Shown: positions 1-64,000 of the stretch, one piece after another | Position numbering within the stretch: position 1 is the stretch's first letter | Layout of the letters: each line of letters begins with the position of its first letter | Source of the DNA: Leptogorgia sarmentosa | Taxonomy: Eukaryota | Reading direction: 5' to 3' | NCBI GenBank assembly: GCA_964658305.1 | Contig: OZ210885.1 | Location: 9,672,001 to 9,736,000 of the forward strand | Length of the DNA stretch: 64,000 nt | The notes under the pieces: model-generated | Told to the model about the DNA's origin: nothing | The model's input: only the letters and a program-made list of their open reading frames with translations | Databases searched by the model: none | Translations under genes and position numbers: made by a program

Positions 1-333
1 CCAGATGCAAAAATAAAGAGCGGCCCAGTTACTGTTGGACGTAGACGGGTGTAGTTTAGCATTGCTTGCACTGGACAGACTTCGGAGAATGTAGCGCCTA
101 TTGTTATTGTAGGTATGACCCAGGCGGAATGGATCGGTCTTAGATTACTTCATAAGGACCGTCATGAATTGAGGTGTTTTGCCACCACTATTCGGTGAAA
201 ATTTTATACATTCTCTGGTCAGGTGTATATCTGGGTTGAACTTACAGTGGCAAGTTAATTCTCCAAGACGGACGGAGAAAGCCAAAAAATGCTAATGGCA
301 TAGCAGCCCAAACCAACTTAGAGTCAAAGGACT
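1..333 (-). pseudogene. Degenerate DIRS/Ngaro-type tyrosine recombinase fragment
   Basis: Minus-strand translation across two frameshifts and one stop: LVWAAMPLAFFGFLR/LGELTC...MK*SKTDPFRLGHT/ITIGATFSEVCPVQAMLNY..GPLFIF. The AFFGFLR, SKTDPFR.G, CPV and GPLF motifs are typical of DIRS/Ngaro YRs. Runs off the left edge. Confidence 0.8.
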
Positions 334-613
334 GTGTAATGTAATGTGACGTATGTGTTGTAATGTAGTGTGACGTATGTGTTGTAAGGTATTGTGTTAC
401 GTGTATGCAAATTGAGTATAAAAGTAAACGCTCCTGGACGTATTCGTATCTGGTAACTGACATCGTATCTGTTAATACTCGAAATCGTTCGTACAATCGT
501 TCTTACTGTAGTTTATTGTAAAATACGGGGACAGAGGTATGTTATATATCACTATATATTTTATATGTCAGTGATACTTATGTGATTCGTATATGTAGTC
601 CTGTTTAGTTGTA

Positions 614-1199
614 CAGGGTGTCTCAATAAAAAGGTAATCCAACTTTGGCATGCCATTGTGCGTTAATTACTGGGTGTACGAACGTGATTTTTGCATGGTC
701 ATAAAGATCAAGGTCTTAGCAATTGAATGACATATTTCTTGTACAATATGGGAGAAAATCAGGCAAATGCGAGCGTGTTGAAAAATCTCGGTGAAAAACG
801 CATTCTTTCACCTCTGAGAATTGCAGCTAAACTTATTCAAAATTAACTCCCTCTGGGACTCGAAGATGACGACCTTCCCTTCAACAATCGACCTGATTAT
901 GCATAAGTATTAATAATCCTGATAAAATCTTTGTTACCATGACGCATTCGTGATGAATTGCATTTTTCTTTTGTTATGCACTGCTTTAATTAGGCACAGA
1001 GGTGAAAGAATGCGTTTCTTACCGAGATTTTTCAACACGCTCGCATTTGCCTGATTTTCTTCCATATCGTACAAGAAATATGTCATTCAACTGTTAAGAC
1101 CTTGATCTTTATGACCATGCAAAAATCACGTTCGTACACCCAGTAATTAACGCACAATGGCATGCCAAAGTTCGATTACCTTTTTTTTGAGACACCCTG
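614..1199. mobile_element. Tc1/mariner-type MITE, copy 1 (~200-bp TIRs)
   Basis: Begins CAGGGTGTCTCAA, ends TTGAGACACCCTG, TA on both flanks (612-613, 1200-1201); long near-perfect inverted arms; near-identical copy at 43388-43960. Confidence 0.9.
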
Positions 1200-3242
1200 T
1201 ATATGTATTTAAATGTTGTTTGCTTATCTGTAGTTTTTACGTGTCGACCAATTATATATTAAATCAAACACAAAACGTCGATTGTCGATTCAGTATGGAA
1301 CTCGTCCTTATCGCCAGATATACGCTACAGACTGTGTGAACATAACGCCGAGCAACATTTGAAATAGGTTAAGGTGGTTAATTGTTATGGGTAGCCGCAA
1401 CCGGAGTTGTTGTCCCTGTGAGCGTTTTATCCCTCTGAGAACAAGCTGTAAGCGTAGCATTTTGTTCAAGTTTAACTCAATACCACGGCGAATGCGGAAG
1501 TGAAGATGGTGATCATTATGTGATGGTCATATGTAATGTATATGATCATGAATTTGCTCATCAAAGCAGTCCCGACTCGACTAGTACTGTTGTTGCGTGA
1601 ATTTTGGTCATTATACTATACGGACTGTTCAGCGTTGACATATTTGTACATACCTTAAACCAGACCTTAAATCGTTGTTACTAAAACATATACGAAACTA
1701 TTCGAATAGCAGGAAATAGATTCGAATTGCTGCCATATAATTATAGCAGATCCCGGACAAAGTTAAAACATTAACCTTATGAAATCTGTTTTATTCGGCA
1801 GCTATTCAGCCAGATCTTAACCCCATTCTAGTTTCCTATTGCCGATAAACCTCAGTCCTAGCATGAAATGTAATTTTCCAAGTCAAAAACATACGCGAAT
1901 CTCGGCTTCAATTTTATCCATTCACGATCGTTCCAGATTTCACGTAGGTATTGGACAGGTTTTTGTGCACGGATGTCATCAGCAGATTATTAATATAAAT
2001 TTGTAATATAAAAAGTTATTTGTTATACATTAAACTCCGGTCTTTGCATGCCCTGGAATTACACGTACATGAATACATAACTTGCAATTTAGTTACTTGT
2101 GATTTCCTTCATCTCAGTAAGTGCGCAATTGCAATTCAAAACGACATTGACAATTTAAAGACATGGACATGCAGAATATGTTGTATGTAAGTGGTTTTAT
2201 ACAAAGGTTAAACTTGGTCAAAAGAAAGCCACATATTTCGAAAAGCAATCGCAAGACGCGACAACATGAATAAATTTGAATTAAAATATGCCATATCGTA
2301 TGTCGCCCAGTTGAATTCCATTACAATTTGATATTTGGAATGCGATATATTTATGATTGAAAGCTTATATCAAGTCATCAACGCCCAACCTCGCGTTTCA
2401 GAAATCAGTACTTTCCCTAAAACAGTCGCGCTATTTGCTAGCGGAATACAATTTTATACATGCAAGGTGACATATTCGGGACAGATCCAACAAGTCGCGC
2501 ATTGACAAGTTTGTATCACCGCGCTGGTAGCTTGAGCGCAATACATGAACACTTGTGTACCTATTTTTAAATAAATTAAGTGCCATGCAGGTGTACGAGA
2601 CTGTCGAGAGTATATTAAACTACCTATAGGCTAACTGAACGCGTGTTTTCGGAAATTTTTCGCGCTTTTATTAGTTCAGGGAATATTTCACAATTGGTCC
2701 GAGTTGACTATTCGCTCATAATAGTCACGCTCAGGTAGCGTGCTTAACCATACGGACAGATCTAATCTTAATGCGATTCTCGCCATGGAATCGCTAACAA
2801 TGACATGCACACCATGTTTTTTCTTTTTTTTTACATTATCCACAGTGCACAAAACATCGATCAGCGAAAAACAAACATGCACACGATTTCAACACCACCA
2901 TTCATTTTGTTGTGTTCTTCCAGTCAATTGCAAGGGCTGAACTAGGGGCTTTCTTCCAAATTTGTCTCCCGATTTCTAAGATAATGCTTGGAACAAAGTT
3001 AATTCACTCTAGAGGCGCTTCACAACTGATGAGCATGGTATGTGTTATTTTTCATGTACTGCAGGAAATGAAATTTGAAGTGCAGCTCAACTACAACAAG
3101 TATTAAGCCCTAAAAAATAACGTTTGACAATCTTGTTCGGTAAAGAGACATCACGAAATTTGAATTGCAGCTCAACCTATGCAACAAGTAACACGGCCAA
3201 AAATGACGTTTTACAATCTCGTTTGGTAAATGATATACATAC

Positions 3243-3859
3243 CTTGTCGCCAGAAGTAACTATGATATCATCGGAGCAGGGCACGAATTCTAACGCGGTA
3301 ATGGAATCAGAACAAATGGAATCAGAACAAATGTTATCATGTGACCACATTAACGTCGGCACGTTTTCGTCAACATTCCAAAACTTCACAGACCCACCGA
3401 TAGACCCCGATGCAAAGTGAAGAGAACGATCATGACCTCCTAGCTCGCCTTTAACTTGAGAAATGGCATCCTCGTGTGCTGGGAATTTCAACTGCGAGTT
3501 ATTGTTAACATGAAACCATAACAGTTCTCCGTCATCACAACCAAGCAATGCATAGTTTGAACCAAGAGCAGTAATGCAGGTGACTTTAACTTCTGGTTGA
3601 CCCAATTTCACGCTGGCCTCGATATCATTAAAAGTTCTAAGTTCGATTCTGTTTACCTCATCAACAAAAACGAAACGGGCATCATCACTTAATAAGCAGA
3701 CAAAACGTATGGCGACTCCAGATTCGGTCTTTGCGAATTGAACTTTTTTAGAACACTCCATGTCGACCAGCGACAATGTTCCCGAACTGCTTCCAGACAA
3801 AACAAATTTCCCATTTGATGTGATGTCAATTGCTGTAACTATCGAGTCGTCAGGGTGAC
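3243..3859 (-). CDS. Exon 14: WD40 repeats
   Basis: GHPDDSIVTAIDITSNGKFVLSG...AHEDAISQV...FASGSIGGSVKFWNV; donor AAG|GTATGT, phase 0. Confidence 0.88.
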
Positions 3860-6800
3860 CTGCATGAAGGAAGTAAAATTTTTATTTGAAGTATTCAAGT
3901 ATGCGACGCTTCAGCGGTGTAGCCTGCCAATCATCGAAAAATATCCTTTAGACGACAAGTAAACTTTACAGGTGCAGCAATAGAAATTTATTTCAAATCC
4001 AGATAGGAAAATGCATCGCTGATACCGAAAACGCAAAAATAAGCCATTCACTGTTGTGAATCAGTGAATGAAAGACTAGTATACTGGAATAAAGGCCGTT
4101 TTCCATTACAGTCGTTTTGCCCGCGCGGGCTGAGCGAACGACTTTAACTTCGTCAAAAATCAATCGCGCGGGCACGCCAAGAAAGTTGAATGTAGTTCAA
4201 CTTCTAAGCGTCTCCGCGCGTGCAAAATTAGACAGAGAACGCTCAGATTAGACACCAATAGCTAAATCACACCCATTTCATCCGAAATTCAATCATTTTC
4301 ACCTGATAAATAGTACTTACATTGCACGAACTTTAATTTGAATGGCCATAATATTTCTTTCCCAATCATTGCAGTTATACTAATATTGACACACTTTTAC
4401 ACATTGTAGCGATGGATTTTTGTTTCTTTACTTATTTTCAAATTTTTGAGATCGCTAGATTTCTCTATTATGTATACGTTTACTCTAGACTAAAAACTTG
4501 CAGTGGGCTGAGAACTGTCTTTCACTAAGCCCATGGAAAGACAGTTTAGTAGAAAGGAAACTGACAGCTATCCTCCAAAACGTCAGCTGAGGTTTAAATC
4601 TTGAGGAATGTTCGCACAGCGCGACTAGTTAGGTTCGTTTTAGACGTCTAATTTTCGTCAAATTCAAACAATGAGGGAAGTAATCTCATGAATGATACGG
4701 GCTTCAACTTTATTTGGAAATCAGCAGATAAAAGCGGCCGAAAAATGGCCTGAGAAATTGCAATGTGTTGACATCCTTCATGTCGTGAAGGCACATGGAT
4801 GGGAAACGTACTATAGCAAAATACCGTTTAGAAAAAGATGAGATCAAAAATAGCACTGAAATAGCCAGTAGTGAATGTACGGACAAACAATAGCGTTATA
4901 TATCAAAATATGTGTATTTTGTTCAAGAAACGCTTCGACACGACGAATAGCAGAGATTCATGCTGTTACCTTTTTTGGAAATAATTTCAGTATTATTTTT
5001 CCAACACATTTAAAGGTCAATTGTTACCCGGAGTGTTTTTCATTAATTTTCATTCCGTCAAACTCATAACTGACGGGCGAATAGACCATTGATTTGCGAC
5101 TGGATTCTGTATTCTTATAAGTAGGATGACCAAGAAAACACAATATAAGCGGCAACTATAAGTAACGTAGTCAGCATAGTTAGTGATTATGCTCTAAAAA
5201 CGACATCTTTCATGTAAATTTCGTGGTCTTCAAGCATTGGACTGGGTTGACTAATTTTTGAAACCTCCTAGTTTTGGAACGACCTAAATAACGGATACAG
5301 GTTTGTAGATACTCGTGACGAAACCGTTTTAATTGTATTCTCCGTAAATCCTTTAACGAACATAATTTCATATATGTATACATAATCAGAACAGAAAATA
5401 GCCTGTACAGCTAGCCAAGACAATTTCAGAGCTAACACGTAAATTGAATTCAGTTATTTGACTCATTCGCGAGTGAATGCAGTCGTTTTTCGGGACTGGT
5501 ATATTCTCGTTTAAAACCGATATTTCACACATATAAATTATTGTGTGTATGAATATAGTAAAAAATCCTGTAGTGGCATGAAAGACTTAAAAGTATTTAG
5601 AAGTTTCAAATAGTCCTTGATTTACCCACCTGCATTATGGTCGACCCAACTATCAGTTGAATGTTTCCACTGGAGAAACACATTATTCTGAAGGGAGCCA
5701 AACAAAAGATCTTTGCCGTCGGGTGATATTACATGTGGGACCCTCGGCCGCTGACGTACAGTCGATACTTGCAAAGAGTCGAGATTGATTTCACAAATAT
5801 GCATATCCCGGTTGCATGTGTAAATCATGTTGCGATCGCATGCTATTTCCACTGTATAGGACACGGGTAAAATAACTTCTTTCAAAGACGCATCAGGCTT
5901 TTGCCAGTCCCAGATGAACACATGGTTATCTTTGCATCCAATTACAACTTGCAACCGATCAGAACTAAAGCGAACAATCTCAGGTGTGCCAACGCTATCA
6001 ATTCCATTGATCACACTGCCATCGGACAAATTCCACACCTTAAAAAATAAAAGGAAAAATTAATATTCTGTATGAAGCGCAACACGCGCGTAAAACTTGT
6101 GACTATATTATTTACCAAAACTAATTAACAATTAGACAACAAGGCCGAGTTGTCTAATTGTTTTAGTATACACTCTATGCCCAGAATTATTTATATCAAG
6201 AAAATTCTTCAGAAACCTCAGCAAAACGCGAGTTTTCTGCAGTAGGCATATTGTTTTCCTTTGCTTTTTCGCGAACCGTGGTCTATCACAGATTAGTAGA
6301 ATCATACTCGTATACTATTGCAAATGCTGCAATTTGATTGGCTACTCTATTCGATATCTATTTAACAATTAGATTACGAGCTCGAGATTTCTATGAGGTG
6401 ATAGTTGATGAGGGCGAAGCCCGAATCATCTATCATCTCGTAGAAATCGAGAGCGAGTAATCTAATTGTTTTAGTAGAATCAGAGATCAAACATGAAAAT
6501 ATTGCAAAAAATAATTTAAAACCGCGTCTCAGAAGACATTTTCTTGAACGAAAATTCACATATTTTGCTACTCGCTATCTATCGAGGAATAGATAGCGAG
6601 TAGAGTAGCCAATCAAATTGCAGCATTTGCAATAGTATACGAGTATGATTCTACTAATCCTCGATAGATAGCGAGTAGCAAAATATGTGAATTTTCGTTA
6701 AAGAAAATGTCTTCTGAGACGCGTTTTTAAATTAATTTTTGCAATATTTTCATGTTTGATCTCTGATTCTACTAAAACAATTAGATTACTCGCTCTCGAT

Positions 6801-9800
6801 TTCTACGAGATGATAAAACTATCACCTCATAGAAATCTCGAGCTCGTAAACTAATTGTTAAATATAATCACTAACAAACAGAATAGGTTTCGTTACTTAT
6901 ATTATGCGTGCTACTCAAAGCGATTACTGGAAGTCAGTTTTTAAAGATGTAGATAGAGCATAAAAAGTTAGTTAATACGTTCCAGATTAGTTTTTACGTT
7001 TTATTTTCCAAAATATACGTACACTGATCATGAGCAATAATATGACTGGACAAAGCTTCTGTAATGCATAAATAAACCAATAGCGGCCATATTGGTCTGA
7101 ATAAGTTTCCTCCAATTGATCGATTTCACTCATTTTAGTATTTCATCTCATTACAAATTTTCTAACTTCAAAATTATTGACTGAATTGAAAAGGATGATA
7201 AATTCAGTACTTCGAGATCACTGGATTAAATCAAAGGGCTCGAACAGCAAGTTTTGCCATTTCATGAAAAGAAGTCGCGCAAAAGCCCCAGAAAGCCATC
7301 TTAATGAACAACATTTACAGTTGTACTGCTTTGCATTACGAGCGACCGACTTATTGAGATATTTTACACCCTTTATTTAAAAAGTTGTCGTGTTTCAACG
7401 CATAACTCGAATAGAAATGGATCGAGTTTATGGTGAATTGAAAAGGACATCGTCTTGCACCCAGTCCCTCCTTGCGCGAAGGAGATAACCAACTTTGAAA
7501 CGAGTTCAACATGGCTAGAAATATGCGACATGCAGTATTACGCAATGGGCATTCGGACTTTCAAAATGCTCGTAAATTTATAGTATGCAGCAACGCAAAA
7601 TAGTATGTTTTCTTACATGGGAAGTATAAACATGGTAAATCGACTTGTAGCGAATCGAAAAAGCAAAATATTGTGATATTTAGAAGCCGATAAACCTTGT
7701 CCCCGAGCGATTCAAACGTATCCATGGATTGTAGCGTATTAGCCGCCATTAATCATCAATTCTAATATACTTCACTGAAAGAGAGCGGTGTTTTAGGATA
7801 CATGAAATACAAATTCCAACATGCGAAGCTTGATTTGTCAAGATGGGGTTTCGGCGGCTTCAACTAATATAAAACCTATAAAAGGTTACGTATCTTTCCC
7901 TTGTCCAGCTTTACGTTAATGTTCGATAGTTATGGATATTTCAAGCAAAGCGAAGCACTTTGCCGGGTGCAGCCGTTGAACAAAGACCTCAACGGGTAGT
8001 ACCCAATACTTCTCAATTGGTAGGTAGGTAGGTAGGTAGGTAAAACTTTATTTGACTACGCTTACCCCTACAGCAAAAGCTGGTTTCCAAGGGGGGCGTA
8101 GATTTAGATAGTTAAAAAAAAATACAATTAATTGATACAAATTATGGTCATGCATTACAATACTGTTGACAAACATTACAATACATTTACAAAAAACAGC
8201 TAATATATAATTGTTTACATGTTAAATTAATGTTAATAAAATTCTAGAGGCTGAATAATTCTAATAAGCTAATTAATTAATTAATTGGCCAGGTGACGTA
8301 TATATGAATTAAATGAAGCAAGAGAAAATTTGTTTCTTGCTTCATCTGGAAGGCTATTCCACAATTTTGCTCCTCTGTAGCTAAGACTTTTTTTAAGATA
8401 TTCAGTCTTAGGTTTGGGCAAAAAGAGTTTGGTGGAAGAGCCTCGCATATTGTAGTAATAAGAGGAAGGCGTCCCTTGAAAAAGATCGATTAGTCGTTTT
8501 GGCGCTAGTTCATGGGTTATTTTATACATAAGACTTGCTACGAAATGTGCTCTGCGCTCATTTAAAGGTTTCCATTTCAATTCGTCCAGAGCAAGTTCAG
8601 ATTGACCGTGTTCGTTTTTACGGCCAGTAATCACTCTAGCTGCCCTATTTTGTAGTTTCTGGAGTCGATCAGAAAGTGTAGCGCCAATGGTATCCCAAAC
8701 TTCGCAACAATAATCTAGGTGTGGTAGTATAAGTGCATTATAGGCACATATTAATGTATTGTGATCCACACAAGATTTTAGCTTTCTGATCGCCCCGATG
8801 CCGGATGAGATCTTCTTAGCAATTTTATCAATATGCTTATCCCATGATAGAAACTCGTCAATATGAACTCCAAGTGCTTTTGTTTCTTTGACCCTTTTAA
8901 TTGGTGTATCACCAACAAATACATTTGGAGCAGAAAGTAAATTATTTATGTTGTACCGTGATCCTATTAATAGGTACTCAGTTTTGACAAGATTAAGAGA
9001 TAATCTATTTGCAGAGAGCCATTGTTTGACGTTGGTAAGGTCATGGTTTATGGCCACCTCTACATCTTGAATTGATTTGCCAGATACAGTTAGAGCCGTG
9101 TCGTCGGCAAACATTCTTGTCGACGAGTACTCCAAACTGTTAGGCAGATCATTTACATAGATTAAGAATAAGAGTGGGCCAAGAATTGAGCCTTGGGGGA
9201 TTCCACATGTAACCAACTTCGTGCCCGAGAGAGCGCCATTAACGGAGCACATTTGGGTTCTATTCGTTAAATAGGATTCTAAAAGGTTTAATGATGGCTT
9301 CTGTAGGCCATAAAGATTAAGTTTCGCTAACAGGATATCATGATTTATGGTGTCGAACGCTTTTTGCAGGTCCAGAAAAAGAGCTATATTAAACAGACCA
9401 CGGTCCATATTAATGAACCATTCATTTGTACTATCTAAAAGAGCAGAGGCTGTAGAATGAAACTTCCTAAAACCAAATTGACGGGGAGACAACAACTCCT
9501 GTGTATCAAGATACTCTTGGAGTTGTTCACATAATACTTTTTCGAAAAGTTTACTTACAACAGGGAGGATAGAAATCGGGCGATAGTTGTTTAATTGGTT
9601 TCGTGGGCCGTTTTTAAATATGGGAGTGACTCTTGCGATTTTCCACTCAGAAGGAACAGTTGCACTTGTAATGGCCATGTTGAAAATTTTTGTCAATGAA
9701 TTTGTAACTACAGGAGCAGCAATGCGAATAATTTTAGCAGGGATTTTGTCGATTCCGGTAGATTTACGAGGATTTAGAGATAACAGAAGTCTGTATACAT

Positions 9801-12800
9801 TCGATTCAGACACTGTTTGAAAATTAAAACTACTAGATGTTGTCGTGATGTAATCTTTGAAATTTCTGTCACCAGAATCAATATTTTTGGCAATATCTGG
9901 GCCAATATTAGTGAAGTAATTATTAAAGCACTCTGCTAACTCTGCTGGATGTGAGATTTGTCCTCTCTGTGTTTCAAGACAGTTTATTTCTCTACTTTCT
10001 TGTTTACGGTTTAGGATTTTATTCACAGTTTTCCATGCTTTTTTGGGGTCATGTTTGACTTTCTCAAATTCTCCTTTATAGTATGCTGCTTTTGTTTCTC
10101 GTAATGCATCTGTTACGCGATTCCTAAGGGTTTTATATGCGTTCCAGTAGTTATCCGATTTATGTCTAATAGCAAGAGATTTCAGGCGATCGCGTTCGCG
10201 GATTTGTTTTTTAATAGTACTAGTGAGCCAAGGAACATTTGGTTTACTTTGGACTCTCTTTTCCCGAATTGGGGCGTGCCAGTCAAGAATATTTAAGAAA
10301 AGTGTTTTCCATGTGTTCCACATCTCGTCAACGCATAGGTTGCTATCTAACAATTCCCATTCCTGACCACGTAGGTCAGCTTGGAAACTCTCAGCGTTAA
10401 AATATTTTAAATTTCGAATTTCGACTTTCTTATGACTGTTCTGTTTGCGCTGGATATTTATTTTACGAACAACGAAAATCATGTAATGATCACTAATGGC
10501 AATCGGTATTACTTGTGATGTTATTAACCTAGTTGGAGTAGGAGTAAGACAGACGTCTAATAGGGAGGATGAGGTCGTGGTAACACGGGTGGGTGTGTTT
10601 ATCGTTTGCGATAATTGATATAATTCCATGATTGAATTTAAATTCTTTGTGGCATTGTTTGAGGTGTCAAGCATGTTAGCATTTAAGTCACCGAGTATAT
10701 AAAATTCCTTGTTTTCGTCATCTATTGTTTGTACCAATTGCTCAATTGCGGCAAAAGAGTCAACAGAAGCACTTGGAGGTCTGTAAATAGTGCCAACGAT
10801 AAATGGTGCGGTGGAAGGTTTACGGATCTCAACACATACAGCTTCAAGATTATCTCTAGTCAAGTCTTTTCGTTCTAAGTAGTTAAGGGAAGTTTTCACA
10901 AATAAGCAGACGCCTCCCCCTGTTCTAGAGCGATCGATCCTAATAAGATCATAATTACTTATGCACATAACCTGGTTATTTATAGTATTATCTAATCTTG
11001 TCTCATTTAATGCAAGAATATCGAGACATTCATCAGCTAATATGACCCTAATTTCGTCAATATGCTTTGGTAAACTGGTTATGTTAAGCATACCCATTTT
11101 AAAACCCTTAACATCAGGGAAATATGAGTTAGATTGAGCATACCTTACAGCACCTGGCCATGCCTTATTTCAATTACGACTAAGGTGATTACTATAATTT
11201 CTAGTAAGAGAGCTACTGCCCTTTCTGTTTAAATGTAGGCCACCTCTATTTAAACAAGTATAATCTAAGTTAGTATTGTCTATATAGGTCCATTTATTCA
11301 GGTCAGAAACCCGTTTAAGAATGTCATTAACAGTGTTTATTTTTTCCTGGATATTGGATTTATCTTTCCTGGTAATAATGCCCGATATACATACGTTAGT
11401 GCGTGGTAGACTTTCCTTTACTTGGGTTCCTAAGTTTAAGATGCCAGCAGCAACCACTTCTGCCGTCTTTGAGTTATCTTTGATATCGTTAGTGCCTACA
11501 TGCAATATTATCTCGTCGGGCTTTTTACGTAGTAATGGTTTTATGTAATCTTGCATATCTTCGACTTTGCTTCCTGAAAAGGACTTTACACTTACACGCT
11601 GATCATCGTTAGACAAGTTCCAGCCGTGAACATGCTGTAGAATTGAGTCCCCGGCAATGAAAACAAGTTTACCGGACTTATGATCATTTGAATTTGCGTT
11701 TGTTGTATTCTTTCTATTGTTGGTTTTAGCCTTGTCCTTAGGAATTTCAGCGGAGGTTCGGGTTGATTGACTTTCTTTATTCCTTTGTTTATCGTGTTTG
11801 TTCGGATCCGAGTTTGAATTTCTTTGTCTAATAGTCGAAGTGCTAGACTCAGTCAGGTCAGCTTCGTCATTAGCTTCTAAATCTTTATCTGAGTCATGAT
11901 CTGTGGACAGGAGACTAAACCTGTTTGGCGTTTTAATGACCTGTTCTTGGGCAATCATATCGGCAGACCTAGCAGTTTTAGTTTGGCATGCATGATTAGC
12001 AGAAGTATTATGTACATTAGCTCGTGCTTTATGCCCTGGAGTATGCCATGTATTATGTATTGCATCTCTATTATTTAATGATACAGATTTGCTGTCTTCT
12101 TGCAACAGCTTAAGGGCAGTGACTAGGCTCAATTTTTCATCTTCAATGTTTTTGATTTTCGTATTCAAGTCAGATACTATGTAAGAACAGTTGTTGAACC
12201 TTTCTCTCAATTCGTCGTTATCGCGCCTAAGTTGCGTGTTTTCATGTCTAAGCGTAGCATTATCATGTGCTAAGCTTGTTAGACAATATTCAGTCACTTT
12301 AGTGCCACCATTCAAATTCAGTTCTTTTAGCTGATCGAGCTGGTCGGCAAAGTTCTCCTTTATTTGTTGAAGCTCTGCTTTCGTTTCGACAATATGTTGG
12401 TTTAGTTTTAATTTAATCTCGCTTACCTCAGTAGGGAGTTCGTTACAGACTACCTGAGCGCTTGTTTCACATTCTATAGTTGTTGTATCACCACCGTCGT
12501 CCTTCGTGACACTTTGGGCTAAGGCGATGCTGTTGTGTTCTTTCGCACTTTCTTCCTCAGTAGAGAGTTCGTTATAGACTACCTGAGCGCTTGTTTCACC
12601 TTCGGTAGTTGTTATATCACCACCGTCCTTCGTAACACTTTGGGCTGAGGCGATGCTGTTGTGTTCTTTCACACTTTCTTCCTTCAGATATGAAATTACT
12701 CGTTCAGTCAGGTCTTTGCCTTTTTCTCCTTCAAAGGATATATTCATACTTTTGGTTTGCCATGTAACAGCCAGCAACACACTTTCAAATTTCCACGTTC

Positions 12801-15800
12801 CGCCGCTGGGAGATCGCCAGTTTGTATTTTCTGCTGTATCTTCGTCAATCTCCATTAATACAAGAGCTTTCAGGTCTTCTAGCGCCCCTGACCACTTCAG
12901 TTTGTTCTTCGCTAAGCGAAAGTTACCGTACAAAATATTCTTAACAGATGTCATTGTTGGAGCGGAAAAGCACACGTCCGTACACGTTGAATGTGTGTGT
13001 GGCCACACGGGTAATGCGAACACGGGTAATGCCCACGCTGGACTATCGTCTAAGATTGCTGGTCGGCGTTTCAGTATTACTGTTGATATAGTTATATTAG
13101 TGTTAGATATAAACCATTTTTCTATATACTAAGAATTTCCTTAATCCCAACCCAAGCCCTAGAATCCTAACCCTGACCATTGTGGTCAGAATAATATTGA
13201 GGAAAAAAAGTTTTCATCACTAACGCTGAAAAAATGTGTCGAACTGGGGCTTGAACTATAGAACTGCAACGCACGCACCGCGTGTTTTACCACTTGAGCT
13301 AAATCGAGCTCGCTGCTCACAGTAGGTTATAGGGCACGTATGGCGAGGGAAGTAATTAGTATGCAAGGAGGGCGAGTGCCTTAGCGCCGGAAATAATTAG
13401 TATGTAAAGAGTAATTAGTAACGTAACCGCGGCATGTGTTCCAGATACGCGTCCGTGTTATAAAAGTAAACTTGTATGCATATAGAAAGGGTAGAATTTT
13501 TGGTAAAAGAAATGTAATGTGCGACTAAAAGTTTAAAAGATGAGGGTTAGTTGAATAAATGTCAAATAGTAAAGTAAATATGTATTGCGCCGGGCGGTAA
13601 TTAGCTGGCAGAAGAATAGCGAGTAATTAGTATTAGTCTATTATGACCGCAATAACCCAGGGAATAATGAATGAGACTTTATGTTTTTGTAAAAAGTTTA
13701 TTAATCGTAAAAATATTGCTCATGTACTTTTACAAGTCATATAGAGAATTTTAGTTTATGTGATGTGCTACGAAACCTAATATTTAATGGTCTTCATCAT
13801 CGCTGTCCTCTGTAAAGATGTAATCTTTTAACAGGTTTTTAATCAGAAATTTTCTCTTATCAACCGCTGCTTGAATAGCTTCTTCGGGATCAAAATTATC
13901 GTCGTTCACAAAGGCATCTTTTGTTTGCATTATTTTCTTATGCACAGGGTCATTCTTTAGTTGTTTCATCCACGAAAGACGATTCATATAGATACTTTCC
14001 AACTCATTTTGGAGCTTAGGCAGGAATTCGGAGTAAGCTTTTTGTCCAGCGGATTGCTCATCCAAGCCACTATGTATCAAATTCGTCTTCATTTCCTTAA
14101 AAGCCGTTTTATACTTTTGCATTGTTTCTTCTACCATTGGCATCCAAGGATCATTTTCTTCCTCCTCAGTTTCGTCGTCTGTTGTCACCGGACTTTCAGA
14201 ACTATGAGTTGAAGCAGTCGAAAAATCGCCTTCCGATTCCGTTGTCTGACTGTCTGTTTCTGACATTTCACTCTCTTGATCCTTTAATGGACAGTACATG
14301 TTTTCGTGCCGACGTAGATTGAAACGTCGATTAAATGCTTTCCCGCAGAATTTGCAGCTCATTGCGCTAGCAAGGACTGTGTAAAAATGCCTTGTTATTG
14401 AGCACTACCGCACTTTTATTTGAGCATATGAGCATGTGCTCATGTGGGAATGAGCATATGAGCATGCGCTCATGTGGGAATGAGCAATTTCGAGCATCGC
14501 TCACAAATGCTCAAAACTGCTCATGAGCACATGCTCATAAGACCCGATGGCCCGATTCATGGTGGCATGCACTACCCATTCTCAGCATGCAAACCCAAAG
14601 GGTCCCAAACAATATTCAAATATAAATGACTATGCTCTATTTAATAACAGCGATGATTGTAATTTGACAAATTTGTAGAATATGTCCAAAGAATTGCATC
14701 GTTTGGGATCCTTTGGATTTGCATGCTGAGAATGGGTAGTGCATGCCACCATGAATCGGACCATCGGGTCTTATGAGCATGTGCTCATGAGCAGTTTTGA
14801 GCACTTGTGAGCGATGCTCATAAGGCCCGATTCATGGTGGGCCTTATAGGGCTTTATAGGGCCAGAGCGGGCCAAATAAAATATCTTTCACATGCAAACG
14901 ATGAACCAATACTATTAGGAACTCGCATAGTTAACATGAGTCGTACACGTAGAAACTGTCCTGTTTTTGGCTGTGGTAGTACGAATCTTGCAAGGCTAGC
15001 TAATCATCTCGCTCAAATACATGATATGAATACGGAAGAACGCAGAGAATGGTTAAAGTGGAGCAAAATCGGGATTTGTGTACCTCGACAGAATGAAGAA
15101 CCAAAGGAACTTTATATGGAGAAAAGTGCCGAAAAACTAATAAAACGGCAGGAAGAAATGGAAAGAAAATTGAATATTTACTTACAAGCCGCCAAATTAA
15201 AGAAAAGGCCAGAGCAGCAACAAGAACATTCCAGCTCAGGAAAAGACAAAGATAAATGGCTAATATATTAACTGGTATACTGGAGTATGAGACAGCGCCT
15301 TTATTACTTGCTGAGAAGAAACGATGTGTAGTCAAAGTTTTACCACGATGAATCGGGCCATCGGGCCTTATGAGCATGTGCTCATGAGCAGTTTTGAGCA
15401 TTTGTGAGCGATGCTCGAAATTGCTCATTCCCACATGAGCACATGCTCATATGCTCATTCCCACATGAGCACATGCTCATATGCTCAAATAAAAGTGCGG
15501 TAGTGCTCAATAACAAGGCATTTTTACACAGTCCTTGCTAGCTGAATGAGCTGAAAATTCTGCGGGAAAGCATTTAATCGAGGTTTCAATCTACGTCGAC
15601 ACGAAAACATGTACTGTCCATTAAAGGATCAAGAGAGTGAAATGTCAGAAACAGACAGTCAGACAACGGAATCGGAAGGGGATTTTTCGACTGCTTCAAC
15701 TCATAGTTCTGAAAGTCCGGTGACAACAGACGACGAAACTGAGGAGGAAGAAAATGATCCTTGGATGCCAATGGTAGAAGAAACAATGCAAAAGTATAAA

Positions 15801-18800
15801 ACGGCTTTTAAGGAAATGGAGACGAATTTGATACATAGTGGCTTGGATGAGCAATCCTCTGGACAAAAAGCTTACTCCGAATTCCTGCCTAAGCTCCAAA
15901 ATGAGTTGGAAAGTATTTATATGAATCGTCTTTCGTGGATGAAACAACTAAAGAATGACCCAGTGCATAAGAAAATAATGCAAACAAAAGATGCCTTTGT
16001 GAACGACGATAATTTTGATCCCGAAGAAGCTATTCAAGCAGCGGTTGATAAGAGAAAATTTCTGATTAAAAAACTGTTAAAAGATTACATCTTTACAGAG
16101 GACAGCGATGATGAAGACCATTAAATATTAGGTTTCGTAGCACATCATATAAACTAAAATTCTCTATATGACTTGTAAAAGTACATGAGCAATATTTTTA
16201 CGATTAATAAACTTTTTACAAAAACGTAAAGTCTCATTCATTATTCCCTGGGTTATTGGGGTCATAATAGACTAATACTAATTACTCGCTATTCTTCTGC
16301 CAGCTAATTACCGCCCGGCGCAATACATATTTACTTTACTATTTGACATTTATTCAACTAACCCTCATCTTTTAAACTTTTAGTCGCACATTACATTTCT
16401 TTTACCAAAAATTCTACCCTTTCTATATGCATACAAGTTTACTTTTATAACACGGACGCGTATCTGGAACACATGCCGCGGTTACGTTACTAATTACTCT
16501 TTACATACTAATTATTTCCGGCGCTAAGGCACTCGCCCTCCTTGCATACTAATTACTTCCCTCGCCATACGTGCCCTATAACCTACTGCTCACCACTCTG
16601 GCCTGGCTAAATGCATATGATTATAGACCCGGGCAATCACTGTCCATAATTTACCAGGCCAGGCTACTTAGACGATTGTCCAGCGTGGGCATTACCCATG
16701 TTCTCATTTGAGAAATATCGGGTACTACCCGTTAAGGTCTTTGTTTAACGGGTGTTCTAAGATACAGTACCAACTGCGACGTTAGGAATTAGGTTTATGA
16801 GTTTGGAATAAGAAATATAATTTCCATCACTCTAACACTTTTTTCGTAACATAATCTTGGTAATGATTTTGTTCAATTTGTGTCTTCATATTTTATGTAT
16901 GCATTTAACAGTTTAACTGCATGTATACAACCGCGTGAATAAAGCTACTGCAGAAAGTTTGACTGGTTTGCTTGAGTTCAGAAGTCTATTGCAATTTTCG
17001 TTATACGAATAATGAAACGGCCATGCAAATTGTGGAAAATTCAGAAAGGGCAATTTACTTGTTAGCAAATATTTCAAGTTTCAACCGTTGTTAAAATGTT
17101 CTATTAAGTTAAAATATCTTCAACTTCAAAATATTTAAGTACTATTCGCGTCAGAGTTTTAACGGGTTGTTTTAGGAAATTCAACAAAGAGCTACAGTCT
17201 TGCTCACTATCTAAACCATAGAAACAGATTTAACGTTTCGATGAAACGTCCTTCCTCGAGAATTGGTGTGTTCACTAATGTATAGTTATTCAGTGGATAA
17301 CGCAATCTTACATGTGAACAACCATCCCGTTACAGGAACATTATAGATTGTTAATGCATAAGACTTCCTCCACTACACGAGGGGGAGGTGGTTGAAAATC
17401 GATTTCTTACACCAGTTGACAGGTATTACTATTTACGCATGCGTTGCCCACAATGAATTTTTCCACGATTCTTGCCCCATCTAGTCATCGATTATATACA
17501 GGATAATCTCGAGCCTGATATCAATTGGACTATATCAAATGTCATTTATACGTAACTATAGATACCGATCTTGAACAATATATATCTTGCGTCGCATCAG
17601 GAATAGGTAGAGTCGTACATGACAGAACTTCAGCATTCTGTAAGTTGTTGCTGGGTCTTCCAGCAAGACAAAATAGGTAGTAAGTATTTTTCCCGTATAT
17701 AGATGACAAATTTGGTGGGGATTTTAGTAATGGGATATTTTACGATTGGGTTAATCTGGTTCCAGATTATCTAACTACAATAAAGTTGTATTTATAGTAC
17801 TCAGTTGCATGTGTTGGTAATGGCTTTATTAACAGGCAGCAAAGAGTCTACTCACTACCTAAATAATTTAAACAGATTTTACGTTTCGAGCGAAGGCCCT
17901 TCGCTGGGATCGAATGTTGTGTTAAACTAATTCCTGACGAGGGCCCTTTTGCTGGAAACGTCAAATCCGTTTGTATCCCTTATAGGTATTGAGTAGACCT
18001 TTATTTGTTGTCGAGTTGCCATCTGTTACCTACACTGGTCACACATTCATATTTCAATTATTATCTATCATGGGTTATGTGTACGTTGACCTGAAACCGT
18101 CATCATATAGCTCTGAATGAAGTTGATGCATAGTTTGTCTTAAATCTTGCATGAGAATCCATTCCATAAAAACATGGTAAATTAGTAACTTACTGAATCT
18201 GTCGAAATTTAAAGCTGTTTATGAAATTGAAAGTCAATGCTTCAATGCTCGTATCCATATTATACTGATATACAATTTTCCTAGACTATTTTTAAAATTA
18301 AAATAATAACCTACTTCAAAACGGTCATTCTCATGTTTTCTTATATGTATTATATGTAAATGTACATTTCTTTCGGTTCCGGTTTAATTAAAATATGTCA
18401 GTACGAAGTCCTGGAATGGATTAAATGTGCAGTTTCAGGTTTCATAACAAAGCACAAAACGCGGATGTGGTGCAGTTTAAGGCAGAGTTTCCAGTCCATG
18501 CGCCTTCGATTTTCAAATATACAAATTTTCTTTAATTTTTAGAACACATCTGATATAACATCAGAAAATCAAAGTTATAGTTTATGCCAATTAACCGAAA
18601 TCTGCGTATTACATATACTGACACCTGCACGCTGATGATTTCCCGTGTTTTCTTCATGAATTATTAATTAATGCGTTTGACAAGTATATGTAGCCACGTT
18701 TTGTAAAAATTGTATACATTCCTAATAATGAATACGCCGAGTCGAAACGTGGAACAAACAATTCAAAAAATTTCTTGTGTTTGGATGTTTCTATTGTTTT

Positions 18801-21800
18801 GTATTTCTATATGCACAGTATAGCTAGTAGCCTTGTGTACTACACCTTTATCGAGGACTTCATTGAGAATAAGATATTCCCATCCTTTGAAAGCGACACG
18901 ACATATTGATCATCAGCAGAGACTGCAACATGTTTTGCCCATTCAAGGTCACCTATTAATCAGGAAGGAAAAAATAATGAATTCAGAAATTGAATTAAAC
19001 ATTAAAAAGATATTAAAATTAATGTAAAAATCTTTGCAATTTAAGGATTTATATACAATGAAAGAAAAATCTTTAGGAGTGGATTTAATGCTGTATCTAA
19101 TATAACTGGATACTTTAACAAGCTGCAAAATTTCTACTCACCAACGATAGGCAGTGAATTTGTTTTCTAACGTTTAGGTAGTAAGTAGAACTTTTGTTGC
19201 TTGTTGATGTTATTATATCCGAAACCTACACTGGTCGCATATTGAACCTTATTCTAGCGGACTAGACCATAAACTGTCAAAAGAATGGACTGGAAACGCA
19301 CGCTGAAACTGCACAACAACCGTGATACGGTTGATGTGGAACCCTGTAACTTCACATTCAATCCATTCCAAGACTTCGTATTGACATATTTCAAACCAGA
19401 AGAGAAATGAGTGTGCATCAATCGACTGTTCAAGCATTTTCGGGGTTGAACAAGGCAAAAAATCACCGTAGAATGTTTTATATGTAACACTGTTTTAATA
19501 ACGCTATATTATGGCGATATTTCGGTAATTAAGAATTAAGGTTTCTTTAAAACTTTGTCTACATGTAACATCACACGAAATGTTGTTTCTGAACCACTCC
19601 TGCCTGCCACCACTTATGACTGCAGATTAAAATGATGAAGTACCCTCTCGACCACGTCGCCGTCAACAAAATATTATTTTCAGTTATTCTACACTTAAGA
19701 AACGTGATAATAACTTCTATACGTTTCATTACGTTCAGTTTCATTCAACGTTGGTTTTCATTTTCAGATATTGGCTGACCAAAAATGGCAAAACACTAGA
19801 GATTATTAATTTTGAGAGCGGTGGTATCGTAGACATTTTCTGATAGCGCAATTAAACTGTTTGACATGTACAAGTTAATATTCTCAATTTGGGATAAGAA
19901 CTCAGTCAAGATAAGCTTCCCATTATTTTAGAATTCTGTGATGTTAATGAAATGGGTGCTAGATATTGTTGCATACCTTTCAGAGTTCGAACTACAATAG
20001 AATGCTTTACCTTCATTGGCAATATAACTTAGATTATAGAAGTGGTATAAATGTGAACAACGCAATTACTGGGAAAGTTCATATGCAAATACTTTCAATA
20101 TTTTGTTAGGTATGATAATATCTGCCAGGTCTCGTATGGGCAGTTTACTATATACTTGGTTCACGTCAATGAGGTTATTGGTTCCAATTACATTTTTATC
20201 AGGTTCCAATTGAACATTGTTTCATGCTAAAGGAACAAATGTGATGTAAGGCCTGGAAAAAAACTGCTGAAATTTCAGCCAATTCCTGGCAATTATATAT
20301 GGATATCGTCAGAGAGTAATTGGTTATACCCAAATTTTTCACAGAATATCGACAGAGAGTACTTAGTTATATTCGACCCAGCCTGCAGCTTATACAATGA
20401 ATTTAGCTTAATTAAAGCTATATGACGTGTTTCGATTCATACATTACTTTATTATTTGAGTATAGAGATTTATGTGCACTAAATCTGTTAAATAAAATTC
20501 GTATCTCAGTGCATTCGATGTTTTTCACTGTGAAATTTACCGAATTATCGTTCTGACTGGCGATACGATTTTTTCCACCAGTGAAAAGTTATCGTATCAC
20601 CGTTTTGATTAGCTGACTTTTTCTTGCCACCACCTGTTCGCAGGCTAATATAAACATGGAGACTGACTTAATTAATGGCATTTTTCCAAATCACGTCAAA
20701 TTATAAAGGAAACATTTGTGGATTCATTAACTTGAAATAAACCTCCTGCTTCCATTTTCTGCTTGTCAATAACGCAATAATTGGTGAGAATTAAATTGTG
20801 GATTGCTTCCCTTGTGTTTGTCGTCTGTCAGCATCAAATATTCCATATCTCTGCACACTTCTTTATACTCCTGTAATAAACAAATTACTTCCCAGTTGCT
20901 CGTTTTTATTAATTACTCGGTGTGATCGCAAAGCTCATTCGTTCACTGCGCTCACTCGTTTATTTAGCGACCATCACAATTGGTAAATAAAAATCGTACG
21001 CACTCGCCAACCGTGAATCTTTATGTATATTGTCTTTCTGTAAACGAGCGGAACTGTACGAATTTTCTAATGCAAAGTGTATAAGTAGACAATCGCCAAA
21101 TCACATAAAACATTTCCCTTTCGTCAATGATGTAAATAGAGATGCGTACGATTATTAAGTAAATAATAAAATTCAAACAAACAAACCAACTCTGAAGTAA
21201 TTTGTTTATTATATGAATCCAAAGAAGAGTGTGGAGTTATGGAATATTTGACACTGACATGCAGACGACAAACACAACACGAGTGACATATCAAAATATG
21301 AAATTTCTTACCACTTATTGTTTTGTTTTCAAGTTTCCAGAAACTGCTGCGAACAGGAGAAACATTCAACTGTATGTTAACAACCATTTTTCTATTCCAG
21401 TGCACAGCGTCGCAGACTAGCACGTTACTCATTAACTATTCTGATTTGCCTTCACGAAAAGATTTTAATTTCCCAGTAAAAATAAAATTTTTACTACGTT
21501 AATGTTGTAGTTTTTGAACATGGTAAGGTAATTGAAGCACAAAAATCAACAAGGTTTAGGTTAGGTCCATATGAATTTAGTGAAATTAAAATTCCACAAA
21601 GAAAATCGTGAACGTCCGCAAACTATTTATTTGAAAGCTAGCCCAAATACACAATTTGAACTATACCTCGGACAGAAAACGATTTTTTTTCTGCTTGAAA
21701 ATTCCAAAGTTTGAAAGTACCATCTTCAGAAGAGGAAACACATATAGAGCCATTACGAGCCATTGTGATATCTGTGACGTCTTCTGAATGATTCGAGGAG

Positions 21801-24800
21801 TTGTTTTGTTCCATGTACGCAGCAGTTCCCAGGTTCCAAACCCTGATACTTCCATCCCATGACGCTGTCAATACCTTCTTTGCATTGGGAATTATTGCAA
21901 CACCACTGAAATATTACAAGTTGATTGTTTATTTCTAATAATAATTTGTTCTACCGATAAAACGCAAGGACAGTCCATGTCATACTATTGATTTTTTAAG
22001 AAACCAATATTATCAAAATAAACTGTATAATTTATTCATACATGATCAGGGAAATATGTCGTATTCATCGAAGGTTACTACAAATGAAAACTACATCTAT
22101 GGTCACTTCATTTTTTGCAAAAATCTTTCTATTACTGTATGTAAACGATTAAGAAGATAGATAGATAAAACCTTTATTTACATAGGGTAGTCCCGTCAGT
22201 AATAAAAATAACTGTTATCATTGGGAGCCCTATAGACATATTGTAGAGTTCAATACTACAGATAATCAACGAAAGCAACAATACAAGATAGAGACTGTGT
22301 AATGATAGATGGCCAACGGGTAAAATTATGTTGCATTGGATGTCATCTTTCACCGATTAGTAATTCTACAAACTTCAATCGCAAAAGGTTGCAAAGTACG
22401 GAAAATACAGCCCTTCAAAGTTGGCAAATTTGTATACTTTAATTTTGTATATTTTTTGAATTTTCGGAAATTAGTATAGGAAATTACACGGTTCGAGAAG
22501 TATTAATGAAAAATCGCACGCGTGTTTGGCGAAATACCGCTCATGCGAAAATTAATGTTTAATTCGCACAGTTGTTGAAGTATTTTAGCCAATCAGCGTC
22601 CAGGAAATTGACAACAATTATATTAGTAACTTCATTAGTTATCAATTTCAGAGCGCGTGATAAAACTGAATACAAATCTGCAACTTTATGTGTTCCGTAT
22701 TCAACACCACGAAAGCGGGCGAGTGGGCTGGGCAGGCTACTGCACCCCCTCCCTCCCCCTTCAATAACTTGTCAAAATTCTGGAAATATGAAATGAAGGA
22801 ACCTATATTTCAATAAGATTTTAACATCGTACACCCTCGTCTTGAATGCAGCCGTTAAAAATTTTGCCGATAGGTCTCTCCCCAAACCCACCAATAGCGT
22901 TATCACTAATATGAATTTTCAGGCCCTCTAATCGTAAGTTGCTTCCGATGGACCTTACATTTTCCAACATTTCACAACCAAACATTTAGTTGATAACGTC
23001 ACTCCGGAAATGTCCTTCGTTTATCCCTCATTAGAATTTCTCTAAAGTGCAAGTCGCCCATTGCAAATAAACTTAAAGTATGTAGCACCACGACTATAAC
23101 CGGGAGCCGATTGGTATAATAGTGTAAATAGAAATTCTTATAGCAATGTAAACAAATGGATGACTGAAACTTTCTTTCATGGAGTTCATGCTCGCTATCT
23201 TACAAAGTAATCAAAAACCAATTTCAAGAAGCAGCACGTCTGAGTGTGACTATGTAATACCCTGGTAATACCGTATTAAATTTATACAATGGATAAGACA
23301 GACTGTGAGATATCTTAAGCTTAAAGTTACATATTCGGTCTTCGTTGTTGCGTTGCCGCATATTGATCTTATCAATGGAGAAAATATGGCCCTAAATCAG
23401 TTAGGTCCTGGAATGAACTCACCTGATCTCATTGGTATGACCTTTATAACTGGAAAGCAAATTTCCAGTGTGGAAACACCACAACCTCGCACTTCCCCTG
23501 TCGTCTCCAGAGATAATATACTTGTTATCATCGCTCACAGCGACACTGGTAACATCAGATTCATGACCCTTAAGAGTACGAATTTCCTGATACGTTTTTA
23601 AATCCCAAATTTTTATTGTCCCATCGTCTGAAGCAGACACAAGCATTGGATTGTTTTTTCCTGAATCTAAAAGAAAACTTCGGACTTTAGTTAAAGGGGC
23701 ACAAAAAACTAGGGAAAGCAAAGTACAAAATATCCTAAATATATTCAATAGCTCGATCGTTCACAGGAGAGATTTTCATATATGCATTCTGCAAGTCCAG
23801 GCAATGGATTTTGCAGTCGTCCATATACAGAAAGTTTATTTTGTTAATACCGTTAGGATATTGAAGAGAAATTCACGCAAAAAAGAAATTCCAATGTGTC
23901 AGGATAAACTTGAAATACTCAAAATATGGCCGAACCGTCTGGCGCGTACAACAGTCATGATCACGGATGAATTGTGCAAAGTAACATCATTCTTCTAGTT
24001 CGTTTTGCATATTATGTTAAAGCTCATTACCTCCGCGAGGAGATTATGTAATCATCTTGGTTTGTTTGTGTGTATGTGTGTGTTGGTCTGTGAACACGAT
24101 AACTTGAGAAATATCGAACATCTTGCACAATTGTTTGGCATTGCACAAGGAAGAGATGATTTTGGTTCAATTTGGCTGAGAATCAAGGAAAACATCTATG
24201 AAATAAAACTTTCGTTGCTTCATTTTTTCAAATATGAATGCGTAATGAAGTTAATTTATATTCAGAATGTGTTGTGTGAATTAGGTACCAAAATTGGGTG
24301 AAAATTTATTAAGCCCCCACCATCTACTTAGTCCTCCCTTCAGATAATCGCCCACCTGAAAGCAGGAAAACATAAATAATCCCCCAAGAGGCTATAAATA
24401 GAGGAAATACGGTAGTCTTTCTTGAAGATGATCGAATAGTTAATTTCGCAATACGTGTTTAATTGGATTTTATACAAAATAAACTTCCTTCTCGTTTATT
24501 AAAAATACATAGGAAATACAGTACGCAGTCTTAATCAACGTTTAATTTGGACCGCAAAGTTCTAAAAGTTTGTTGCAGTCATTTTATAAATGTATGATAT
24601 TGTAAGTATTAAAACGAAGTTTAACTTCTGAAAAGTCTAAAACGTTTTTTCCTGAGGAAAGATTCGAGTACCCAAATTTATACTTGCTATTTCTACCTAT
24701 ATCCATACTATGTACTGTAAAGTTGCGGAAAAGTCTAATGAAAGATCGTAAGAACTCTGCATCGGTGCAATTACTCAAAACCAGAGTGTAACAGTACTGA

Positions 24801-27800
24801 ACAGTACGTACACTGTAGCACGTACCGCAATGGGAAATTTTCATTGCTGCATTTCATCATTATTAGTTTGCACATGTATTCATGCTTATGTTTGGGAACA
24901 TAACTGTGTTTAACTGCTCTTTCATGTCATTGAGTAGCCGTGAAAATTGACTGATTAAATTCAATTATTATCACATTTATTCAAGCAACTAACCTACCAA
25001 GTTCTAACAGTACAGCACAATGTTTGTCACAACAATTATAAAACAGGTCTAACTATATCAATTTTGTCTGTTGGAATAAGAGGATCTGAGGTCAAGATGG
25101 ACAAGATAAGTCAAACGACACCTGGCTATATATCTTGGCAATGGACAGTATTTCTAAAACAGTATTACTTTACAAACAACATTCATGTTGGCTTCCATTT
25201 GTTACTTTATCTATATTTTTTCATAAGTTAAAAACAAATGGTATAAAATGCTGTCATAATCTGTTGTCAGCTTGTAATTCAATTCATTTTCCTGTAATTG
25301 AATTCTATTATATATTGTAGTTCAATTCGATATGTGTGCATTAATTAGATACATGTGAAACGGCTAGAATTGTTCTTGGTTGATGTATCCCTATGAAATG
25401 CATTTCAGAGCAGTGGCGGCACTTGGGGCAAGGTGCCCCACCACCCAACTTTCACAGTTATAAGTGCCCTTTTAAAAAAGAAATTGACCTTCTTTCATGC
25501 CAAGAGGTCTAAACGCTAATATAATATACAATACCCGGCCTAAATGCCAAGTCTTTTGAATCTACTTGTACAGTATTACAATTTAAACATTAAGGTCTGC
25601 AACACAGGGTAATCAGTTGAAATATACACACACAAGCAAATTGTCTCAAAGTATATTTAGAAAGCTAGCATAGATAAATCTAATGGCCATTTTAAAATAC
25701 TCTTAGCATATACAAATACAACCAGCTTAAAAATTTGAAAGAAATCAGAAATTCCTAAAATAGTGCTTGTACATGAAAGCACTGGCTACCACCATACTAA
25801 CAATTAAGGAAAGACATTGCTTTCTTTCTAGGCATAATTTTTAATTACAATATTAGAATGCTGTTGCAAGCAGGTATTTTTTGTGCAATATTTGGGAACT
25901 GATTTATTCCAAAACATGATATTCCCCTCCAATCATTGCTTTATTGAACCATTAAGGAAGTTTATAATAAAGAATATGTTTTATCCGAAAGAAATAACAA
26001 ATATAATTCTGAAGAGACTCTATTGAAGTAAGATCTTCAAAATGTTATGAAATATTAACTCATACAGTATTGCATACCTGTTGCGACAACACATCTCACC
26101 CAATCTGTATGGCCAACCAAACTGGCCTCAAAATTTAGTGTATCGGCTTTCCACAACTTGATAGTCTTGTCACCATATCCAACAGTAGCAATGAACTGTC
26201 CATCTTTGGTCGTACACAGCGGACCGACTTCCTCAGGAATACTTGTTGAGAGGTTTTCTCCGGTAGATACACAATACACTTTCAGCCCTACAACGCATGA
26301 TGGATACTCGTCAGACTGATGTTTCAATAATGTCTAACCCTAGACGATTTTGTGAAATCTTGTTTTTAATTGTGTCCCTCTCCGGCGCTGAACATGCTCT
26401 GGCTGTTGCTGGCTTATGTTTTTACACTGCGTTTCACTGCGCTCTACAACGACGTTTACAGTTAACCGCTGGTTTGAAGATACGCAGTCGCTGGAATATA
26501 GAACACAAAAAGAATTAGTAAACATGGTCCAATCACACGATACGAAGCGTTAGCTGTTTGTAAATTTCATAAACCCACCCTCTACCATAGCTACATTGTG
26601 GGCAAATTGTATGCATTGTACAGGGCATCCATACCAGTGGTACTGTTGGTAAAACTTGGTTACAGATCGTGAAAGTTACAACCGTGAAGCAAGCGCCATG
26701 TATGGCAGTTGGGCTTCGTTCAAAATAATGAAAATATACTTTGTTTTCAAATGTAGTCGATTATGTACAACAGGTTACAGGTACGAATTCAGATAAAATG
26801 GTTGAAGTGTACGACGGATTAAGAACGAGCTCTCTTTCTCTCCAACCCGTTTCCGAAAGTTGAAATACAAATTTTTAACTCTTTTTTTTTCATTGAGTAT
26901 ATACCGCACGAAATAAAGACAAACACCATTGAAATCCTAGTGAAATGATCTTTCGAACGGTGGGTCGCTTGTTAGTTAAAACACAACACAAAAAAAATAA
27001 AGATTGATCGTCGGAAACGTAAGGCATTAGCATCTATCTGAGAAAAACAGAGTCCAATATGTTGAAATCCATGTCCTTATTTCTCCCTGAAGCAGCATAT
27101 TCATGAAACCTGTGTTATGTTCGTGTTATTTGCACATATAAAAATATTTCTACAAGCTTTTTTGCAATTGTCAAAAATTTCCCACGCGCACGGCATTTAC
27201 TAAAACAGGATAAATCAGGTTGCGCAATAGTCTGAAACATGTGGAAAACATGCCTTTGATTACGTAGGGTGCGTATTCTTATGTTTTTCAGTATTGGATA
27301 AACTCACTTCTGGTTTATTCGCACACGCATAAAAAACACGACAGGTGTCCCAGGAATTTCGCCCCCCCCCCAGCCAATTATAGTCATAGGGCAAATTCGA
27401 CCTAAATTAATATGATGTTGGAGAGAAAGAGTACTTTTCGTAAGTAATACATTTTTCTCTAAAATGTATTAACGATTATGCTGCACGAATCTGACGAAAT
27501 GCTTCTGAATTTCACATATTCGCTACGAAGCACAAGTTGAATACATACAGTGAATATTTAACTCATTGTGATGACTTCGTCGCTATTTACAGTATACTCC
27601 CACTCAAATATGGAACGTATTTAAAATAAGAACTGAAACAATATGCATCAATCCGCTTCATAAACGTTTAGTAAATAGCGATGTGCACAGTGGGGTAACT
27701 ACTAGGGGCCCAACCTGGCCGGGGCCCTGGGAAGAGGTTTCTTCAGGGCCGTGGCTAATGTGAAATTCAAATAATTTTTATTGAAACTGAAGATGCAAAA

Positions 27801-30800
27801 AAGTTCGAAGTTAACAAAATGTTAGATATCATTGAGTAGCTGAAACAATTTTGTTGCCTTTTAAATTGTGCTTGGATGTTGACAGTATATTAATTGTTGC
27901 AAATCACAGTCAATCTTTTACTGTTGTCATTGTTTCTGCTTTATAGGAACTTATTTTAGTGTGCTTCTTTTTACGGAACGTTTTTGCCTTTTGGGTATAA
28001 TTGAAGCAAAAGAGATGTTAAATAGCTATAATATGTTCGATAAGAAATAGCAGAATTAAAATGCATATCATATGCAGAATTCAGGAGAATATTTCGTAGA
28101 GTTAGCATAGTAAAAATGTGAAGCTAAGAGGAATAATAAAGAGGCCATCCACAACAGTTCAACCGCTGGCCGACACTGGAGATTTACGCCGCTGAATTTG
28201 CAACGTAAAACAAACATTTTGTGAACGTACTTTCAAGTATTTTTATTTGAAGAAAAAATAATTATTTTAATTAAATAAAAGTATTCCAATATTGAATTTG
28301 GTACCGGCGGGGTAACATATTTCCGAAAGTACGATCATTTGCGGAGTTATTTGACAAACATAATATGAAAAGGATTTAATTTTTTCTCCAATGGCATCGT
28401 TGCTGGCGTTCCTTCAGAACCGTTAAATCCGTACAGGTCAGCAAAATCTTATTTCTTATCGAAACTCGCGCACTTTAATACTAACTTTTAAGCAGAGCGG
28501 AAGTCGCGAAAACGTTTATGCAAATTTTCGTTTACGGTTTACCTATTCTGAACAACATTTTGATATCCTTTTTTGATTTGTGTTGAGATGCTTACCATCG
28601 TCTGCTCCAATAAACACTCGCTGATCATCTGCACTGAAATCCAGAGCATTAACGTTACGCTCCCCTTGGAACACAAAAAGCTGTTCATAACTGTCCATTC
28701 TCCAAAGGATTGTACTTTCGTCCCACGACCCTGACGCTAGTATTGTTCCACTTTGTGACACAGCCAAACAGCTAACGACGTCAGAATGTCCCTGTAGTTG
28801 TTGAACTTCTCTACCTGTTTATAAAATAAGATAGCACGTACATCAAAGGGCGTAATAGATCATTTTCACTCACATCGTTACTACACTAGGAGTGTTGTTC
28901 AAAACATTGTGGCAATAAAATAAATGACAGGACAAGTAACTACACTTACTAACCCATCAGATACACTCTACTTACACCGCTTACTGTCATTTTTACTATT
29001 ACGTCCCTATGGCACGATCTTTAATACTAAAAAAAAATAACTGTAATTTTGCGGAATTTACTGTGACGTGTTTCACAGGCGTGTGTTCTCATTCGTTACC
29101 GTTACGTTAACTACGTTATAATTTCATAAAAGTATGCCCTCATCTTTGTTGTGCAAGTCCATAGATATAGGTATCGAGCCAACTGGGGTTGATAGCGAAA
29201 TTTACTAATTTGAGTGTGCGAAATATTTTTGTGACGTCTTGAACGCGTGGGTAAGACTCGCTACTGGTCCCTGTTAGTGTTGGCTCGATAACTAAAGTGG
29301 TAGAATAACGGTCAAGTAACCTATACACGTAATTTATTGCTGTTTTGATGTAACAAATTATATATTCGTTTATTAAATCGTAAATTTCACCAACCACATA
29401 CTATACAAACATGGGTTTAATTGTAGAGCAGCCACACTTATGGCTGTTTTCCAATGCCGAACAGTTTACTGAAATTTATAATATATTTACTACTGTTTAG
29501 ATGAAATTTAGCGGCTGATGTTGGTGGTAGAACAGAAAGTAGATAATTGGAAAGCATGAATGAGGCCATAAACAGGAAAAGTTCTATACAGTGAATACCA
29601 ATGATTGCACAGGAATGTTGTCCTACTTGTATTTGTAATTACTGAACTTTCACATTTTAAAATTGGCAGATTTCATTTATGCACACGATTTCTTAATAAT
29701 TAATATGTTGCAGACAAAAGCATTCCCTCCAGCCATTTGTGAGATTATATATTTTTTACCCAGTAAACATATATTCTGTTCAAGAAATGACCGATTAATT
29801 TTTATCCCAGCGTAAATCTGGATGAACATGTCTCTTCAAGTATCTAATCCAAATTTCAAATATCATGATAAGACGACGACTACCGTACATGATTGGCTAA
29901 TTTTCTAATGAATTATCAATTACTTTGAGTGTAAACCTTTGTTCCCTCACCCATATCAACTGCATATTAACTATATTCTCATTTCAATGAATAACCAAGA
30001 TCAAAGCTTTTGTTTAGCTAAAAAGGCATGTATGAAGATGTTTAAAATATAGCATAAAAAGGTCAGCACTCATTTTCAAGCTGAAATTTAGACCCCGTTG
30101 TCGAGTTTGTGGCGTCTTACATCTTAAGGTCCCTACTATCAATTATTGGACGACGTCGCACGAAATACCGCGATTTATCGTTGGCGAGCGGATCAATTAT
30201 TTGCCGATTCCGCAAAGAGAAGCACGTAAGTAATCTGAGAACAACCGATGTATACCTGAAGCCTTTGCCAGAAATGTCGGACATGCGCCCGCGCAGCAGC
30301 CAGCGGGTATCCGTACAAAATTACAAATTATGAAAGAAAATGGCGTCGAGAAATACGTAAACAAAGCGTTTTTCCGCTCTTGCTATCGACTATAAAAAAC
30401 TAAACGAATTATCATCAACAACTTTATATAGCGGCGTACCTACACGAAAACACAGTCGTCTGTATGAAGTTGAGAGAATCCTTACACGCAGAAAAATACC
30501 ACAATCTCACACGGGATGATTCCCGCCAGCGCGGCACCGGAAATAAAATTGCAAGCGGATTTTTATCTTGAGATTATTTCGTGCACCCCCCTGGTTTATT
30601 TATTAGAATAGAGCGGTTCCTAAGCTTTATTTTGATACCAAACATGGCCGAACTTTGGGTAGATTCATTCTTTAAAATCGGCGTTGATTCATCTTATAAA
30701 CTTGGTTTTACGGTGGAAATTTTAGCTAAGAACTACACTATCCGAGATTCATATATTTACGATTTTTATAACAAATTTGAAACAAGTTAACGACAGTGTA

Positions 30801-33800
30801 TCTTCCCGAAATTATTTCACGATGTAGTGGTGTATATGTATTTTATAATGTGGAGTCTGCAAACGTTGCCAAGAGCACGAGAAACCAAGACTGCGCCGCG
30901 AAAACACTGCTAAATGGTGAAATTTGGGCTTAATACTATACTTTTCTATTAGGGAAAGTTCGTGGAATCAGTTCTAAAAAAGAAACAACTTAGCGGTATG
31001 GTATTGATAAAATATTACTAGGATATAATTACGAAGGATCATGCAAAGCGAAGCTGGAGTCTGCAACTCGGTTACAGCAGATAGAAATAGTTGTATTTTA
31101 TAATTTTCCTTCACACTGCTATAATTTCTATACAAGAACGGCGGCCATATTTAATTCAAATGCCCAGGCATGCGCAGTAGCAATGTCCAAAATTTCTGGC
31201 AATGAAAGCATAGCCACATTACCTAGGGTGATGCGAAGCATAATGGGACGAGCCCTGAGGCCAGTGGCCAGTGAGCTCCATGAGATTATAGCGCCGTGAA
31301 TTTCAGATGTAATCAACTACTTTACATTTGACCGCAGGTACGGTAAAAATGAACATTATTAATGTAGTTCCAGTTAGTTCATTATCAGCGCTAACAAAAA
31401 GAATTGAAGCTCAAGGCTAGTACAACGTTTCTTGACAATGGGTGATTTTGCACTGCAAAGTTTTGTTAATTAATAACGTCACCCGAGTGGCTTTGCGAAA
31501 TTGAGAGCGATTTCAAATTTGCTCAGTTTTTTATTCACGTATATCGCGCAGCCGCTCAACTTGCATAACTCAGAACTGCAGGATGATTCTTGCAAATGTG
31601 AGTGAAGATATGGTTGCACATAAAATTACAATTACAAGCAGAAGCGGCATTGAATCTGTGTTTTATCCCTTTTCCGGACCGGCGATCGGTCAAAAGAAAA
31701 AAAACTATTGAAAACCCCAAACCTTGCCATTAGTTTATCCATAGTACGTTACCACACGGTTACCTACCTGTGTCAAGATCAAAGATTGTGATTGAACCAT
31801 TATCTAAGCCACAAATGACAAGAGTAGCGGATAAAGTATTGGACGTCGCTAATGAGTATACGCTGGAATCAAACGTTTTTCGAAAGATCTCAGGGCTGCC
31901 AAGATCTAAACATGAGAATTCCGGTATAAGACGGCAAGTCTCCGTGCATGTTGCACGGAGTTGCTCCAATAGCGTCTTTATCCCCGGAAACTCTTCATAA
32001 GATAGCAGTCTGCCTGGAAAACAAAAATACACAACAGTATTAGCGCACGTAACAAATTCAGAAAATTTAAAATAGCATTTAAAGATGAAGACAATTTTTG
32101 ACCGGGAAAAAAATAAAACTGAACAACTAACTGATACTACAGGGTGTATAAAAAAAAAGTTTACTGATGAAAAACATTCTCCAAACCGACGAGGGCTCAA
32201 AATTTCGAAAAACTTTCGGTTAGCATTGGTAGTTTAACACCCTCTGGTATATCTAGCACTAAGTTTATTTTAAAAACAAACTTTTTTAGAATGCGAAATG
32301 TGGTTACTGAAAGGCCCATTAAAAACGGCTTGCGCGGAAAAAATAAGTTTTCTTCACACAATTTGATTTAATCGGATGAAAATATGGAGTACGATATACA
32401 AGCTATTCACGTTTTGAGAAATTTGGTGCACGCTGAGACGAACGTGCGATGTCCGAAAACTGGATTTTCCGCAATTTCTTCGCGTAATTTCTGACCTTCG
32501 GGAATTAGCTTTCAATTTGCATTGGTAATTAATGCAAATATCTAATGATGCATAAATTAATCCGCAATCACGCAGGAAAGAACGCAAAATCCAGTTTTCG
32601 GACATCGCACGTTCGTCTCAGCGTGCACCAAATTTCTCAAAACTTGAATAGCTTGTATATCATACTCCATATTTTCATCCGATTAAATACAATTGTGTGA
32701 AGAAAACTTATTTTTTCCGCGCAAGCCGTTTTTAACGGGCGTTCAGTAAAGGTTTAACAAAATGTTCGTTCCCTTCAGTGACTTTCATGATATAAAGAGG
32801 ACATAAAGTAGTATCAAAGTTTGAACTGAGACACTGAAAAAAAACGTTTTTGAAAGCTTCGCAATTGTTGAAAATGATGTTGAATTCTGTTTTAAATTGT
32901 GACAGTAAAAAGATGAGTAATTTATTTTATGATAACGGAACGAGTATTTATGAAATGATTTATTTCCGCATATGTTATACTGACAAGGGTTAATTCTGCT
33001 ATATCACCAGCAGTTGTCATGCTTAGTTGCTACACGATTAACAGAGTATAGTATGCATGTGTTCTTGATTGAGTTAGCAATGTTCTTTCCGACAGGAAGG
33101 ATATGCAACATGTGCGGTTATGCATAAAGTCCATAAATAACGACTTCAGCTCCGCGAAGAATAATCCTTCTTTGGTGGTGTCTTCAAAAAATCTTGGAAG
33201 TTTTCATTGTATATAATCATTTTCTGGAAGTTGAGATCACAGACATATTTACGATCGTGCTATAGTTCTCTTATCTGATCATTGGTGGCTGACAGTTGAT
33301 AGTTGAAGTACAGATGAAATACTGCATAACAGGTAGCCTTATATGTAGCTTTAATATACTGCTGTTCTGATAGACTTAGCTTCTGAGAAAATTCAACAAA
33401 ATTAATGTCATGGTTTCATCTGCTTTGATGGAGTCTATATAACTCAGGTATTCGTTCTAAAGCTTTCTTTAATATAGCTGCGACATTTTCGTGAAGATCA
33501 GTCTCAGATGAAGAAGAAGAAGAAGAAGAAGAAGATTTATCGCACCACCAACAAAATACATTATTTACAGAGTTTTTCCACGCGTTATTAAAACAAAATA
33601 GGTACAGGGTATCTGAAATAGCTTTTACGCTAATCAAAGTCAGATATCCTCATTTTAGTATTCGAGCCACTGTGGGTCAACATTAGATACACGGTCATAA
33701 GGAGAACTTATTAGCTTTTTGCATGCTTAATTTATTCTTGTATCTCATTTGCATATGCTCGTATCTCATTTGCATATGCAAATTTGGCAATTAGACACGC

Positions 33801-36800
33801 AAAAGGCGAATTATTCCAAAAAATGAAAGCTTGCGCGGCGTTTTGAAGGGCTTAAACTCAAGCATTTTTTCTGAAATTTTGAACGGAAATACAAAACCTG
33901 ACAAAGTTTCCGTCCATCAACTAAAAATTGCTTTTGAGCCTTTAAATTTCGTGCGCAAGACATTTTCTATCTGTTGGAAAAAAACACTCCCCCCGGGTTT
34001 TTGAAAATTTAAATTACAAAATTTTTTCGTTTATTCTACATTATAAGTACTCAACCAATCCACATAAACCGAAAACTTTGTACCTCGAGCCCCTTTGCGA
34101 AGTTGAAAATCTCTTCAGTTTTTTTTTATACACCCTGTAGTGTGGTAACAATCCAAAACAATTGCCATTCATCTACATGCAAGCGTACTTGGGCAGTGCT
34201 GGTAGCCGTTTCGACATATCGAGCAAAGACCCTTAGTCGTTAATTAGTACTGGGGTCAGGGGAAAACACAAGGGTTTTTATATTAGTGAATATATGGAAA
34301 CCAAGTAAAAACCAATCGGATGGATTTGATACACCAGTTTTCGAAAGCCTTCGCCAGATAAGTGGAATCTTATCGTATCGTTTAGCCAGTGAAACAAAAT
34401 TTATCAAAAAAAGAAAGTAATTACCTAACAGCTGTGGAGCAATAGAATGCAAATTCTCCTCGATAACCGCAAAAGACCGCATCAACGACGTCTTGAGCAG
34501 TTCGATTTCTCTCGAGGGCTGGTCCAGAAAACGAAAATCTGACATTAAGGAAGGGAGATCGAATTGATTCACCTTTTCATAAAGCCAGTTAAAATTGAAG
34601 AACAGTTTATGTAGTTCATCAAATTGCTCGGAGGAGTGGAGGTGATAGGTCAGGTACTTGAAATAATAATCCTTGTTGCCTTCAAATTTTCCCCAATCAC
34701 CGTTCTCGGAATGACCACGAAGTGCCTTCACGAACAATCTTTGGACAGAACCTAGTTTGCCTCCTACTTTTGCACGTGCAAAACCCAAAAGGAGATCGTG
34801 GAGACGGTAGCTCTTCTTTCCATGGATATCAGATCCTGAAAATTATCGTTATAAGGCGAATTTCAAATGAGTGCAAAATTTTGGTTAGCGATCGCTTTCT
34901 TTTGAAATGCTTGCGACCAGCCAAAGTTAATGAGAATTGCTGACTGTTTGTATTTCAAAATAAAGCGTTCGCTAAAAGTCGATCGCGCGCCATTTCGCCC
35001 TGAATTAAATTCTGCCATTAGAGAACATAGTCACGTATGGTGATTCGAAACGTTTTTGTACAGGACACTAGAGCAGTCTGGGACTGCAGTCAGGCTATAG
35101 TACAATAATTTTTCCGATTTAGAATACCCCAGGGCGATGGAAGTATTTTCCATTCAATTCGATTTGTTGCTCATCTAGGAATGTCAGAGGAAAACACTGA
35201 AAATATTGGGCAAATGAACGGGCAAATTTGGCTTGCCCACATATGAGTCAACATATGATTATAGCTGGAAAATAATTTCCTTAGGCTTGCTTGACGTTGA
35301 TTTGATTAAATGTTCAGCCTAACAACTTGTTGACAGTTAATATACAGGTTTCGCAAAAGGAGCTGTAGTAAAAAAGCATTTGAAAATTTTCTCGTCGTAT
35401 TCGTGCATTTCATTTGATTGCATGAAGCAACAGACAAATTTAGCGATCACAAAAGTTTAAAAATAAGACAACAAGCAAAAAGCTATCATCACAGTTGGAA
35501 ATAGCGTGCTGAAATTAGCATGAATACAAAGTTTGAAGAATAAAAATTATAAAATGAGGAAATTGTGCCCAAGCAAATTTAGCACAGTTAACATACAATT
35601 TATAAAGTAGAAGTGATTTAACACCCATTTTCGTCTGAAATGGATATAATTTTGTTTGCTCTGATACAATAGTACACAAAATGAACTGTGTCTGGCAATG
35701 ATATTCCCATTTTATGATATTTCTTCTTTAAACTTTGAAGTTATAGTAATTTTTCCACGCTGTTTCCAACTGTGGCGAAGATTTTTGTCTATTATCATGC
35801 ACCGTGCCTTCATTTACCTTTTTGAATCATCGACTTCTTTTCGAGCTCATCAAGTATACGTCTTGCTTCACGACGGCTGCACGAAGTTCTTCCGGCTACT
35901 TTGGAAGACCAAAACATCTCAAGAATGTCTGATGGTACATCCGTATCTTCTGGAAATAAAGCGAAATCTAGAAACTTTTCTCGTATTTCTTCGTTCAAAT
36001 GTTGAAAGCTGGCGTTAATGGCTGTTAAGACGTTGTCGTAAGGATAAGCGTTGGTGGGATATATTGAACGTAATTTTACCAAGTCTGCTGTTTTGAGGTC
36101 ATTTAAAACGTCTTCCCAGTCTTGTTCGTCGCGAGTGTCGGCTAAACTTGAACCCACTAGGGACAGAGCTAGCGGTAGATCGCCGCAGTGGTTTAACAGT
36201 TCCTTTATAATTTGCCGCATGTTTGAACTAAACTTAGACTGCTCGTCCTCGGTGACTCGGGCAGTTTGATACAAGAGCTTGTAAGAATCATCCCGTTTTA
36301 AAAATTTGAGTTTATACAAAGCAGAACCTTGTAAACCGCGGACAACTTCAGAATTCCTTGTAGTTATCAATAATTGGCATTTTCCAGAGAGATGATCAAA
36401 TACAGAAGCGTGGTTTACACTCCAAACATCATCAAGAATCACCAAGCAATCTTTATCACTCTGCAATACATGGAAAACTACTTTATCGTCGTATGTGTTG
36501 ATACTTTTCGACTTATTTATTGGGGGTAAAATTAATCGCGTCGGAGCAGAAGGAAAGTTATCATGACTTCTGAGTCAGAAGGACACCAACTCTCATGACA
36601 GAAACATGGTAAAAACATAGGGATCATTGAAAGTTTATATGAAAGTAAATTAGCACTAGGGATCTTTTTTGAGAACGGTTTCCTTGTTATATCGCGGCAA
36701 TGAGTATTACATAAACCCTGGGAAAGGTGCACATACCGTATTTGCTTTTATCCAGCCTTGCGCGGCACGGATATCAGAGAACGTCATTTCTCCACCAATA

Positions 36801-39800
36801 TCTTTTATGAGGAGGTTAATCAGCGCTAGACAGTCTGGAGTTTCTCCAATGTCAAGCCATATTACCTGACGAGATTCTTTGGCAGCCCAAGCAACGGCCA
36901 GAGCTAAGATGGTCTTTCCCAGACCCCCCATACCACGGATACCAACGACGTCGCTCCCACGATTCCCAACCACACCAACTCTACTATTTCCATTCGCAAG
37001 TAACCTTAATATGTCGTTCACTTCTGACGGTCTCTCCACCATGTCACGAGGTAGACATCGCAAACCATGGGCAACTAACATATAAAATAAGAATTGATGC
37101 TGTATTAGTAGACCCACTTTTGTGTGCGTAACGAATGGACAATTAATTACATATATAACTGGCACACCCATTTGCTAACGCTGTATCGTGTCAATCTACT
37201 GGGCGTCCCAAACAAATGAAAACGTTACCATTGAAAATAATCTATTGTTAGAATTACAATGCCTCCGTGCCTCGCACTATAAGTTTAACCCAAGGGTGTA
37301 CAAATTGTTGAAAATTTCTTAATAGCTATCGAAATTGTTGTTATAGATTATTTTCAATGGTTGCGTTTTATCAGGGGGGGCTGTATGTATTTAAAAGGGG
37401 TTGCGTTTAAAAATGCACATTCACTGTTATTGTCTCAAACTGGCTACTTTTTCCCATAATCATATAGAGGGTAAATTTAATAAAACCTGATGAATGACTA
37501 ATGAAGAGGACATTTTTTCCTCATTCAGGGCAAAATTACTTCACCCTGATTGGCTTAATTTTCAGAATTTTTCACGTATGGCTTCCTCGCATTATTTGTC
37601 GTGTGTGAAATCGTCAAATTAAAATAGTTTAATAAATATTAAAGAAAATTCTGTTATCTGCCTGTGCCAAAACACTGCACGCGAAGTCTCTTTGATTGCA
37701 TACACGCCATTTTCCCAACTTTTTGCGTTGTACACCTGTGCCAATTTAGAAACGTTAAACTGGAGAATATTACGCAAACTATCTTACTGATGGACCAAAT
37801 ATTGACTGAATGCTAAAATACTAAACGTCTAACTGATATACCTACGTAACTGCTTAATTCATACATAAAATTAAGTGGCTTCTCAACAGATCCGAATATA
37901 CTTCTACAATTACTCTCGCTGGCTAATTTGTGGCGCGTAATCACATTGTAATATTTTTTTCAACAATTTGATACCTTTTGGTGGCGAATAATTTCTTTGT
38001 CTCTCATGATGACTCTCCGTCTTGTTGACATTTTGCTGTAAACATTTAATTTCATTGAAAGTACTCTCAATTTTGTCCGCATGGCTTTGAAGCTCCTTAG
38101 AATGATGTTCAAATTTTGCCGAGTGTTGTTCAAGTTCCTTTGAGTGTTCTCCAAGTTCCTTTGACTGATGATCAAATTTTTCCGAGTGTTGTTCCAGTTC
38201 CTTCGAGTGTTGTTCAAGTTCCTTTGAATGTTCTCCAAGTTCCTTCGACTGATGGACAAGTTTTTCCGAGTTTTTCGCGACACATGTTTCAACTTTTTCA
38301 ATTCTGCTGACCAGTTTTGAATGGATGTTGTCAAGTTTCTCTACCACGGCATTCATCTGCAGAGATACATGTAAAGAGCTATAAATATTTCAATTTATAT
38401 TAAATATTCATGAATAAACATTAAAGATTAAAATATCTGCAGGGATACAAATGATGCTTTATTCACAGAACAATGCATGTATGAATGTGCGATATTTTCT
38501 GGTCAGCATTAGAAATGAAATTATATTTCCAAGCATCATGCATTATTCTTTTTAGAAATATTGCCCCATTGTCCCACAATGTGCTCCAAAAGTGCGACCA
38601 AAGTAGCCGGAGGAACTTCGTGCAGCCGTCGTGAAAGAAGACGTATACTTGATGAGCTCGAAAAGAAGTCGATGATTCATAAAGGTAAATGAAGGCAGGG
38701 TGCATGATAATAGACACTGTTAAGGCAGCGATATTTAGCTATCACATCTTAAATTGCCATAAAAAGAAGCAGAAAGTTCTATAATTAAAAAATTTATATG
38801 TTTTTGGAACTTATTGATCGATTATAAAGCAAATTTAACAGTTACGGAATAAAAATAAATATAAAACGGGCCATATGCCGACAAAATTTACATTCGCGTT
38901 AGCATAAAAAAGGATTTCAAATTTCTCTTTAAAAAGCATAATTCAAGTTTCGTTATACTTCATTTCGGATTCATATTCGAAAGGCATGGTATAAGCGTTG
39001 CCGCCATTAGATTTTCGTTCTTTAAAATGCTGTAGGCCTAATTCAGACGTCGTACATTTCATGTGCCAAATCTAATGTTAACGAGCTAAGTTCTTTGTTT
39101 GAGTTCAATTGGATTAGGCTTGGCACATCAAAAGTTCGACGTCCCAAGTTTCAACTGGCCTTATTCCACAGACACCAAAGAATATGCTCAGGTTGGATTC
39201 GTATTGAATAAAACAATGTTCCTGTAGTTATAAAGCAGTAGCATGCAAAATACTGCATGGCATAATTTCAACAAATAAACTACATGACCTCATGCATAAA
39301 CACGTCACAAGGTGTGATGCATACAGACAATTCTGGTTTTATAGTAGTAAAAGCAGGAATCTATGAAAACAAATGAACGTTTCCGTCCCGACCACCAGAA
39401 CCAGAACCGTGCACGACAACCTTTCGTGACGTCATTATACATAAGGTCTATTGAAATTTGACATGCAGGTCTGCTAGTTTTTAAACTTTTCAGAAAATTG
39501 TAGTTCAACGTTGAAACATCAATAGCAATTTTGCAAGGAAAAGTTATTGTTATCTACCAATTGTTTTGCTTAATGGGGTGTCCTAGGGCTAGTTTTTTCC
39601 TAAAAGAGAATTTATATTAGTATTTATCAGTAATTGATATGTAGTGTGTTTTATTTATCGCTCCACGCTTCGTTCTAAGTATTCTGTTGCAAACGTCTCC
39701 CCCAAAAAAGTATGCACATGTTTGACTTGTAACGTTTAACGGGTAAAGCAAAACTCATAAAAACAGCATTATCCTAAAAAAGCACAGATTGCGTTCCCAC

Positions 39801-41444
39801 GCTGAAAATTTGCACTCGCTCGCATTTGAAACATGTCTTATATTAATTTGAACTGCGTCTTCCTACTTATTCAACGACTGTTAAATGAAACATCAAAATT
39901 AAAGTTCCTCAAACCTTTGTGTCGGCGTTCAAATTGAAGTTTTTCATACAACGGCAAAGTTCAGCCACACTTTCTGCAATTAGTTTTGCGTGACGACCGT
40001 CAACAAGAATGTCTGGAAATAATGAAAAAAATTTATCTTGAGTATCACAAACACTATAAATATATCCCTGCTAATGCGCGTAGCACGAAGGATACATAAA
40101 AAAGCATGCCTTGCTGTCCATACAAGCTATTTGATAAGCATGGTCTGTTGTCGCTATTAGCAAACGTCAATATGCGGCCAGTGTAGTAGATAGGGGATAA
40201 CAACATCAGCAAGCAGCACATGTCCTACCCACTACCTACAATGCAAACAGGTTGGACGTTTTGAGTAAAGTAGATTTTTTGCATATTAGACAATTTTTAA
40301 AAATTTCGAAATAGTACAATTCAGAGCTACATCGTTAAAGAGCATCCCAAAGTTTGTAAAACTGTAAAGTTTGGTTGAGAAAATGTTGTAAAATGCGAAA
40401 AATATGACCCTGTAATGTTTTCAAATTTTGTATATTTTAGTATTACCCATGAAAAATTTATATCCCTATCGAGAAAAGTCTATCAATTTTGAGTGCCTAA
40501 TACTAAAATGAAAAAAATTGGCATCGATAAATACTGTATATGATTTTGAATACAGTATTAAAGGCATTTAACTTTTGCACTTATGTGAAGATCTATCACT
40601 GTCACCAATTAAACACTAGATTTCTACATAAAGTTTCAAAGTAGCTACACTATCGCAGAATTCCAACGATTGATTGTACTGAGAATTGCATTGAATTGTA
40701 TAATATGGTAATATAGGAATCAAATTGGATAATAATAATAATAAATGAATAATAGAGTTTGAATAAGGGGGTTTTCCTACAGGAAATAAAAAATGATCTG
40801 CGCAAAACATATTTAAAGGAATGATGAGATTCCGGCAATAATGGTAATAATACAGTACCTGTTTTATTCCAGAAATCTAGTTCATCACAAATCCTTTTTT
40901 CGTCAACTGCTGGAAAATTAATTTTTTTCACCAAAGATTCCATTCCTTGAAACGAGTCATTGAACATATGTACTGTCCATTCAGAGATGTTACAATGAGC
41001 CCATGGGTTTCTGATGTCCGACCGAACTTTGTTTGCTTCAGCTGCAGCACCAGAAGATACGAAAGGAGCTGCCTTGCCGATAATAGTCAAAAGTGCTGAC
41101 ATATCCATGGTTTCATCAAATCCAGTGAAATGTGCCATAAAGTCCGTGACGAATAGTTTCGCCAACGAGACAGGATCTTTAACAGCATAATCATAAGCTG
41201 ATATAGTAGGCTTGTGGATAATGTTGTTGTTAATGTTTTGATATTGTAGGTTATGGGTGGAAGGGGGTAATTTCTTCCTTCTGCATGCTGCGAAATCTTG
41301 CTTGTGAATTTCATCAGGTGGTTGGCATAAAGAATGATACCATTTCCCAAATTCAGTGGCGACAACTTTCCTTAATGCAGGTGCAAGAACTTTGGTAAAG
41401 GCAATGCCAACTAAAACCCAATGTTGTTCTTCCTCTGATATCAT
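3243..41444 (-). CDS. Apaf-1-like STAND protein: HEPN-like (DZIP3/CXorf38-type) - coiled coil - NB-ARC - WD40 repeats; 14 exons in window, 3' end not found
   Basis: Exons with GT-AG boundaries and matching phases: 41444-40859, 40012-39915, 38356-37975, 37074-36737, 36460-35818, 34835-34425, 32013-31768, 28814-28596, 26287-26078, 23666-23423, 21905-21667, 18952-18846, 6038-5630, 3859-3243. Total 4749 nt (1583 codons) with no stop. Motifs: Walker A GMGGLGKT, Walker B CLVILDDVW, LLITTR, CGDLPLAL, LHD, many GH...WD-type repeats. Confidence 0.88.
5630..6038 (-). CDS. Exon 13: WD40 repeats
   Basis: VWNLSDG...VRFSSDRLQVVIGCKDNHVFIWDW; acceptor TTTTTTAAG. Confidence 0.85.
6294..6862. mobile_element. 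Two copies of a palindromic non-autonomous element (Crypton-like), one inverted inside the other
   Basis: 6294-6361 is the reverse complement of ~6589-6657, and ~6358-6587 is the reverse complement of ~6659-6862; AACAATT termini and a GGGCGAAGCCC hairpin loop. Confidence 0.65.
8281..11097 (-). CDS. LINE ORF2: apurinic endonuclease plus reverse transcriptase
   Basis: APE motifs LNETRL, GDLNANM, SDH; RT motifs NYRPISIL, QFGFR, DLQKAFD, GIPQGSILGPLLF, FADD. Frame stays open upstream to the ORF1 stop at 11170. Confidence 0.97.
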   Translation of the reverse strand: MGMLNITSLPKHIDEIRVILADECLDILALNETRLDNTINNQVMCISNYDLIRIDRSRTGGGVCLFVKTSLNYLERKDLTRDNLEAVCVEIRKPSTAPFIVGTIYRPPSASVDSFAAIEQLVQTIDDENKEFYILGDLNANMLDTSNNATKNLNSIMELYQLSQTINTPTRVTTTSSSLLDVCLTPTPTRLITSQVIPIAISDHYMIFVVRKINIQRKQNSHKKVEIRNLKYFNAESFQADLRGQEWELLDSNLCVDEMWNTWKTLFLNILDWHAPIREKRVQSKPNVPWLTSTIKKQIRERDRLKSLAIRHKSDNYWNAYKTLRNRVTDALRETKAAYYKGEFEKVKHDPKKAWKTVNKILNRKQESREINCLETQRGQISHPAELAECFNNYFTNIGPDIAKNIDSGDRNFKDYITTTSSSFNFQTVSESNVYRLLLSLNPRKSTGIDKIPAKIIRIAAPVVTNSLTKIFNMAITSATVPSEWKIARVTPIFKNGPRNQLNNYRPISILPVVSKLFEKVLCEQLQEYLDTQELLSPRQFGFRKFHSTASALLDSTNEWFINMDRGLFNIALFLDLQKAFDTINHDILLAKLNLYGLQKPSLNLLESYLTNRTQMCSVNGALSGTKLVTCGIPQGSILGPLLFLIYVNDLPNSLEYSSTRMFADDTALTVSGKSIQDVEVAINHDLTNVKQWLSANRLSLNLVKTEYLLIGSRYNINNLLSAPNVFVGDTPIKRVKETKALGVHIDEFLSWDKHIDKIAKKISSGIGAIRKLKSCVDHNTLICAYNALILPHLDYCCEVWDTIGATLSDRLQKLQNRAARVITGRKNEHGQSELALDELKWKPLNERRAHFVASLMYKITHELAPKRLIDLFQGTPSSYYYNMRGSSTKLFLPKPKTEYLKKSLSYRGAKLWNSLPDEARNKFSLASFNSYIRHLAN
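11170..12954 (-). CDS. LINE ORF1: coiled coil plus SGNH-type esterase domain
   Basis: IAGDSIL, VKSFSG, HVGTND, GGLHLN; NRF motif; internal ~42-aa tandem duplication. ATG 12954 preferred because the GTG at 13023 lies in the host TIR. Confidence 0.9.
   Translation of the reverse strand: MTSVKNILYGNFRLAKNKLKWSGALEDLKALVLMEIDEDTAENTNWRSPSGGTWKFESVLLAVTWQTKSMNISFEGEKGKDLTERVISYLKEESVKEHNSIASAQSVTKDGGDITTTEGETSAQVVYNELSTEEESAKEHNSIALAQSVTKDDGGDTTTIECETSAQVVCNELPTEVSEIKLKLNQHIVETKAELQQIKENFADQLDQLKELNLNGGTKVTEYCLTSLAHDNATLRHENTQLRRDNDELRERFNNCSYIVSDLNTKIKNIEDEKLSLVTALKLLQEDSKSVSLNNRDAIHNTWHTPGHKARANVHNTSANHACQTKTARSADMIAQEQVIKTPNRFSLLSTDHDSDKDLEANDEADLTESSTSTIRQRNSNSDPNKHDKQRNKESQSTRTSAEIPKDKAKTNNRKNTTNANSNDHKSGKLVFIAGDSILQHVHGWNLSNDDQRVSVKSFSGSKVEDMQDYIKPLLRKKPDEIILHVGTNDIKDNSKTAEVVAAGILNLGTQVKESLPRTNVCISGIITRKDKSNIQEKINTVNDILKRVSDLNKWTYIDNTNLDYTCLNRGGLHLNRKGSSSLTRNYSNHLSRN
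13229..13309 (-). other. tRNA-like sequence with Pol III A and B boxes inside the outer TIR element
   Basis: Minus strand: TAGCTCAAGTGGTAAAAC (A box) ... AGTTCAAGCCCC (B-box-like) ... T-run; no convincing anticodon arm. Confidence 0.5.
13784..14362 (-). CDS. C2H2 zinc finger plus acidic linker plus helical domain (192 aa), left-TIR copy
   Basis: CKFCGKAFNRRFNLRRHENMYC; C-terminal NDPVHKKIMQTK...EEAIQAAVDKRKFLI, which from memory resembles small ORFs of invertebrate Polintons. Confidence 0.75.
   Translation of the reverse strand: MSCKFCGKAFNRRFNLRRHENMYCPLKDQESEMSETDSQTTESEGDFSTASTHSSESPVTTDDETEEEENDPWMPMVEETMQKYKTAFKEMKTNLIHSGLDEQSAGQKAYSEFLPKLQNELESIYMNRLSWMKQLKNDPVHKKIMQTKDAFVNDDNFDPEEAIQAAVDKRKFLIKNLLKDYIFTEDSDDEDH
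14937..15271 (+). CDS. Small zinc-finger and coiled-coil protein in the unique core of the Polinton-like element
   Basis: ATG at 14937: MSRTRRNCPVFGCGSTNLARLANHLAQIH (C-x4-C...H-x4-H) followed by a charged helix. Confidence 0.6.
15546..16124 (+). pseudogene. Right-TIR copy of the zinc-finger gene with a nonsense codon at position 3
   Basis: ATG AGC TGA versus ATG AGC TGC in the left copy; open from ATG 15609 to 16124, which omits most of the zinc finger. Confidence 0.8.
17846..17998. mobile_element. Inverted pair of Penelope-like terminal fragments
   Basis: 17846-17908 is an imperfect reverse complement of 17932-17998; contains CTGACGA-GGGCCC...GAAACG, resembling a minimal hammerhead core. 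Related fragments near 17190-17260 and 19130-19250. Confidence 0.5.
18846..18952 (-). CDS. Exon 12: WD40 repeat (not in ORF track)
   Basis: GDLEWAKHVAVSADDQYVVSLSKDGNILFSMKSSIK joins exon 13 to give IK|VWNL; the donor GTGTAG is weak. Confidence 0.7.
21667..21905 (-). CDS. Exon 11: WD40 repeats
   Basis: VLTASWDGSIRVWNL...SSSEDGTFKLWNF; phase 2 to phase 1. Confidence 0.9.
22156..22240 (-). mobile_element. 5'-truncated L2/CR1-type 3' tail
   Basis: Minus strand: TAGGG...CCCTA stem-loop, AATAAA, (TATC)n tail; same layout as the LINE end at 8019-8100. Confidence 0.45.
23423..23666 (-). CDS. Exon 10: WD40 repeats
   Basis: LVSASDDGTIKIWDL...LKGHESDVTSVAVS; donor AG|GTGAGT. Confidence 0.9.
26078..26287 (-). 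CDS. Exon 9: WD40 repeats
   Basis: FIATVGYGDKTIKLWK...LVGHTDWVRCV; phase 1 to phase 1. Confidence 0.88.
28596..28814 (-). CDS. Exon 8: WD40 repeats
   Basis: LQGHSDVVSCLAVSQSGTILASGSWDESTILWR; donor GATG|GTAAG. Confidence 0.9.
31768..32013 (-). CDS. Exon 7: end of helical domain and first WD40 repeat
   Basis: Splicing to exon 6 gives QLLGRLL; LVICGLDNGSITIFDLDTG. Confidence 0.85.
32140..34137. mobile_element. Non-autonomous Tc1/mariner-type element (~2 kb) in intron 6
   Basis: CAGGGTGTATAAAAAAAAA ... TTTTTTTTATACACCCTG with TA on both flanks. Confidence 0.8.
32307..32746. mobile_element. Nested palindromic MITE
   Basis: Near-perfect inverted arms of about 165 bp, TA flanks, located inside the 32140-34137 element. 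Confidence 0.75.
34425..34835 (-). CDS. Exon 6: LHD motif and helical domain
   Basis: SYRLHDLLLGFAR...YYFKYLTYHL...LFFNFNWLYEKV; acceptor TTTTCAG, donor TTAG|GTAATT. Confidence 0.9.
35818..36460 (-). CDS. Exon 5: NB-ARC Walker B, sensor 1, GxP, winged helix
   Basis: CLVILDDVW, LLITTRNSEV, CGDLPLALSLVG, FALFPED; acceptor TTGCAG, donor AAAG|GTAAAT. Confidence 0.92.
36737..37074 (-). CDS. Exon 4: NB-ARC start with Walker A
   Basis: LPRDMVERPSEV...VVGIRGMGGLGKTILA; acceptor TGTTAG, donor ACG|GTATGT. Confidence 0.9.
37975..38356 (-). CDS. Exon 3: coiled coil of HSKELEQ heptads
   Basis: TGCAG|ATG acceptor, AAAG|GTATC donor; 21-nt tandem units encoding heptads. Confidence 0.8.
38598..38716 (+). 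repeat. Inverted 119-bp copy of the exon 5 3' end and its splice donor
   Basis: Reverse complement of 35786-35904 with a few substitutions; also visible as the matching ORFs at 35698 (+) and 38463 (-). Confidence 0.9.
39035..39161. mobile_element. Short Harbinger-like MITE remnant
   Basis: AGGCC...GGCCT ends with internal inverted arms GACGTCG..TGTGCCAA / TTGGCACA..CGACGTC. Confidence 0.45.
39915..40012 (-). CDS. Exon 2 (98 nt, not in ORF track)
   Basis: Acceptor TTTTTTTCATTATTTCCAG, reads DILVDGRHAKLIAESVAELCRCMKNFNLNADTK, donor AAG|GTTTGA; bridges phase 1 to phase 0 exactly. Confidence 0.7.
40859..41444 (-). CDS. Exon 1: N-terminal HEPN-like domain
   Basis: ATG at 41444 (MISEEEQHWVLVGIAF...); DPVSLAKLF...DMSALLTII...RSDIRNPWAH with R-x4-H at 41012-40995; donor AG|GTAC at 40858, phase 1. 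Confidence 0.8.
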
Positions 41445-41689
41445 TATCGTTCTATGAAGTAAACATAAAATAATGGTGATACAATTTTAGCTACCAAAGC
41501 ACAAAGCTTTTGTAAATAGTACAGACATAATTACTTTCTGACGTTTTAATGTTTTACAAATTTGTGAAAGTAGAAGTTTCTTTGAAAAGACTGGTATGTC
41601 CTTTGAAAATACTGTATGAGTAACCCAGTTTTGAAAAATCAGACAAGCAAGATTTATTGAATTTGTAAAGCGACATATGTATATTTATA

Positions 41690-42167
41690 CTCAGTATAAA
41701 TTTTGAAGTGACTATAACATTTCCTGCAATCTGATTGGTTAAAATTTGCTGTCTCTGGTGTTATAGTCACCGGGCAGTGACTATAAAGATTTTCATAATT
41801 AAAATTCAAAATGGCCGCTCGGTTTGCTGAAGTTTCGCAGGAGGAAATTGACGAAATTAAACAAGAAAGCATCCCCAAGAAAGTTAAACAAACGACAAAA
41901 TATGGTTTAAAAATCTTTCAAAGTAAAATATTTTATTTATTGTTATTTTTTTGCAACAAAACTGGCTTTTTTCACTAGCAAAGTGGTGATATGAGCGTGA
42001 ATTATTTTATGTAAACAAACTATAAGCAGAGTAAACAAAACTTGAGTTTCTACTTAAAAGACAGTTTGAATCAAATCAGTTTGACCTGGGAATTTATACT
42101 AAAACAATTACGCCGAGGTGACTATGAGCTTGTGATCACCGAAGCCTGAGGCGACTAATTGTTAAAT
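41690..42167 (+). mobile_element. Non-autonomous Crypton-like element retaining the 5' start of a DUF3504-type recombinase
   Basis: ATG 41811: MAARFAEVSQEEIDEIKQESIPKKVKQTTKYGLKIFQ, resembling Crypton/KCTD1/ZMYM-type N-termini; CTGATTGG near the 5' end; terminal hairpin ending AATTGTTAAATA. Confidence 0.65.
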
Positions 42168-42474
42168 AGCCTACTGATATAGGGAATAATGAATTTAATT
42201 AACGTCGCACTTTTGCACTGTGCACTGTGTGCAACTACAGTGCGGCAGTTAATCGAGGATAATAGAGAACTCAAGCTGGGGGCGTTTTTAACAACACGGT
42301 TGTCAAGGTGACGATGATGTGAAGGAAATTAATATTCTATTCTGATTATTCTATTCTATTAATATTCTATTCTAGGTTTTTGGGCAATAAAAATTGCGAG
42401 CATTTACAGTACTTCCATGCTATCAGTCAAATATTCTTAATCTTCCAATAATTGAATAGCCAATTGTGATGGTA

Positions 42475-45400
42475 CACACTACCAGTAATGAAGTTTGCTT
42501 TCGTATGAATTTAAAGGCCTCGTCTAAATCTAATCATAATTAAGAGCAGGAAATTTGCGATACAGACTGTAAGTTGTCAAATTACAATGCAATTAAGGTC
42601 CGTCTGCGTGTTGCTTGGCTCTCTGGTCATTGCATGTTCAAGTCTGAATAAGCTCTGTTCAATTTAGGATTTTCAGTAAATCGTGCCACGTAGCGCTGTA
42701 TGTCTAATGCACGACATGCCAATGACTGAACATTCGCCGGAGTCATACGTCTCCATGATATAATAACCCCAAGAATACACTGGAGATAGTAATGAAAAGC
42801 TTTTTATAGCATTCAATAAATATAATTAATGATTCATGATCCCGACCTTTTCAGATCAAAACGTTTGAAATGATATCTAGTTTTAGGAGTATCTTGTCTG
42901 AAAAATTTAAGTGTACAACATACAAACAACCGCTCTTGCTTGACGAATTGCTTAAACTAAGTGGTGTGTGAGGTGTTTATATGTGTTCACGAAATCACAA
43001 AATAAAGCAAGACATCGACATACTTCAAGTTCACGTTTATTTGGCATTTTGTTGCAGACGCATGATATCGTGCTTTGAAAGGGAATTTGCAATGTGACAT
43101 TTTACAACGTTACTCTGCAAACTGGAAATAATTTCGAAACATTTTCGTAATATCACCGATCGAGTGTTAAAATGTTTTGAAAGAAAAAGCGATTCTGTAT
43201 TCATTTTGTGTCACATAACTCAACGCCGTCATATCTCGCGAACGTTCGAGCAATTCTGTTTGCGGGTTTCACTTGAATGGTGCTGGGTCGAAGAACAATA
43301 TAACTCAGCAAGACAGTCATATGTGACATTTTACGTGGGAACAGAGAGCCGCAATGATTAGATTAGCGTCAGCAATAATTATAAATACAGGGTGTCTCAA
43401 AAAAAAGGTAATCCAACTTTGCCATGCCATTGTGCGTTAATTACTGGGTGTACGAACGTGATTTTTGCATGGTCATAAAGATCAAGGTCTTAGCAGTTGT
43501 TGTACGATATGGAAGAAAATCAGGCAAATGCGAGCGTGTTGAAAAATCTCGGTGAAAAACGCATTCTTTCACCTCTGAGAAATGCAGCTAAACTGATTCA
43601 AAATTAACTCCCTCTGGGACTCGAAGATGACATCCTTCCCTTCAACAATCGACCTGAGTATGCATAATTATTAATAATCCTGATAAAATCTTTGTTACCA
43701 TGACACATTCGTGATGAATTGCATTTTTCTTTTGTTATGCACTGCTTTAATTAGGCACAGAGGTGAAAGAATGCGTTTTTCACCGAGATTTTTCAACACG
43801 CTCGCATTTGCTTGATTTTCTTCCATATCGTACAAGAAATATGTCATTCAACTGCTAAGACCTTGATCTTTATGACCATGCAAAAATCACGTTCGTACAC
43901 CCAGTAATTAACGCACAATGGCATCCAAAGTTCGATTACCTTTTTTTTTGAGATACCCTGTATAACTGATAGCACAATTTACATGGTTTTTTTCTCGACA
44001 GCAGCGCTTATGTCAAGCTAAAGTTTATGCAAATTAGGGTAAATCTTTTTAATTAAATACAATATGAAACTGCACTATGGTCGTTGTGAAACATCCAAGA
44101 TCGTTTAGGTCACCATGACATTGTCAACATACATTTGCATCTGGAATATTTTATGTTTCAACTCTGATTCTAATAAAGCAATGAAATACTTGCTTTCTAT
44201 GAGATGACAGTTGATCAGTACTATAAAAACCATGCGCAGATGCGACTTTTCGAACAAAGGCTCTTCGTCGAGTAAAATACAATCCTTGTTGAGTGGATCT
44301 TCCGCTGCACTTGATGCTATTATTCGTCAGACTAAACCTAGGTTAAACGATGAACTCCAACAAAAGGCGTTCGCTCCAAATATTTAAACTTATTAATTGC
44401 ATCGTTTAGGTAGTGAGCAAAACCCTTTCTGGTGTTTGCTGTTGTGATCCGCTACCTGCACTGGCGCGCCGCATATTGAATATTTCCTTACACACTACTC
44501 GGTAAAAATAATTCAGTGACAATAAATTTGATGAATTCTACTGACCACAAGACATTCTGTGTATAAACTACATGAAGCTGAAGCAAGTTGCTGTTTAAGC
44601 TTCGGGAATATTGTTGCAAAGTGCAAAGTAATGCATGTTGGGTTTCATGCAACAAAACAGTACATTGAAATGATTTCTGTCACAATAATAAGACGTCTGA
44701 ACGACCAATACAAGCTTACCCTATGACGTAAAATACCAAAATGTTTTTCGCCTGAGATGAGTTCGTAGCTTTACACCAGGGCACAATGCAACTCAACTTA
44801 TTTTTAATCCGTCATGAATTTAAAATCATCCGGTTTTATTTTCCCTCTTCTTAGGAAATATAATTATCATATGAATGAAAAATTAAAGACAGTTCGTATA
44901 CTAAATTTCGCAAAGATTTTGGCAGTTAAATACCCATCACAGCGAAGTACATGTTACAGTGATTTTCAAACATAAGTCATGTGGGAAAGAGTTTGGTAGA
45001 TATACACGTGACAATTTTAAAACTAAAGCACATATATCTTACATTCCTTTAAACAACCCCATAGTTCGTTTACTTGCATGCTGTCAGTCAATTTAATCTG
45101 AGTCTTTGTTTTATGTTAGACGCAATCTATCTACTTTTACCGATACTGAAATGTTGCCAATCATATACTATAGTTTTTTTATGAAACTTGTAAACAAACT
45201 TGCGTGAGGCAAACACTGCTAGTATTGAAGTTTGCTTTCCTTAGTTTGCTTTGAAGACTTCGTCGCAACCTAATTAGTCAAGAACAGTAAATTTTCTAAC
45301 AGCGCTACAGACTGAGCGTTGCTAAGTTGCAGTTATATCGCTGAAAACCTGAGAGCAATAAAGGTCCACCTGTTGTTTGGTCCCTGGTTATTGCATGCTC

Positions 45401-46198
45401 AAGTCTGTATTGAATAAGCCCGAAGTGAGGATGGAGGCTGCTTTGTTTGGCAATGCTCAATTCAATTTAGGATTTTCAACAAATCGTGCCAAGTAGCGCT
45501 GTATGCATGACATGTCAGCGATTGAACACGCATCAGTCACATGTATGTTCACGATGGTATAACCACCCAAGAATCAGTACAGATAGTAAGGAAAAGCTTT
45601 AAAGCATTTAATAAATAATGATTTATGACCCCAGCTTTTATTAAAAGATCCAAATCTTTTCTAGTTTTATCAGTATCTTGTCTGAATAAATCAAGTTTAA
45701 TTTACAAACATGTACAAGCGCTCTTGCATGACAAATATCTTAGATAAACTAAGTGGTGATATGAGGAGTTTATGTGCAATACAAGGCTCACAAGATCACA
45801 GATAATTAAAAGTAAGAGCGACATAGAACACCCTCACATAACCTGAAACGATATTACACGAATGGTAGAAGCGTAAAGGCATGTTTGTTTGTCATTGTGT
45901 TGCAACGTCATCAGATGGATATTGTGCTTTGAAAAGAAATTTGTTATATGGGATTTTGTAACGTTGTTGTGCCAACTGGAAATAGTTTCAAAACTTTTAT
46001 TATAGTACTCACCAAATGTTAAATTCGCAAAGATGTTAAAAGGACAAAAGCTTCTGTATTAAACTTCTACGACGTAAATAAATGTCGTCACATATTGAGA
46101 ACGTTCCAGCTTTTGTGTTTGTGGGTTTCACTTGAATGGTGCTGGGTCAAAGAATAATATAAGTCATATGTCACGAGTTGCGTGGGAGCAAGGAGCAG
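42475..46198. repeat. Diverged direct duplication (~42475-43350 and ~45213-46198)
   Basis: Collinear shared blocks, e.g. GAAGTTTGCTTTC, TTCAATTTAGGATTTTCA, GTAGCGCTGTATG, AGTATCTTGTCTGAA, GGGTTTCACTTGAATGGTGCTGGGTC. Confidence 0.8.
43388..43960. mobile_element. Tc1/mariner-type MITE, copy 2
   Basis: Near-identical to 614-1199, TA flanks, small deletion in the left arm. Confidence 0.9.
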
Positions 46199-46761
46199 CA
46201 TGTACTTACCATGCATCAGACATTGAATATGAGTGCGAATTAAAATCGACTCAGACTTGTATAGGGTGCCGGTTCCAAAAAAGTTTTCTTTATAGAAATC
46301 ACTCTTTTGTTGTTAATCTCGGGTTATAAATTCACTATAAGTTTAAATTCACTTCTGGCGAACAGCATCATAAATTCGTGTTGTTTAGCCTCATTTGCAC
46401 CAACAAGATTTATTTGGCAAGTTCCACTTTAACAATTTTTTCCTTCATTTATAGTTTTTAATGGACGTGAAACTGCAGAGACCTGTCCAAAGTTAACACA
46501 ACAAAGGTTGGATACAGACATAAAGAGCAGACCATCATGTGTTTGCTAAAGCTGCAATAACAACTCAACTGATCATACGTCAAGTATGGCGTAGCGTTCG
46601 CAGTAATTGCAACTGTCATTCAATAGAAACCTATCACAAAGTCATGGCTAGCTGCTCTATATAGAATTGTAAGGTTGAAAATAAAATTGTAATCAGCAGG
46701 AACCAAACCAGAGTTATTGTGGTAAATATCAAGTGAAGCAATAATAATTTTAATACACATT

Positions 46762-47212
46762 GTTATATAGTTGGTGTCAAAGTTCAATTTTCCTGTTTGC
46801 TGATTGGACAAAACCGTATCACGTGCCGGTCCACAAAACGTCATGTTCGCCAACCGGTCAAAAATCAAAAAATTATTGACCGGGCAACAATTAAATGGGC
46901 ACAATGCGCATGCGCGTCAACCGTGAAGTCCAAAGTTCATTCAATCGTACGATGTTTTGAAATTTAGTAAAATGTCGACTGCTGTCACTGTTTTTTGTTT
47001 TCAAAGTTCACTCCAGTATTAAACCGGTGAATTCATTCATATTTTGACACTAAACTATATAACAAAACACTTATTTACTGAAACCTCGAGAAACATTGTG
47101 TTTTGTGGCCCCTCGACCGCCATTGTTGCCCTCGGCTTCGCCTCGGGCAACAACGGCGGTCTCGGGGCCACAAAACACAATGTTTCCCTCGGTCTCAGTA
47201 AATAAGTGATAA
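46762..47212. mobile_element. Crypton-like palindromic non-autonomous element
   Basis: CTGATTGG near the 5' end; ~140-bp terminal hairpin 47070-47208 centred on GGCTTCGCC. Confidence 0.55.
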
Positions 47213-47230
47213 TTAATACACAGGCAGAAA

Positions 47231-50200
47231 CAGGGGCGTATCCAGGATTTTTCGTACGTTAGTCAAAAAAATTTTCCGAACATCCAGGGGGGTGAGTAAT
47301 TTTGACAAGCGGGGGGGGGGGGTAGTTGTTAAACGAGAAGCGACTGTTTCGCCCAATTTCAGGGCTCATCAGCATGCCTAGGTAACGCACAAAACCATGG
47401 TTAATGGTATTTTGTGGTACAGACATGGACAGCCCTTTTCTAAAGGCCTAAGCTGCTGGTTTTAAGGCGCCAGGACTCGCCTTCACACCTTTGCTGCGGA
47501 GCAAAGGAGTTTGGTTGGACATGGGGACTATATGGGATATTTTTTAGGTGTGAAACCGCTCTATTTTCACACCATCCCAGTCGATTCCAACCCTTTACCC
47601 CCCTTCCCGGGGCCCGTCCTACCTAATCTAAACCTAAGTCCTAACTTGAAATACATGCAAAGCTTATTGTAATCTACATTCAAAATTGTTATTTAATCGC
47701 ATGTTGACGTTGTATATAGGAATATTTTGTCGTTGCATATAAATGATCAAGATCAATGGTTGAAACTGATCATAGAATTGATCACGAGAATAACTTTTTC
47801 AATGTCGCGTATTTTTGACGAAATGTGTTCAAAACCCAAATATTTTTGGCGTTCCTCTCGAAATCGAATTTTGTTATGATTATCTCAACGAAACAGTTGG
47901 CTGTCTTTGGTTTTGAGAAAGTAGTATAAAAATTAAGACCGTTAATGTTCGCCGTATAACCAGCTCGACCTGATTGAAGCCTTTGTTACAGCAATGAAAG
48001 CAAGATTTTTACCAAGCTTTTTAAGTTTACCGACTGAGAAACCTCGAAATTTATATTTAATCATTGGGTCATTCATACGTGTATACTGTATATAATAAGT
48101 TATTGGTTATGATTGGTTACTAAACACCGCCACGCGCCAATTTATAGAACGTTAGGGAAAGGCGACAAAAAAATCAGGTAAATTTCAACCTTGTGTTTCC
48201 AACGGCAAATTTATCGATTACTTTTTCGATATCTGGGACGATCTCCTGATGAATCTTCATTAGGGCTAGACCATTTAACCGTTCTTCAACCATTGTGCTA
48301 CGTTGGTAATTTTTAAGTGTTCTTAATGCCGAAATGGTTCTTTCACACTCACAAGAAGTGATGGGAAGAGTTCCCAAAATTCGAAGAATGACTTTGATGT
48401 TCTCAAAACCATCAAAGGTTATAGCTTTCAAAGTTGTGGCAATGTTGTCAGGAAGGGGACCTTCACATGTCTCCCAATAATTTGTCCAAAGTGACAGTTC
48501 TGCATCTAAAGCTAACGGGAAAGGCAAATCGTCAATATAAAAATTGGTAACAATTTTGAAATCATTCCGCCAATCTAGCCCTTTCTCTTTCAAAGTCATC
48601 ATCTTGGTCGGCACAACGCTTAACCCTTTATAAACGTTAACGCTGTCGGTGTCAAATCTGTGTTGTAAAGCTAAATTAATATGGTATACTAAAGGAATAG
48701 TTATGGTACGCTTGTAATACTCGGAGATTGACTTACATGGAGGATTGGATCTAGTCGTTTGTCTCCCTACAGTCCGTGGTTTGCTTTCTTCTACCTCGAC
48801 CTTCTCTGCTAAATTCAACGTCTCGGCATACCAAATATCGTGGTAAGAATCGATAGAATTTCTAAAGTTAGTGAAATCATTTTTAGTGGTGTTAATTAAA
48901 TGAATACCATCCATAATATCAATACTCTTTCCCTGTAGTAATAACGTTACTGGGAGAAGGCGATCAAGAACATTCTGAGAAACGACCAAAGCTGCAATAA
49001 ACTCAAACTTTGTGACAAGATCAAAAAAATTAGAGGCATCAGTGACAAGGTTTGGCCTATAGCTCCCTTCAACATTATCTCTCATCTCTCTGAGAGTATC
49101 ATATAAAGGGACAAACAGCTCAATGAATGTATCCAAACCAGCAATACGCTCCACCCATCTAGTCCGACAAACGTCTACCAGCCGTCTCTTCTGACTTTCC
49201 CTTTCAGAATAGTTGCGGACATTTTCTTCAAAAGGTATGTTGCGTGTCTGGGAGATATTAATAAAATTTGATACATCTTTAACATGTTTCATCATAGTAT
49301 TTACCTCAACAACAGTCAACGAATCACATACAGCTAAGTTGAGTCGATGACTATAACAATGTGTGTAAAGGGCTTTTTCGTTCAGACGTAAAATATTAGC
49401 TGACAAACCATTGATATGCCCAGCAACAGCACCTGCACCGTCGTAACCTTGCCCCCGACAGTCATCAATAGATAGAGTTAACTCATTAAGGGCATCTAAA
49501 ATCAACTTGGCGAGTTGCTCGCCACTTAGTCCCCACCTACACTGTAGGAAAGCAATAAATTCTTCCCTAATATTCAAATCAACGTCTACAAAACGTAAGA
49601 CGAGAGACATTTGTTCATTGTGAGAGGAGTCTGCAGCCTCATCTGCAATTATAGAATAAAACTTACTAGCCTTAACATCTTGAATGATCTGGTCACTGAT
49701 CACTTGACCACAACACCTAATAATCTTATTTTGGCTAGTCTTAGATATATAACTCTTATTTTTACCACAATTTTTCAGATGGTTCTCCAAAACTTTGTCC
49801 CCAGCCCGGACTCTAAAATTAAGAGATTCTATAAAATTGCCAACTCCCCCCGTAGAGTAACTGCCAGCCTCCGGATGGTATTTAGCATCATCACGATGAC
49901 CACGTAATGGTAAACCAAGACGGCCACAAAAAACTACCGAGTCTAGAATTGAGGCGAGTTTGTTTCTATTTTCTTTAACTTCTTGTTTGATATTGCTATC
50001 CAAAATGACCTCTATAGGCTGTGCTTTTCCTGACATTTGGGAAAGTAAAGATGTCAATATAGGAAAGGTACAAGCATGCAGTCCCATTTCCCCACTCAAA
50101 CCCTGTCCAGCATGATTTTTTAAAGTATATGCTGCACCACTCCAACGACGCAGAGGCTCAGAAAATAAATTATGGATTTTGCTAGATTTACCAGGAAAAC

Positions 50201-52469
50201 GATCTCCAAACAAAACACATGACAAGCAGAATGCCCCATCTTTTGATGGTGAATAACAGAGCCAGGAATATAATTCCAGCCAACTGTACCTAAAGCTTCT
50301 GCCATTTGTCTTAGGAAAAAAATAATTCTTGTCAGGCCTAAAGACATTTTTAATAAGGTTGCAAATTTCAGAAGAGTTCATTCCCTTGACCATATCTCGG
50401 AACATTGCAACATCAAAATTGGTGCTAGATGATTTTACCTGTTTTGCAATAGGTGTTTCACCTGTTCTAGAAACAGTGCTTTTTATCTCTGTGGAAGTGC
50501 TAGGCTTATTTGGATCTAAATGTAATATGTTGTGGGCTTTGGGCTTAAAAACAGACTTCTCAGCTACATTAAAAAAATTAGTAATATTTGTGGCTTTTTT
50601 GGGAGGAATTGCAGATACTTTTTGCTTCTTGGTACATGTTTGGGAAGTGGCAGCTACAGGTTTACGTTTTAGCTGCTGTTTATGAAAAAGAAGAGGGACA
50701 AAATGATTTGACTGGAATGTTCTTCCAGAAGCTACAGTACCTTCATAACAAAAAAGAATGTGAAGATTATCTATACTTTTCTTTGGACTTAAAGTTAAAC
50801 GTGGTTGAATCATGCGATTAAACAACAATTTAAATCTTGGCTCCCCACAGTCAGGATAATAGGTAAATATATTCCTATTTAAAACAGAAGCAAGACCCAA
50901 TATGCAAAGAAAGGATGACCACTTTTTCTCATTGCAATTAATAATGGCCTCTTGTCTAACCAGGTTGGCTTTAATGCAACGTGTATCCAAACACTCCTGA
51001 GTGACACACATTGGTAAAATATTATTAACGTTGCTGAAATACTCAGCATGGTCATTGACAACAGAAGAGAAGCAGGGGTGCTCAGAATAAAATTCCGCAT
51101 TGGTGAAAAGCTCTATTGATGTCAAAACTCTTAATGACTGCATTAGACTATTGTTACCTACTTGTACCAAGGACACAGAACTATACAAGCAGTTTCCAGT
51201 AACATCAGATCTAAAATATAAAATAATATATCAGCTGTGATTCCAAAATATTCACTAATGAAGTATTAAAACAGCTGCCTTGTATCTCTAATACATAGCC
51301 CGGAAAAACAATGAGTAAATGGTGTCTGGTTACACTGAATCAGTCTGAATGGCACTGGGCAGTGGGCAACATCTTGTTGCATCTGCCATTATACATGCTG
51401 TAGAGGTCATATTACATAAAGCTTTGTCACATAGCCATGTGCTTCAGGGCCTGTAGTTTACACTAGATAAATATTATAGTAAATATATATCAAAGTCAAT
51501 AGTTAAGTAAACGAGGCAGAAACAAAGTATAAACAAACTGAAATGCCTGTATAAAGTCGCTGTATTTATGTAAATTATGATATGATATTATGTAAATTTC
51601 ATCTTATTATAATGCGCGTGGCGCACTGACGCGGTGACGCCGAATTCATATCATAGCATGTGCGTAAGACATGTATTAATCGACTGCTATAATGCTATTT
51701 TAGTTAGAATAATAAAGTATATTTACCTTAAGGCCGTGCAGAACTTTTTCTTTTCTTGAGCATGCTTCGGAATGTATGATTCTGCTCCAAAATTCCGTGC
51801 GAGAAAGAAGCTATTGCTATACACAGCACCCAACAATTCATCAATAGTACGCTTCGGTACGTCATTGACTTGCTTTTTCATATCAGCTTCAATATCTTTA
51901 AGATATTGCTGATCGTTCTTCTCTAAGGCAGCCTTTACAGTTTCGTAAATGCTGGCTGACATTGTCGAACAAAAATTTTCCGATTTCACTTCGAATACGT
52001 TAACCTTTGCAGTTTGTAGCTTGCGCGGCCAAGTAGCGATCAGAAAGGACCTGACCTTTCTGTGCGGTGCGTGCATACTATTAGCAATGAGCGGCTTGAT
52101 CGATCAAAAAAATTCAGCCAATAGAAATTGAGAACTTTTTTGAATTAGCCAATTGAAAAGCCGGTATTTCTGCCCCTGATCGCTCCATCGATCAGGACTC
52201 CCCACAGATCGCGCAAAATTTGAGCACAGCCAATCAGATGGCTAGAATCGCCCTAAATCGCGCAAAACTCATGCGTAAGACCGCTTTTCTGCTCGTTCAT
52301 GTTCGAAGGCTAAACTACTGGATGATATTTCAGAACTGGACTGTTGAACATTTTAGGCAAGACACTGCACGAAGTTTGATAACTGGATTGATAATTTAAC
52401 TCATTAATTTTATGGCCGATTTTTACCTCAGTCGCGTGATCGATCTGATCACCCCTGGATCCGCCCCTG
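47231..52469 (-). mobile_element. Intact autonomous hAT transposon, 5239 bp
   Basis: TIRs CAGGGGCGTATCCAGG and CCTGGATCCGCCCCTG (16 bp, 1 mismatch); exact 8-bp TSD GGCAGAAA at 47223-47230 and 52470-52477. Confidence 0.95.
48174..51962 (-). CDS. hAT transposase (THAP12/ZMYM1-like: TTF zinc finger, DUF4371, hAT dimerisation domain) with N-terminal OTU/vertnin-like domain; 2 exons, ~1090 aa
   Basis: Exon 1 51962-51727 (AG|GTAAAT), exon 2 51210-48174 (TTTTAG|A), phases match. Motifs WLCYS..DGAFCLSC, LPLRGH, IADEAADSS, GQGYDGA, HCYSHRLNL, TRW, CERTIS, RLNGLALM; N-terminal TGNCLYSSVS...LRV..IEL...NHFVPL. Confidence 0.93.
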
Positions 52470-53129
52470 GGCAGAAAGCTAAAAACATCATACACTACAG
52501 TCATGCTTTGTAGCGGGAAATTCTAACTTTTTACACGTCTCTGCGACGCAATGATTGCAATTTTCAGGGCACCAGATTAACTTGTACATTTAATATATTT
52601 AATAGAGAGCTAGGGCAATCTTTCTAGTTTTAAAGTGCCCAGTTTAATTTGCATGTACATGTGCCAAAATTAACAAAAACGTCAACAATATATGTCTACA
52701 GATTTCACAGTTCGAAAGGAAGTGGCGAAAGGAAAACAATTAAATTATTCCACAGAATCAAAACACTTCACTTATAAAAACTCTTTGATATCAATCACAC
52801 TGATGAATAAAGCAACTTTGTTATTTCACGTAGTTCGGTGCCAGCGACATAATTATTTGTTACTGATTCATTAGAGAGAGTATATAAAATCGGCGGATTA
52901 TCGCACAACGTTTGTATTTTCAACAATATATAACATAATCGATATCATTGAAAAGATTGGGCTACATTTGGTTTGGGATACAAAGATATTTTAAAGAAAG
53001 AGATTTAAAAGGTAATCTTCAAGCTAACATTATATGCAGTTAGATTTGCAAGTCTGAGAGATCATCTGACCATGTCGGTATAATATCTATAATATTCGAA
53101 CATTAATTGGCTTATAAGCTATTATAATA

Positions 53130-53630
53130 TAAGTAGGATAAAATCTGCAGCGTGATTGGCTAATGAGCGTGCATTATAACAGCGTAATGCACGCGTCTAG
53201 CTATTAAATTCTCCCGCGACTTTTTGGTTTGATAAAAAGACAATAAAGATACATATATACTAAAAATACGTCCATAAAAAACGCTTGAATTGTTTGCTTT
53301 CGCTCAGCTAAAGGAATAAAGCTGTGTTGCTGCTTGGCAACATTTGAGAACACGCTTGATTACATGTAAAGAGAATTGTAATTTTGATCTTCCTAACGAA
53401 GTTTTTTGTTGCGCTAACATTCTCTTATATTATAAAAGAAATAGAAAAACTCGTCGCGTGCCATTATGCTGTTATAATGCACTCGGGTAATGTTGTGAGA
53501 ATACTCGAGAATCGCGTAAAACACTCGGCTATGCCTCGTGTTTCACGCGATTCTCTCGTATTCTCCCAACATTGCCCTCGTGCATTATAACAGCATAATG
53601 GCACGCGACTCGTTATCTATTTCTTAATTA
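53130..53630. mobile_element. Crypton-like palindromic non-autonomous element
   Basis: GTGATTGG near the 5' end; ~190-bp terminal hairpin 53436-53624 centred on CTCGGCTATGCCTCG. Confidence 0.55.
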
Positions 53631-54191
53631 TTTGTGATTCTATATATTTGGTGAGTTTGCCATTTTGCAAGAGTAATAGTAAATGACAAAGATTTGTCAT
53701 TCGCTTTGCAATTTTAGGCTTTAAGGTCTATTTTCCGCGTCGCACACTGTAAATGGGCATTCATTGGGTATGGTGCATTTAAGCAGTAATTCATAACTTT
53801 CCTAAGCTTAAATCAACATATAGTTCTGGTTTCATCCCAATCAGAACCTTTTCATAATTTTGATACGTCTACTGTCCAGATGTCAAAATGTGATTGTTTA
53901 AGGTGTGAAAACATAACCATTCGTCGCTTTGTGTCAAAGTATGTCAAAGTATTTGAATGATGTAATTATTGAATCTGACGAAATCAACACATAATATTAT
54001 TACAACGAGAAATTTGGCCGTGGGGCTTCATTTCTCATTTCATGTGGGGCTTCATTTTTCATTTCAAAGTAGATGTTGATTTGGTGACCATGATTGTGCC
54101 AGCATTGTAACAAGAGGGGATAACTAAAGGCTATGCATATGTGTGAAACAAGGAACGGGGACCTGGAAAGCAGATCGTAAAGGGAATAAAT

Positions 54192-54712
54192 GAATCTGTA
54201 AAACCCGGAACCTGTAAAACCAGGACCTGTAAAAGCCGGAAACTGTAAAAGACGGAATCTTAAAACAAGGAATCTCTGAAGCCAGGAATCTGTAAAACCA
54301 GGAATCTGTAAAACTAGGAATGGGTAAAATCTAGAACCTAAAAAAACGGGAATCTATAAAACCAGGAATCTGTAAAACCAGGAATCTGTAAAATCAGGAA
54401 TCTGTAAAATCAGGAATCTACAAAATCAGGAATCTTTAAAATCAGGAATCGGTAAACCAGGAATCTGTAAAATCAGAAATCTATAAAATCAGGAATCTAT
54501 AAAATCAGGAATCGGTAAACCAGGAATCGGTAAAACCAGAAATCTATAAAATCAGGAATCTGTAAAAAACAGGAATTTGTAAAACCAGAAATCTATAAAA
54601 CCAGGAATCTGTAAAACCAGAAATCTATAAAACCAGGAATCTATAAAATCAGGAATCTGTAAAATCAGTATTCTATAAAATCAGGAATCTGTATATTTAG
54701 GAATCCTATAAA
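54192..54712. repeat. Minisatellite, ~16-bp unit GGAATCTGTAAAA(C/T)CA
   Basis: About 30 directly abutting, variably degenerate copies. Confidence 0.9.
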
Positions 54713-56066
54713 AGCCGGCGTTTACATAATTATATAAAAACATAGCATTTATTAATAAGTTAGGCAAATTTGTTAGCTAAATTAGAAACGTTTCTATTTT
54801 CTGTTTTTTTATTTGACTCGTACAATTTACTCGTGCAAATGGCAGCCATATTTTCAGCAAATTTGGCGCATGCGTGGTGCCGACGTCTGATATTTCTGGC
54901 CATGAGTTAAGAACGAGCCACACTTGAGATAAATATAGCCATTTAATTAAACACTAAGCATGAGGTGTGCACGGTAAATATCAAACCCAGGCCAATGTCA
55001 AGACATGAAGACCGAGGTTTGAAAGTTAACCATGCAGACGAAACAGTCGAATGAAGTCAACGAAAAGACGAAGTCAGCCTATTTTCGTATACGGTTCCAA
55101 TTTTTTGCACATGAGCTAATCACGAGTGCCAAATATTCTATAAAGGGTGTCAATCTTGTGGGGTGCCCGAGTTTTTGGCTTGGGGGACGACTATATAACT
55201 GTCCCCACTATTTACCATTTCTCGTTTTACTAGTGACAATAGTAATTATAAAAGTTATACAGCAATATAATACTTAATGTAAGCGATCTTTGATTAGTAC
55301 ACCTAAATGATCTTACCAAAGAGGTAGAGTTAAGGTTCTGAAATGGTCGTTTCCGGCCATCTAGAAGTTTTAAATGTTCGCAATTTTCTGATTTGGCGCA
55401 AACCTTGGTAACGCCTTGTGAGAAGTTGGGTCCTTACAACTAGGTTGAAAACGTTTCTATACCCTTCCTGGAGTACTTCTAGGAACGTACTTGTATGAAG
55501 GATGCAGATACGTTTGCAACTCTAGCTAGGAAGATCAGATCATTAAATTCTACACATTGTGCCTATTACGCAATAATTTTACTGGAACATTCAACTAGTT
55601 TTCAATATCTCTACTTTTGAGACTCCGAAATACCTAGAATGCTGGTTGTTTTGGTAAAAATAGTCATAATCGAATATTAGTATACAGGATGTCCCCCAAA
55701 AACGCAAAACCATTGATTATTTGAATTTGAATGCCCTAGCACTAAGCTAATCCCTAAGCTAAGGTAATTTTGCTAGCCAATATTTTAGTGTATTCAAAAT
55801 TTGGTTTTAATCATTCCGGACGCACATTACAAGTATATCTCAATTTCTTAATCACTTTTTACGCATTTTTTCGAGTTCAAATTCAAAGGGCTTTCAAATT
55901 CCAACATATTTGAATGGTTTTGGGTTTTTTGAGTCTTTATTTTACCTTATATAGCTATATTTTATAGTATTTTTCATTGCAAGAAATATTGATGTTGCTA
56001 CTCCACATATCCTTGTTTCCACGTTTAATATTCATTTCAGACAATGTTGCAATTTCTCTTAAGTCT

Positions 56067-59000
56067 TCAACCTTCTTTTGAATGCGAGGATAACTTATTA
56101 AGACGAAGGAAGCAGACCCGACCTCCTGCCAGGCCAACACAAACCATTCCATTTGAGCCACATGCTATGGCTAAAACATGCCGGTCGAAATGAAACTTTT
56201 CAACACACTCTCCATTTGGTAGCTTCCACAGTTTCAGCGTCTTGTCACGTATCAAACACGACAAAATAAATTCACGCCCAGGCGCTAATGCCAGCGCTCT
56301 GATACGTTCAGCATTTTGAATTGGAAATCTGTGGAGAACCTTTCCAGTTATGAAGTTCTCAATCACCAAAGAACCACGACCTAAAAATATGATTTAAAAT
56401 TTTTAAATCTGCTAAGGCAATGTTACGCGAGGCAATTTTTGTGATCACTTTTGGATTGATAGCCATGTTTTATGTTTACAGTGGCTGTTACGAACGAAAG
56501 ATTTTGATCATACCCAATGATCTTTTTTTCCGAGGCTATTTTCGGTACAACGTGAGACGACACGTATTTTAATTTGGATTAGCAGCATTATACAGTACCG
56601 TCCTCGAGTAACATACACTCGACTCGCGCGCAGCGAGTGCGCGCGAGTCACTCGCGAGTCGTTCGAGTACTCGCTTGACTCGTTACTCGCGAGTACGCCA
56701 TGTTACGCGAATCAATGTTGCCATCACTTGCGAGCTGATTTTGGATTGTTAGCCGTGTTATCGAAAGTCTACGTTATACAGAATTATTATTTTGCCATTA
56801 CGAACAAATTACCTGACGCGCTTCCCCTCACCGGCGGGAGAGGTAAAAAATTATGCATAACATTAACTAGAAATGAACGCATTCAGCAACATATCGCTTT
56901 AATAACCAAATATGTTTTCAGAACATGAAGTATTTGTGGATTGTCTCGGGAAGCACGACAAGTTCTATTTAATCATCATAAATAAATACTTTAACACTTT
57001 CAGATTTTTGTATCTGCGAATTCGCAGATACTATGCTATGATCCTGTTAGCTTCTAGCCAATCAGCGACGAGCTTTTGCTTATAATTACGTAATGCAAGA
57101 TGGCGGCGTTCGAGGAGTGAAGGCGATGTTCGATCGGATTTTTGCGAAAATGTGAAGTGCAGTGTTTAAGTACGACGCTTTAAGCAAACAATCTTGACTT
57201 TGCAGGTCCCTGTCAATGTGCAGTTGTAATTTAACAAAGCATTTGAAACGGCAGCGTGCTGTTTTATCGGCGTTTCAATTTGTAAATTGCTCTCGATCTA
57301 TTGCGCAACATGAAATGCGTACAGAGCACCGTAGAACCTCGCAAGCAAGGGTCTCCCTTGCTTGCGAGGTTGAGCACTGAACAGATGGCCCACTCATGGA
57401 CGGTTTTGTCACAGCACGCTATATAAAAACTGGATGTCTAATCATATTCAAAATTGAAATAAGGCCAAAACGATATAATTAAGTAGTTTAATGCCATATA
57501 AAGCCATAGTTTTATGCATATTGGAGGCACAAACAAAGTTTTTTTTGCAAGGAATTTCCTCGTATTTTTCACCAAAGAGTCGAAGGAGGAAGGTGAGAAA
57601 TGCTGTATATGAGAACAGTCAACACTAACTATTGAGTATAGTTCTAGGTTTTAATGTTTTGTGCTAATATATCGTTTAGCTATTTAATATATAAATCTAG
57701 GGATTTATTAATGGTTAGCGTTAGCTTTGGGGTTCGATTAGTTACATATTTAGGGTTCGATTAGTTTCATATTTAGGGTTCGATTAGTTTCATATTTAGG
57801 GTTCGATTAGTTTCATATTTAGGGTTCGATTAGTTTCATATTTAGGGTTAGCTTTAGTTTAGGTTCATTTTTTGTTTGCAAACCAATACTTTAGCGGTAG
57901 ATTTAAGCGCAACCTGGACTTTTTAGCATGTCCGATTGCGCTTTCCGACGACGCATCTGTCAGTTCTGCTTCTCCATTCGCAGATACATGTGCGCTTTGC
58001 GAACCTATTTTTTAATATGCCATGTTTATAAGGAAATATAGACACAGTAACCTGCGATTTACGTGCACAAATTTCTCCGCCAGTTTCGTGTAAATGACAC
58101 AGTTTTAAATCAGACGTTTCTTTGCAAGGGGCGATATAAACTGTCTGTCGTACTATCCAGGGGCAGAGTTTCTGGGGGACGGGGTGCAGGGAAATTGTTC
58201 ACCCCTTCAAAAAAAATTCCATCTCCTGTCCCGCCCACAATGCCAATGTACTAAAAATAAAGTAGCTATAAAATTAACATGTTTCTACGCTTTTTTCCGG
58301 CAAGCACACAAAAATATTTTATTGATGTTCGACACCCTCACTCCCCAATTTTTTGCATCTCTCAGTGAAAAACATGAAAATCCGCCCCTGGTAATAATGG
58401 TGACCGATACAGCCGACACAAAATTAAAAACCTATGCAGACTAAACTGGGTAATGCTCAAAATTTCCCCGCGAATAATTGGCAGATAACATAGTTTCACG
58501 TCTAACAGGAGGTGAGGTGTTACCGTGAGATTAAGCCTACGCGGTTGAAAGCGAGGTGTCATCTACTGTGCTTCTTGTTAAGACAGGTTTATTGATGTAA
58601 CGTAAAAACGGTCATGGTCAACTGTATTAATTTCTTTTTCGTAACTTTTGATGATTTCGTCACAGAATTCGCCGATGGCTTATATTATATTCGCATATTT
58701 TATACTTTGAAAGGTTTTTAATTGCAATAATCTTGCGTACAGTAGCTTGACGTCGCTTGCTTTGTTGGATGAATCTAAGGCGGGAATTTTGCTAGCAGCG
58801 CTAGAGACAGAGCAAATTTCGTCCCTAGTTAATATGATGTTTCTTTGATAACGACCGAAGGAATAAAGCGAACGAATAGGTGAGCTAGAAAAGCTTCAGC
58901 AGATAACATTGACCTCGGTCTGAATAATTCTTGTTATTATATACACAAGCGCTGGATATGAGCTATAATTCTGCAATCTGATTGGTTCTCTACTAGCAGG

Positions 59001-61873
59001 ATATTAGCTCATATCCTGCTAGTACAGAAGTTGTAAACAAAATGACAGAAAGAGCGAAGCCGACATTGAAGTTTTCAACAGTTAAAAACGTCTTTGCGAT
59101 CGATTAAAAGAGTAAAATTCAAGAAGTTTAGTGAGTAAATGTTAATTGTGCAGTTTGTGAATCTGGAAAACCGGACTCGACGCTGTAATATTCATGGCTT
59201 GACTGAGTTGGATCGCTTGTTGCTGTTTGTTGACATTTTACAACGGTAAAATTTGTGTTGTAGCTACTTTCAAATGCAGAAAAATACTGATGAAAACTGC
59301 TGAAATTTAAAACTAGCTATAGTTAGACGAAACGTCGACTATTTTAATTCCGTAACTGTTGTTTTTTCCGTGGTTTTTGGCGTGTATTTATCAAGTAAAA
59401 CTGTTTTAAATTTGTAAATATGTCGATTTCAAAGCGATAGAACACTTTGAAATTATATTCAGTTATTAACTAATTAACAAACAAATTTGGAAGTTGTTTT
59501 TGTCCAGTGCTTGTGTACATAATAAAACAGTTATTCTGCTCACTCTCGTCGTATATGACTGATAGTCGACTCGGCGCTACGCGCCTCGTCGACTATCAGC
59601 GCATATACGGCTCGAGTTCGCAGAATAACTGTTAAATATCATGCGAAAGCCGAATCCAATAATTGTTTTATTATACATTTAAAAGAGAGTTCACTTTCAT
59701 TCAGCGAAGCAAATCTGTTACAGGCCATTGTTTGTTTGTTTGTTTTTTTCGCGCGCTTTTAGCTTCAAGCTTTTGACAGCGCTAGGGCCAGGGCACGAGA
59801 GAGTCCAATAATTTTTTTTTTGGATGCAAGTTCGATCCAAAAAAATAATTATTGGACGCTGATGACGTCATCGGCGGAAAATACGTAATAAATACCGAAT
59901 ATTGAGAATTAGGTGCTATCTGACCAATCAGGAACGAGAATAAATTTTAAATGTATAAGAATAAACAATTATTGAATGAGGCCGAGTAGGATATGAGGAA
60001 TTTTTCAGGCCGAGGTTTGTGTTATGTGTTATAACACAAACCGAGGCCTGAATAATTCCCATATCCTACGAGGACCAAATTAATAATTGTTTTATTATTT
60101 ATTTGTATATAGCGCTTGCAAAAACACTCAATTGCAAGGTACTGAAAATAGAACAATAATATAGTGTTCGCAAGATTGAATAAGCCAATCAGACTACAAG
60201 AGAAAATGTTTTTATAGCTGTTGTACATTTCAAGGTCGCAGTCAGAGCAATTCAACATAGCTAAACAAAAATTAAATCAAACAAATTTATTTCAACTCAA
60301 TATAAACGTTTGGAAGAACCTTTCCTTTGAGGAAGCCATTTGTATTTTTCACAATTTTCCCGCTTTTGGCATATGCAGAATAAATTAGTCGACGTCATAA
60401 TGTCGTATAATTTTCAATATGCGACATAATTACGTCATAATGTCGTATATGAGGATTTATTGCACTGCTCTTAACCAATCAAAACTCTTCAATTGTTTGA
60501 AATAAATAATAATTAACAGTTATTCTGCGAACTCGAGTCGTATATGCTATTTCGGCAATTTCAGAGTCATTTCAGAATCTTATTAAAATAAATGCACAAT
60601 ATAGCTTCCTTTAGAACTCACTTAAGATTTCGTTGAAATCCAGCATAAAATTAGGACAATATACTCATTTAAATTGTTAGCTACACGTTCGTTATATTTA
60701 TAGTTCACAAATCGCAATCTTTTGACTGCGGCCAAAACGCCGGAAGTAAAATGTGCGTGCCTAAAACAACAAAGGCTCCGACGTCAAATTATCCATAAAC
60801 CTACACCGATCTACCTATTAATCAAGAAGCAAGTTTGTAACATCGTCGACGACAAAAGACACGCACATTTTAAGACTCCGCTGCACGGCTATGCCTACGC
60901 AGGGAGGTTAAAAAGGCTTTCTTAGGGCCTGTTTATATGTTCCCACTCACCCGGGATTCAATGAAGCGCAAAATGATTTTGAGGTATTGAAATGAGTCAT
61001 CATTTATGATTTGAAGAAATGCTAAACTGCTGGTTGCTCAAGATTTTGTTCTGCTGAAATATCAAACACGCAAGATGTTGTTGGGCATGAATTTTTATAA
61101 AATATATCTTTTTTGTTGATTTGTACTAAAAGTGTCCTAACTTTGGTTGTTTCGTTTCATGAACGTTACTCATTTCAATACCTCCAAATCATTTGACGCT
61201 TCATTGAATCCCGGTTAAGAGGGATCGTATAAACAGGCCCTTGAAGTGCAAGCTTGACTTTGCGTGCTGTACGTCACATGTAGGCTCTATGTTGATCACA
61301 TGTAAAGTGTGCCGCGCTGTAATCTTAGAGGTCACTGATATAATGAATGGCCTCAAGTCTCGCCCGGTGACGCATCACAGTAGTAATAAATAATTTAATA
61401 ACACAACATTGTCACGACCCTTTATTACGCGTTTGGTAGATTTATCGTGGGCGTTGTAGTTCATGACAACAATTCTATTTTTGCAGCATGTGCGCATGCT
61501 AATGTTTTTCTTCTAGTTTTCCAATGTTATTCACTGGAACCCTTCAGCTAATACTCGATGAATTACGCGATCACACCTTGTGCAATTGAGATTAGAAAAT
61601 AAAATAATAACAGTTAAATTATTTACCTAATATAGCCACAAGGTTGCCAGAATTGTTAATTCTTGAAACTTTCTCAGTGTTGAAAAGATTGGTGCTTTGT
61701 TTCTCGTCGTCGTTCAAGTTCCACTTTGTGATCTCTCCAGCTGTACCATGAAAATATTCGAGCGGATAAACACAAAAAAGGGAGTTCTGGACCACGCGCA
61801 TTGTTTCAATTCTCTCCTTTATATCAACATCTTCGTAACTATGCACGACTCCGTTTGCATTTATCCGATCAAT
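56067..61873 (-). CDS. Last two exons (61873-61627, 56380-56067) of an upstream WD40 gene, probably a tandem paralogue of the STAND gene
   Basis: GT-AG, phase 1 junction gives LVAILG|RGSLVIENF; terminal IRALALAPGREFILSCLIRDKTLKLWKL...CVGLAGGRVCFLRL then stop, a typical STAND-WD40 C-terminus. Confidence 0.75.
57005..58005. mobile_element. Helentron/DINE-1-like non-autonomous element
   Basis: 5' GTATCTGCGAA plus its adjacent inverted copy (57010-57031), 3' TTCGCAGATAC (57977-57987) followed by a small hairpin, T-rich flanks, internal tandem repeat. Confidence 0.5.
57729..57850. repeat. 23-bp tandem repeat x5 containing TTAGGG
   Basis: Unit GGGTTCGATTAGTTTCATATTTA. Confidence 0.9.
58900..60550. 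mobile_element. Cluster of nested Crypton-like palindromic elements
   Basis: Element ~58937-59638 (hairpin centred on GCGCTACGCGC) interrupts another; further hairpin at 59962-60095; CCAATCA boxes; 60513-60548 repeats the 59600-59636 end in inverted orientation. Confidence 0.55.
60925..61240. mobile_element. PIF/Harbinger-like MITE
   Basis: GGGCCTGTTTATA ... TATAAACAGGCCC with ~70-bp imperfect arms; flanks TTA and TTG. Confidence 0.7.
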
Positions 61874-62030
61874 CTGTCAAAATAATCAAACCACTGCTCA
61901 ATATAACGTCTGTTCCATAGACAAACTACAATTCAGTGGAATATCTATATATACGTCTTATATGTCGTAAAGCAAACTACATACAAGCTCTTTTATACCT
62001 ACATCTATGGTTGTCATGGGATCCTTAATG

Positions 62031-62831
62031 CAGCGCCGGATTAACCCGTCATTGGGCCGGGGACAAACAAAAAGTAAAGGGCCGTAATTTGGTGAAAATG
62101 AAAACATGAAACATATACGTAATGAAATTGAAAGTCTTGCCCATTGTATAGTCAAAAACGATAATATGCATGAACATAGGGAATAGCATTTTAACGTGAA
62201 AGTGGCATTTACCACAGCGACATTAACTTAAGCGAGTCTAGTATTTCGTGTTCAATGCTAAGCATAAGCGTACGTGGTACATTTTTTACGAGGGGGGCAG
62301 AAAGTTTATCTTTGCCCGAATTTGAGGGGAGCGAATGTCACGAGGCGCCACCATGCTTGGCGCCGAGCGAGAAATTTTTGAACTTTTACAACCTCGGATT
62401 GCCGGAAACGGCGATTTCAAAGTCCTAAGTCCACTTTCTTAGTACGCTCGTTCAGGTGAACGACCGGAGGATTGTTGACATTACCTTATTCCTTCAACCT
62501 ATTCCCCATGTTGCCCGAATTATGCTCAAAATCAGTGCCCGAATTTTCCAATTTGAATTTTTTTGGGGCCGCCCGCCTCGTACGGCTATGATGCTAAGTA
62601 GATTGAAGTTTGCAATCTTATCGTTGTCTATAGACGCAGACAATTCTTGAGTAATTTAGGACTCTAGAATTTCCTGTCTTTCAACTGACCAATTTTTAAT
62701 CAAAATTTGTTTTTTCGAAACCAACAGTAACTGAAATTTTTTATACATTGTTTTTCCAGGGCCGGTAAACAAGCTTTTGAGCTGGGGCCGGGGGCAAATG
62801 CCCCCATTGCCCCCTAGATAATCCGGCACAG
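62031..62831. mobile_element. hAT-type MITE
   Basis: TIR CAGCGCCGGATTA / TAATCCGGCACAG; exact 8-bp TSD CCTTAATG. Confidence 0.85.
62263..62590. mobile_element. hAT-type MITE nested in the previous one
   Basis: TIR CATAAGCGTACGTGG / CCTCGTACGGCTATG; exact 8-bp TSD ATGCTAAG. Confidence 0.85.
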
Positions 62832-64000
62832 CCTTAATGGATCACTCTAATTACTATATTTTTTTGTTCTTTTCATAATTATTATAATTACTCCTATTAT
62901 ACCTATAAACAAAATGCTATTAATATTCTATTCTATTCTGTTCTTAACAACGTCTTTCCATTAAATATTTTCCCCACAAAATGATATGAACGCCAATCCA
63001 GTTATAAAAGCTTATTATTACGTATTTTAAATTCGAGAATTCCTTTCGAACTATTTTCTATTATTCTTGCTTGGTTACGTCAAACAGCTCATAAAGTAGC
63101 AAAATGAACAAAAAATCAGCCGTCAGAATCGAAGTTCTTGAATTCATAATATGTATTTAAAATGAATGAAGGCAAGAGGTAAATCGTGGTGGGGGGATGA
63201 CACAAGCATCGAGAGGGAGGGGGATGACACAAGTCACCAACTGTTTTGGCTGAAAGGATGAATATTGTGTCGTCCCCTAACGTTTTAACAGACAATTCAC
63301 CGAGCATTTGCATTTATATTTATCAAGTATAATGTACTTTATGTGCAGGAAACATTGTGTGTAAATCTAATTGAACTCTTGCGTTTAGCAATTACAATGC
63401 ATCTATATTTCAGCAGTCACGTTCACTAAATTACAGTTAAATTACTGCAATACGTGTGGAAAATGATTAATAAATGAACATGAAGGTTAATTCTATTCAA
63501 ATTGCTGTTTTTGCGTTACGCACATGGTTAAAAAATCTTTATTACGCTGTTAATTTGCTTCACATGCAATGAAGGTTACAATTGAACAATTAAACAGATT
63601 TATTTAATTGATGTAATTCGCCCAGTGAACTCAAATAAAACTGGAACGCTAGCTTCAGGTAAACATGCCCATAATGCCTGAAGCCAAGATGGCGGAAATT
63701 GAAGCCTCTCTTGTAGGTATAAAACACGCGTGTTTTTTGCGTGGGGTAGTCACGAAGGGTGAAAGCATGGCGACGAAACGCCGACGATGTTGTGGAAACT
63801 CGTTGTTCAAATGCGGAAATTTTGTAGTTTTTGTTTGAATTATGCAGGATTTTTACGCTATTTCTAAATCATTTTCAAAGGACAGTTTATTTCTAAATAA
63901 CAATTTACAATCGATCGAATATTTATCTTATTTTGTGAGGATACAATGTCTTCAATGTATTTGGACAAAATTCGAACGTTCAGAGTGAACTTCAACAAAT

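Follow-up and report, generated by a model that had tools for sequence, protein, structure and literature searches.

A gene of Leptogorgia sarmentosa joins a predicted HEPN head to an Apaf-1-like NB-ARC–WD40 chassis

Results

Gene structure and splicing

The window analyzed here, a stretch of 64,000 nucleotides from Leptogorgia sarmentosa (contig OZ210885.1), carries on its minus strand an intact, spliced gene for a HEPN-like–coiled-coil–NB-ARC–WD40 protein (Table 1). Exons were located by six-frame translation and inspection of splice sites; the 14 exons, joined by script from 41444 to 3243, comprise 4749 nt or 1583 codons without a stop, with GT at all 14 donors, AG at all 13 internal acceptors and consistent phases, so that the phase-consistent 14-exon reading frame proposed in the initial annotation was borne out. 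An ab initio gene scan missed exon 12, which was recovered by homology.

Table 1. Features of the HEPN–NB-ARC–WD40 gene and of its likely upstream tandem paralogue (positions in the window)
Feature	Position	Strand	Evidence
Exon 1, aa 1-195, all-helical CXorf38/Swt1-like HEPN-subfamily domain	40859..41444	-	homology, model; joint with exon 2 in X4, L002, L003
R145-N-P-W-A-H150, predicted HEPN catalytic motif	40995..41012	-	conservation among homologues
D114, conserved acidic residue, candidate partner of H150	41103..41105	-	143/157 homologues
Exon 2, start of helical linker	39915..40012	-	X4 contigs, L002/L003 homology, joined reading frame
Exon 3, coiled-coil-like linker	37975..38356	-	sub-cut-off coiled-coil Pfam matches; colinear in P0001/L002
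21-bp tandem array, 6.8 copies, HSKELEQ-type heptads	38120..38262	-	repeat scan
Exon 4, NB-ARC start; Walker A GMGGLGKT at 36934-36911	36737..37074	-	Pfam, reading frame
Exon 5, Walker B LDDVW, ITTR, GxP, winged helix	35818..36460	-	NB-ARC Pfam; PDB matches
Exon 6, LHD (MHD-type) motif at 34803-34795 and APAF1 helical domain	34425..34835	-	PF17908
Exon 7, link to WD40 region	31768..32013	-	homology, X4, reading frame
Exon 8, WD40	28596..28814	-	Pfam, X4, reading frame
Exon 9, WD40	26078..26287	-	Pfam, X4, reading frame
Exon 10, WD40	23423..23666	-	Pfam, X4, reading frame
Exon 11, WD40	21667..21905	-	Pfam, X4, reading frame
Exon 12, part of WD40	18846..18952	-	homology and phase only
Exon 13, WD40	5630..6038	-	homology and phase only
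Exon 14, WD40; phase-0 donor at end	3243..3859	-	Pfam, homology, reading frame
Second-last exon, likely upstream tandem paralogue	61627..61873	-	matches P0171 aa 1512-1604; splice sites
Last exon with stop codon, likely upstream tandem paralogue	56067..56380	-	matches P0171 aa 1600-1707

Contigs of sequencing run X4 skip 846, 276, 982, 2411, 2953, 2308, 2411 and 1517 bases, the predicted lengths of introns 1, 4, 5, 6, 7, 8, 9 and 10, and thus agree with 8 of the 10 introns compared (introns 1–10; the joints come from the best 15 of 36 rows, with introns 2 and 3 not among the matches listed). The joint between exons 1 and 2 has a depth of 205, with 89 letters on its shorter side. Run X4 is not recorded as RNA and its contigs are 88–99% alike, so alleles or paralogues are possible as their source; runs X1–X3 gave genomic-type contigs, with no splice joints among the matches listed. 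The same architecture is found in two intronless homologues, one encoded by locus L002 (4084 nt, encoding P0001), which contains exons 1–10 in order at 68–85% identity, and the other being P0171, which aligns across aa 1–1583 at 49.8%. At a further locus, L003, exons 1 and 2 are joined and the sequence then continues as intron 2 would. L002, L003 and P0171 are homologues, alleles or paralogues and no proof of splicing for the present allele; together with the X4 joints, L002 and L003 support the earlier claim that splicing joins exon 1 with the NB-ARC exons. Effector, NTPase and repeat sensor are thus placed in one polypeptide by exon joining and the X4 contigs, as they are in P0001 and P0171. 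The named close relatives come from Dendronephthya gigantea and Xenia, both octocorals. By a simple NG86 estimate against L002, dN/dS is 0.28 for the linker, 0.29 for the NB-ARC and 0.39 for the WD40 region, with a span of 0.24–0.39 over four regions, which shows the gene to be under purifying selection.

The gene model lacks its 3' end: position 3243 is a phase-0 donor, and full-length P0171 is longer by about 195 residues, encoded by two exons that match only the upstream copy. The gene is therefore likely to have 16 coding exons, the last two lying beyond the window; an ab initio scan of 1–3240 returned no exon 15. A tandem paralogue is likely to precede the gene upstream. At 41452, at an AG just 5' of the start codon, the X4 contigs diverge from the window, and a spliced 5' UTR exon upstream of the start codon is suggested; it was looked for within the 64-kb window and not found.

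Mobile elements and repeats are also found in the window. Intron 12 holds an apparently intact non-LTR retrotransposon on the strand of the gene (8284–13128, minus strand), whose ORF1 (GDSL esterase domain) and ORF2 (endonuclease and reverse transcriptase) are open over 652 and 962 aa, respectively, and a 1246-bp inverted repeat (13320–16588, 98.6% identity) whose arms flank a small palindrome at the center and each carry a C2H2 zinc-finger ORF (about 190–206 aa). Between the two paralogues lies an open hAT-type transposase ORF of 1018 aa (48177–51230, minus strand) with DUF4371 and hAT dimerisation domains and a weak OTU-like N-terminus. The end of exon 5, with its donor region, recurs in inverted orientation in intron 2 (38601–38701, plus strand), and a 16-bp tandem array of 31.6 copies occupies 54192–54693.

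An Apaf-1-like chassis behind a helical linker

The central part of the protein contains GMGGLGKT (aa 403), LDDVW (477), ITTR (500), GDLPLAL (561) and LHD (694), so that Walker A, Walker B, sensor 1, GxP and MHD-type motifs, as well as the winged helix, of an NB-ARC STAND protein are all present. Pfam recognizes NB-ARC in exons 4–5 (E 6e-22; 3.5e-21 for exon 5), the APAF1 helical domain (PF17908) in exon 6 (E 5.8e-11) and WD40 in later exons, and the exon 5 region matches structures of Apaf-1 and plant NLRs in PDB. The complete NB-ARC and the WD40 repeats named in the initial annotation are hence confirmed both by Pfam and by motif positions, and the combination of NB-ARC, APAF1 helical domain and WD40 propellers is that of canonical Apaf-1. 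No CARD, DED or Death domain was detected at the N-terminus in the Pfam search of exon 1.

HEPN and NB-ARC are connected by a helical linker of 160 aa with heptad repeats, for which exon 3 yields weak coiled-coil Pfam matches below cut-off. The heptads, of Leu/His type, are encoded by a 21-bp minisatellite, and their number varies between homologues (SKEL is counted six times here, seven times in P0001 and not once in P0171), perhaps also between alleles, as seen in gapped contigs. The length of the array could tune the reach of the HEPN head.

Exon 1 and its relation to HEPN domains

Exon 1 alone has no Pfam match at E≤0.1, and a profile built from it retrieved nothing meaningful among PDB sequences. 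At E≤0.001 its family has 376 representatives; the listing covered 150 of them, the alignment 70 and the renewed Pfam scan 62. Among the aligned members, 29/70 match HEPN_Swt1 and 21/70 match DUF4559, which we take to be the CXorf38 family (E≤0.1), and the curated cut-offs are passed by five (DUF4559) and one (HEPN_Swt1) of the 62 rescanned homologues. The HEPN_Swt1 matches fall over the motif region; the DUF4559 match of P0062 covers the whole domain, and the alignment between P0062 and exon 1 runs over the full domain (34%, E 7e-39). The link to curated HEPN families is thus transitive only, by way of homologues. An assignment to the DZIP3 type was rejected, exon 1 having no PF18738 match; the sole strong match to this model among the homologues is the second domain (aa 248–308) of P0021 from D. 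gigantea, a protein in which the exon-1-type HEPN directly precedes a DZIP3-type HEPN, so that the two might pair within one molecule.

The intact R-x4-H motif reported earlier, RNPWAH, was confirmed at aa 145–150 (41012–40995). As 248 of 604 unrelated 195-aa windows contain a plain RxxxxH, the motif by itself proves little and gains its meaning from conservation. The stricter pattern R[NDH]xxxH sets homologues apart from background: 139 of 162 motif-spanning homologous domains have it, as do 46 of 48 proteins of at least 600 aa (long fusions), against 23 of 604 background windows. Arg and Asn are each found in 147/161 and His in 150/163 aligned homologues, and R145, N146, W148 and H150 are conserved at 91–92% over 170 domain hits, figures that are somewhat inflated because the homologues were gathered by similarity to a motif-containing query. 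H150 is the sole highly conserved His of the domain, and D114, conserved in 143 of 157 homologues, is a candidate partner for it, by a likeness, drawn without alignment, to D134 of CXorf38, for which a His-Asp dyad (D134/H167) and the motif RNEIMH have been proposed (preprint 10.64898/2026.05.28.728550). The domain evolves with dN/dS of 0.20–0.29 in all three pairwise comparisons (simple NG86).

An AlphaFold model of exon 1 (pLDDT 96.9) is all-helical, with the motif at the end of helix 133–149. Its structural neighbors include the Swt1 C-terminal domain (Z 7.0, 119/136 residues aligned, rmsd 3.4) and the HEPN toxins 5yep (Z 6.7) and 7ae2 (Z 6.6), all of which tie with bromodomains, and an acyl-CoA dehydrogenase scores higher (Z 8.5); the modelled fold is compatible with HEPN, not decisive. 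Foldseek returned no match at E≤0.001 for the model among PDB and viral structures, a two-copy complex prediction run without alignment spoke neither for nor against pairing (score 0.01), and a prokaryote genome scan with the single protein, able to detect close relatives only, gave none in 43 candidate stretches. As direct Pfam and PDB matches are lacking and the fold is indecisive, membership rests on transitive homology and motif conservation. On these grounds the putative HEPN identity assigned to exon 1 and the conservation of R-x4-H stand, the domain being homologous to the CXorf38/DUF4559 and Swt1-like HEPN families, and none of the observations named beforehand as refuting, in so far as sequence or model could reveal them (an exon 1 not spliced to the NB-ARC, a fold at odds with HEPN, an unconserved motif), was made.

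Origin of the fusion

The closest matches of the NB-ARC are about a dozen anthozoan proteins, from octocorals and sea anemones. The initial annotation had the HEPN domain standing in place of the CARD, a wording that was rejected, since no CARD match was obtained and the proteins closest in their NB-ARC are headed by DED or Death domains: DED pairs in P0169, P0172, P0287 and P0289, with Dendronephthya among their sources, one DED match in Nematostella P0175 and a Death pair in Xenia P0173. In the NB-ARC tree (37 rows, without any CARD-type Apaf-1), the three proteins with a HEPN head cluster as a single clade (97/92), which has the DED-bearing P0169 as its sister (96/91) and is nested inside a DED/Death-bearing octocoral clade. 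In the HEPN tree (a 46-row quick search without bootstrap), the fusion proteins group with octocoral HEPN-STAND-TPR-beta-helix proteins (SH-aLRT 97), to which similarity spans HEPN and extends into the coiled coil. This grouping, taken with an NTPase identity of 22–26% to the HEPN-STAND-TPR proteins versus 64% to the DED-bearing octocoral proteins, suggests a swap in octocorals, by which HEPN and coiled coil from the HEPN-STAND-TPR-beta-helix family replaced a DED pair; the recipient was presumably an anthozoan DED-NB-ARC-WD40 protein. WD40 repeats occur in only two of 169 HEPN-family proteins (P0001 and P0171), so the fusion is narrow. Beyond the anthozoan proteins, bacterial NB-ARC-WD40 proteins predominate in the 120 NB-ARC matches listed, a lead only, as the search scored part of the candidates; within the same scope, no vertebrate Apaf-1 is named.

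Judged by its neighbors in 37 longer homologues, the HEPN domain behaves as a mobile effector head, preceding NB-ARC, nSTAND3 with ankyrins, NACHT with LRR, AIG1 GTPase or kinase-KEN and following Roc-COR. In P0042, P0102 and P0045 the domain is found C-terminal to Roc-COR and N-terminal to AIG1 GTPase, and P0131 of Xenia sp. combines HEPN, kinase and KEN of RNase L/IRE1 type, that is, two predicted RNase domains in one protein.

Discussion

With modest confidence, we favor the reading that the protein is a self-contained HEPN–NB-ARC–WD40 immune or cell-death switch, in which a ligand-driven oligomer pairs the HEPN heads and leads to RNA cleavage. The ligand would bind the WD40 propellers, nucleotide exchange would flip the NB-ARC to an ATP-bound oligomer, the helical linkers would let the HEPN heads of the oligomer come together in a two-sided active site, and the paired heads are predicted to cut RNA, which would end in translation arrest or death without caspases. 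Autoinhibition, oligomerisation, RNase activity and the final arrest or death are put forward from family knowledge: HEPN RNases have a composite site that needs dimerisation (preprint 10.64898/2026.05.28.728550, PMC13017515), and STAND proteins are autoinhibited until a ligand meets the sensor (PMC10246899). A predicted HEPN head where relatives carry DED or Death domains makes RNA cutting likely, rather than caspase recruitment. Against this reading, the literature searched, which covered few subscription papers, yielded no CXorf38-like protein with an assayed RNase activity.

The alternative that survives best, although unlikely, is that the coiled coil holds the HEPN heads together in advance while the folded NB-ARC and WD40 body keeps them clamped and inactive, the ligand freeing the clamp by a SAMD9-like or RAZR-like conformational release without an apoptosome-like ring. 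DED and Death domains act through clustering, and their presence in the sister proteins argues against it, as do the absence of the heptad array from P0171 and an NB-ARC, winged helix and helical domain that are intact and Apaf-1-like. The heptad-bearing linker fits such pre-pairing, which also finds parallels in RAZR, a HEPN RNase already oligomeric and activated by repositioning (PMC13017515), in SAMD9, autoinhibited by its own C-terminal half (PMC10246899), and in the occluding helical bundle proposed for CXorf38 (10.64898/2026.05.28.728550).

Hardly more probable, and if anything a shade less so, is a HEPN domain that does not cut and serves as an RNA binder, bait or interaction module, signalling through DED paralogues and caspases, perhaps in mixed oligomers. 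Several HEPN families, Swt1's own included, are thought to be inactive or RNA receptors (PMC3710099), Apaf-1-like proteins are able to bind nucleic acids (PMC11747288), and octocoral DED paralogues with a 64% identical NB-ARC exist. However, loss of the motif is described for inactive HEPN families (PMC3710099), whereas the polar set expected of catalysis (R, N and H) is kept here in nearly all long fusions.

That exon 1 encodes a helical domain unrelated to HEPN, with a coincidental motif, would account for the missing direct Pfam and PDB-sequence matches, the indecisive fold and the frequency of RxxxxH by chance, and is nevertheless very improbable, given that six homologues pass the curated cut-offs of two HEPN-type Pfam models and that the strict motif is conserved. 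Least credible of all is a chance chimera or a decaying copy without function, as the repeat-rich region, the retroelement in intron 12 and the inverted piece of exon 5 in intron 2 might hint, a pseudogene being largely refuted by the stop-free frame, the canonical splicing signals, the contigs in spliced form, the two full fusions found independently and dN/dS against L002.

Returning to the preferred ligand-gated switch, a bolder and so far tentative proposal, which we hold somewhat short of probable, is that one DED-pair-to-HEPN swap turned an octocoral caspase-recruiting Apaf-1-like receptor into a ligand-gated RNase ring, the Pfam-invisible module being carried on at least five kinds of oligomerising NTPase in corals and bivalves. 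The sister proteins offer a clean comparison, with an NB-ARC chassis that is 64% identical and a head that is a DED pair in some and HEPN in others, which makes it testable whether an apoptosome-type switch drives RNA cleavage directly. If the proposal is true, this RNA-cutting immune system would be the first shown in animals to build on HEPN and to be gated by oligomerisation, the kinase-linked RNase L/IRE1 type aside.

Both the architecture class and the proposed mechanism are already in print as predictions. CXorf38- and DZIP3-type HEPN–NACHT fusions were described in cnidarians, with the same working logic proposed (PMC3710099); DZIP3-HEPN-NACHT proteins number 17–83 per anthozoan, with 83 in D. 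gigantea (PMC8260672), and more than 50 in the pearl oyster (PMC9646362). Published tables also list DZIP3-HEPN-NB-ARC-TPR, DUF4559-NACHT-ankyrin/LRR/TPR and DUF4559-NB-ARC, as seen for DUF4559 in the best 23 of 27 rows, and a HEPN or DUF4559 head appears in none of the seven APAF-1-domain rows of the stony-coral table (PMC10236652; see PMC8195603 for context). The remark of the initial annotation that invertebrate HEPN-STAND fusions had been noted computationally thus proved right, as hundreds of them are on record for corals and oysters. The literature searched, which covered few subscription papers, contained neither a functional study of any animal HEPN-STAND protein nor a report of the present exact architecture. 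What is new is the Pfam-invisible HEPN subfamily, its graft on an Apaf-1-type WD40 chassis and the DED-bearing sisters. Corals and bivalves have tens to hundreds of predicted HEPN-STAND receptors, and Pfam-based counts of coral HEPN receptors miss this whole subfamily.

With the known invertebrate HEPN-STAND receptors, which are expanded in cnidarians and bivalves, the protein shares an N-terminal HEPN with RNxxxH, a central STAND NTPase and C-terminal repeats, and it differs from them in joining a Pfam-missed HEPN subfamily to an Apaf-1-type NB-ARC, helical domain and WD40. With Apaf-1 and the anthozoan DED/Death-NB-ARC-WD40 proteins it has in common the NB-ARC, APAF1 helical domain and WD40 propellers, whereas its N-terminus is a predicted enzyme and no CARD, DED or Death domain is detected there. 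Among better studied animal proteins, SAMD9 is built from an AlbA-like effector and a TPR/OB sensor. It is a virus-activated human tRNA nuclease of STAND-like build and, with SAMD9L, resembles the present protein, as predicted, in that a STAND-like chain of an animal has an RNase of its own at the N-terminus; it is autoinhibited and becomes active on infection, but its nuclease is not HEPN (PMC10246899), and the NTPase and the sensor differ as well. Nematostella has DED-headed Apaf-1 homologues (PMC2246300), and stony corals retain separate CARD-bearing Apaf-1 genes (PMC10236652). Human CXorf38, classed as an active Swt1-like HEPN (PMC3710099), belongs to the nearest named HEPN family (DUF4559) and likewise combines an RN-type motif, RNEIMH, with a proposed His-Asp dyad; it differs by a Zn-ribbon insert (PMC3710099), and its activity is predicted. 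RAZR is a bacterial HEPN RNase switched on by supramolecular assembly (PMC13017515), but without an NTPase. Bacterial Avs proteins are STAND sensors with enzymatic heads (PMC10246899, PMC13581612), and direct RNA cleavage by the switch proposed here would parallel both Avs and human SAMD9, which use other nucleases.

Follow-up and report, generated by a model that had tools for sequence, protein, structure and literature searches.

A mobile 3.3-kb element with long inverted ends and two zinc-finger genes in Leptogorgia sarmentosa, probably a non-autonomous derivative of the Polinton/Maverick type

The usual description of Polintons/Mavericks is of virus-like, self-sufficient elements 15-25 kb long. 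A much smaller unit with ends resembling theirs is found in a 64,000-nucleotide stretch of Leptogorgia sarmentosa DNA, analysed over its whole length and here called the window, where a mobile element of 3,267 bp spans positions 13321-16587 with the following structure:

13321..14565, + strand: left terminal inverted repeat (TIR), 1,245 nt, beginning AGTAGG, 98.6% identical to the right arm
15343..16587, + strand: right TIR, 1,245 nt, ending CCTACT
13321-13326 and 16582-16587: termini AGTAGG and CCTACT, read directly
13315..13320, unstranded: left target-site duplication GCTCAC, read directly, present singly in uninterrupted copies of the host repeat
16588..16593, unstranded: right target-site duplication GCTCAC, read directly
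13353..13630, + strand: five subterminal TAATTAG motifs in a single orientation, with the mirror set at 16278-16555
14492..14819, unstranded: central palindrome of 328 bp, with 122-nt arms at 14492-14613 and 14698-14819 (96%) and an 84-nt loop at 14614-14697
14746..15342, + strand: 597-bp unit (upstream module plus ORF2) that makes the element asymmetric

The arms differ by 17 mismatches over 1,245 nt and are separated by 777 nt, and the 597-bp unit is flanked by 74-nt direct repeats (14746-14819 and 15343-15416, 95%, spacing 597). The initial annotation had given AGTAGG termini with a 6-bp duplication GCTCAC, near-identical TIRs of about 1245 bp and a core of about 780 bp with a second small zinc-finger ORF; all of these were borne out, the ends and duplication by direct reading, by uninterrupted copies and by the ends of other copies. 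The terminal 28-mer occurs in the window at the two element ends and nowhere else (0 occurrences expected), and half of the window's 20 TAATTAG matches fall in the two subterminal stretches, five in the same orientation within the outermost 310 bp of each arm.

The window was compared with the contigs of four public runs (X1, X2, X6, and X8), all much shorter than the element. In uninterrupted host-repeat copies 13312 is followed directly by 16586, so that 3,273 bases are skipped, i.e., the 3,267 of the element and 6 more (3 contigs in X2, 1 in X6, 2 in X8), while seven X2 contigs continue from 13320 straight into right-flank sequence. Conversely, the likeness of contigs in three runs stops exactly at 13321, and the AG terminus is met from unlike flanks in 8, 4, and 3 contigs (X2, X6, and X8, respectively), with an agreement of only 0.46-0.58; these flanks are varied and A+T-rich. 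One X2 contig, in which ...AACCTACT adjoins 16159, represents the end of one copy inside another. The element is real, multicopy and mobile, because uninterrupted host-repeat copies lack it together with one duplication and unlike flanks reach its AG terminus. The independent mobility anticipated by the initial annotation is therefore supported in part by the varied flanks, seen in contigs too short to span a whole copy with its own duplications. The same contigs settle the length of the duplication: the inverted repeat extends one base past each terminus (C/G), so that a 4-bp or an 8-bp duplication could also be read, yet the base preceding 13321 is T, T, and A in three run-level loose-end consensus lines of low agreement (0.46-0.58), not C, and both the 4-bp (CAG..CTG) and the 8-bp readings were excluded because the homology of other copies stops at 13321, with the AG. 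Contig cover of the loop region and of the 5' part of ORF2 was much shallower than that of the arms, hence the exact 3.27-kb form may be rare; contig depth is no measure of copy number.

Three compact gene units make up the coding content of the element, and a common upstream module with a 16-bp palindrome precedes each of them:

13784..14362, - strand: left copy of ORF1, intact, 192 aa, transcribed towards the terminus
15546..16124, + strand: right copy of ORF1, broken by an in-frame stop at codon 3
14936..15271, + strand: ORF2, 111 aa, with a basic N-terminus, a C-X4-C-X10-H-X4-H finger and a short helical tail
14400..14565, - strand: upstream module of left ORF1, with 16-bp palindromes ATGAGCAnnTGCTCAT at 14428 and 14523

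All 6 perfect 16-bp palindromes of the window fall in the element, upstream of each gene (0 expected). AAATAAAA sits about 52 nt before the ATG of left ORF1, and upstream of ORF2 a palindrome at 14773 is followed by AAATAAAA at 14875; an AATAAA is found at 13697-13702 on the strand of left ORF1. A longer ORF2 of 145 aa, read from 14834, is unsupported because most aligned relatives start at the inner Met.

Each TIR had been credited with a 192-codon C2H2 gene, a statement that holds for the left arm, whereas the right copy carries the stop at codon 3, which leaves a longest ORF of 171 codons from an inner Met. Besides this stop the right copy differs from the left by 4 amino acids and 4 silent changes, and at the place of the stop all listed covering contigs (5 in X2, 2 in X6, 3 in X8) carry another letter. 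The designation C2H2 likewise needs correction: in ORF1, a finger at residues 3-24 is followed by an acidic disordered linker and a helical C-terminal domain, and the ligands of the finger are C-X2-C-X12-H-X4-C, a C2HC variant of the classical C-X2-4-C-X12-H-X3-5-H pattern (Pfam PF00096). The Pfam zf-C2H2 profile scored 22.7 bits against ORF1, below its cut-off of 25.2, with positions 2-21 of 23 aligned, and gave no match to ORF2.

We found 425 relatives of ORF1 and 111 of ORF2. Both small proteins were assigned to a large unnamed family, whose size, counted on the ORF1 C-terminal domain, amounts to 1,282 clusters at 50% identity, a count in which some weak matches may be finger-only. In the AlphaFold2 model of ORF1 (pLDDT 67) the finger is joined to a helix bundle by a disordered acidic linker, and Foldseek searches with this model returned no fold match at E ≤ 0.001 in either BFVD or PDB. 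Searches of PDB sequences with the ORF1-family profile (A1) recovered generic fingers only, among them that of Gfi-1 (E = 0.0017), and the ESM Atlas gave merely generic C2H2 clusters with few features in common; no relatives were found among prokaryote genomes with the ORF1 profile, nor in IMG/VR with the profiles of ORF1 and ORF2. By sequence profiles and the predicted model, the C-terminal domain of ORF1 defines a large family without a name or a fold match. The family rides in transposon-like cassettes and exchanges its DNA-binding finger.

Metagenome contigs yielded only 5 short related loci, in none of which TAATTAGTA occurs, so that they give no relative's terminus. In 3 of the 5, ORF1 is preceded by the 16-bp palindrome, the order ORF2 then ORF1 is kept in locus L002, and in locus L001 another module follows ORF1, which therefore does not always adjoin an end in relatives. 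Against L002, dN/dS was 0.22 for ORF1 (101 codons) and 0.20 for ORF2 (111 codons), values of about 0.2 which show purifying selection on both genes between lineages; the decay inside the window copy looks neutral.

Among the mobile elements that generate 6-bp duplications, Mavericks are described with inverted ends of 46-1,447 bp in vertebrates and with the end motifs (AGT)2//(ACT)2 or (AG)3//(CT)3, defined on vertebrate elements (PMC8097293), and a terminal tandem repeat of 1-3 bp is reported for Polinton/Maverick ends (PMC4196379). The duplication GCTCAC and the 1,245-nt TIRs agree with this description (long TIRs of 100-1,000 bp, or the wider vertebrate range), and AGTAGG//CCTACT agrees with (AGT)2 at 5 of 6 bases, differing at position 6 from this vertebrate-defined motif. 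By the definition in the literature, a Polinton carries genes for a protein-primed polymerase B and for an rve integrase (PMC5499653). The initial annotation reported neither these nor an ATPase or capsid gene in the element, and indeed none of the 44 ORFs of at least 90 aa in the window, element included, matched the polymerase B, rve integrase, ATPase, protease or capsid families. The element is consequently not a Polinton proper and can only be a candidate non-autonomous derivative. The structural case for the Polinton/Maverick-like, non-autonomous character first proposed has been strengthened, but no Polinton or viral protein related to either ORF was found in IMG/VR or, for the ORF1 model, in BFVD; on balance, the element is probably a non-autonomous derivative of the Polinton/Maverick type.

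The superfamilies with which it could be confused differ at their ends. IS3EU/GingerRoot elements also make 6-bp duplications but end in TA..TA, occasionally TG..CA (PMC10045372), and membership was rejected on the AG..CT termini. Dada elements make 6-7-bp duplications, have no terminal inverted repeats and insert only in small-RNA (tRNA/snRNA) genes (PMC3706591), in contrast to the 1,245-nt inverted repeats and varied A+T-rich flanks observed here, while Ginger1/Ginger2, with TGTNR termini and 4-bp duplications, were discarded on both features. Among the superfamilies with 6-bp duplications that were checked, only Polinton/Maverick fits, the rivals being excluded by their termini. Autonomous Polintons/Mavericks (polintoviruses, adintoviruses) share with the element the 6-bp duplication, the long inverted ends and the AG...CT termini with an AGT-type short repeat (PMC8097293; PMC4196379); nevertheless, they measure 12.7-24.6 kb against 3.27 kb, they carry polymerase B, integrase, ATPase, protease and capsid proteins, and no Polinton or viral relative of the two zinc-finger proteins was found (IMG/VR; BFVD for ORF1). 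Polinton_CE_TIR of Caenorhabditis elegans likewise has Polinton inverted ends (744 bp) and no polymerase or integrase, but its copies, compared here by description only, are presented as remnants or rearrangement products rather than as complete elements that have both ends, a duplication and selected genes of their own (PMC11414722).

Other readings of the same structure have to be weighed. Assembly errors can yield near-perfect palindromes, and the flank-terminus junction of the window copy itself is covered by no contig of the four runs, although a hole in contigs proves nothing; yet an assembly artefact or a local, immobile inverted duplication is extremely improbable, given an exact 6-bp duplication at a point where other copies of the host repeat run on without a break, termini found beside many different flanks in three runs, and arms that differ at 17 places, which is unexpected for an artefactual duplication. 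The centre of the palindrome was moreover bridged in contigs of two runs under two organism labels (191 nt in X1, 14560-14751; 14594-14706 in X6). Since ORF1 and ORF2 are the only genes of the element and both are under purifying selection, and since no family or fold is known for the ORF1 C-terminal domain, one or both proteins might be thought to excise and integrate the element by a new mechanism. Such self-sufficiency is very improbable: the finger, acidic linker and helices of the ORF1 model give no indication of a catalytic fold, ORF2 has a mere 111 aa, and the residues invariant in the ORF1 family (W73, L121, K136, D138, T147, E161, A162, A166, R170, K171, and L173) form, in our reading, no recognised catalytic set. 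Furthermore, the best 150 representatives of the family are all of at most 318 aa, with no fused or longer forms among them, and a search with ORF1 residues 70-192, in itself weak evidence, found no longer forms either.

More attention is due to a non-autonomous cut-and-paste transposon from a superfamily that is unclassified or has yet to be described. In this reading, a DDE transposase would bind TAATTAG and generate the 6-bp duplications, and the ends would resemble those of Polintons by coincidence. Subterminal repeat arrays in one orientation, such as the five TAATTAG of each arm, are more familiar from cut-and-paste transposons. Other sequence families share the terminal 45-270 bp and differ beyond them, as loose ends behind 13365, 13404, and 13587 show, a pattern that is usual where only transposase sites are shared, and no Polinton gene lies nearby in the window. 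Against this stand the combination of a 6-bp duplication, AG..CT ends and long inverted repeats, which none of the described superfamilies checked displays, and the AGTAG terminus, which follows the Maverick end motif at 5 of 6 bases; we therefore regard a cut-and-paste origin as unlikely.

If the element derives from a Polinton/Maverick, a helper would supply the protein-primed polymerase and the integrase that copy and integrate it in trans. The terminal AGT-AG repeat may serve slide-back priming, and the five TAATTAG repeats would be putative binding sites of a factor for replication or integration. A regulatory role could fall to the two zinc-finger proteins, through binding to the ATGAGCAnnTGCTCAT palindromes in their own promoters and perhaps in those of the helper. 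In fold-back defective genomes, known from adenovirus and other protein-primed replicons, one end is duplicated as a large palindrome, the origin is kept and a helper replicates the product. By analogy, the 328-bp central palindrome suggests that the element may have arisen when one end of an element was copied by folding back, with one 597-bp unit later lost or gained through recombination between the repeated modules; fold-back genomes, however, are encapsidated by-products, as opposed to the integrated, heritable copies observed here.

Its status as a satellite or defective-interfering derivative, suggested from the outset, is one that we infer. A more specific proposal is possible, though rather doubtful as a whole: the element would be a satellite that depends on a Polinton/adintovirus-like element but bears genes, a heritable parasite of a parasite, keeping the replication and integration ends of its helper together with regulators of its own, drawn from a large unnamed transposon-borne family (interchangeable finger, acidic linker, conserved 105-residue helical domain), which would bind the 16-bp palindrome, thereby driving expression of their own genes and exploiting or dampening that of the helper. 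The transpovirons of giant viruses offer a parallel, as they are described as small linear replicons with 380-520-nt inverted ends that rely on the machinery of another element and whose core genes include a zinc-finger protein and its paralogue; they differ in their size (about 7 kb), their helicase and their episomal life in giant-virus factories of amoebae, and integration with a 6-bp duplication is not described in the excerpts of that account (PMC7031253). The Oncoid genes of adintoviruses are similar small accessory ORFs, with metal-binding Cys motifs and acidic stretches near one genome end, but what defines them is Rb-binding motifs of the LXCXE type together with paired CXXC (PMC8502044), whereas ORF1 carries a single C2HC finger and LXCXE is absent from both translations.

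A phrase search of a literature collection for non-autonomous Polintons/Mavericks retrieved only a remark on Tlr1, and a study in Anolis reports none. If the proposed derivation is true, a 3.3-kb form with ends and two selected regulatory genes would mean that Polintons, like viruses and giant viruses, are accompanied by dependent satellites that pursue their own interests, and the element matters because its retained genes are still under selection. It also provides a compact handle for locating the active helper in the source genome.

As to the insertion site, neither a tRNA nor any other RNA family was detected there or elsewhere in the window (ARAGORN, Rfam), and the term tRNA-like for the host repeat reflects a reading of box-like motifs only.

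The terminal features of the element, a start in AGTAGG, an end in CCTACT and a 6-bp duplication GCTCAC, were read where the initial annotation had placed them, and the near-identical inverted ends of about 1,245 bp and the core of about 780 bp with a second small zinc-finger gene were likewise recovered, the core measuring 777 nt between the two arms and carrying ORF2.

Features of the element (window coordinates)
13321-16587: element, 3,267 bp, AGTAGG start and CCTACT end, read from the sequence
13315-13320 and 16588-16593: target-site duplication GCTCAC, directly abutting both ends
13321-14565 and 15343-16587: inverted arms, 1,245 nt each, 17 mismatches, 98.6% identity
14492-14613 and 14698-14819: arms of a central palindrome, 96% identical
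14746-14819 and 15343-15416: 74-nt direct repeats bounding a 597-bp unit
13784-14362, minus strand: left copy of ORF1, intact, 192 codons, transcribed toward the terminus
15546-16124: right copy of ORF1, broken by an in-frame stop at codon 3, with 171 codons open from an inner Met
14936-15271, plus strand: ORF2, 111 aa, in the core

The terminal 28-mer occurs at two sites in the window, both ends of the element, against none expected, and a BLAST search of the window with the element found no further copies. Its asymmetry is due to the single 597-bp unit, composed of ORF2 and the module upstream of it; lacking that unit, it would form a palindrome centred on an 84-nt loop (14614-14697). We infer that the element arose by fold-back copying of one of its ends, after which one cassette would have been gained or lost via recombination between modules. 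Fold-back defective genomes of adenovirus are one analogue.

Perfect ATGAGCAnnTGCTCAT palindromes, all six of the window's lying inside the element with none expected, fall into three clusters, with one ahead of every gene; AAATAAAA follows each cluster 52-60 nt before the ATG, and AATAAA is found about 82 nt past both ORF1 copies, a layout that defines three compact intronless gene units with a shared module before each. The palindrome also lies 63-87 nt upstream of ORF1 (motif end to ATG) in three of five related loci. ATGAGCA is concentrated in the element, with 25 occurrences against 4 in the remaining 60.7 kb, while TAATTAG occurs five times per arm, in a single orientation and inside the first 310 bp, the two arms carrying 10 of the window's 20. 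A 192-codon C2H2 gene had been assigned to each inverted end; the intact 192-codon frame is found in the left arm and is lost from the right, with its stop at codon 3. ORF1 holds nine of the 17 arm differences (four silent, five not, stop included), which look like neutral decay since insertion, and the letter at the stop differs in all listed covering contigs of the public sequencing runs X2, X6 and X8 (five, two and three, respectively), so that the break is private to this copy. Most aligned relatives of ORF2 begin at the 14936 Met, leaving a start at the upstream ATG (14834) unsupported.

The insertion was examined in contigs of public runs, the best-matching of which share 0.36 of sampled words, none being recorded as RNA. 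Over 13000-16900, depth in the flanks (13000-13320 and 16588-16798) is far above that of the element, which is therefore inserted in a high-copy repeat. Contigs of this repeat join 13312 to 16586 (three in X2, one in X6, two in X8), omitting 3,273 bases, i.e., 3,267 + 6; a second register of the joint, where 8 letters fit either side, appears in one contig each of X2 and X6, and seven X2 contigs reach the right-flank sequence straight from 13320. The element boundaries are thus fixed by uninterrupted repeat copies, formally leaving a 4-bp duplication with CAG..CTG ends, a 6-bp one with AG..CT, or an 8-bp one with unequal ends. Over 13296-13620, likeness begins exactly at 13321 in eight X2, four X6 and three X8 contigs, whose outward sequences are unlike the window's flank and unlike each other (agreement 0.46, 0.58 and 0.57), the run-level consensus lines having T, T and A, respectively, as final letter before 13321. 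Since these other copies end at AG, the 4-bp and 8-bp readings are ruled out, which leaves the 6-bp duplication. Several different sites carry a member of the family, and the independent mobility initially proposed draws partial support from these contigs. In one X2 contig, sequence ending in AACCTACT adjoins 16159, the end of one copy inside another.

In the four runs, no contig spans the junction between this particular copy and its flank (depth about 0 at 13296-13317), and coverage of the loop and of the 5' part of ORF2 falls well below that of the arms, for which reason the exact 3.27-kb form may be rare. An assembly artefact is nonetheless scarcely credible, as the palindrome centre is bridged in X1 (191 nt, 14560-14751) and X6 (14594-14706), runs with differing organism labels, and the arms differ at 17 places.

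As to the kind of element, vertebrate Mavericks duplicate 6 bp of target, carry inverted ends 46-1,447 bp long and terminate in the motifs (AGT)2//(ACT)2 or (AG)3//(CT)3 (PMC8097293); AGTAGG//CCTACT agrees with (AGT)2 at five of six bases, the motif being derived from vertebrate elements. A short terminal tandem repeat is regarded as serving protein-primed synthesis (PMC4196379). The Polinton definition includes an encoded polymerase and integrase (PMC5499653); none of the 44 window ORFs of at least 90 aa matches polymerase, integrase, ATPase, protease or capsid families, as already noted initially, for the element, of pPolB, integrase, ATPase and capsid. Every structural feature of Polintons/Mavericks was found and the gene feature was missing, the pattern expected of a non-autonomous derivative. 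We regard a non-autonomous Polinton-type element, with a helper acting on its ends, as the probable mechanism as a whole; a self-sufficient element, which would have to do with its zinc-finger genes, is very improbable. The main rival, an undescribed cut-and-paste family, appears rather unlikely. Known families were rejected: IS3EU/GingerRoot (6-bp duplications) has TA..TA ends (PMC10045372) as opposed to AG..CT here, Dada (6-bp duplications) lacks inverted ends and targets small-RNA genes (PMC3706591), and Ginger has TGTNR ends with 4-bp duplications (PMC2836005).

In the non-autonomous Polinton-type reading, the ends would serve as substrates for the integrase and protein-primed polymerase of a helper Polinton, the TAATTAG array may bind a replication or integration factor, and the two finger proteins are predicted to bind the palindromes preceding their own genes. 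Adenovirus ends have auxiliary origin sites, a parallel to the array. Loose ends behind 13365, 13404 and 13587 reveal other families sharing only the terminal 45-270 bp, which is compatible with a helper partnership, the partner itself being presumed. The terminal 45-120 bp (13340-13440 and the mirror stretch) are 2- to 5-fold deeper than the rest of the arm in public contigs, some of which have additional tandem copies of a ~20-bp TAATTAG-bearing unit near the terminus; both observations suggest that these ends are shared by elements that are shorter than this one or differ from it. A phrase search for non-autonomous Polintons/Mavericks in the indexed literature returned only a remark on Tlr1, and Repbase may list such elements; an Anolis account reports none, and a C. 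elegans study describes TIR-only Polinton remnants (PMC11414722). In their way of working, the nearest analogues are transpovirons, which are small, TIR-bearing and dependent, with zinc-finger core genes (PMC7031253).

The ORF1 ligands are C-X2-C-X12-H-X4-C, scoring 22.7 bits against Pfam zf-C2H2, under the 25.2 cut-off, and the ORF1-family profile matches a Gfi-1 finger (E = 0.0017). The predicted model (pLDDT 67) comprises the finger, a disordered acidic stretch (32-69) and helices (74-179), with no fold match in BFVD or PDB at E ≤ 0.001. Among 469 candidates, 425 relatives have similar length; against 1.84 billion representatives, 1,282 clusters pass a profile threshold of E ≤ 0.001, of which 500 also pass 1e-10 and 41 pass 1e-30, and none of the best 150 representatives exceeds 318 aa. 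A separate search for longer forms found none, which is weak evidence. W73, L121, K136, D138, T147, E161, A162, A166, R170, K171 and L173 are common to nine diverse members. ORF2, with 111 relatives and no Pfam family, has a C-X4-C-X10-H-X4-H finger behind a basic N-terminus. Two related proteins, P0288 and P0307, combine an ORF2-type finger with an acidic linker and helical domain of the ORF1 type, making the two genes modular relatives. In the metagenome locus L002 (1-1509), an ORF2 paralogue, ORF2 and ORF1 follow one another on a single strand with a repeated module before each, in the order of the element's right half. Against it, dN/dS is 0.20 for ORF2 (111 codons, dS 0.75) and 0.22 for ORF1 (101 codons, dS 1.16), indicating that selection acts on both proteins in the lineage, with decay in this copy. 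Finger genes in related metagenome loci are arranged as cassette arrays; L001 has a further module (998-1042) past a frameshifted ORF1, and L005 three tandem modules (678-815).

The element lies within a SINE-like repeat, itself nested in another repeat, beside the 5' end of a CR1-like LINE. The host is probably an animal.

Genomic surroundings (window coordinates)
13055-13320 and 16588-16597, minus strand: SINE-like repeat, 276 bp, very high copy, box A/B-like motifs
13013-13054 and 16667-16708: 42-nt inverted arms of the outer repeat
8281-13128, minus strand: CR1-like LINE, 5' end ~190 bp from the element
11170-13128, minus strand: LINE first frame, 652 aa, GDSL esterase domain, then one stop
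8281-11169, minus strand: LINE second frame, 962 aa, endonuclease and reverse transcriptase domains
3177-37174, minus strand: exons of an APAF1/NLR-like gene, NB-ARC at 35810-37174, APAF1 helical domain at 34240-34842
28543, 26055, 23419, 21638, 5622 and 3177, minus strand: WD40 exons of that gene
48174-51230, minus strand: uninterrupted 1,018-aa frame, DUF4371 and hAT C-terminal dimerisation domain

The SINE-like repeat has a T-run at about 13230 and no tRNA by ARAGORN or Rfam; in other contigs, 13052/13054 is followed by 4-6 other letters and then by 16598. Two tandem 126-129-bp units, 87-92% identical, occupy 12426-12683 in the 5' part of the LINE first ORF. Repeats, LINE and element sit between WD40 exons of the NB-ARC/APAF1-type gene, LINE and element in what would be an intron, and the 1,018-aa frame may be a hAT-type transposase, either still intact or domesticated.

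Follow-up and report, generated by a model that had tools for sequence, protein, structure and literature searches.

The element at positions 47231-52469 of this Leptogorgia sarmentosa sequence raises the question of whether a cut-and-paste transposase carries its own protease and, if so, what that protease would do. The segment, part of an analysed stretch of 64,000 nucleotides (the window), holds an intact hAT cut-and-paste transposon with a two-exon predicted transposase. Judged from predicted folds, this single protein probably starts with an OTU-fold domain that is likely to be a Cys-His deubiquitinase and to remain attached to the transposase.

The element is 5,239 bp long and lies on the minus strand. 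A prior sequence-only reading reported a perfect target-site duplication (TSD) and terminal inverted repeats (TIRs), and both are borne out, the TIRs being complementary at 15 of 16 positions. A scan of the whole window for 8-bp direct repeats flanking 12-bp inverted ends gave four matches, among which only this element is TSD-like; the other three are palindromic 8-mers that form pieces of longer inverted repeats. The 8-bp TSD and the TIRs, whose 16 bp fall within the 10-25 bp of the definition, are features of the hAT superfamily (PMC3942097). GATC is dense at the 5’ end, with 10 copies in 508 bp (51962-52469), or 19.7/kb versus 2.5/kb for the window.

47223-47230, no strand: TSD on the 3’ side of the element, 8 bp, GGCAGAAA
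47231-47246, minus strand: 3’ TIR, 16 bp, one mismatch
47247-48173, minus strand: 3’ non-coding region containing fragments of other repeats and, at 47341-47391, a degenerate hammerhead-like motif
51963-52453, minus strand: 5’ subterminal region rich in GATC/GATCG, candidate transposase-binding sites
52454-52469, minus strand: 5’ TIR, 16 bp
52470-52477, no strand: TSD on the 5’ side of the element, 8 bp, identical to the 3’ copy

Rfam searches at gathering thresholds gave no matches in the window or in two metagenomic loci, L001 and L002. The element was recovered as contigs in three runs of one sample; no element-skipping joint was present among the 12 joints listed from the contigs of that sample, and the flanks are high-copy repeats. 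Among the 40 differences listed, of 134 in the sample contigs, 25 are coding (9 synonymous and 16 non-synonymous) and are uninformative on selection.

The transposase gene is an uninterrupted two-exon reading frame, as proposed earlier, encoding 1,090 aa on the minus strand with zero internal stops. It starts with an ATG at 51962, and the phase 2 intron has its donor (AAG/GTAAAT) at 51726 and an acceptor (TTTTAG) ending at 51211; there are 12 in-frame GT-AG pairs, and the chosen pair has a better consensus than any of the other 11.

51727-51962, minus strand: coding exon 1, 78 codons plus 2 nt, encoding the helices at the N-terminus of the OTU domain and its first strand
51211-51726, minus strand: intron, 516 bp, GT-AG, phase 2, with an acceptor position common to relatives
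48174-51210, minus strand: coding exon 2, unbroken to TGA

The claim that splicing restores a GNC motif also holds, the junction FCTALR-SD.TGNCLYSS matching the NCBI models P0002 and P0003, and the predicted splice is thus supported by an identical exon junction in the gene models of cnidarian relatives. Exon 1 is 52% identical to P0002 residues 2-78 and is alignable in 32 relatives; annotated relatives begin upstream of the protease domain, with this same exon 1, rather than downstream of it. The distant locus L002 has the same acceptor position and phase as the window intron, and its donor has five in-frame candidates, none convincing. As the splice is a prediction from DNA, the domain might be a neutral passenger or a gene-model artefact, in which a piece of a host gene sits ahead of an otherwise ordinary transposase, but the predicted catalytic Cys and His and the whole transposase core are within one open frame of 1,018 codons.

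Residues ~1-255 of the transposase are assigned from structural models to an OTU domain. The sequence-only reading had placed an OTU domain at residues ~70-260; the identification stands, but the extent does not, since exon 1 is included and is predicted to supply part of the fold. Its positions for the Cys (~51190) and for NHFVPL (~50700) agree with the codons of Cys86 (51191-51189) and His248 (50705-50703).

50685-51210, minus strand: catalytic part of the OTU domain, from Pfam OTU matches under the cut-off (E=0.0014-0.0023) and predicted folds
51792-51794, minus strand: Asn57, candidate for the third catalytic position, which is occupied by D or N in 28 of 33 rows
51189-51191, minus strand: Cys86, predicted nucleophile, conserved in relatives
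50703-50705, minus strand: His248, predicted catalytic base, aligned with the His of VCPIP1 NHYIPLV

The window domain does not reach the Pfam OTU (PF02338) cut-off (18.9-19.5 versus 23.3 bits); 20 of 30 family members match Pfam OTU at E<=0.1, and 7 of 38 relatives scanned pass the gathering cut-off. A Pfam MbnB match (E=0.011, 2 of 30 members) was dismissed as chance. A single-sequence search of PDB sequences returned zero matches, and profile searches of the same sequences gave OTUD1 at E=0.099 and then at E=0.0017. An OTU fold is predicted both for the homologue P0002 and for the window's own exon 2, the confident model being that of P0002 (76% identity across the portion of the OTU domain encoded by exon 2) and not that of the window protein. 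Residues 1-255 of P0002 are mostly at pLDDT 80-98, and its four Foldseek matches at E<=1e-3 are VCPIP1, TRABID, A20 and Cezanne. VIA comparison of this model places OTU structures in 50 of the 50 rows listed, including OTUD3 (Z 13.2, rmsd 3.2, 136 aligned), VCPIP1 (Z 13.1, rmsd 3.6, 186 aligned) and A20 (Z 11.8, rmsd 4.0, 190 aligned), and ESM Atlas matches are OTU in 27 of 30 and 29 of 30 cases. The exon-2-only model of the window has a Cys loop at pLDDT <50 and a best Z of 7.0, and gave no Foldseek match at E<=1e-3; in an unbiased comparison of this model with 48,161 chains, ranks 1-25 hold OTU structures.

Cys is conserved in 119 of 122 aligned relatives and His in 207 of 211, with both kept in 79 of the 83 rows spanning the two positions. 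In the P0002 model Cys86 is at the start of the core helix, which runs from residue 86, and the His is on the C-terminal strand 247-254. The residue at H+2 is V in 168 of 181 sequences, and the canonical D/N after the H is absent. The window does have T in place of D before GNC, as noted previously, and this position varies in the family (S 38, N 35, D 21, T 20, other 3; n=117); we rejected the T as a sign of inactivation, as it is ordinary in the family (20/117). The domain could instead serve to bind ubiquitin or act as a scaffold while being catalytically weak or inert, like the vertebrate pseudo-OTUs vertnin and FAM105A: the vertnin OTU-like domain has no catalytic residues (PMC10318531), Cys is replaced by Ser in 3 of 122 relatives, and the third triad residue is only a candidate (N57). 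We regard this as quite unlikely: with mean identity at 38%, Cys and His still rank among the most conserved columns, a constraint for which a scaffold would have no use, and the two top columns are the G that precedes NC and the His.

Between the OTU domain and the hAT core are a linker and a zinc-finger-like region, the latter labelled ‘TTF-type’ in the sequence-only reading.

50345-50684, minus strand: linker of low complexity, predicted to be disordered (pLDDT <50 for residues 258-339 in P0002)
50669-50667, minus strand: NLS-like basic patch KRK in the linker
50585-50571, minus strand: IxxFF motif in the linker, resembling a PCNA-interacting box
50076-50342, minus strand: zinc-finger-like DNA-binding region, CxxC 407/410 and His457
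49407-49970, minus strand: DUF4371 region, Pfam E=1.8e-21
49643-49641, minus strand: Asp602, first catalytic Asp, invariant in 44 of 44
49442-49440, minus strand: Asp669, catalytic, invariant in 44 of 44
48344-48342, minus strand: catalytic Glu1035, invariant in 44 of 44
48243-48395, minus strand: hAT C-terminal dimerisation domain, Pfam Dimer_Tnp_hAT PF05699, E=2.4e-6, 27.7 bits versus a cut-off of 21.4

The transposase retains all DDE residues, and among the residues of the hAT DDE, CxxH and W motifs, D, D, E, H and W are invariant (44/44) and C is present in 43 of 44. An N-terminal position, a disordered linker of ~85 residues and the precedent of viral papain-like proteases that process polyproteins are compatible with a protease that cuts itself off the transposase in the manner of viral papain-like leader proteases, as suggested earlier. 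There is little to back that suggestion, since a conserved Gly-Gly site is missing from the linker: Gly-Gly occurs in only 13 of 79 linkers (mean of 6.4 and maximum of 12 in shuffles), at scattered positions, and the window linker contains none. The hAT-like protein P0039 moreover has the same domain at its C-terminus, and we judge self-cleavage rather improbable; from these sequences a still-fused deubiquitinase is the likeliest reading, and self-processing much less so. The linker motif IxxF[FY] is present in 50 of 79 linkers versus 5.9 in shuffles.

Among 120 relatives selected by their core, all 57 that have at least 200 aa ahead of the zinc finger carry the OTU domain, 38 of them missed by direct OTU search; in the other 63 this stretch is below 200 aa and mostly too short to judge, and some of these may truly lack the domain. 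Values of dN/dS against L001 (OTU 0.17, zinc finger 0.14, core 0.09, linker 0.48) indicate purifying selection on the OTU domain, although they come from a single pair whose dS of 1.3-2.0 approaches saturation, and L001 carries a frameshift. Co-inheritance of OTU domain and core is seen in 44 proteins, with a Spearman coefficient of 0.69 that none of 1000 permutations reached; the core tree contains 10 of the 13 supported OTU splits, and 0 of 8 strong splits conflict. Clade-wide presence, purifying selection and the agreement of the trees argue that the domain has long been a fixed component of a cnidarian hAT clade and is not a one-off capture, and they make the passenger or artefact explanation very improbable. 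A metagenome scan yielded three loci, of which L003 was dropped as a chance match in an unrelated high-GC locus, and a scan of viral contigs found no relatives among 84 pattern matches. The same OTU subtype is found elsewhere: at the C-terminus of the other hAT-like protein P0039, with Death domains in P0040 (Porites), and in P0218, where it is repeated three times alongside LRAT.

We propose that this cnidarian hAT clade captured the OTU domain once, early on, and has retained it. The transposase would enter the nucleus and bind the element ends, where the tethered protease would strip ubiquitin from the transposase or from proteins at the excision or insertion site; this would shield the transposase from the proteasome or dampen damage signalling, and the conserved IxxFF motif may dock the transposase on PCNA. 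According to PMC9741609, the catalytic residues are intact in the VTD domains of Helitrons, K48/K63/K11 chains are cleaved by the viral/transposon group, and the OTU domains of Helitrons and alloherpesviruses had not been assayed at that time. Substrates vary among OTU enzymes, and some that possess a triad fail to act on di-ubiquitin (PMC3705208). An active isopeptidase might also act on a ubiquitin-like modifier (NEDD8, SUMO, ISG15-like) or a host chromatin mark (H2A-ubiquitin), working in trans on silencing or immune machinery and not on the transposase. The Death-domain and LRAT proteins point to immune signalling as a context for the same subtype, viral OTUs can cross-react with ubiquitin-like modifiers (PMC3705208), and in Ginger1 a single place is taken by OTU or by Ulp1 (PMC2836005); nonetheless the best structural matches are ubiquitin-cleaving OTUs, and the covalent link to a transposase that binds DNA speaks for a local effect, so we consider this unlikely. 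That the OTU domain counters host silencing is speculation.

A broader reading, possible but doubtful, is that these elements form an old cnidarian hAT clade, as yet undescribed, centred on an active A20/VCPIP1-like OTU deubiquitinase, which the PCNA-box-like linker motif would aim at replication and repair sites. The same subtype would have joined at least two other hAT-like lineages (once C-terminally) and is also present in immune proteins with Death domains; it may therefore move back and forth between transposons and the host immune system, and it could be the active form from which vertebrate vertnin arose.

Ubiquitin or SUMO proteases have been acquired by many transposon superfamilies. 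Standard cell assays exist for the hAT elements Hermes, Tol2 and TcBuster, and because the OTU domain of this intact hAT is separable and has a single catalytic Cys, the role of transposon-borne proteases becomes directly testable. Cnidarian gene models named ‘P52rIPK-like’ or ‘ZMYM1-like’ include unannotated protease-transposase fusions, and such elements likely carry, judging from the modelled fold, their own tool against host ubiquitin tagging. We found no publication with an OTU domain on a hAT transposase in the openly accessible literature (Repbase, Repbase Reports and subscription papers being outside its scope); OTU domains are already published for Ginger1 and Helitrons (PMC2836005, PMC6431247 and PMC9741609).

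The nearest named relatives are cnidarian proteins annotated as ‘52 kDa repressor of the inhibitor of the protein kinase-like’, and the element shares with P52rIPK/PRKRIR-like hATs the 8-bp TSD, short TIRs, DUF4371, DDE core and hATC domain. It possibly belongs to the Tip group, as described in PMC3942097, although the DUF4371 match is the only feature shared with the Tip element BuT2 in this comparison. In typical hATs the N-terminal OTU domain of ~255 aa and the linker are absent, so that the protein is 1,090 aa here versus 612-643 aa in BuT2, Hermes and TcBuster, and at 5.24 kb the element is slightly above the typical 2.5-5 kb (PMC3942097). Ginger1, in cnidarians among others, likewise combines a cut-and-paste transposase with an OTU domain, and PMC2836005 confirms the earlier statement that OTU or Ulp1 domains occur there, with a proposed role in the ubiquitin pathway; its enzyme is of the Gypsy-integrase type with a C-terminal protease, whereas here a hAT enzyme has an N-terminal one. 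Helitrons and Helentrons also bear deubiquitinase-type domains (OTU and VTD) with intact active sites, for which protection of transposition proteins from the proteasome has been proposed (PMC6431247 and PMC9741609), but they are rolling-circle elements and VTD is a different deubiquitinase class. Vertnin (VRTN) has an OTU-like domain fused to DNA-binding domains, but PMC10318531 describes it as having HTH domains, none of the catalytic residues and no transposase. The two OTU-like domains may resemble each other in sequence. The A20-like OTUs (A20, Cezanne, TRABID and VCPIP1) have a domain of 300-350 aa according to PMC3705208, longer than the approximately 255 aa here, and are only 12-17% identical to the hAT OTU domain. 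They are nevertheless the top four Foldseek matches of P0002, although VIA ties OTUD3 with VCPIP1; they give the longest VIA structural alignments (178-197 residues), and the His-loop motif NH[FY][VI]PL aligns with that of VCPIP1.

The element lies on the minus strand, at the following position.

47231-52469, minus strand: hAT element with target site duplication (TSD) and terminal inverted repeats (TIRs)

It is flanked by two identical 8-bp copies, GGCAGAAA, and its TIRs are 16 bp long with one mismatch; a scan of the whole window for this arrangement of 8-bp repeats and inverted ends gives four matches, and the three besides the hAT element have palindromic 8-mers. A single frame of 1,018 codons without a stop (48174-51230) contains the predicted catalytic cysteine (Cys86), the predicted catalytic histidine (His248, in NHFVPL) and the entire DDE transposase core, so the fusion of OTU domain and transposase is independent of splicing. 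The sequence-only reading of an intact hAT with TIRs and a perfect TSD is thereby upheld, with the one TIR mismatch noted. Pfam matches the transposase to DUF4371 (E=1.8e-21) and, above cut-off, to the hAT dimerisation domain; its OTU match is sub-threshold. The 5' end of the element is rich in GATC motifs (10 per 508 bp, versus 2.5 per kb window-wide).

The predicted spliced product is 1,090 aa (ATG at 51962, GT at 51726, AG ending at 51211; junction FCTALR-SDVTGNC), and three lines give the exon 1-exon 2 splice indirect support. A homologous exon 1 is joined at the same place in NCBI models of Dendronephthya, Hydractinia and Xenia, and exon 1 of the window is 52% identical to residues 2-78 of P0002, an NCBI-modelled cnidarian homologue. 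Where ORFs of relatives, called without splicing, extend to this point, they open with unrelated residues just ahead of the same R-S position, and the distant metagenome locus L002 has a TTTTTAG acceptor with codon and phase as in the window. The predicted Cys loop is disordered in the exon-2-only model (residues 1-17, pLDDT <50) and confident in that of the exon-1-bearing P0002; ordering of the loop by exon 1 is only suggested, because the two models differ in protein and alignment.

In the AlphaFold model of P0002, residues 1-255 form an N-terminal domain that is predicted well; a disordered linker (258-339) separates it from the zinc finger and core. With this model, Foldseek gives four matches at E<=1e-3 (VCPIP1, TRABID, A20 and Cezanne), and structure realignment (VIA) of 216 Foldseek candidates places OTU structures in all of the best 50, with OTUD3 (Z 13.2, rmsd 3.2, 136 aligned) and VCPIP1 (Z 13.1, rmsd 3.6, 186 aligned) in the top rows and residues 23-258 aligned with A20 chain residues 24-267. 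Foldseek with the window's own exon-2 model finds none at E<=1e-3; compared with 48,161 chains, that model has a best Z of 7.0 and OTU structures at all of ranks 1-25. The family profile matches OTUD1, OTUB1 and VCPIP1 sequences, with NHFVPL aligned to NHYIPL of VCPIP1, and an ESM Atlas search agrees. On these grounds the predicted N-terminal domain is an OTU-fold domain with A20-subfamily traits, as the sequence-only reading had proposed in calling it OTU-like. The relation to vertnin that was also drawn there may hold. Vertnin, in the available text of PMC10318531, has an OTU-like domain without any catalytic residue. A two-residue insertion, LS, at about 50790, before the last OTU strands, is absent from the 97%-identical relative P0044.

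Conservation was assessed in the 288 rows, from a set of 338 proteins, that match the OTU profile. Cys is retained in 119 of the 122 rows covering it, His in 207/211 and both in 79/83. The T in place of D before GNC is present and had been singled out as a departure; it is ordinary, because the residue three before Cys varies among relatives (S 38, N 35, D 21, T 20 and other 3; n=117). His+2 is Val in 168/181 rows, and the third triad residue, if any, therefore lies elsewhere. Asn57 of exon 1 (D or N in 28/33 rows), which we liken to the upstream Asp of A20, is a candidate.

A search with the core only returned 418 proteins. Among the best 120, the stretch ahead of the zinc finger is 200 aa or longer in 57. 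The OTU profile matches 57/57, a few partially, down to 38% core identity; the seed of the profile had included 17 of the 57, and 38 were absent from the earlier OTU-based search. The other 63 have shorter N-termini: four of them still match the OTU profile partially (E<1e-3), and the others are too short to judge. This core-based survey makes the OTU fusion a family trait and not a one-off. Named hosts among the matches listed are cnidarians only (Dendronephthya, Paramuricea, Xenia, Hydractinia, Hydra and Porites), and the closest relatives among them are octocorals, which makes a cnidarian source of the window probable.

OTU and core identities are correlated in the 44 proteins with both (Spearman 0.69; 0/1000 permutations), the core tree reproduces 10/13 supported OTU splits, and 0/8 strong splits conflict; this shows common descent, not functional coupling. 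Against L001, a related frameshifted metagenome locus, dN/dS is 0.17 for OTU, 0.14 for the finger, 0.09 for the core and 0.48 for the linker (one pair; dS 1.3-2.0).

Among 1.84 billion representatives the OTU profile matches 2,622 clusters at E<=0.001 (1,099 at 1e-10), of which the best 150 were listed. Of 25 proteins with a long tail after the OTU domain, 17 run on into the same finger, and the remaining eight mostly end in or near the linker, with P0291, P0218 and P0040 as exceptions. P0291, a different hAT-like protein (core profile E=1.2e-5), has an N-terminal OTU of the same subtype ahead of a C17orf113-type finger, and P0039, a divergent hAT-like protein (E=2.8e-8), has it C-terminally, which suggests repeated capture. 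The subtype also occurs in two apparent host proteins, with Death domains in P0040 (Porites lutea) and as a triple OTU with an LRAT domain in P0218.

We propose that transcription, splicing and translation of the element would yield a single protein, which would bind the element ends while its DDE core would cut and paste, by the established hAT mechanism. The OTU domain would most likely stay tethered and act locally, stripping ubiquitin off the transposase or off chromatin and repair proteins where the DNA is broken, in line with proposals for Ginger1 (PMC2836005) and Helitrons (PMC9741609), as worded in the available text of each. Self-cleavage by the OTU domain, the self-processing role raised from sequence, is less likely, because Gly-Gly is rare (13/79 linkers; shuffles mean 6.4, max 12), scattered in position and absent from the window's linker. 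The linker does conserve IxxF[FY], in 50/79 copies (shuffles mean 5.9, max 13) and a strict PCNA-box pattern in 11/79 (mean 0.6, max 4), the window's copy being without the Gln. A PCNA box is a lead only, because the related sequences are not independent.

The surroundings include the following features.

3180-41486, minus strand: Apaf-1/NLR-like gene exons (NB-ARC 35813-37174; APAF1 helical domain 34243-34842; WD40 3180-3881)
8284-13128, minus strand: apparently intact LINE (ORF1 with GDSL esterase; ORF2 with endonuclease and reverse transcriptase)
13483-16425: nested inverted repeats; two C2H2-finger ORFs, nearly identical, lie here on opposite strands (13787-14404, minus; 15555-16121, plus)

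The hAT element lies ~6 kb upstream of the Apaf-1/NLR-like gene, whose N-terminus may be an unannotated 278-codon ORF at 40653-41486. The element's 3' region contains a degenerate hammerhead-ribozyme-like motif (47341-47391, minus strand; CUGAUGA, a 4-bp stem and GAAAC, with stem I pairing poorly), which we take to be perhaps a Penelope-type remnant; Rfam Hammerhead_3 scores 18.8 bits there against a cut-off of 48.5 (E=0.54). A non-coding 154-bp segment (47459-47603) is 76% identical to L001 3814-3967, the remaining 3' regions being unalignable; it may be a cis element that has been conserved or a nested repeat common to both. The element's 3' non-coding region also contains a repeat at 47688-47884 with a very high contig depth of 22,000-44,000, versus about 100-500 in the coding region. 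Just beyond the 3' TSD, a hairpin palindrome (47068-47208; 69-bp arms, 87% complementary) lies in a high-depth repeat; a small non-autonomous element may have received the hAT insertion, or the hAT may have landed next to one. At L001 an integrase-like ORF (4377-4727) follows the related hAT; a search there for TIR-like patterns found no element end, and the ORF is perhaps a retroelement insertion.

A literature search, with Repbase and subscription journals outside its reach, found no paper on a hAT-OTU fusion. The fusion is real, and the window supplies an intact, assay-ready member of a large undescribed hAT clade. OTU domains on transposons are already known from Ginger1 (PMC2836005) and Helentrons (PMC6431247, PMC9741609), in the text available from these sources. 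Set against the A20 subfamily, the OTU domain of the transposase has its traits, yet is smaller than the 300-350 aa given for those OTU domains in the available text of PMC3705208.
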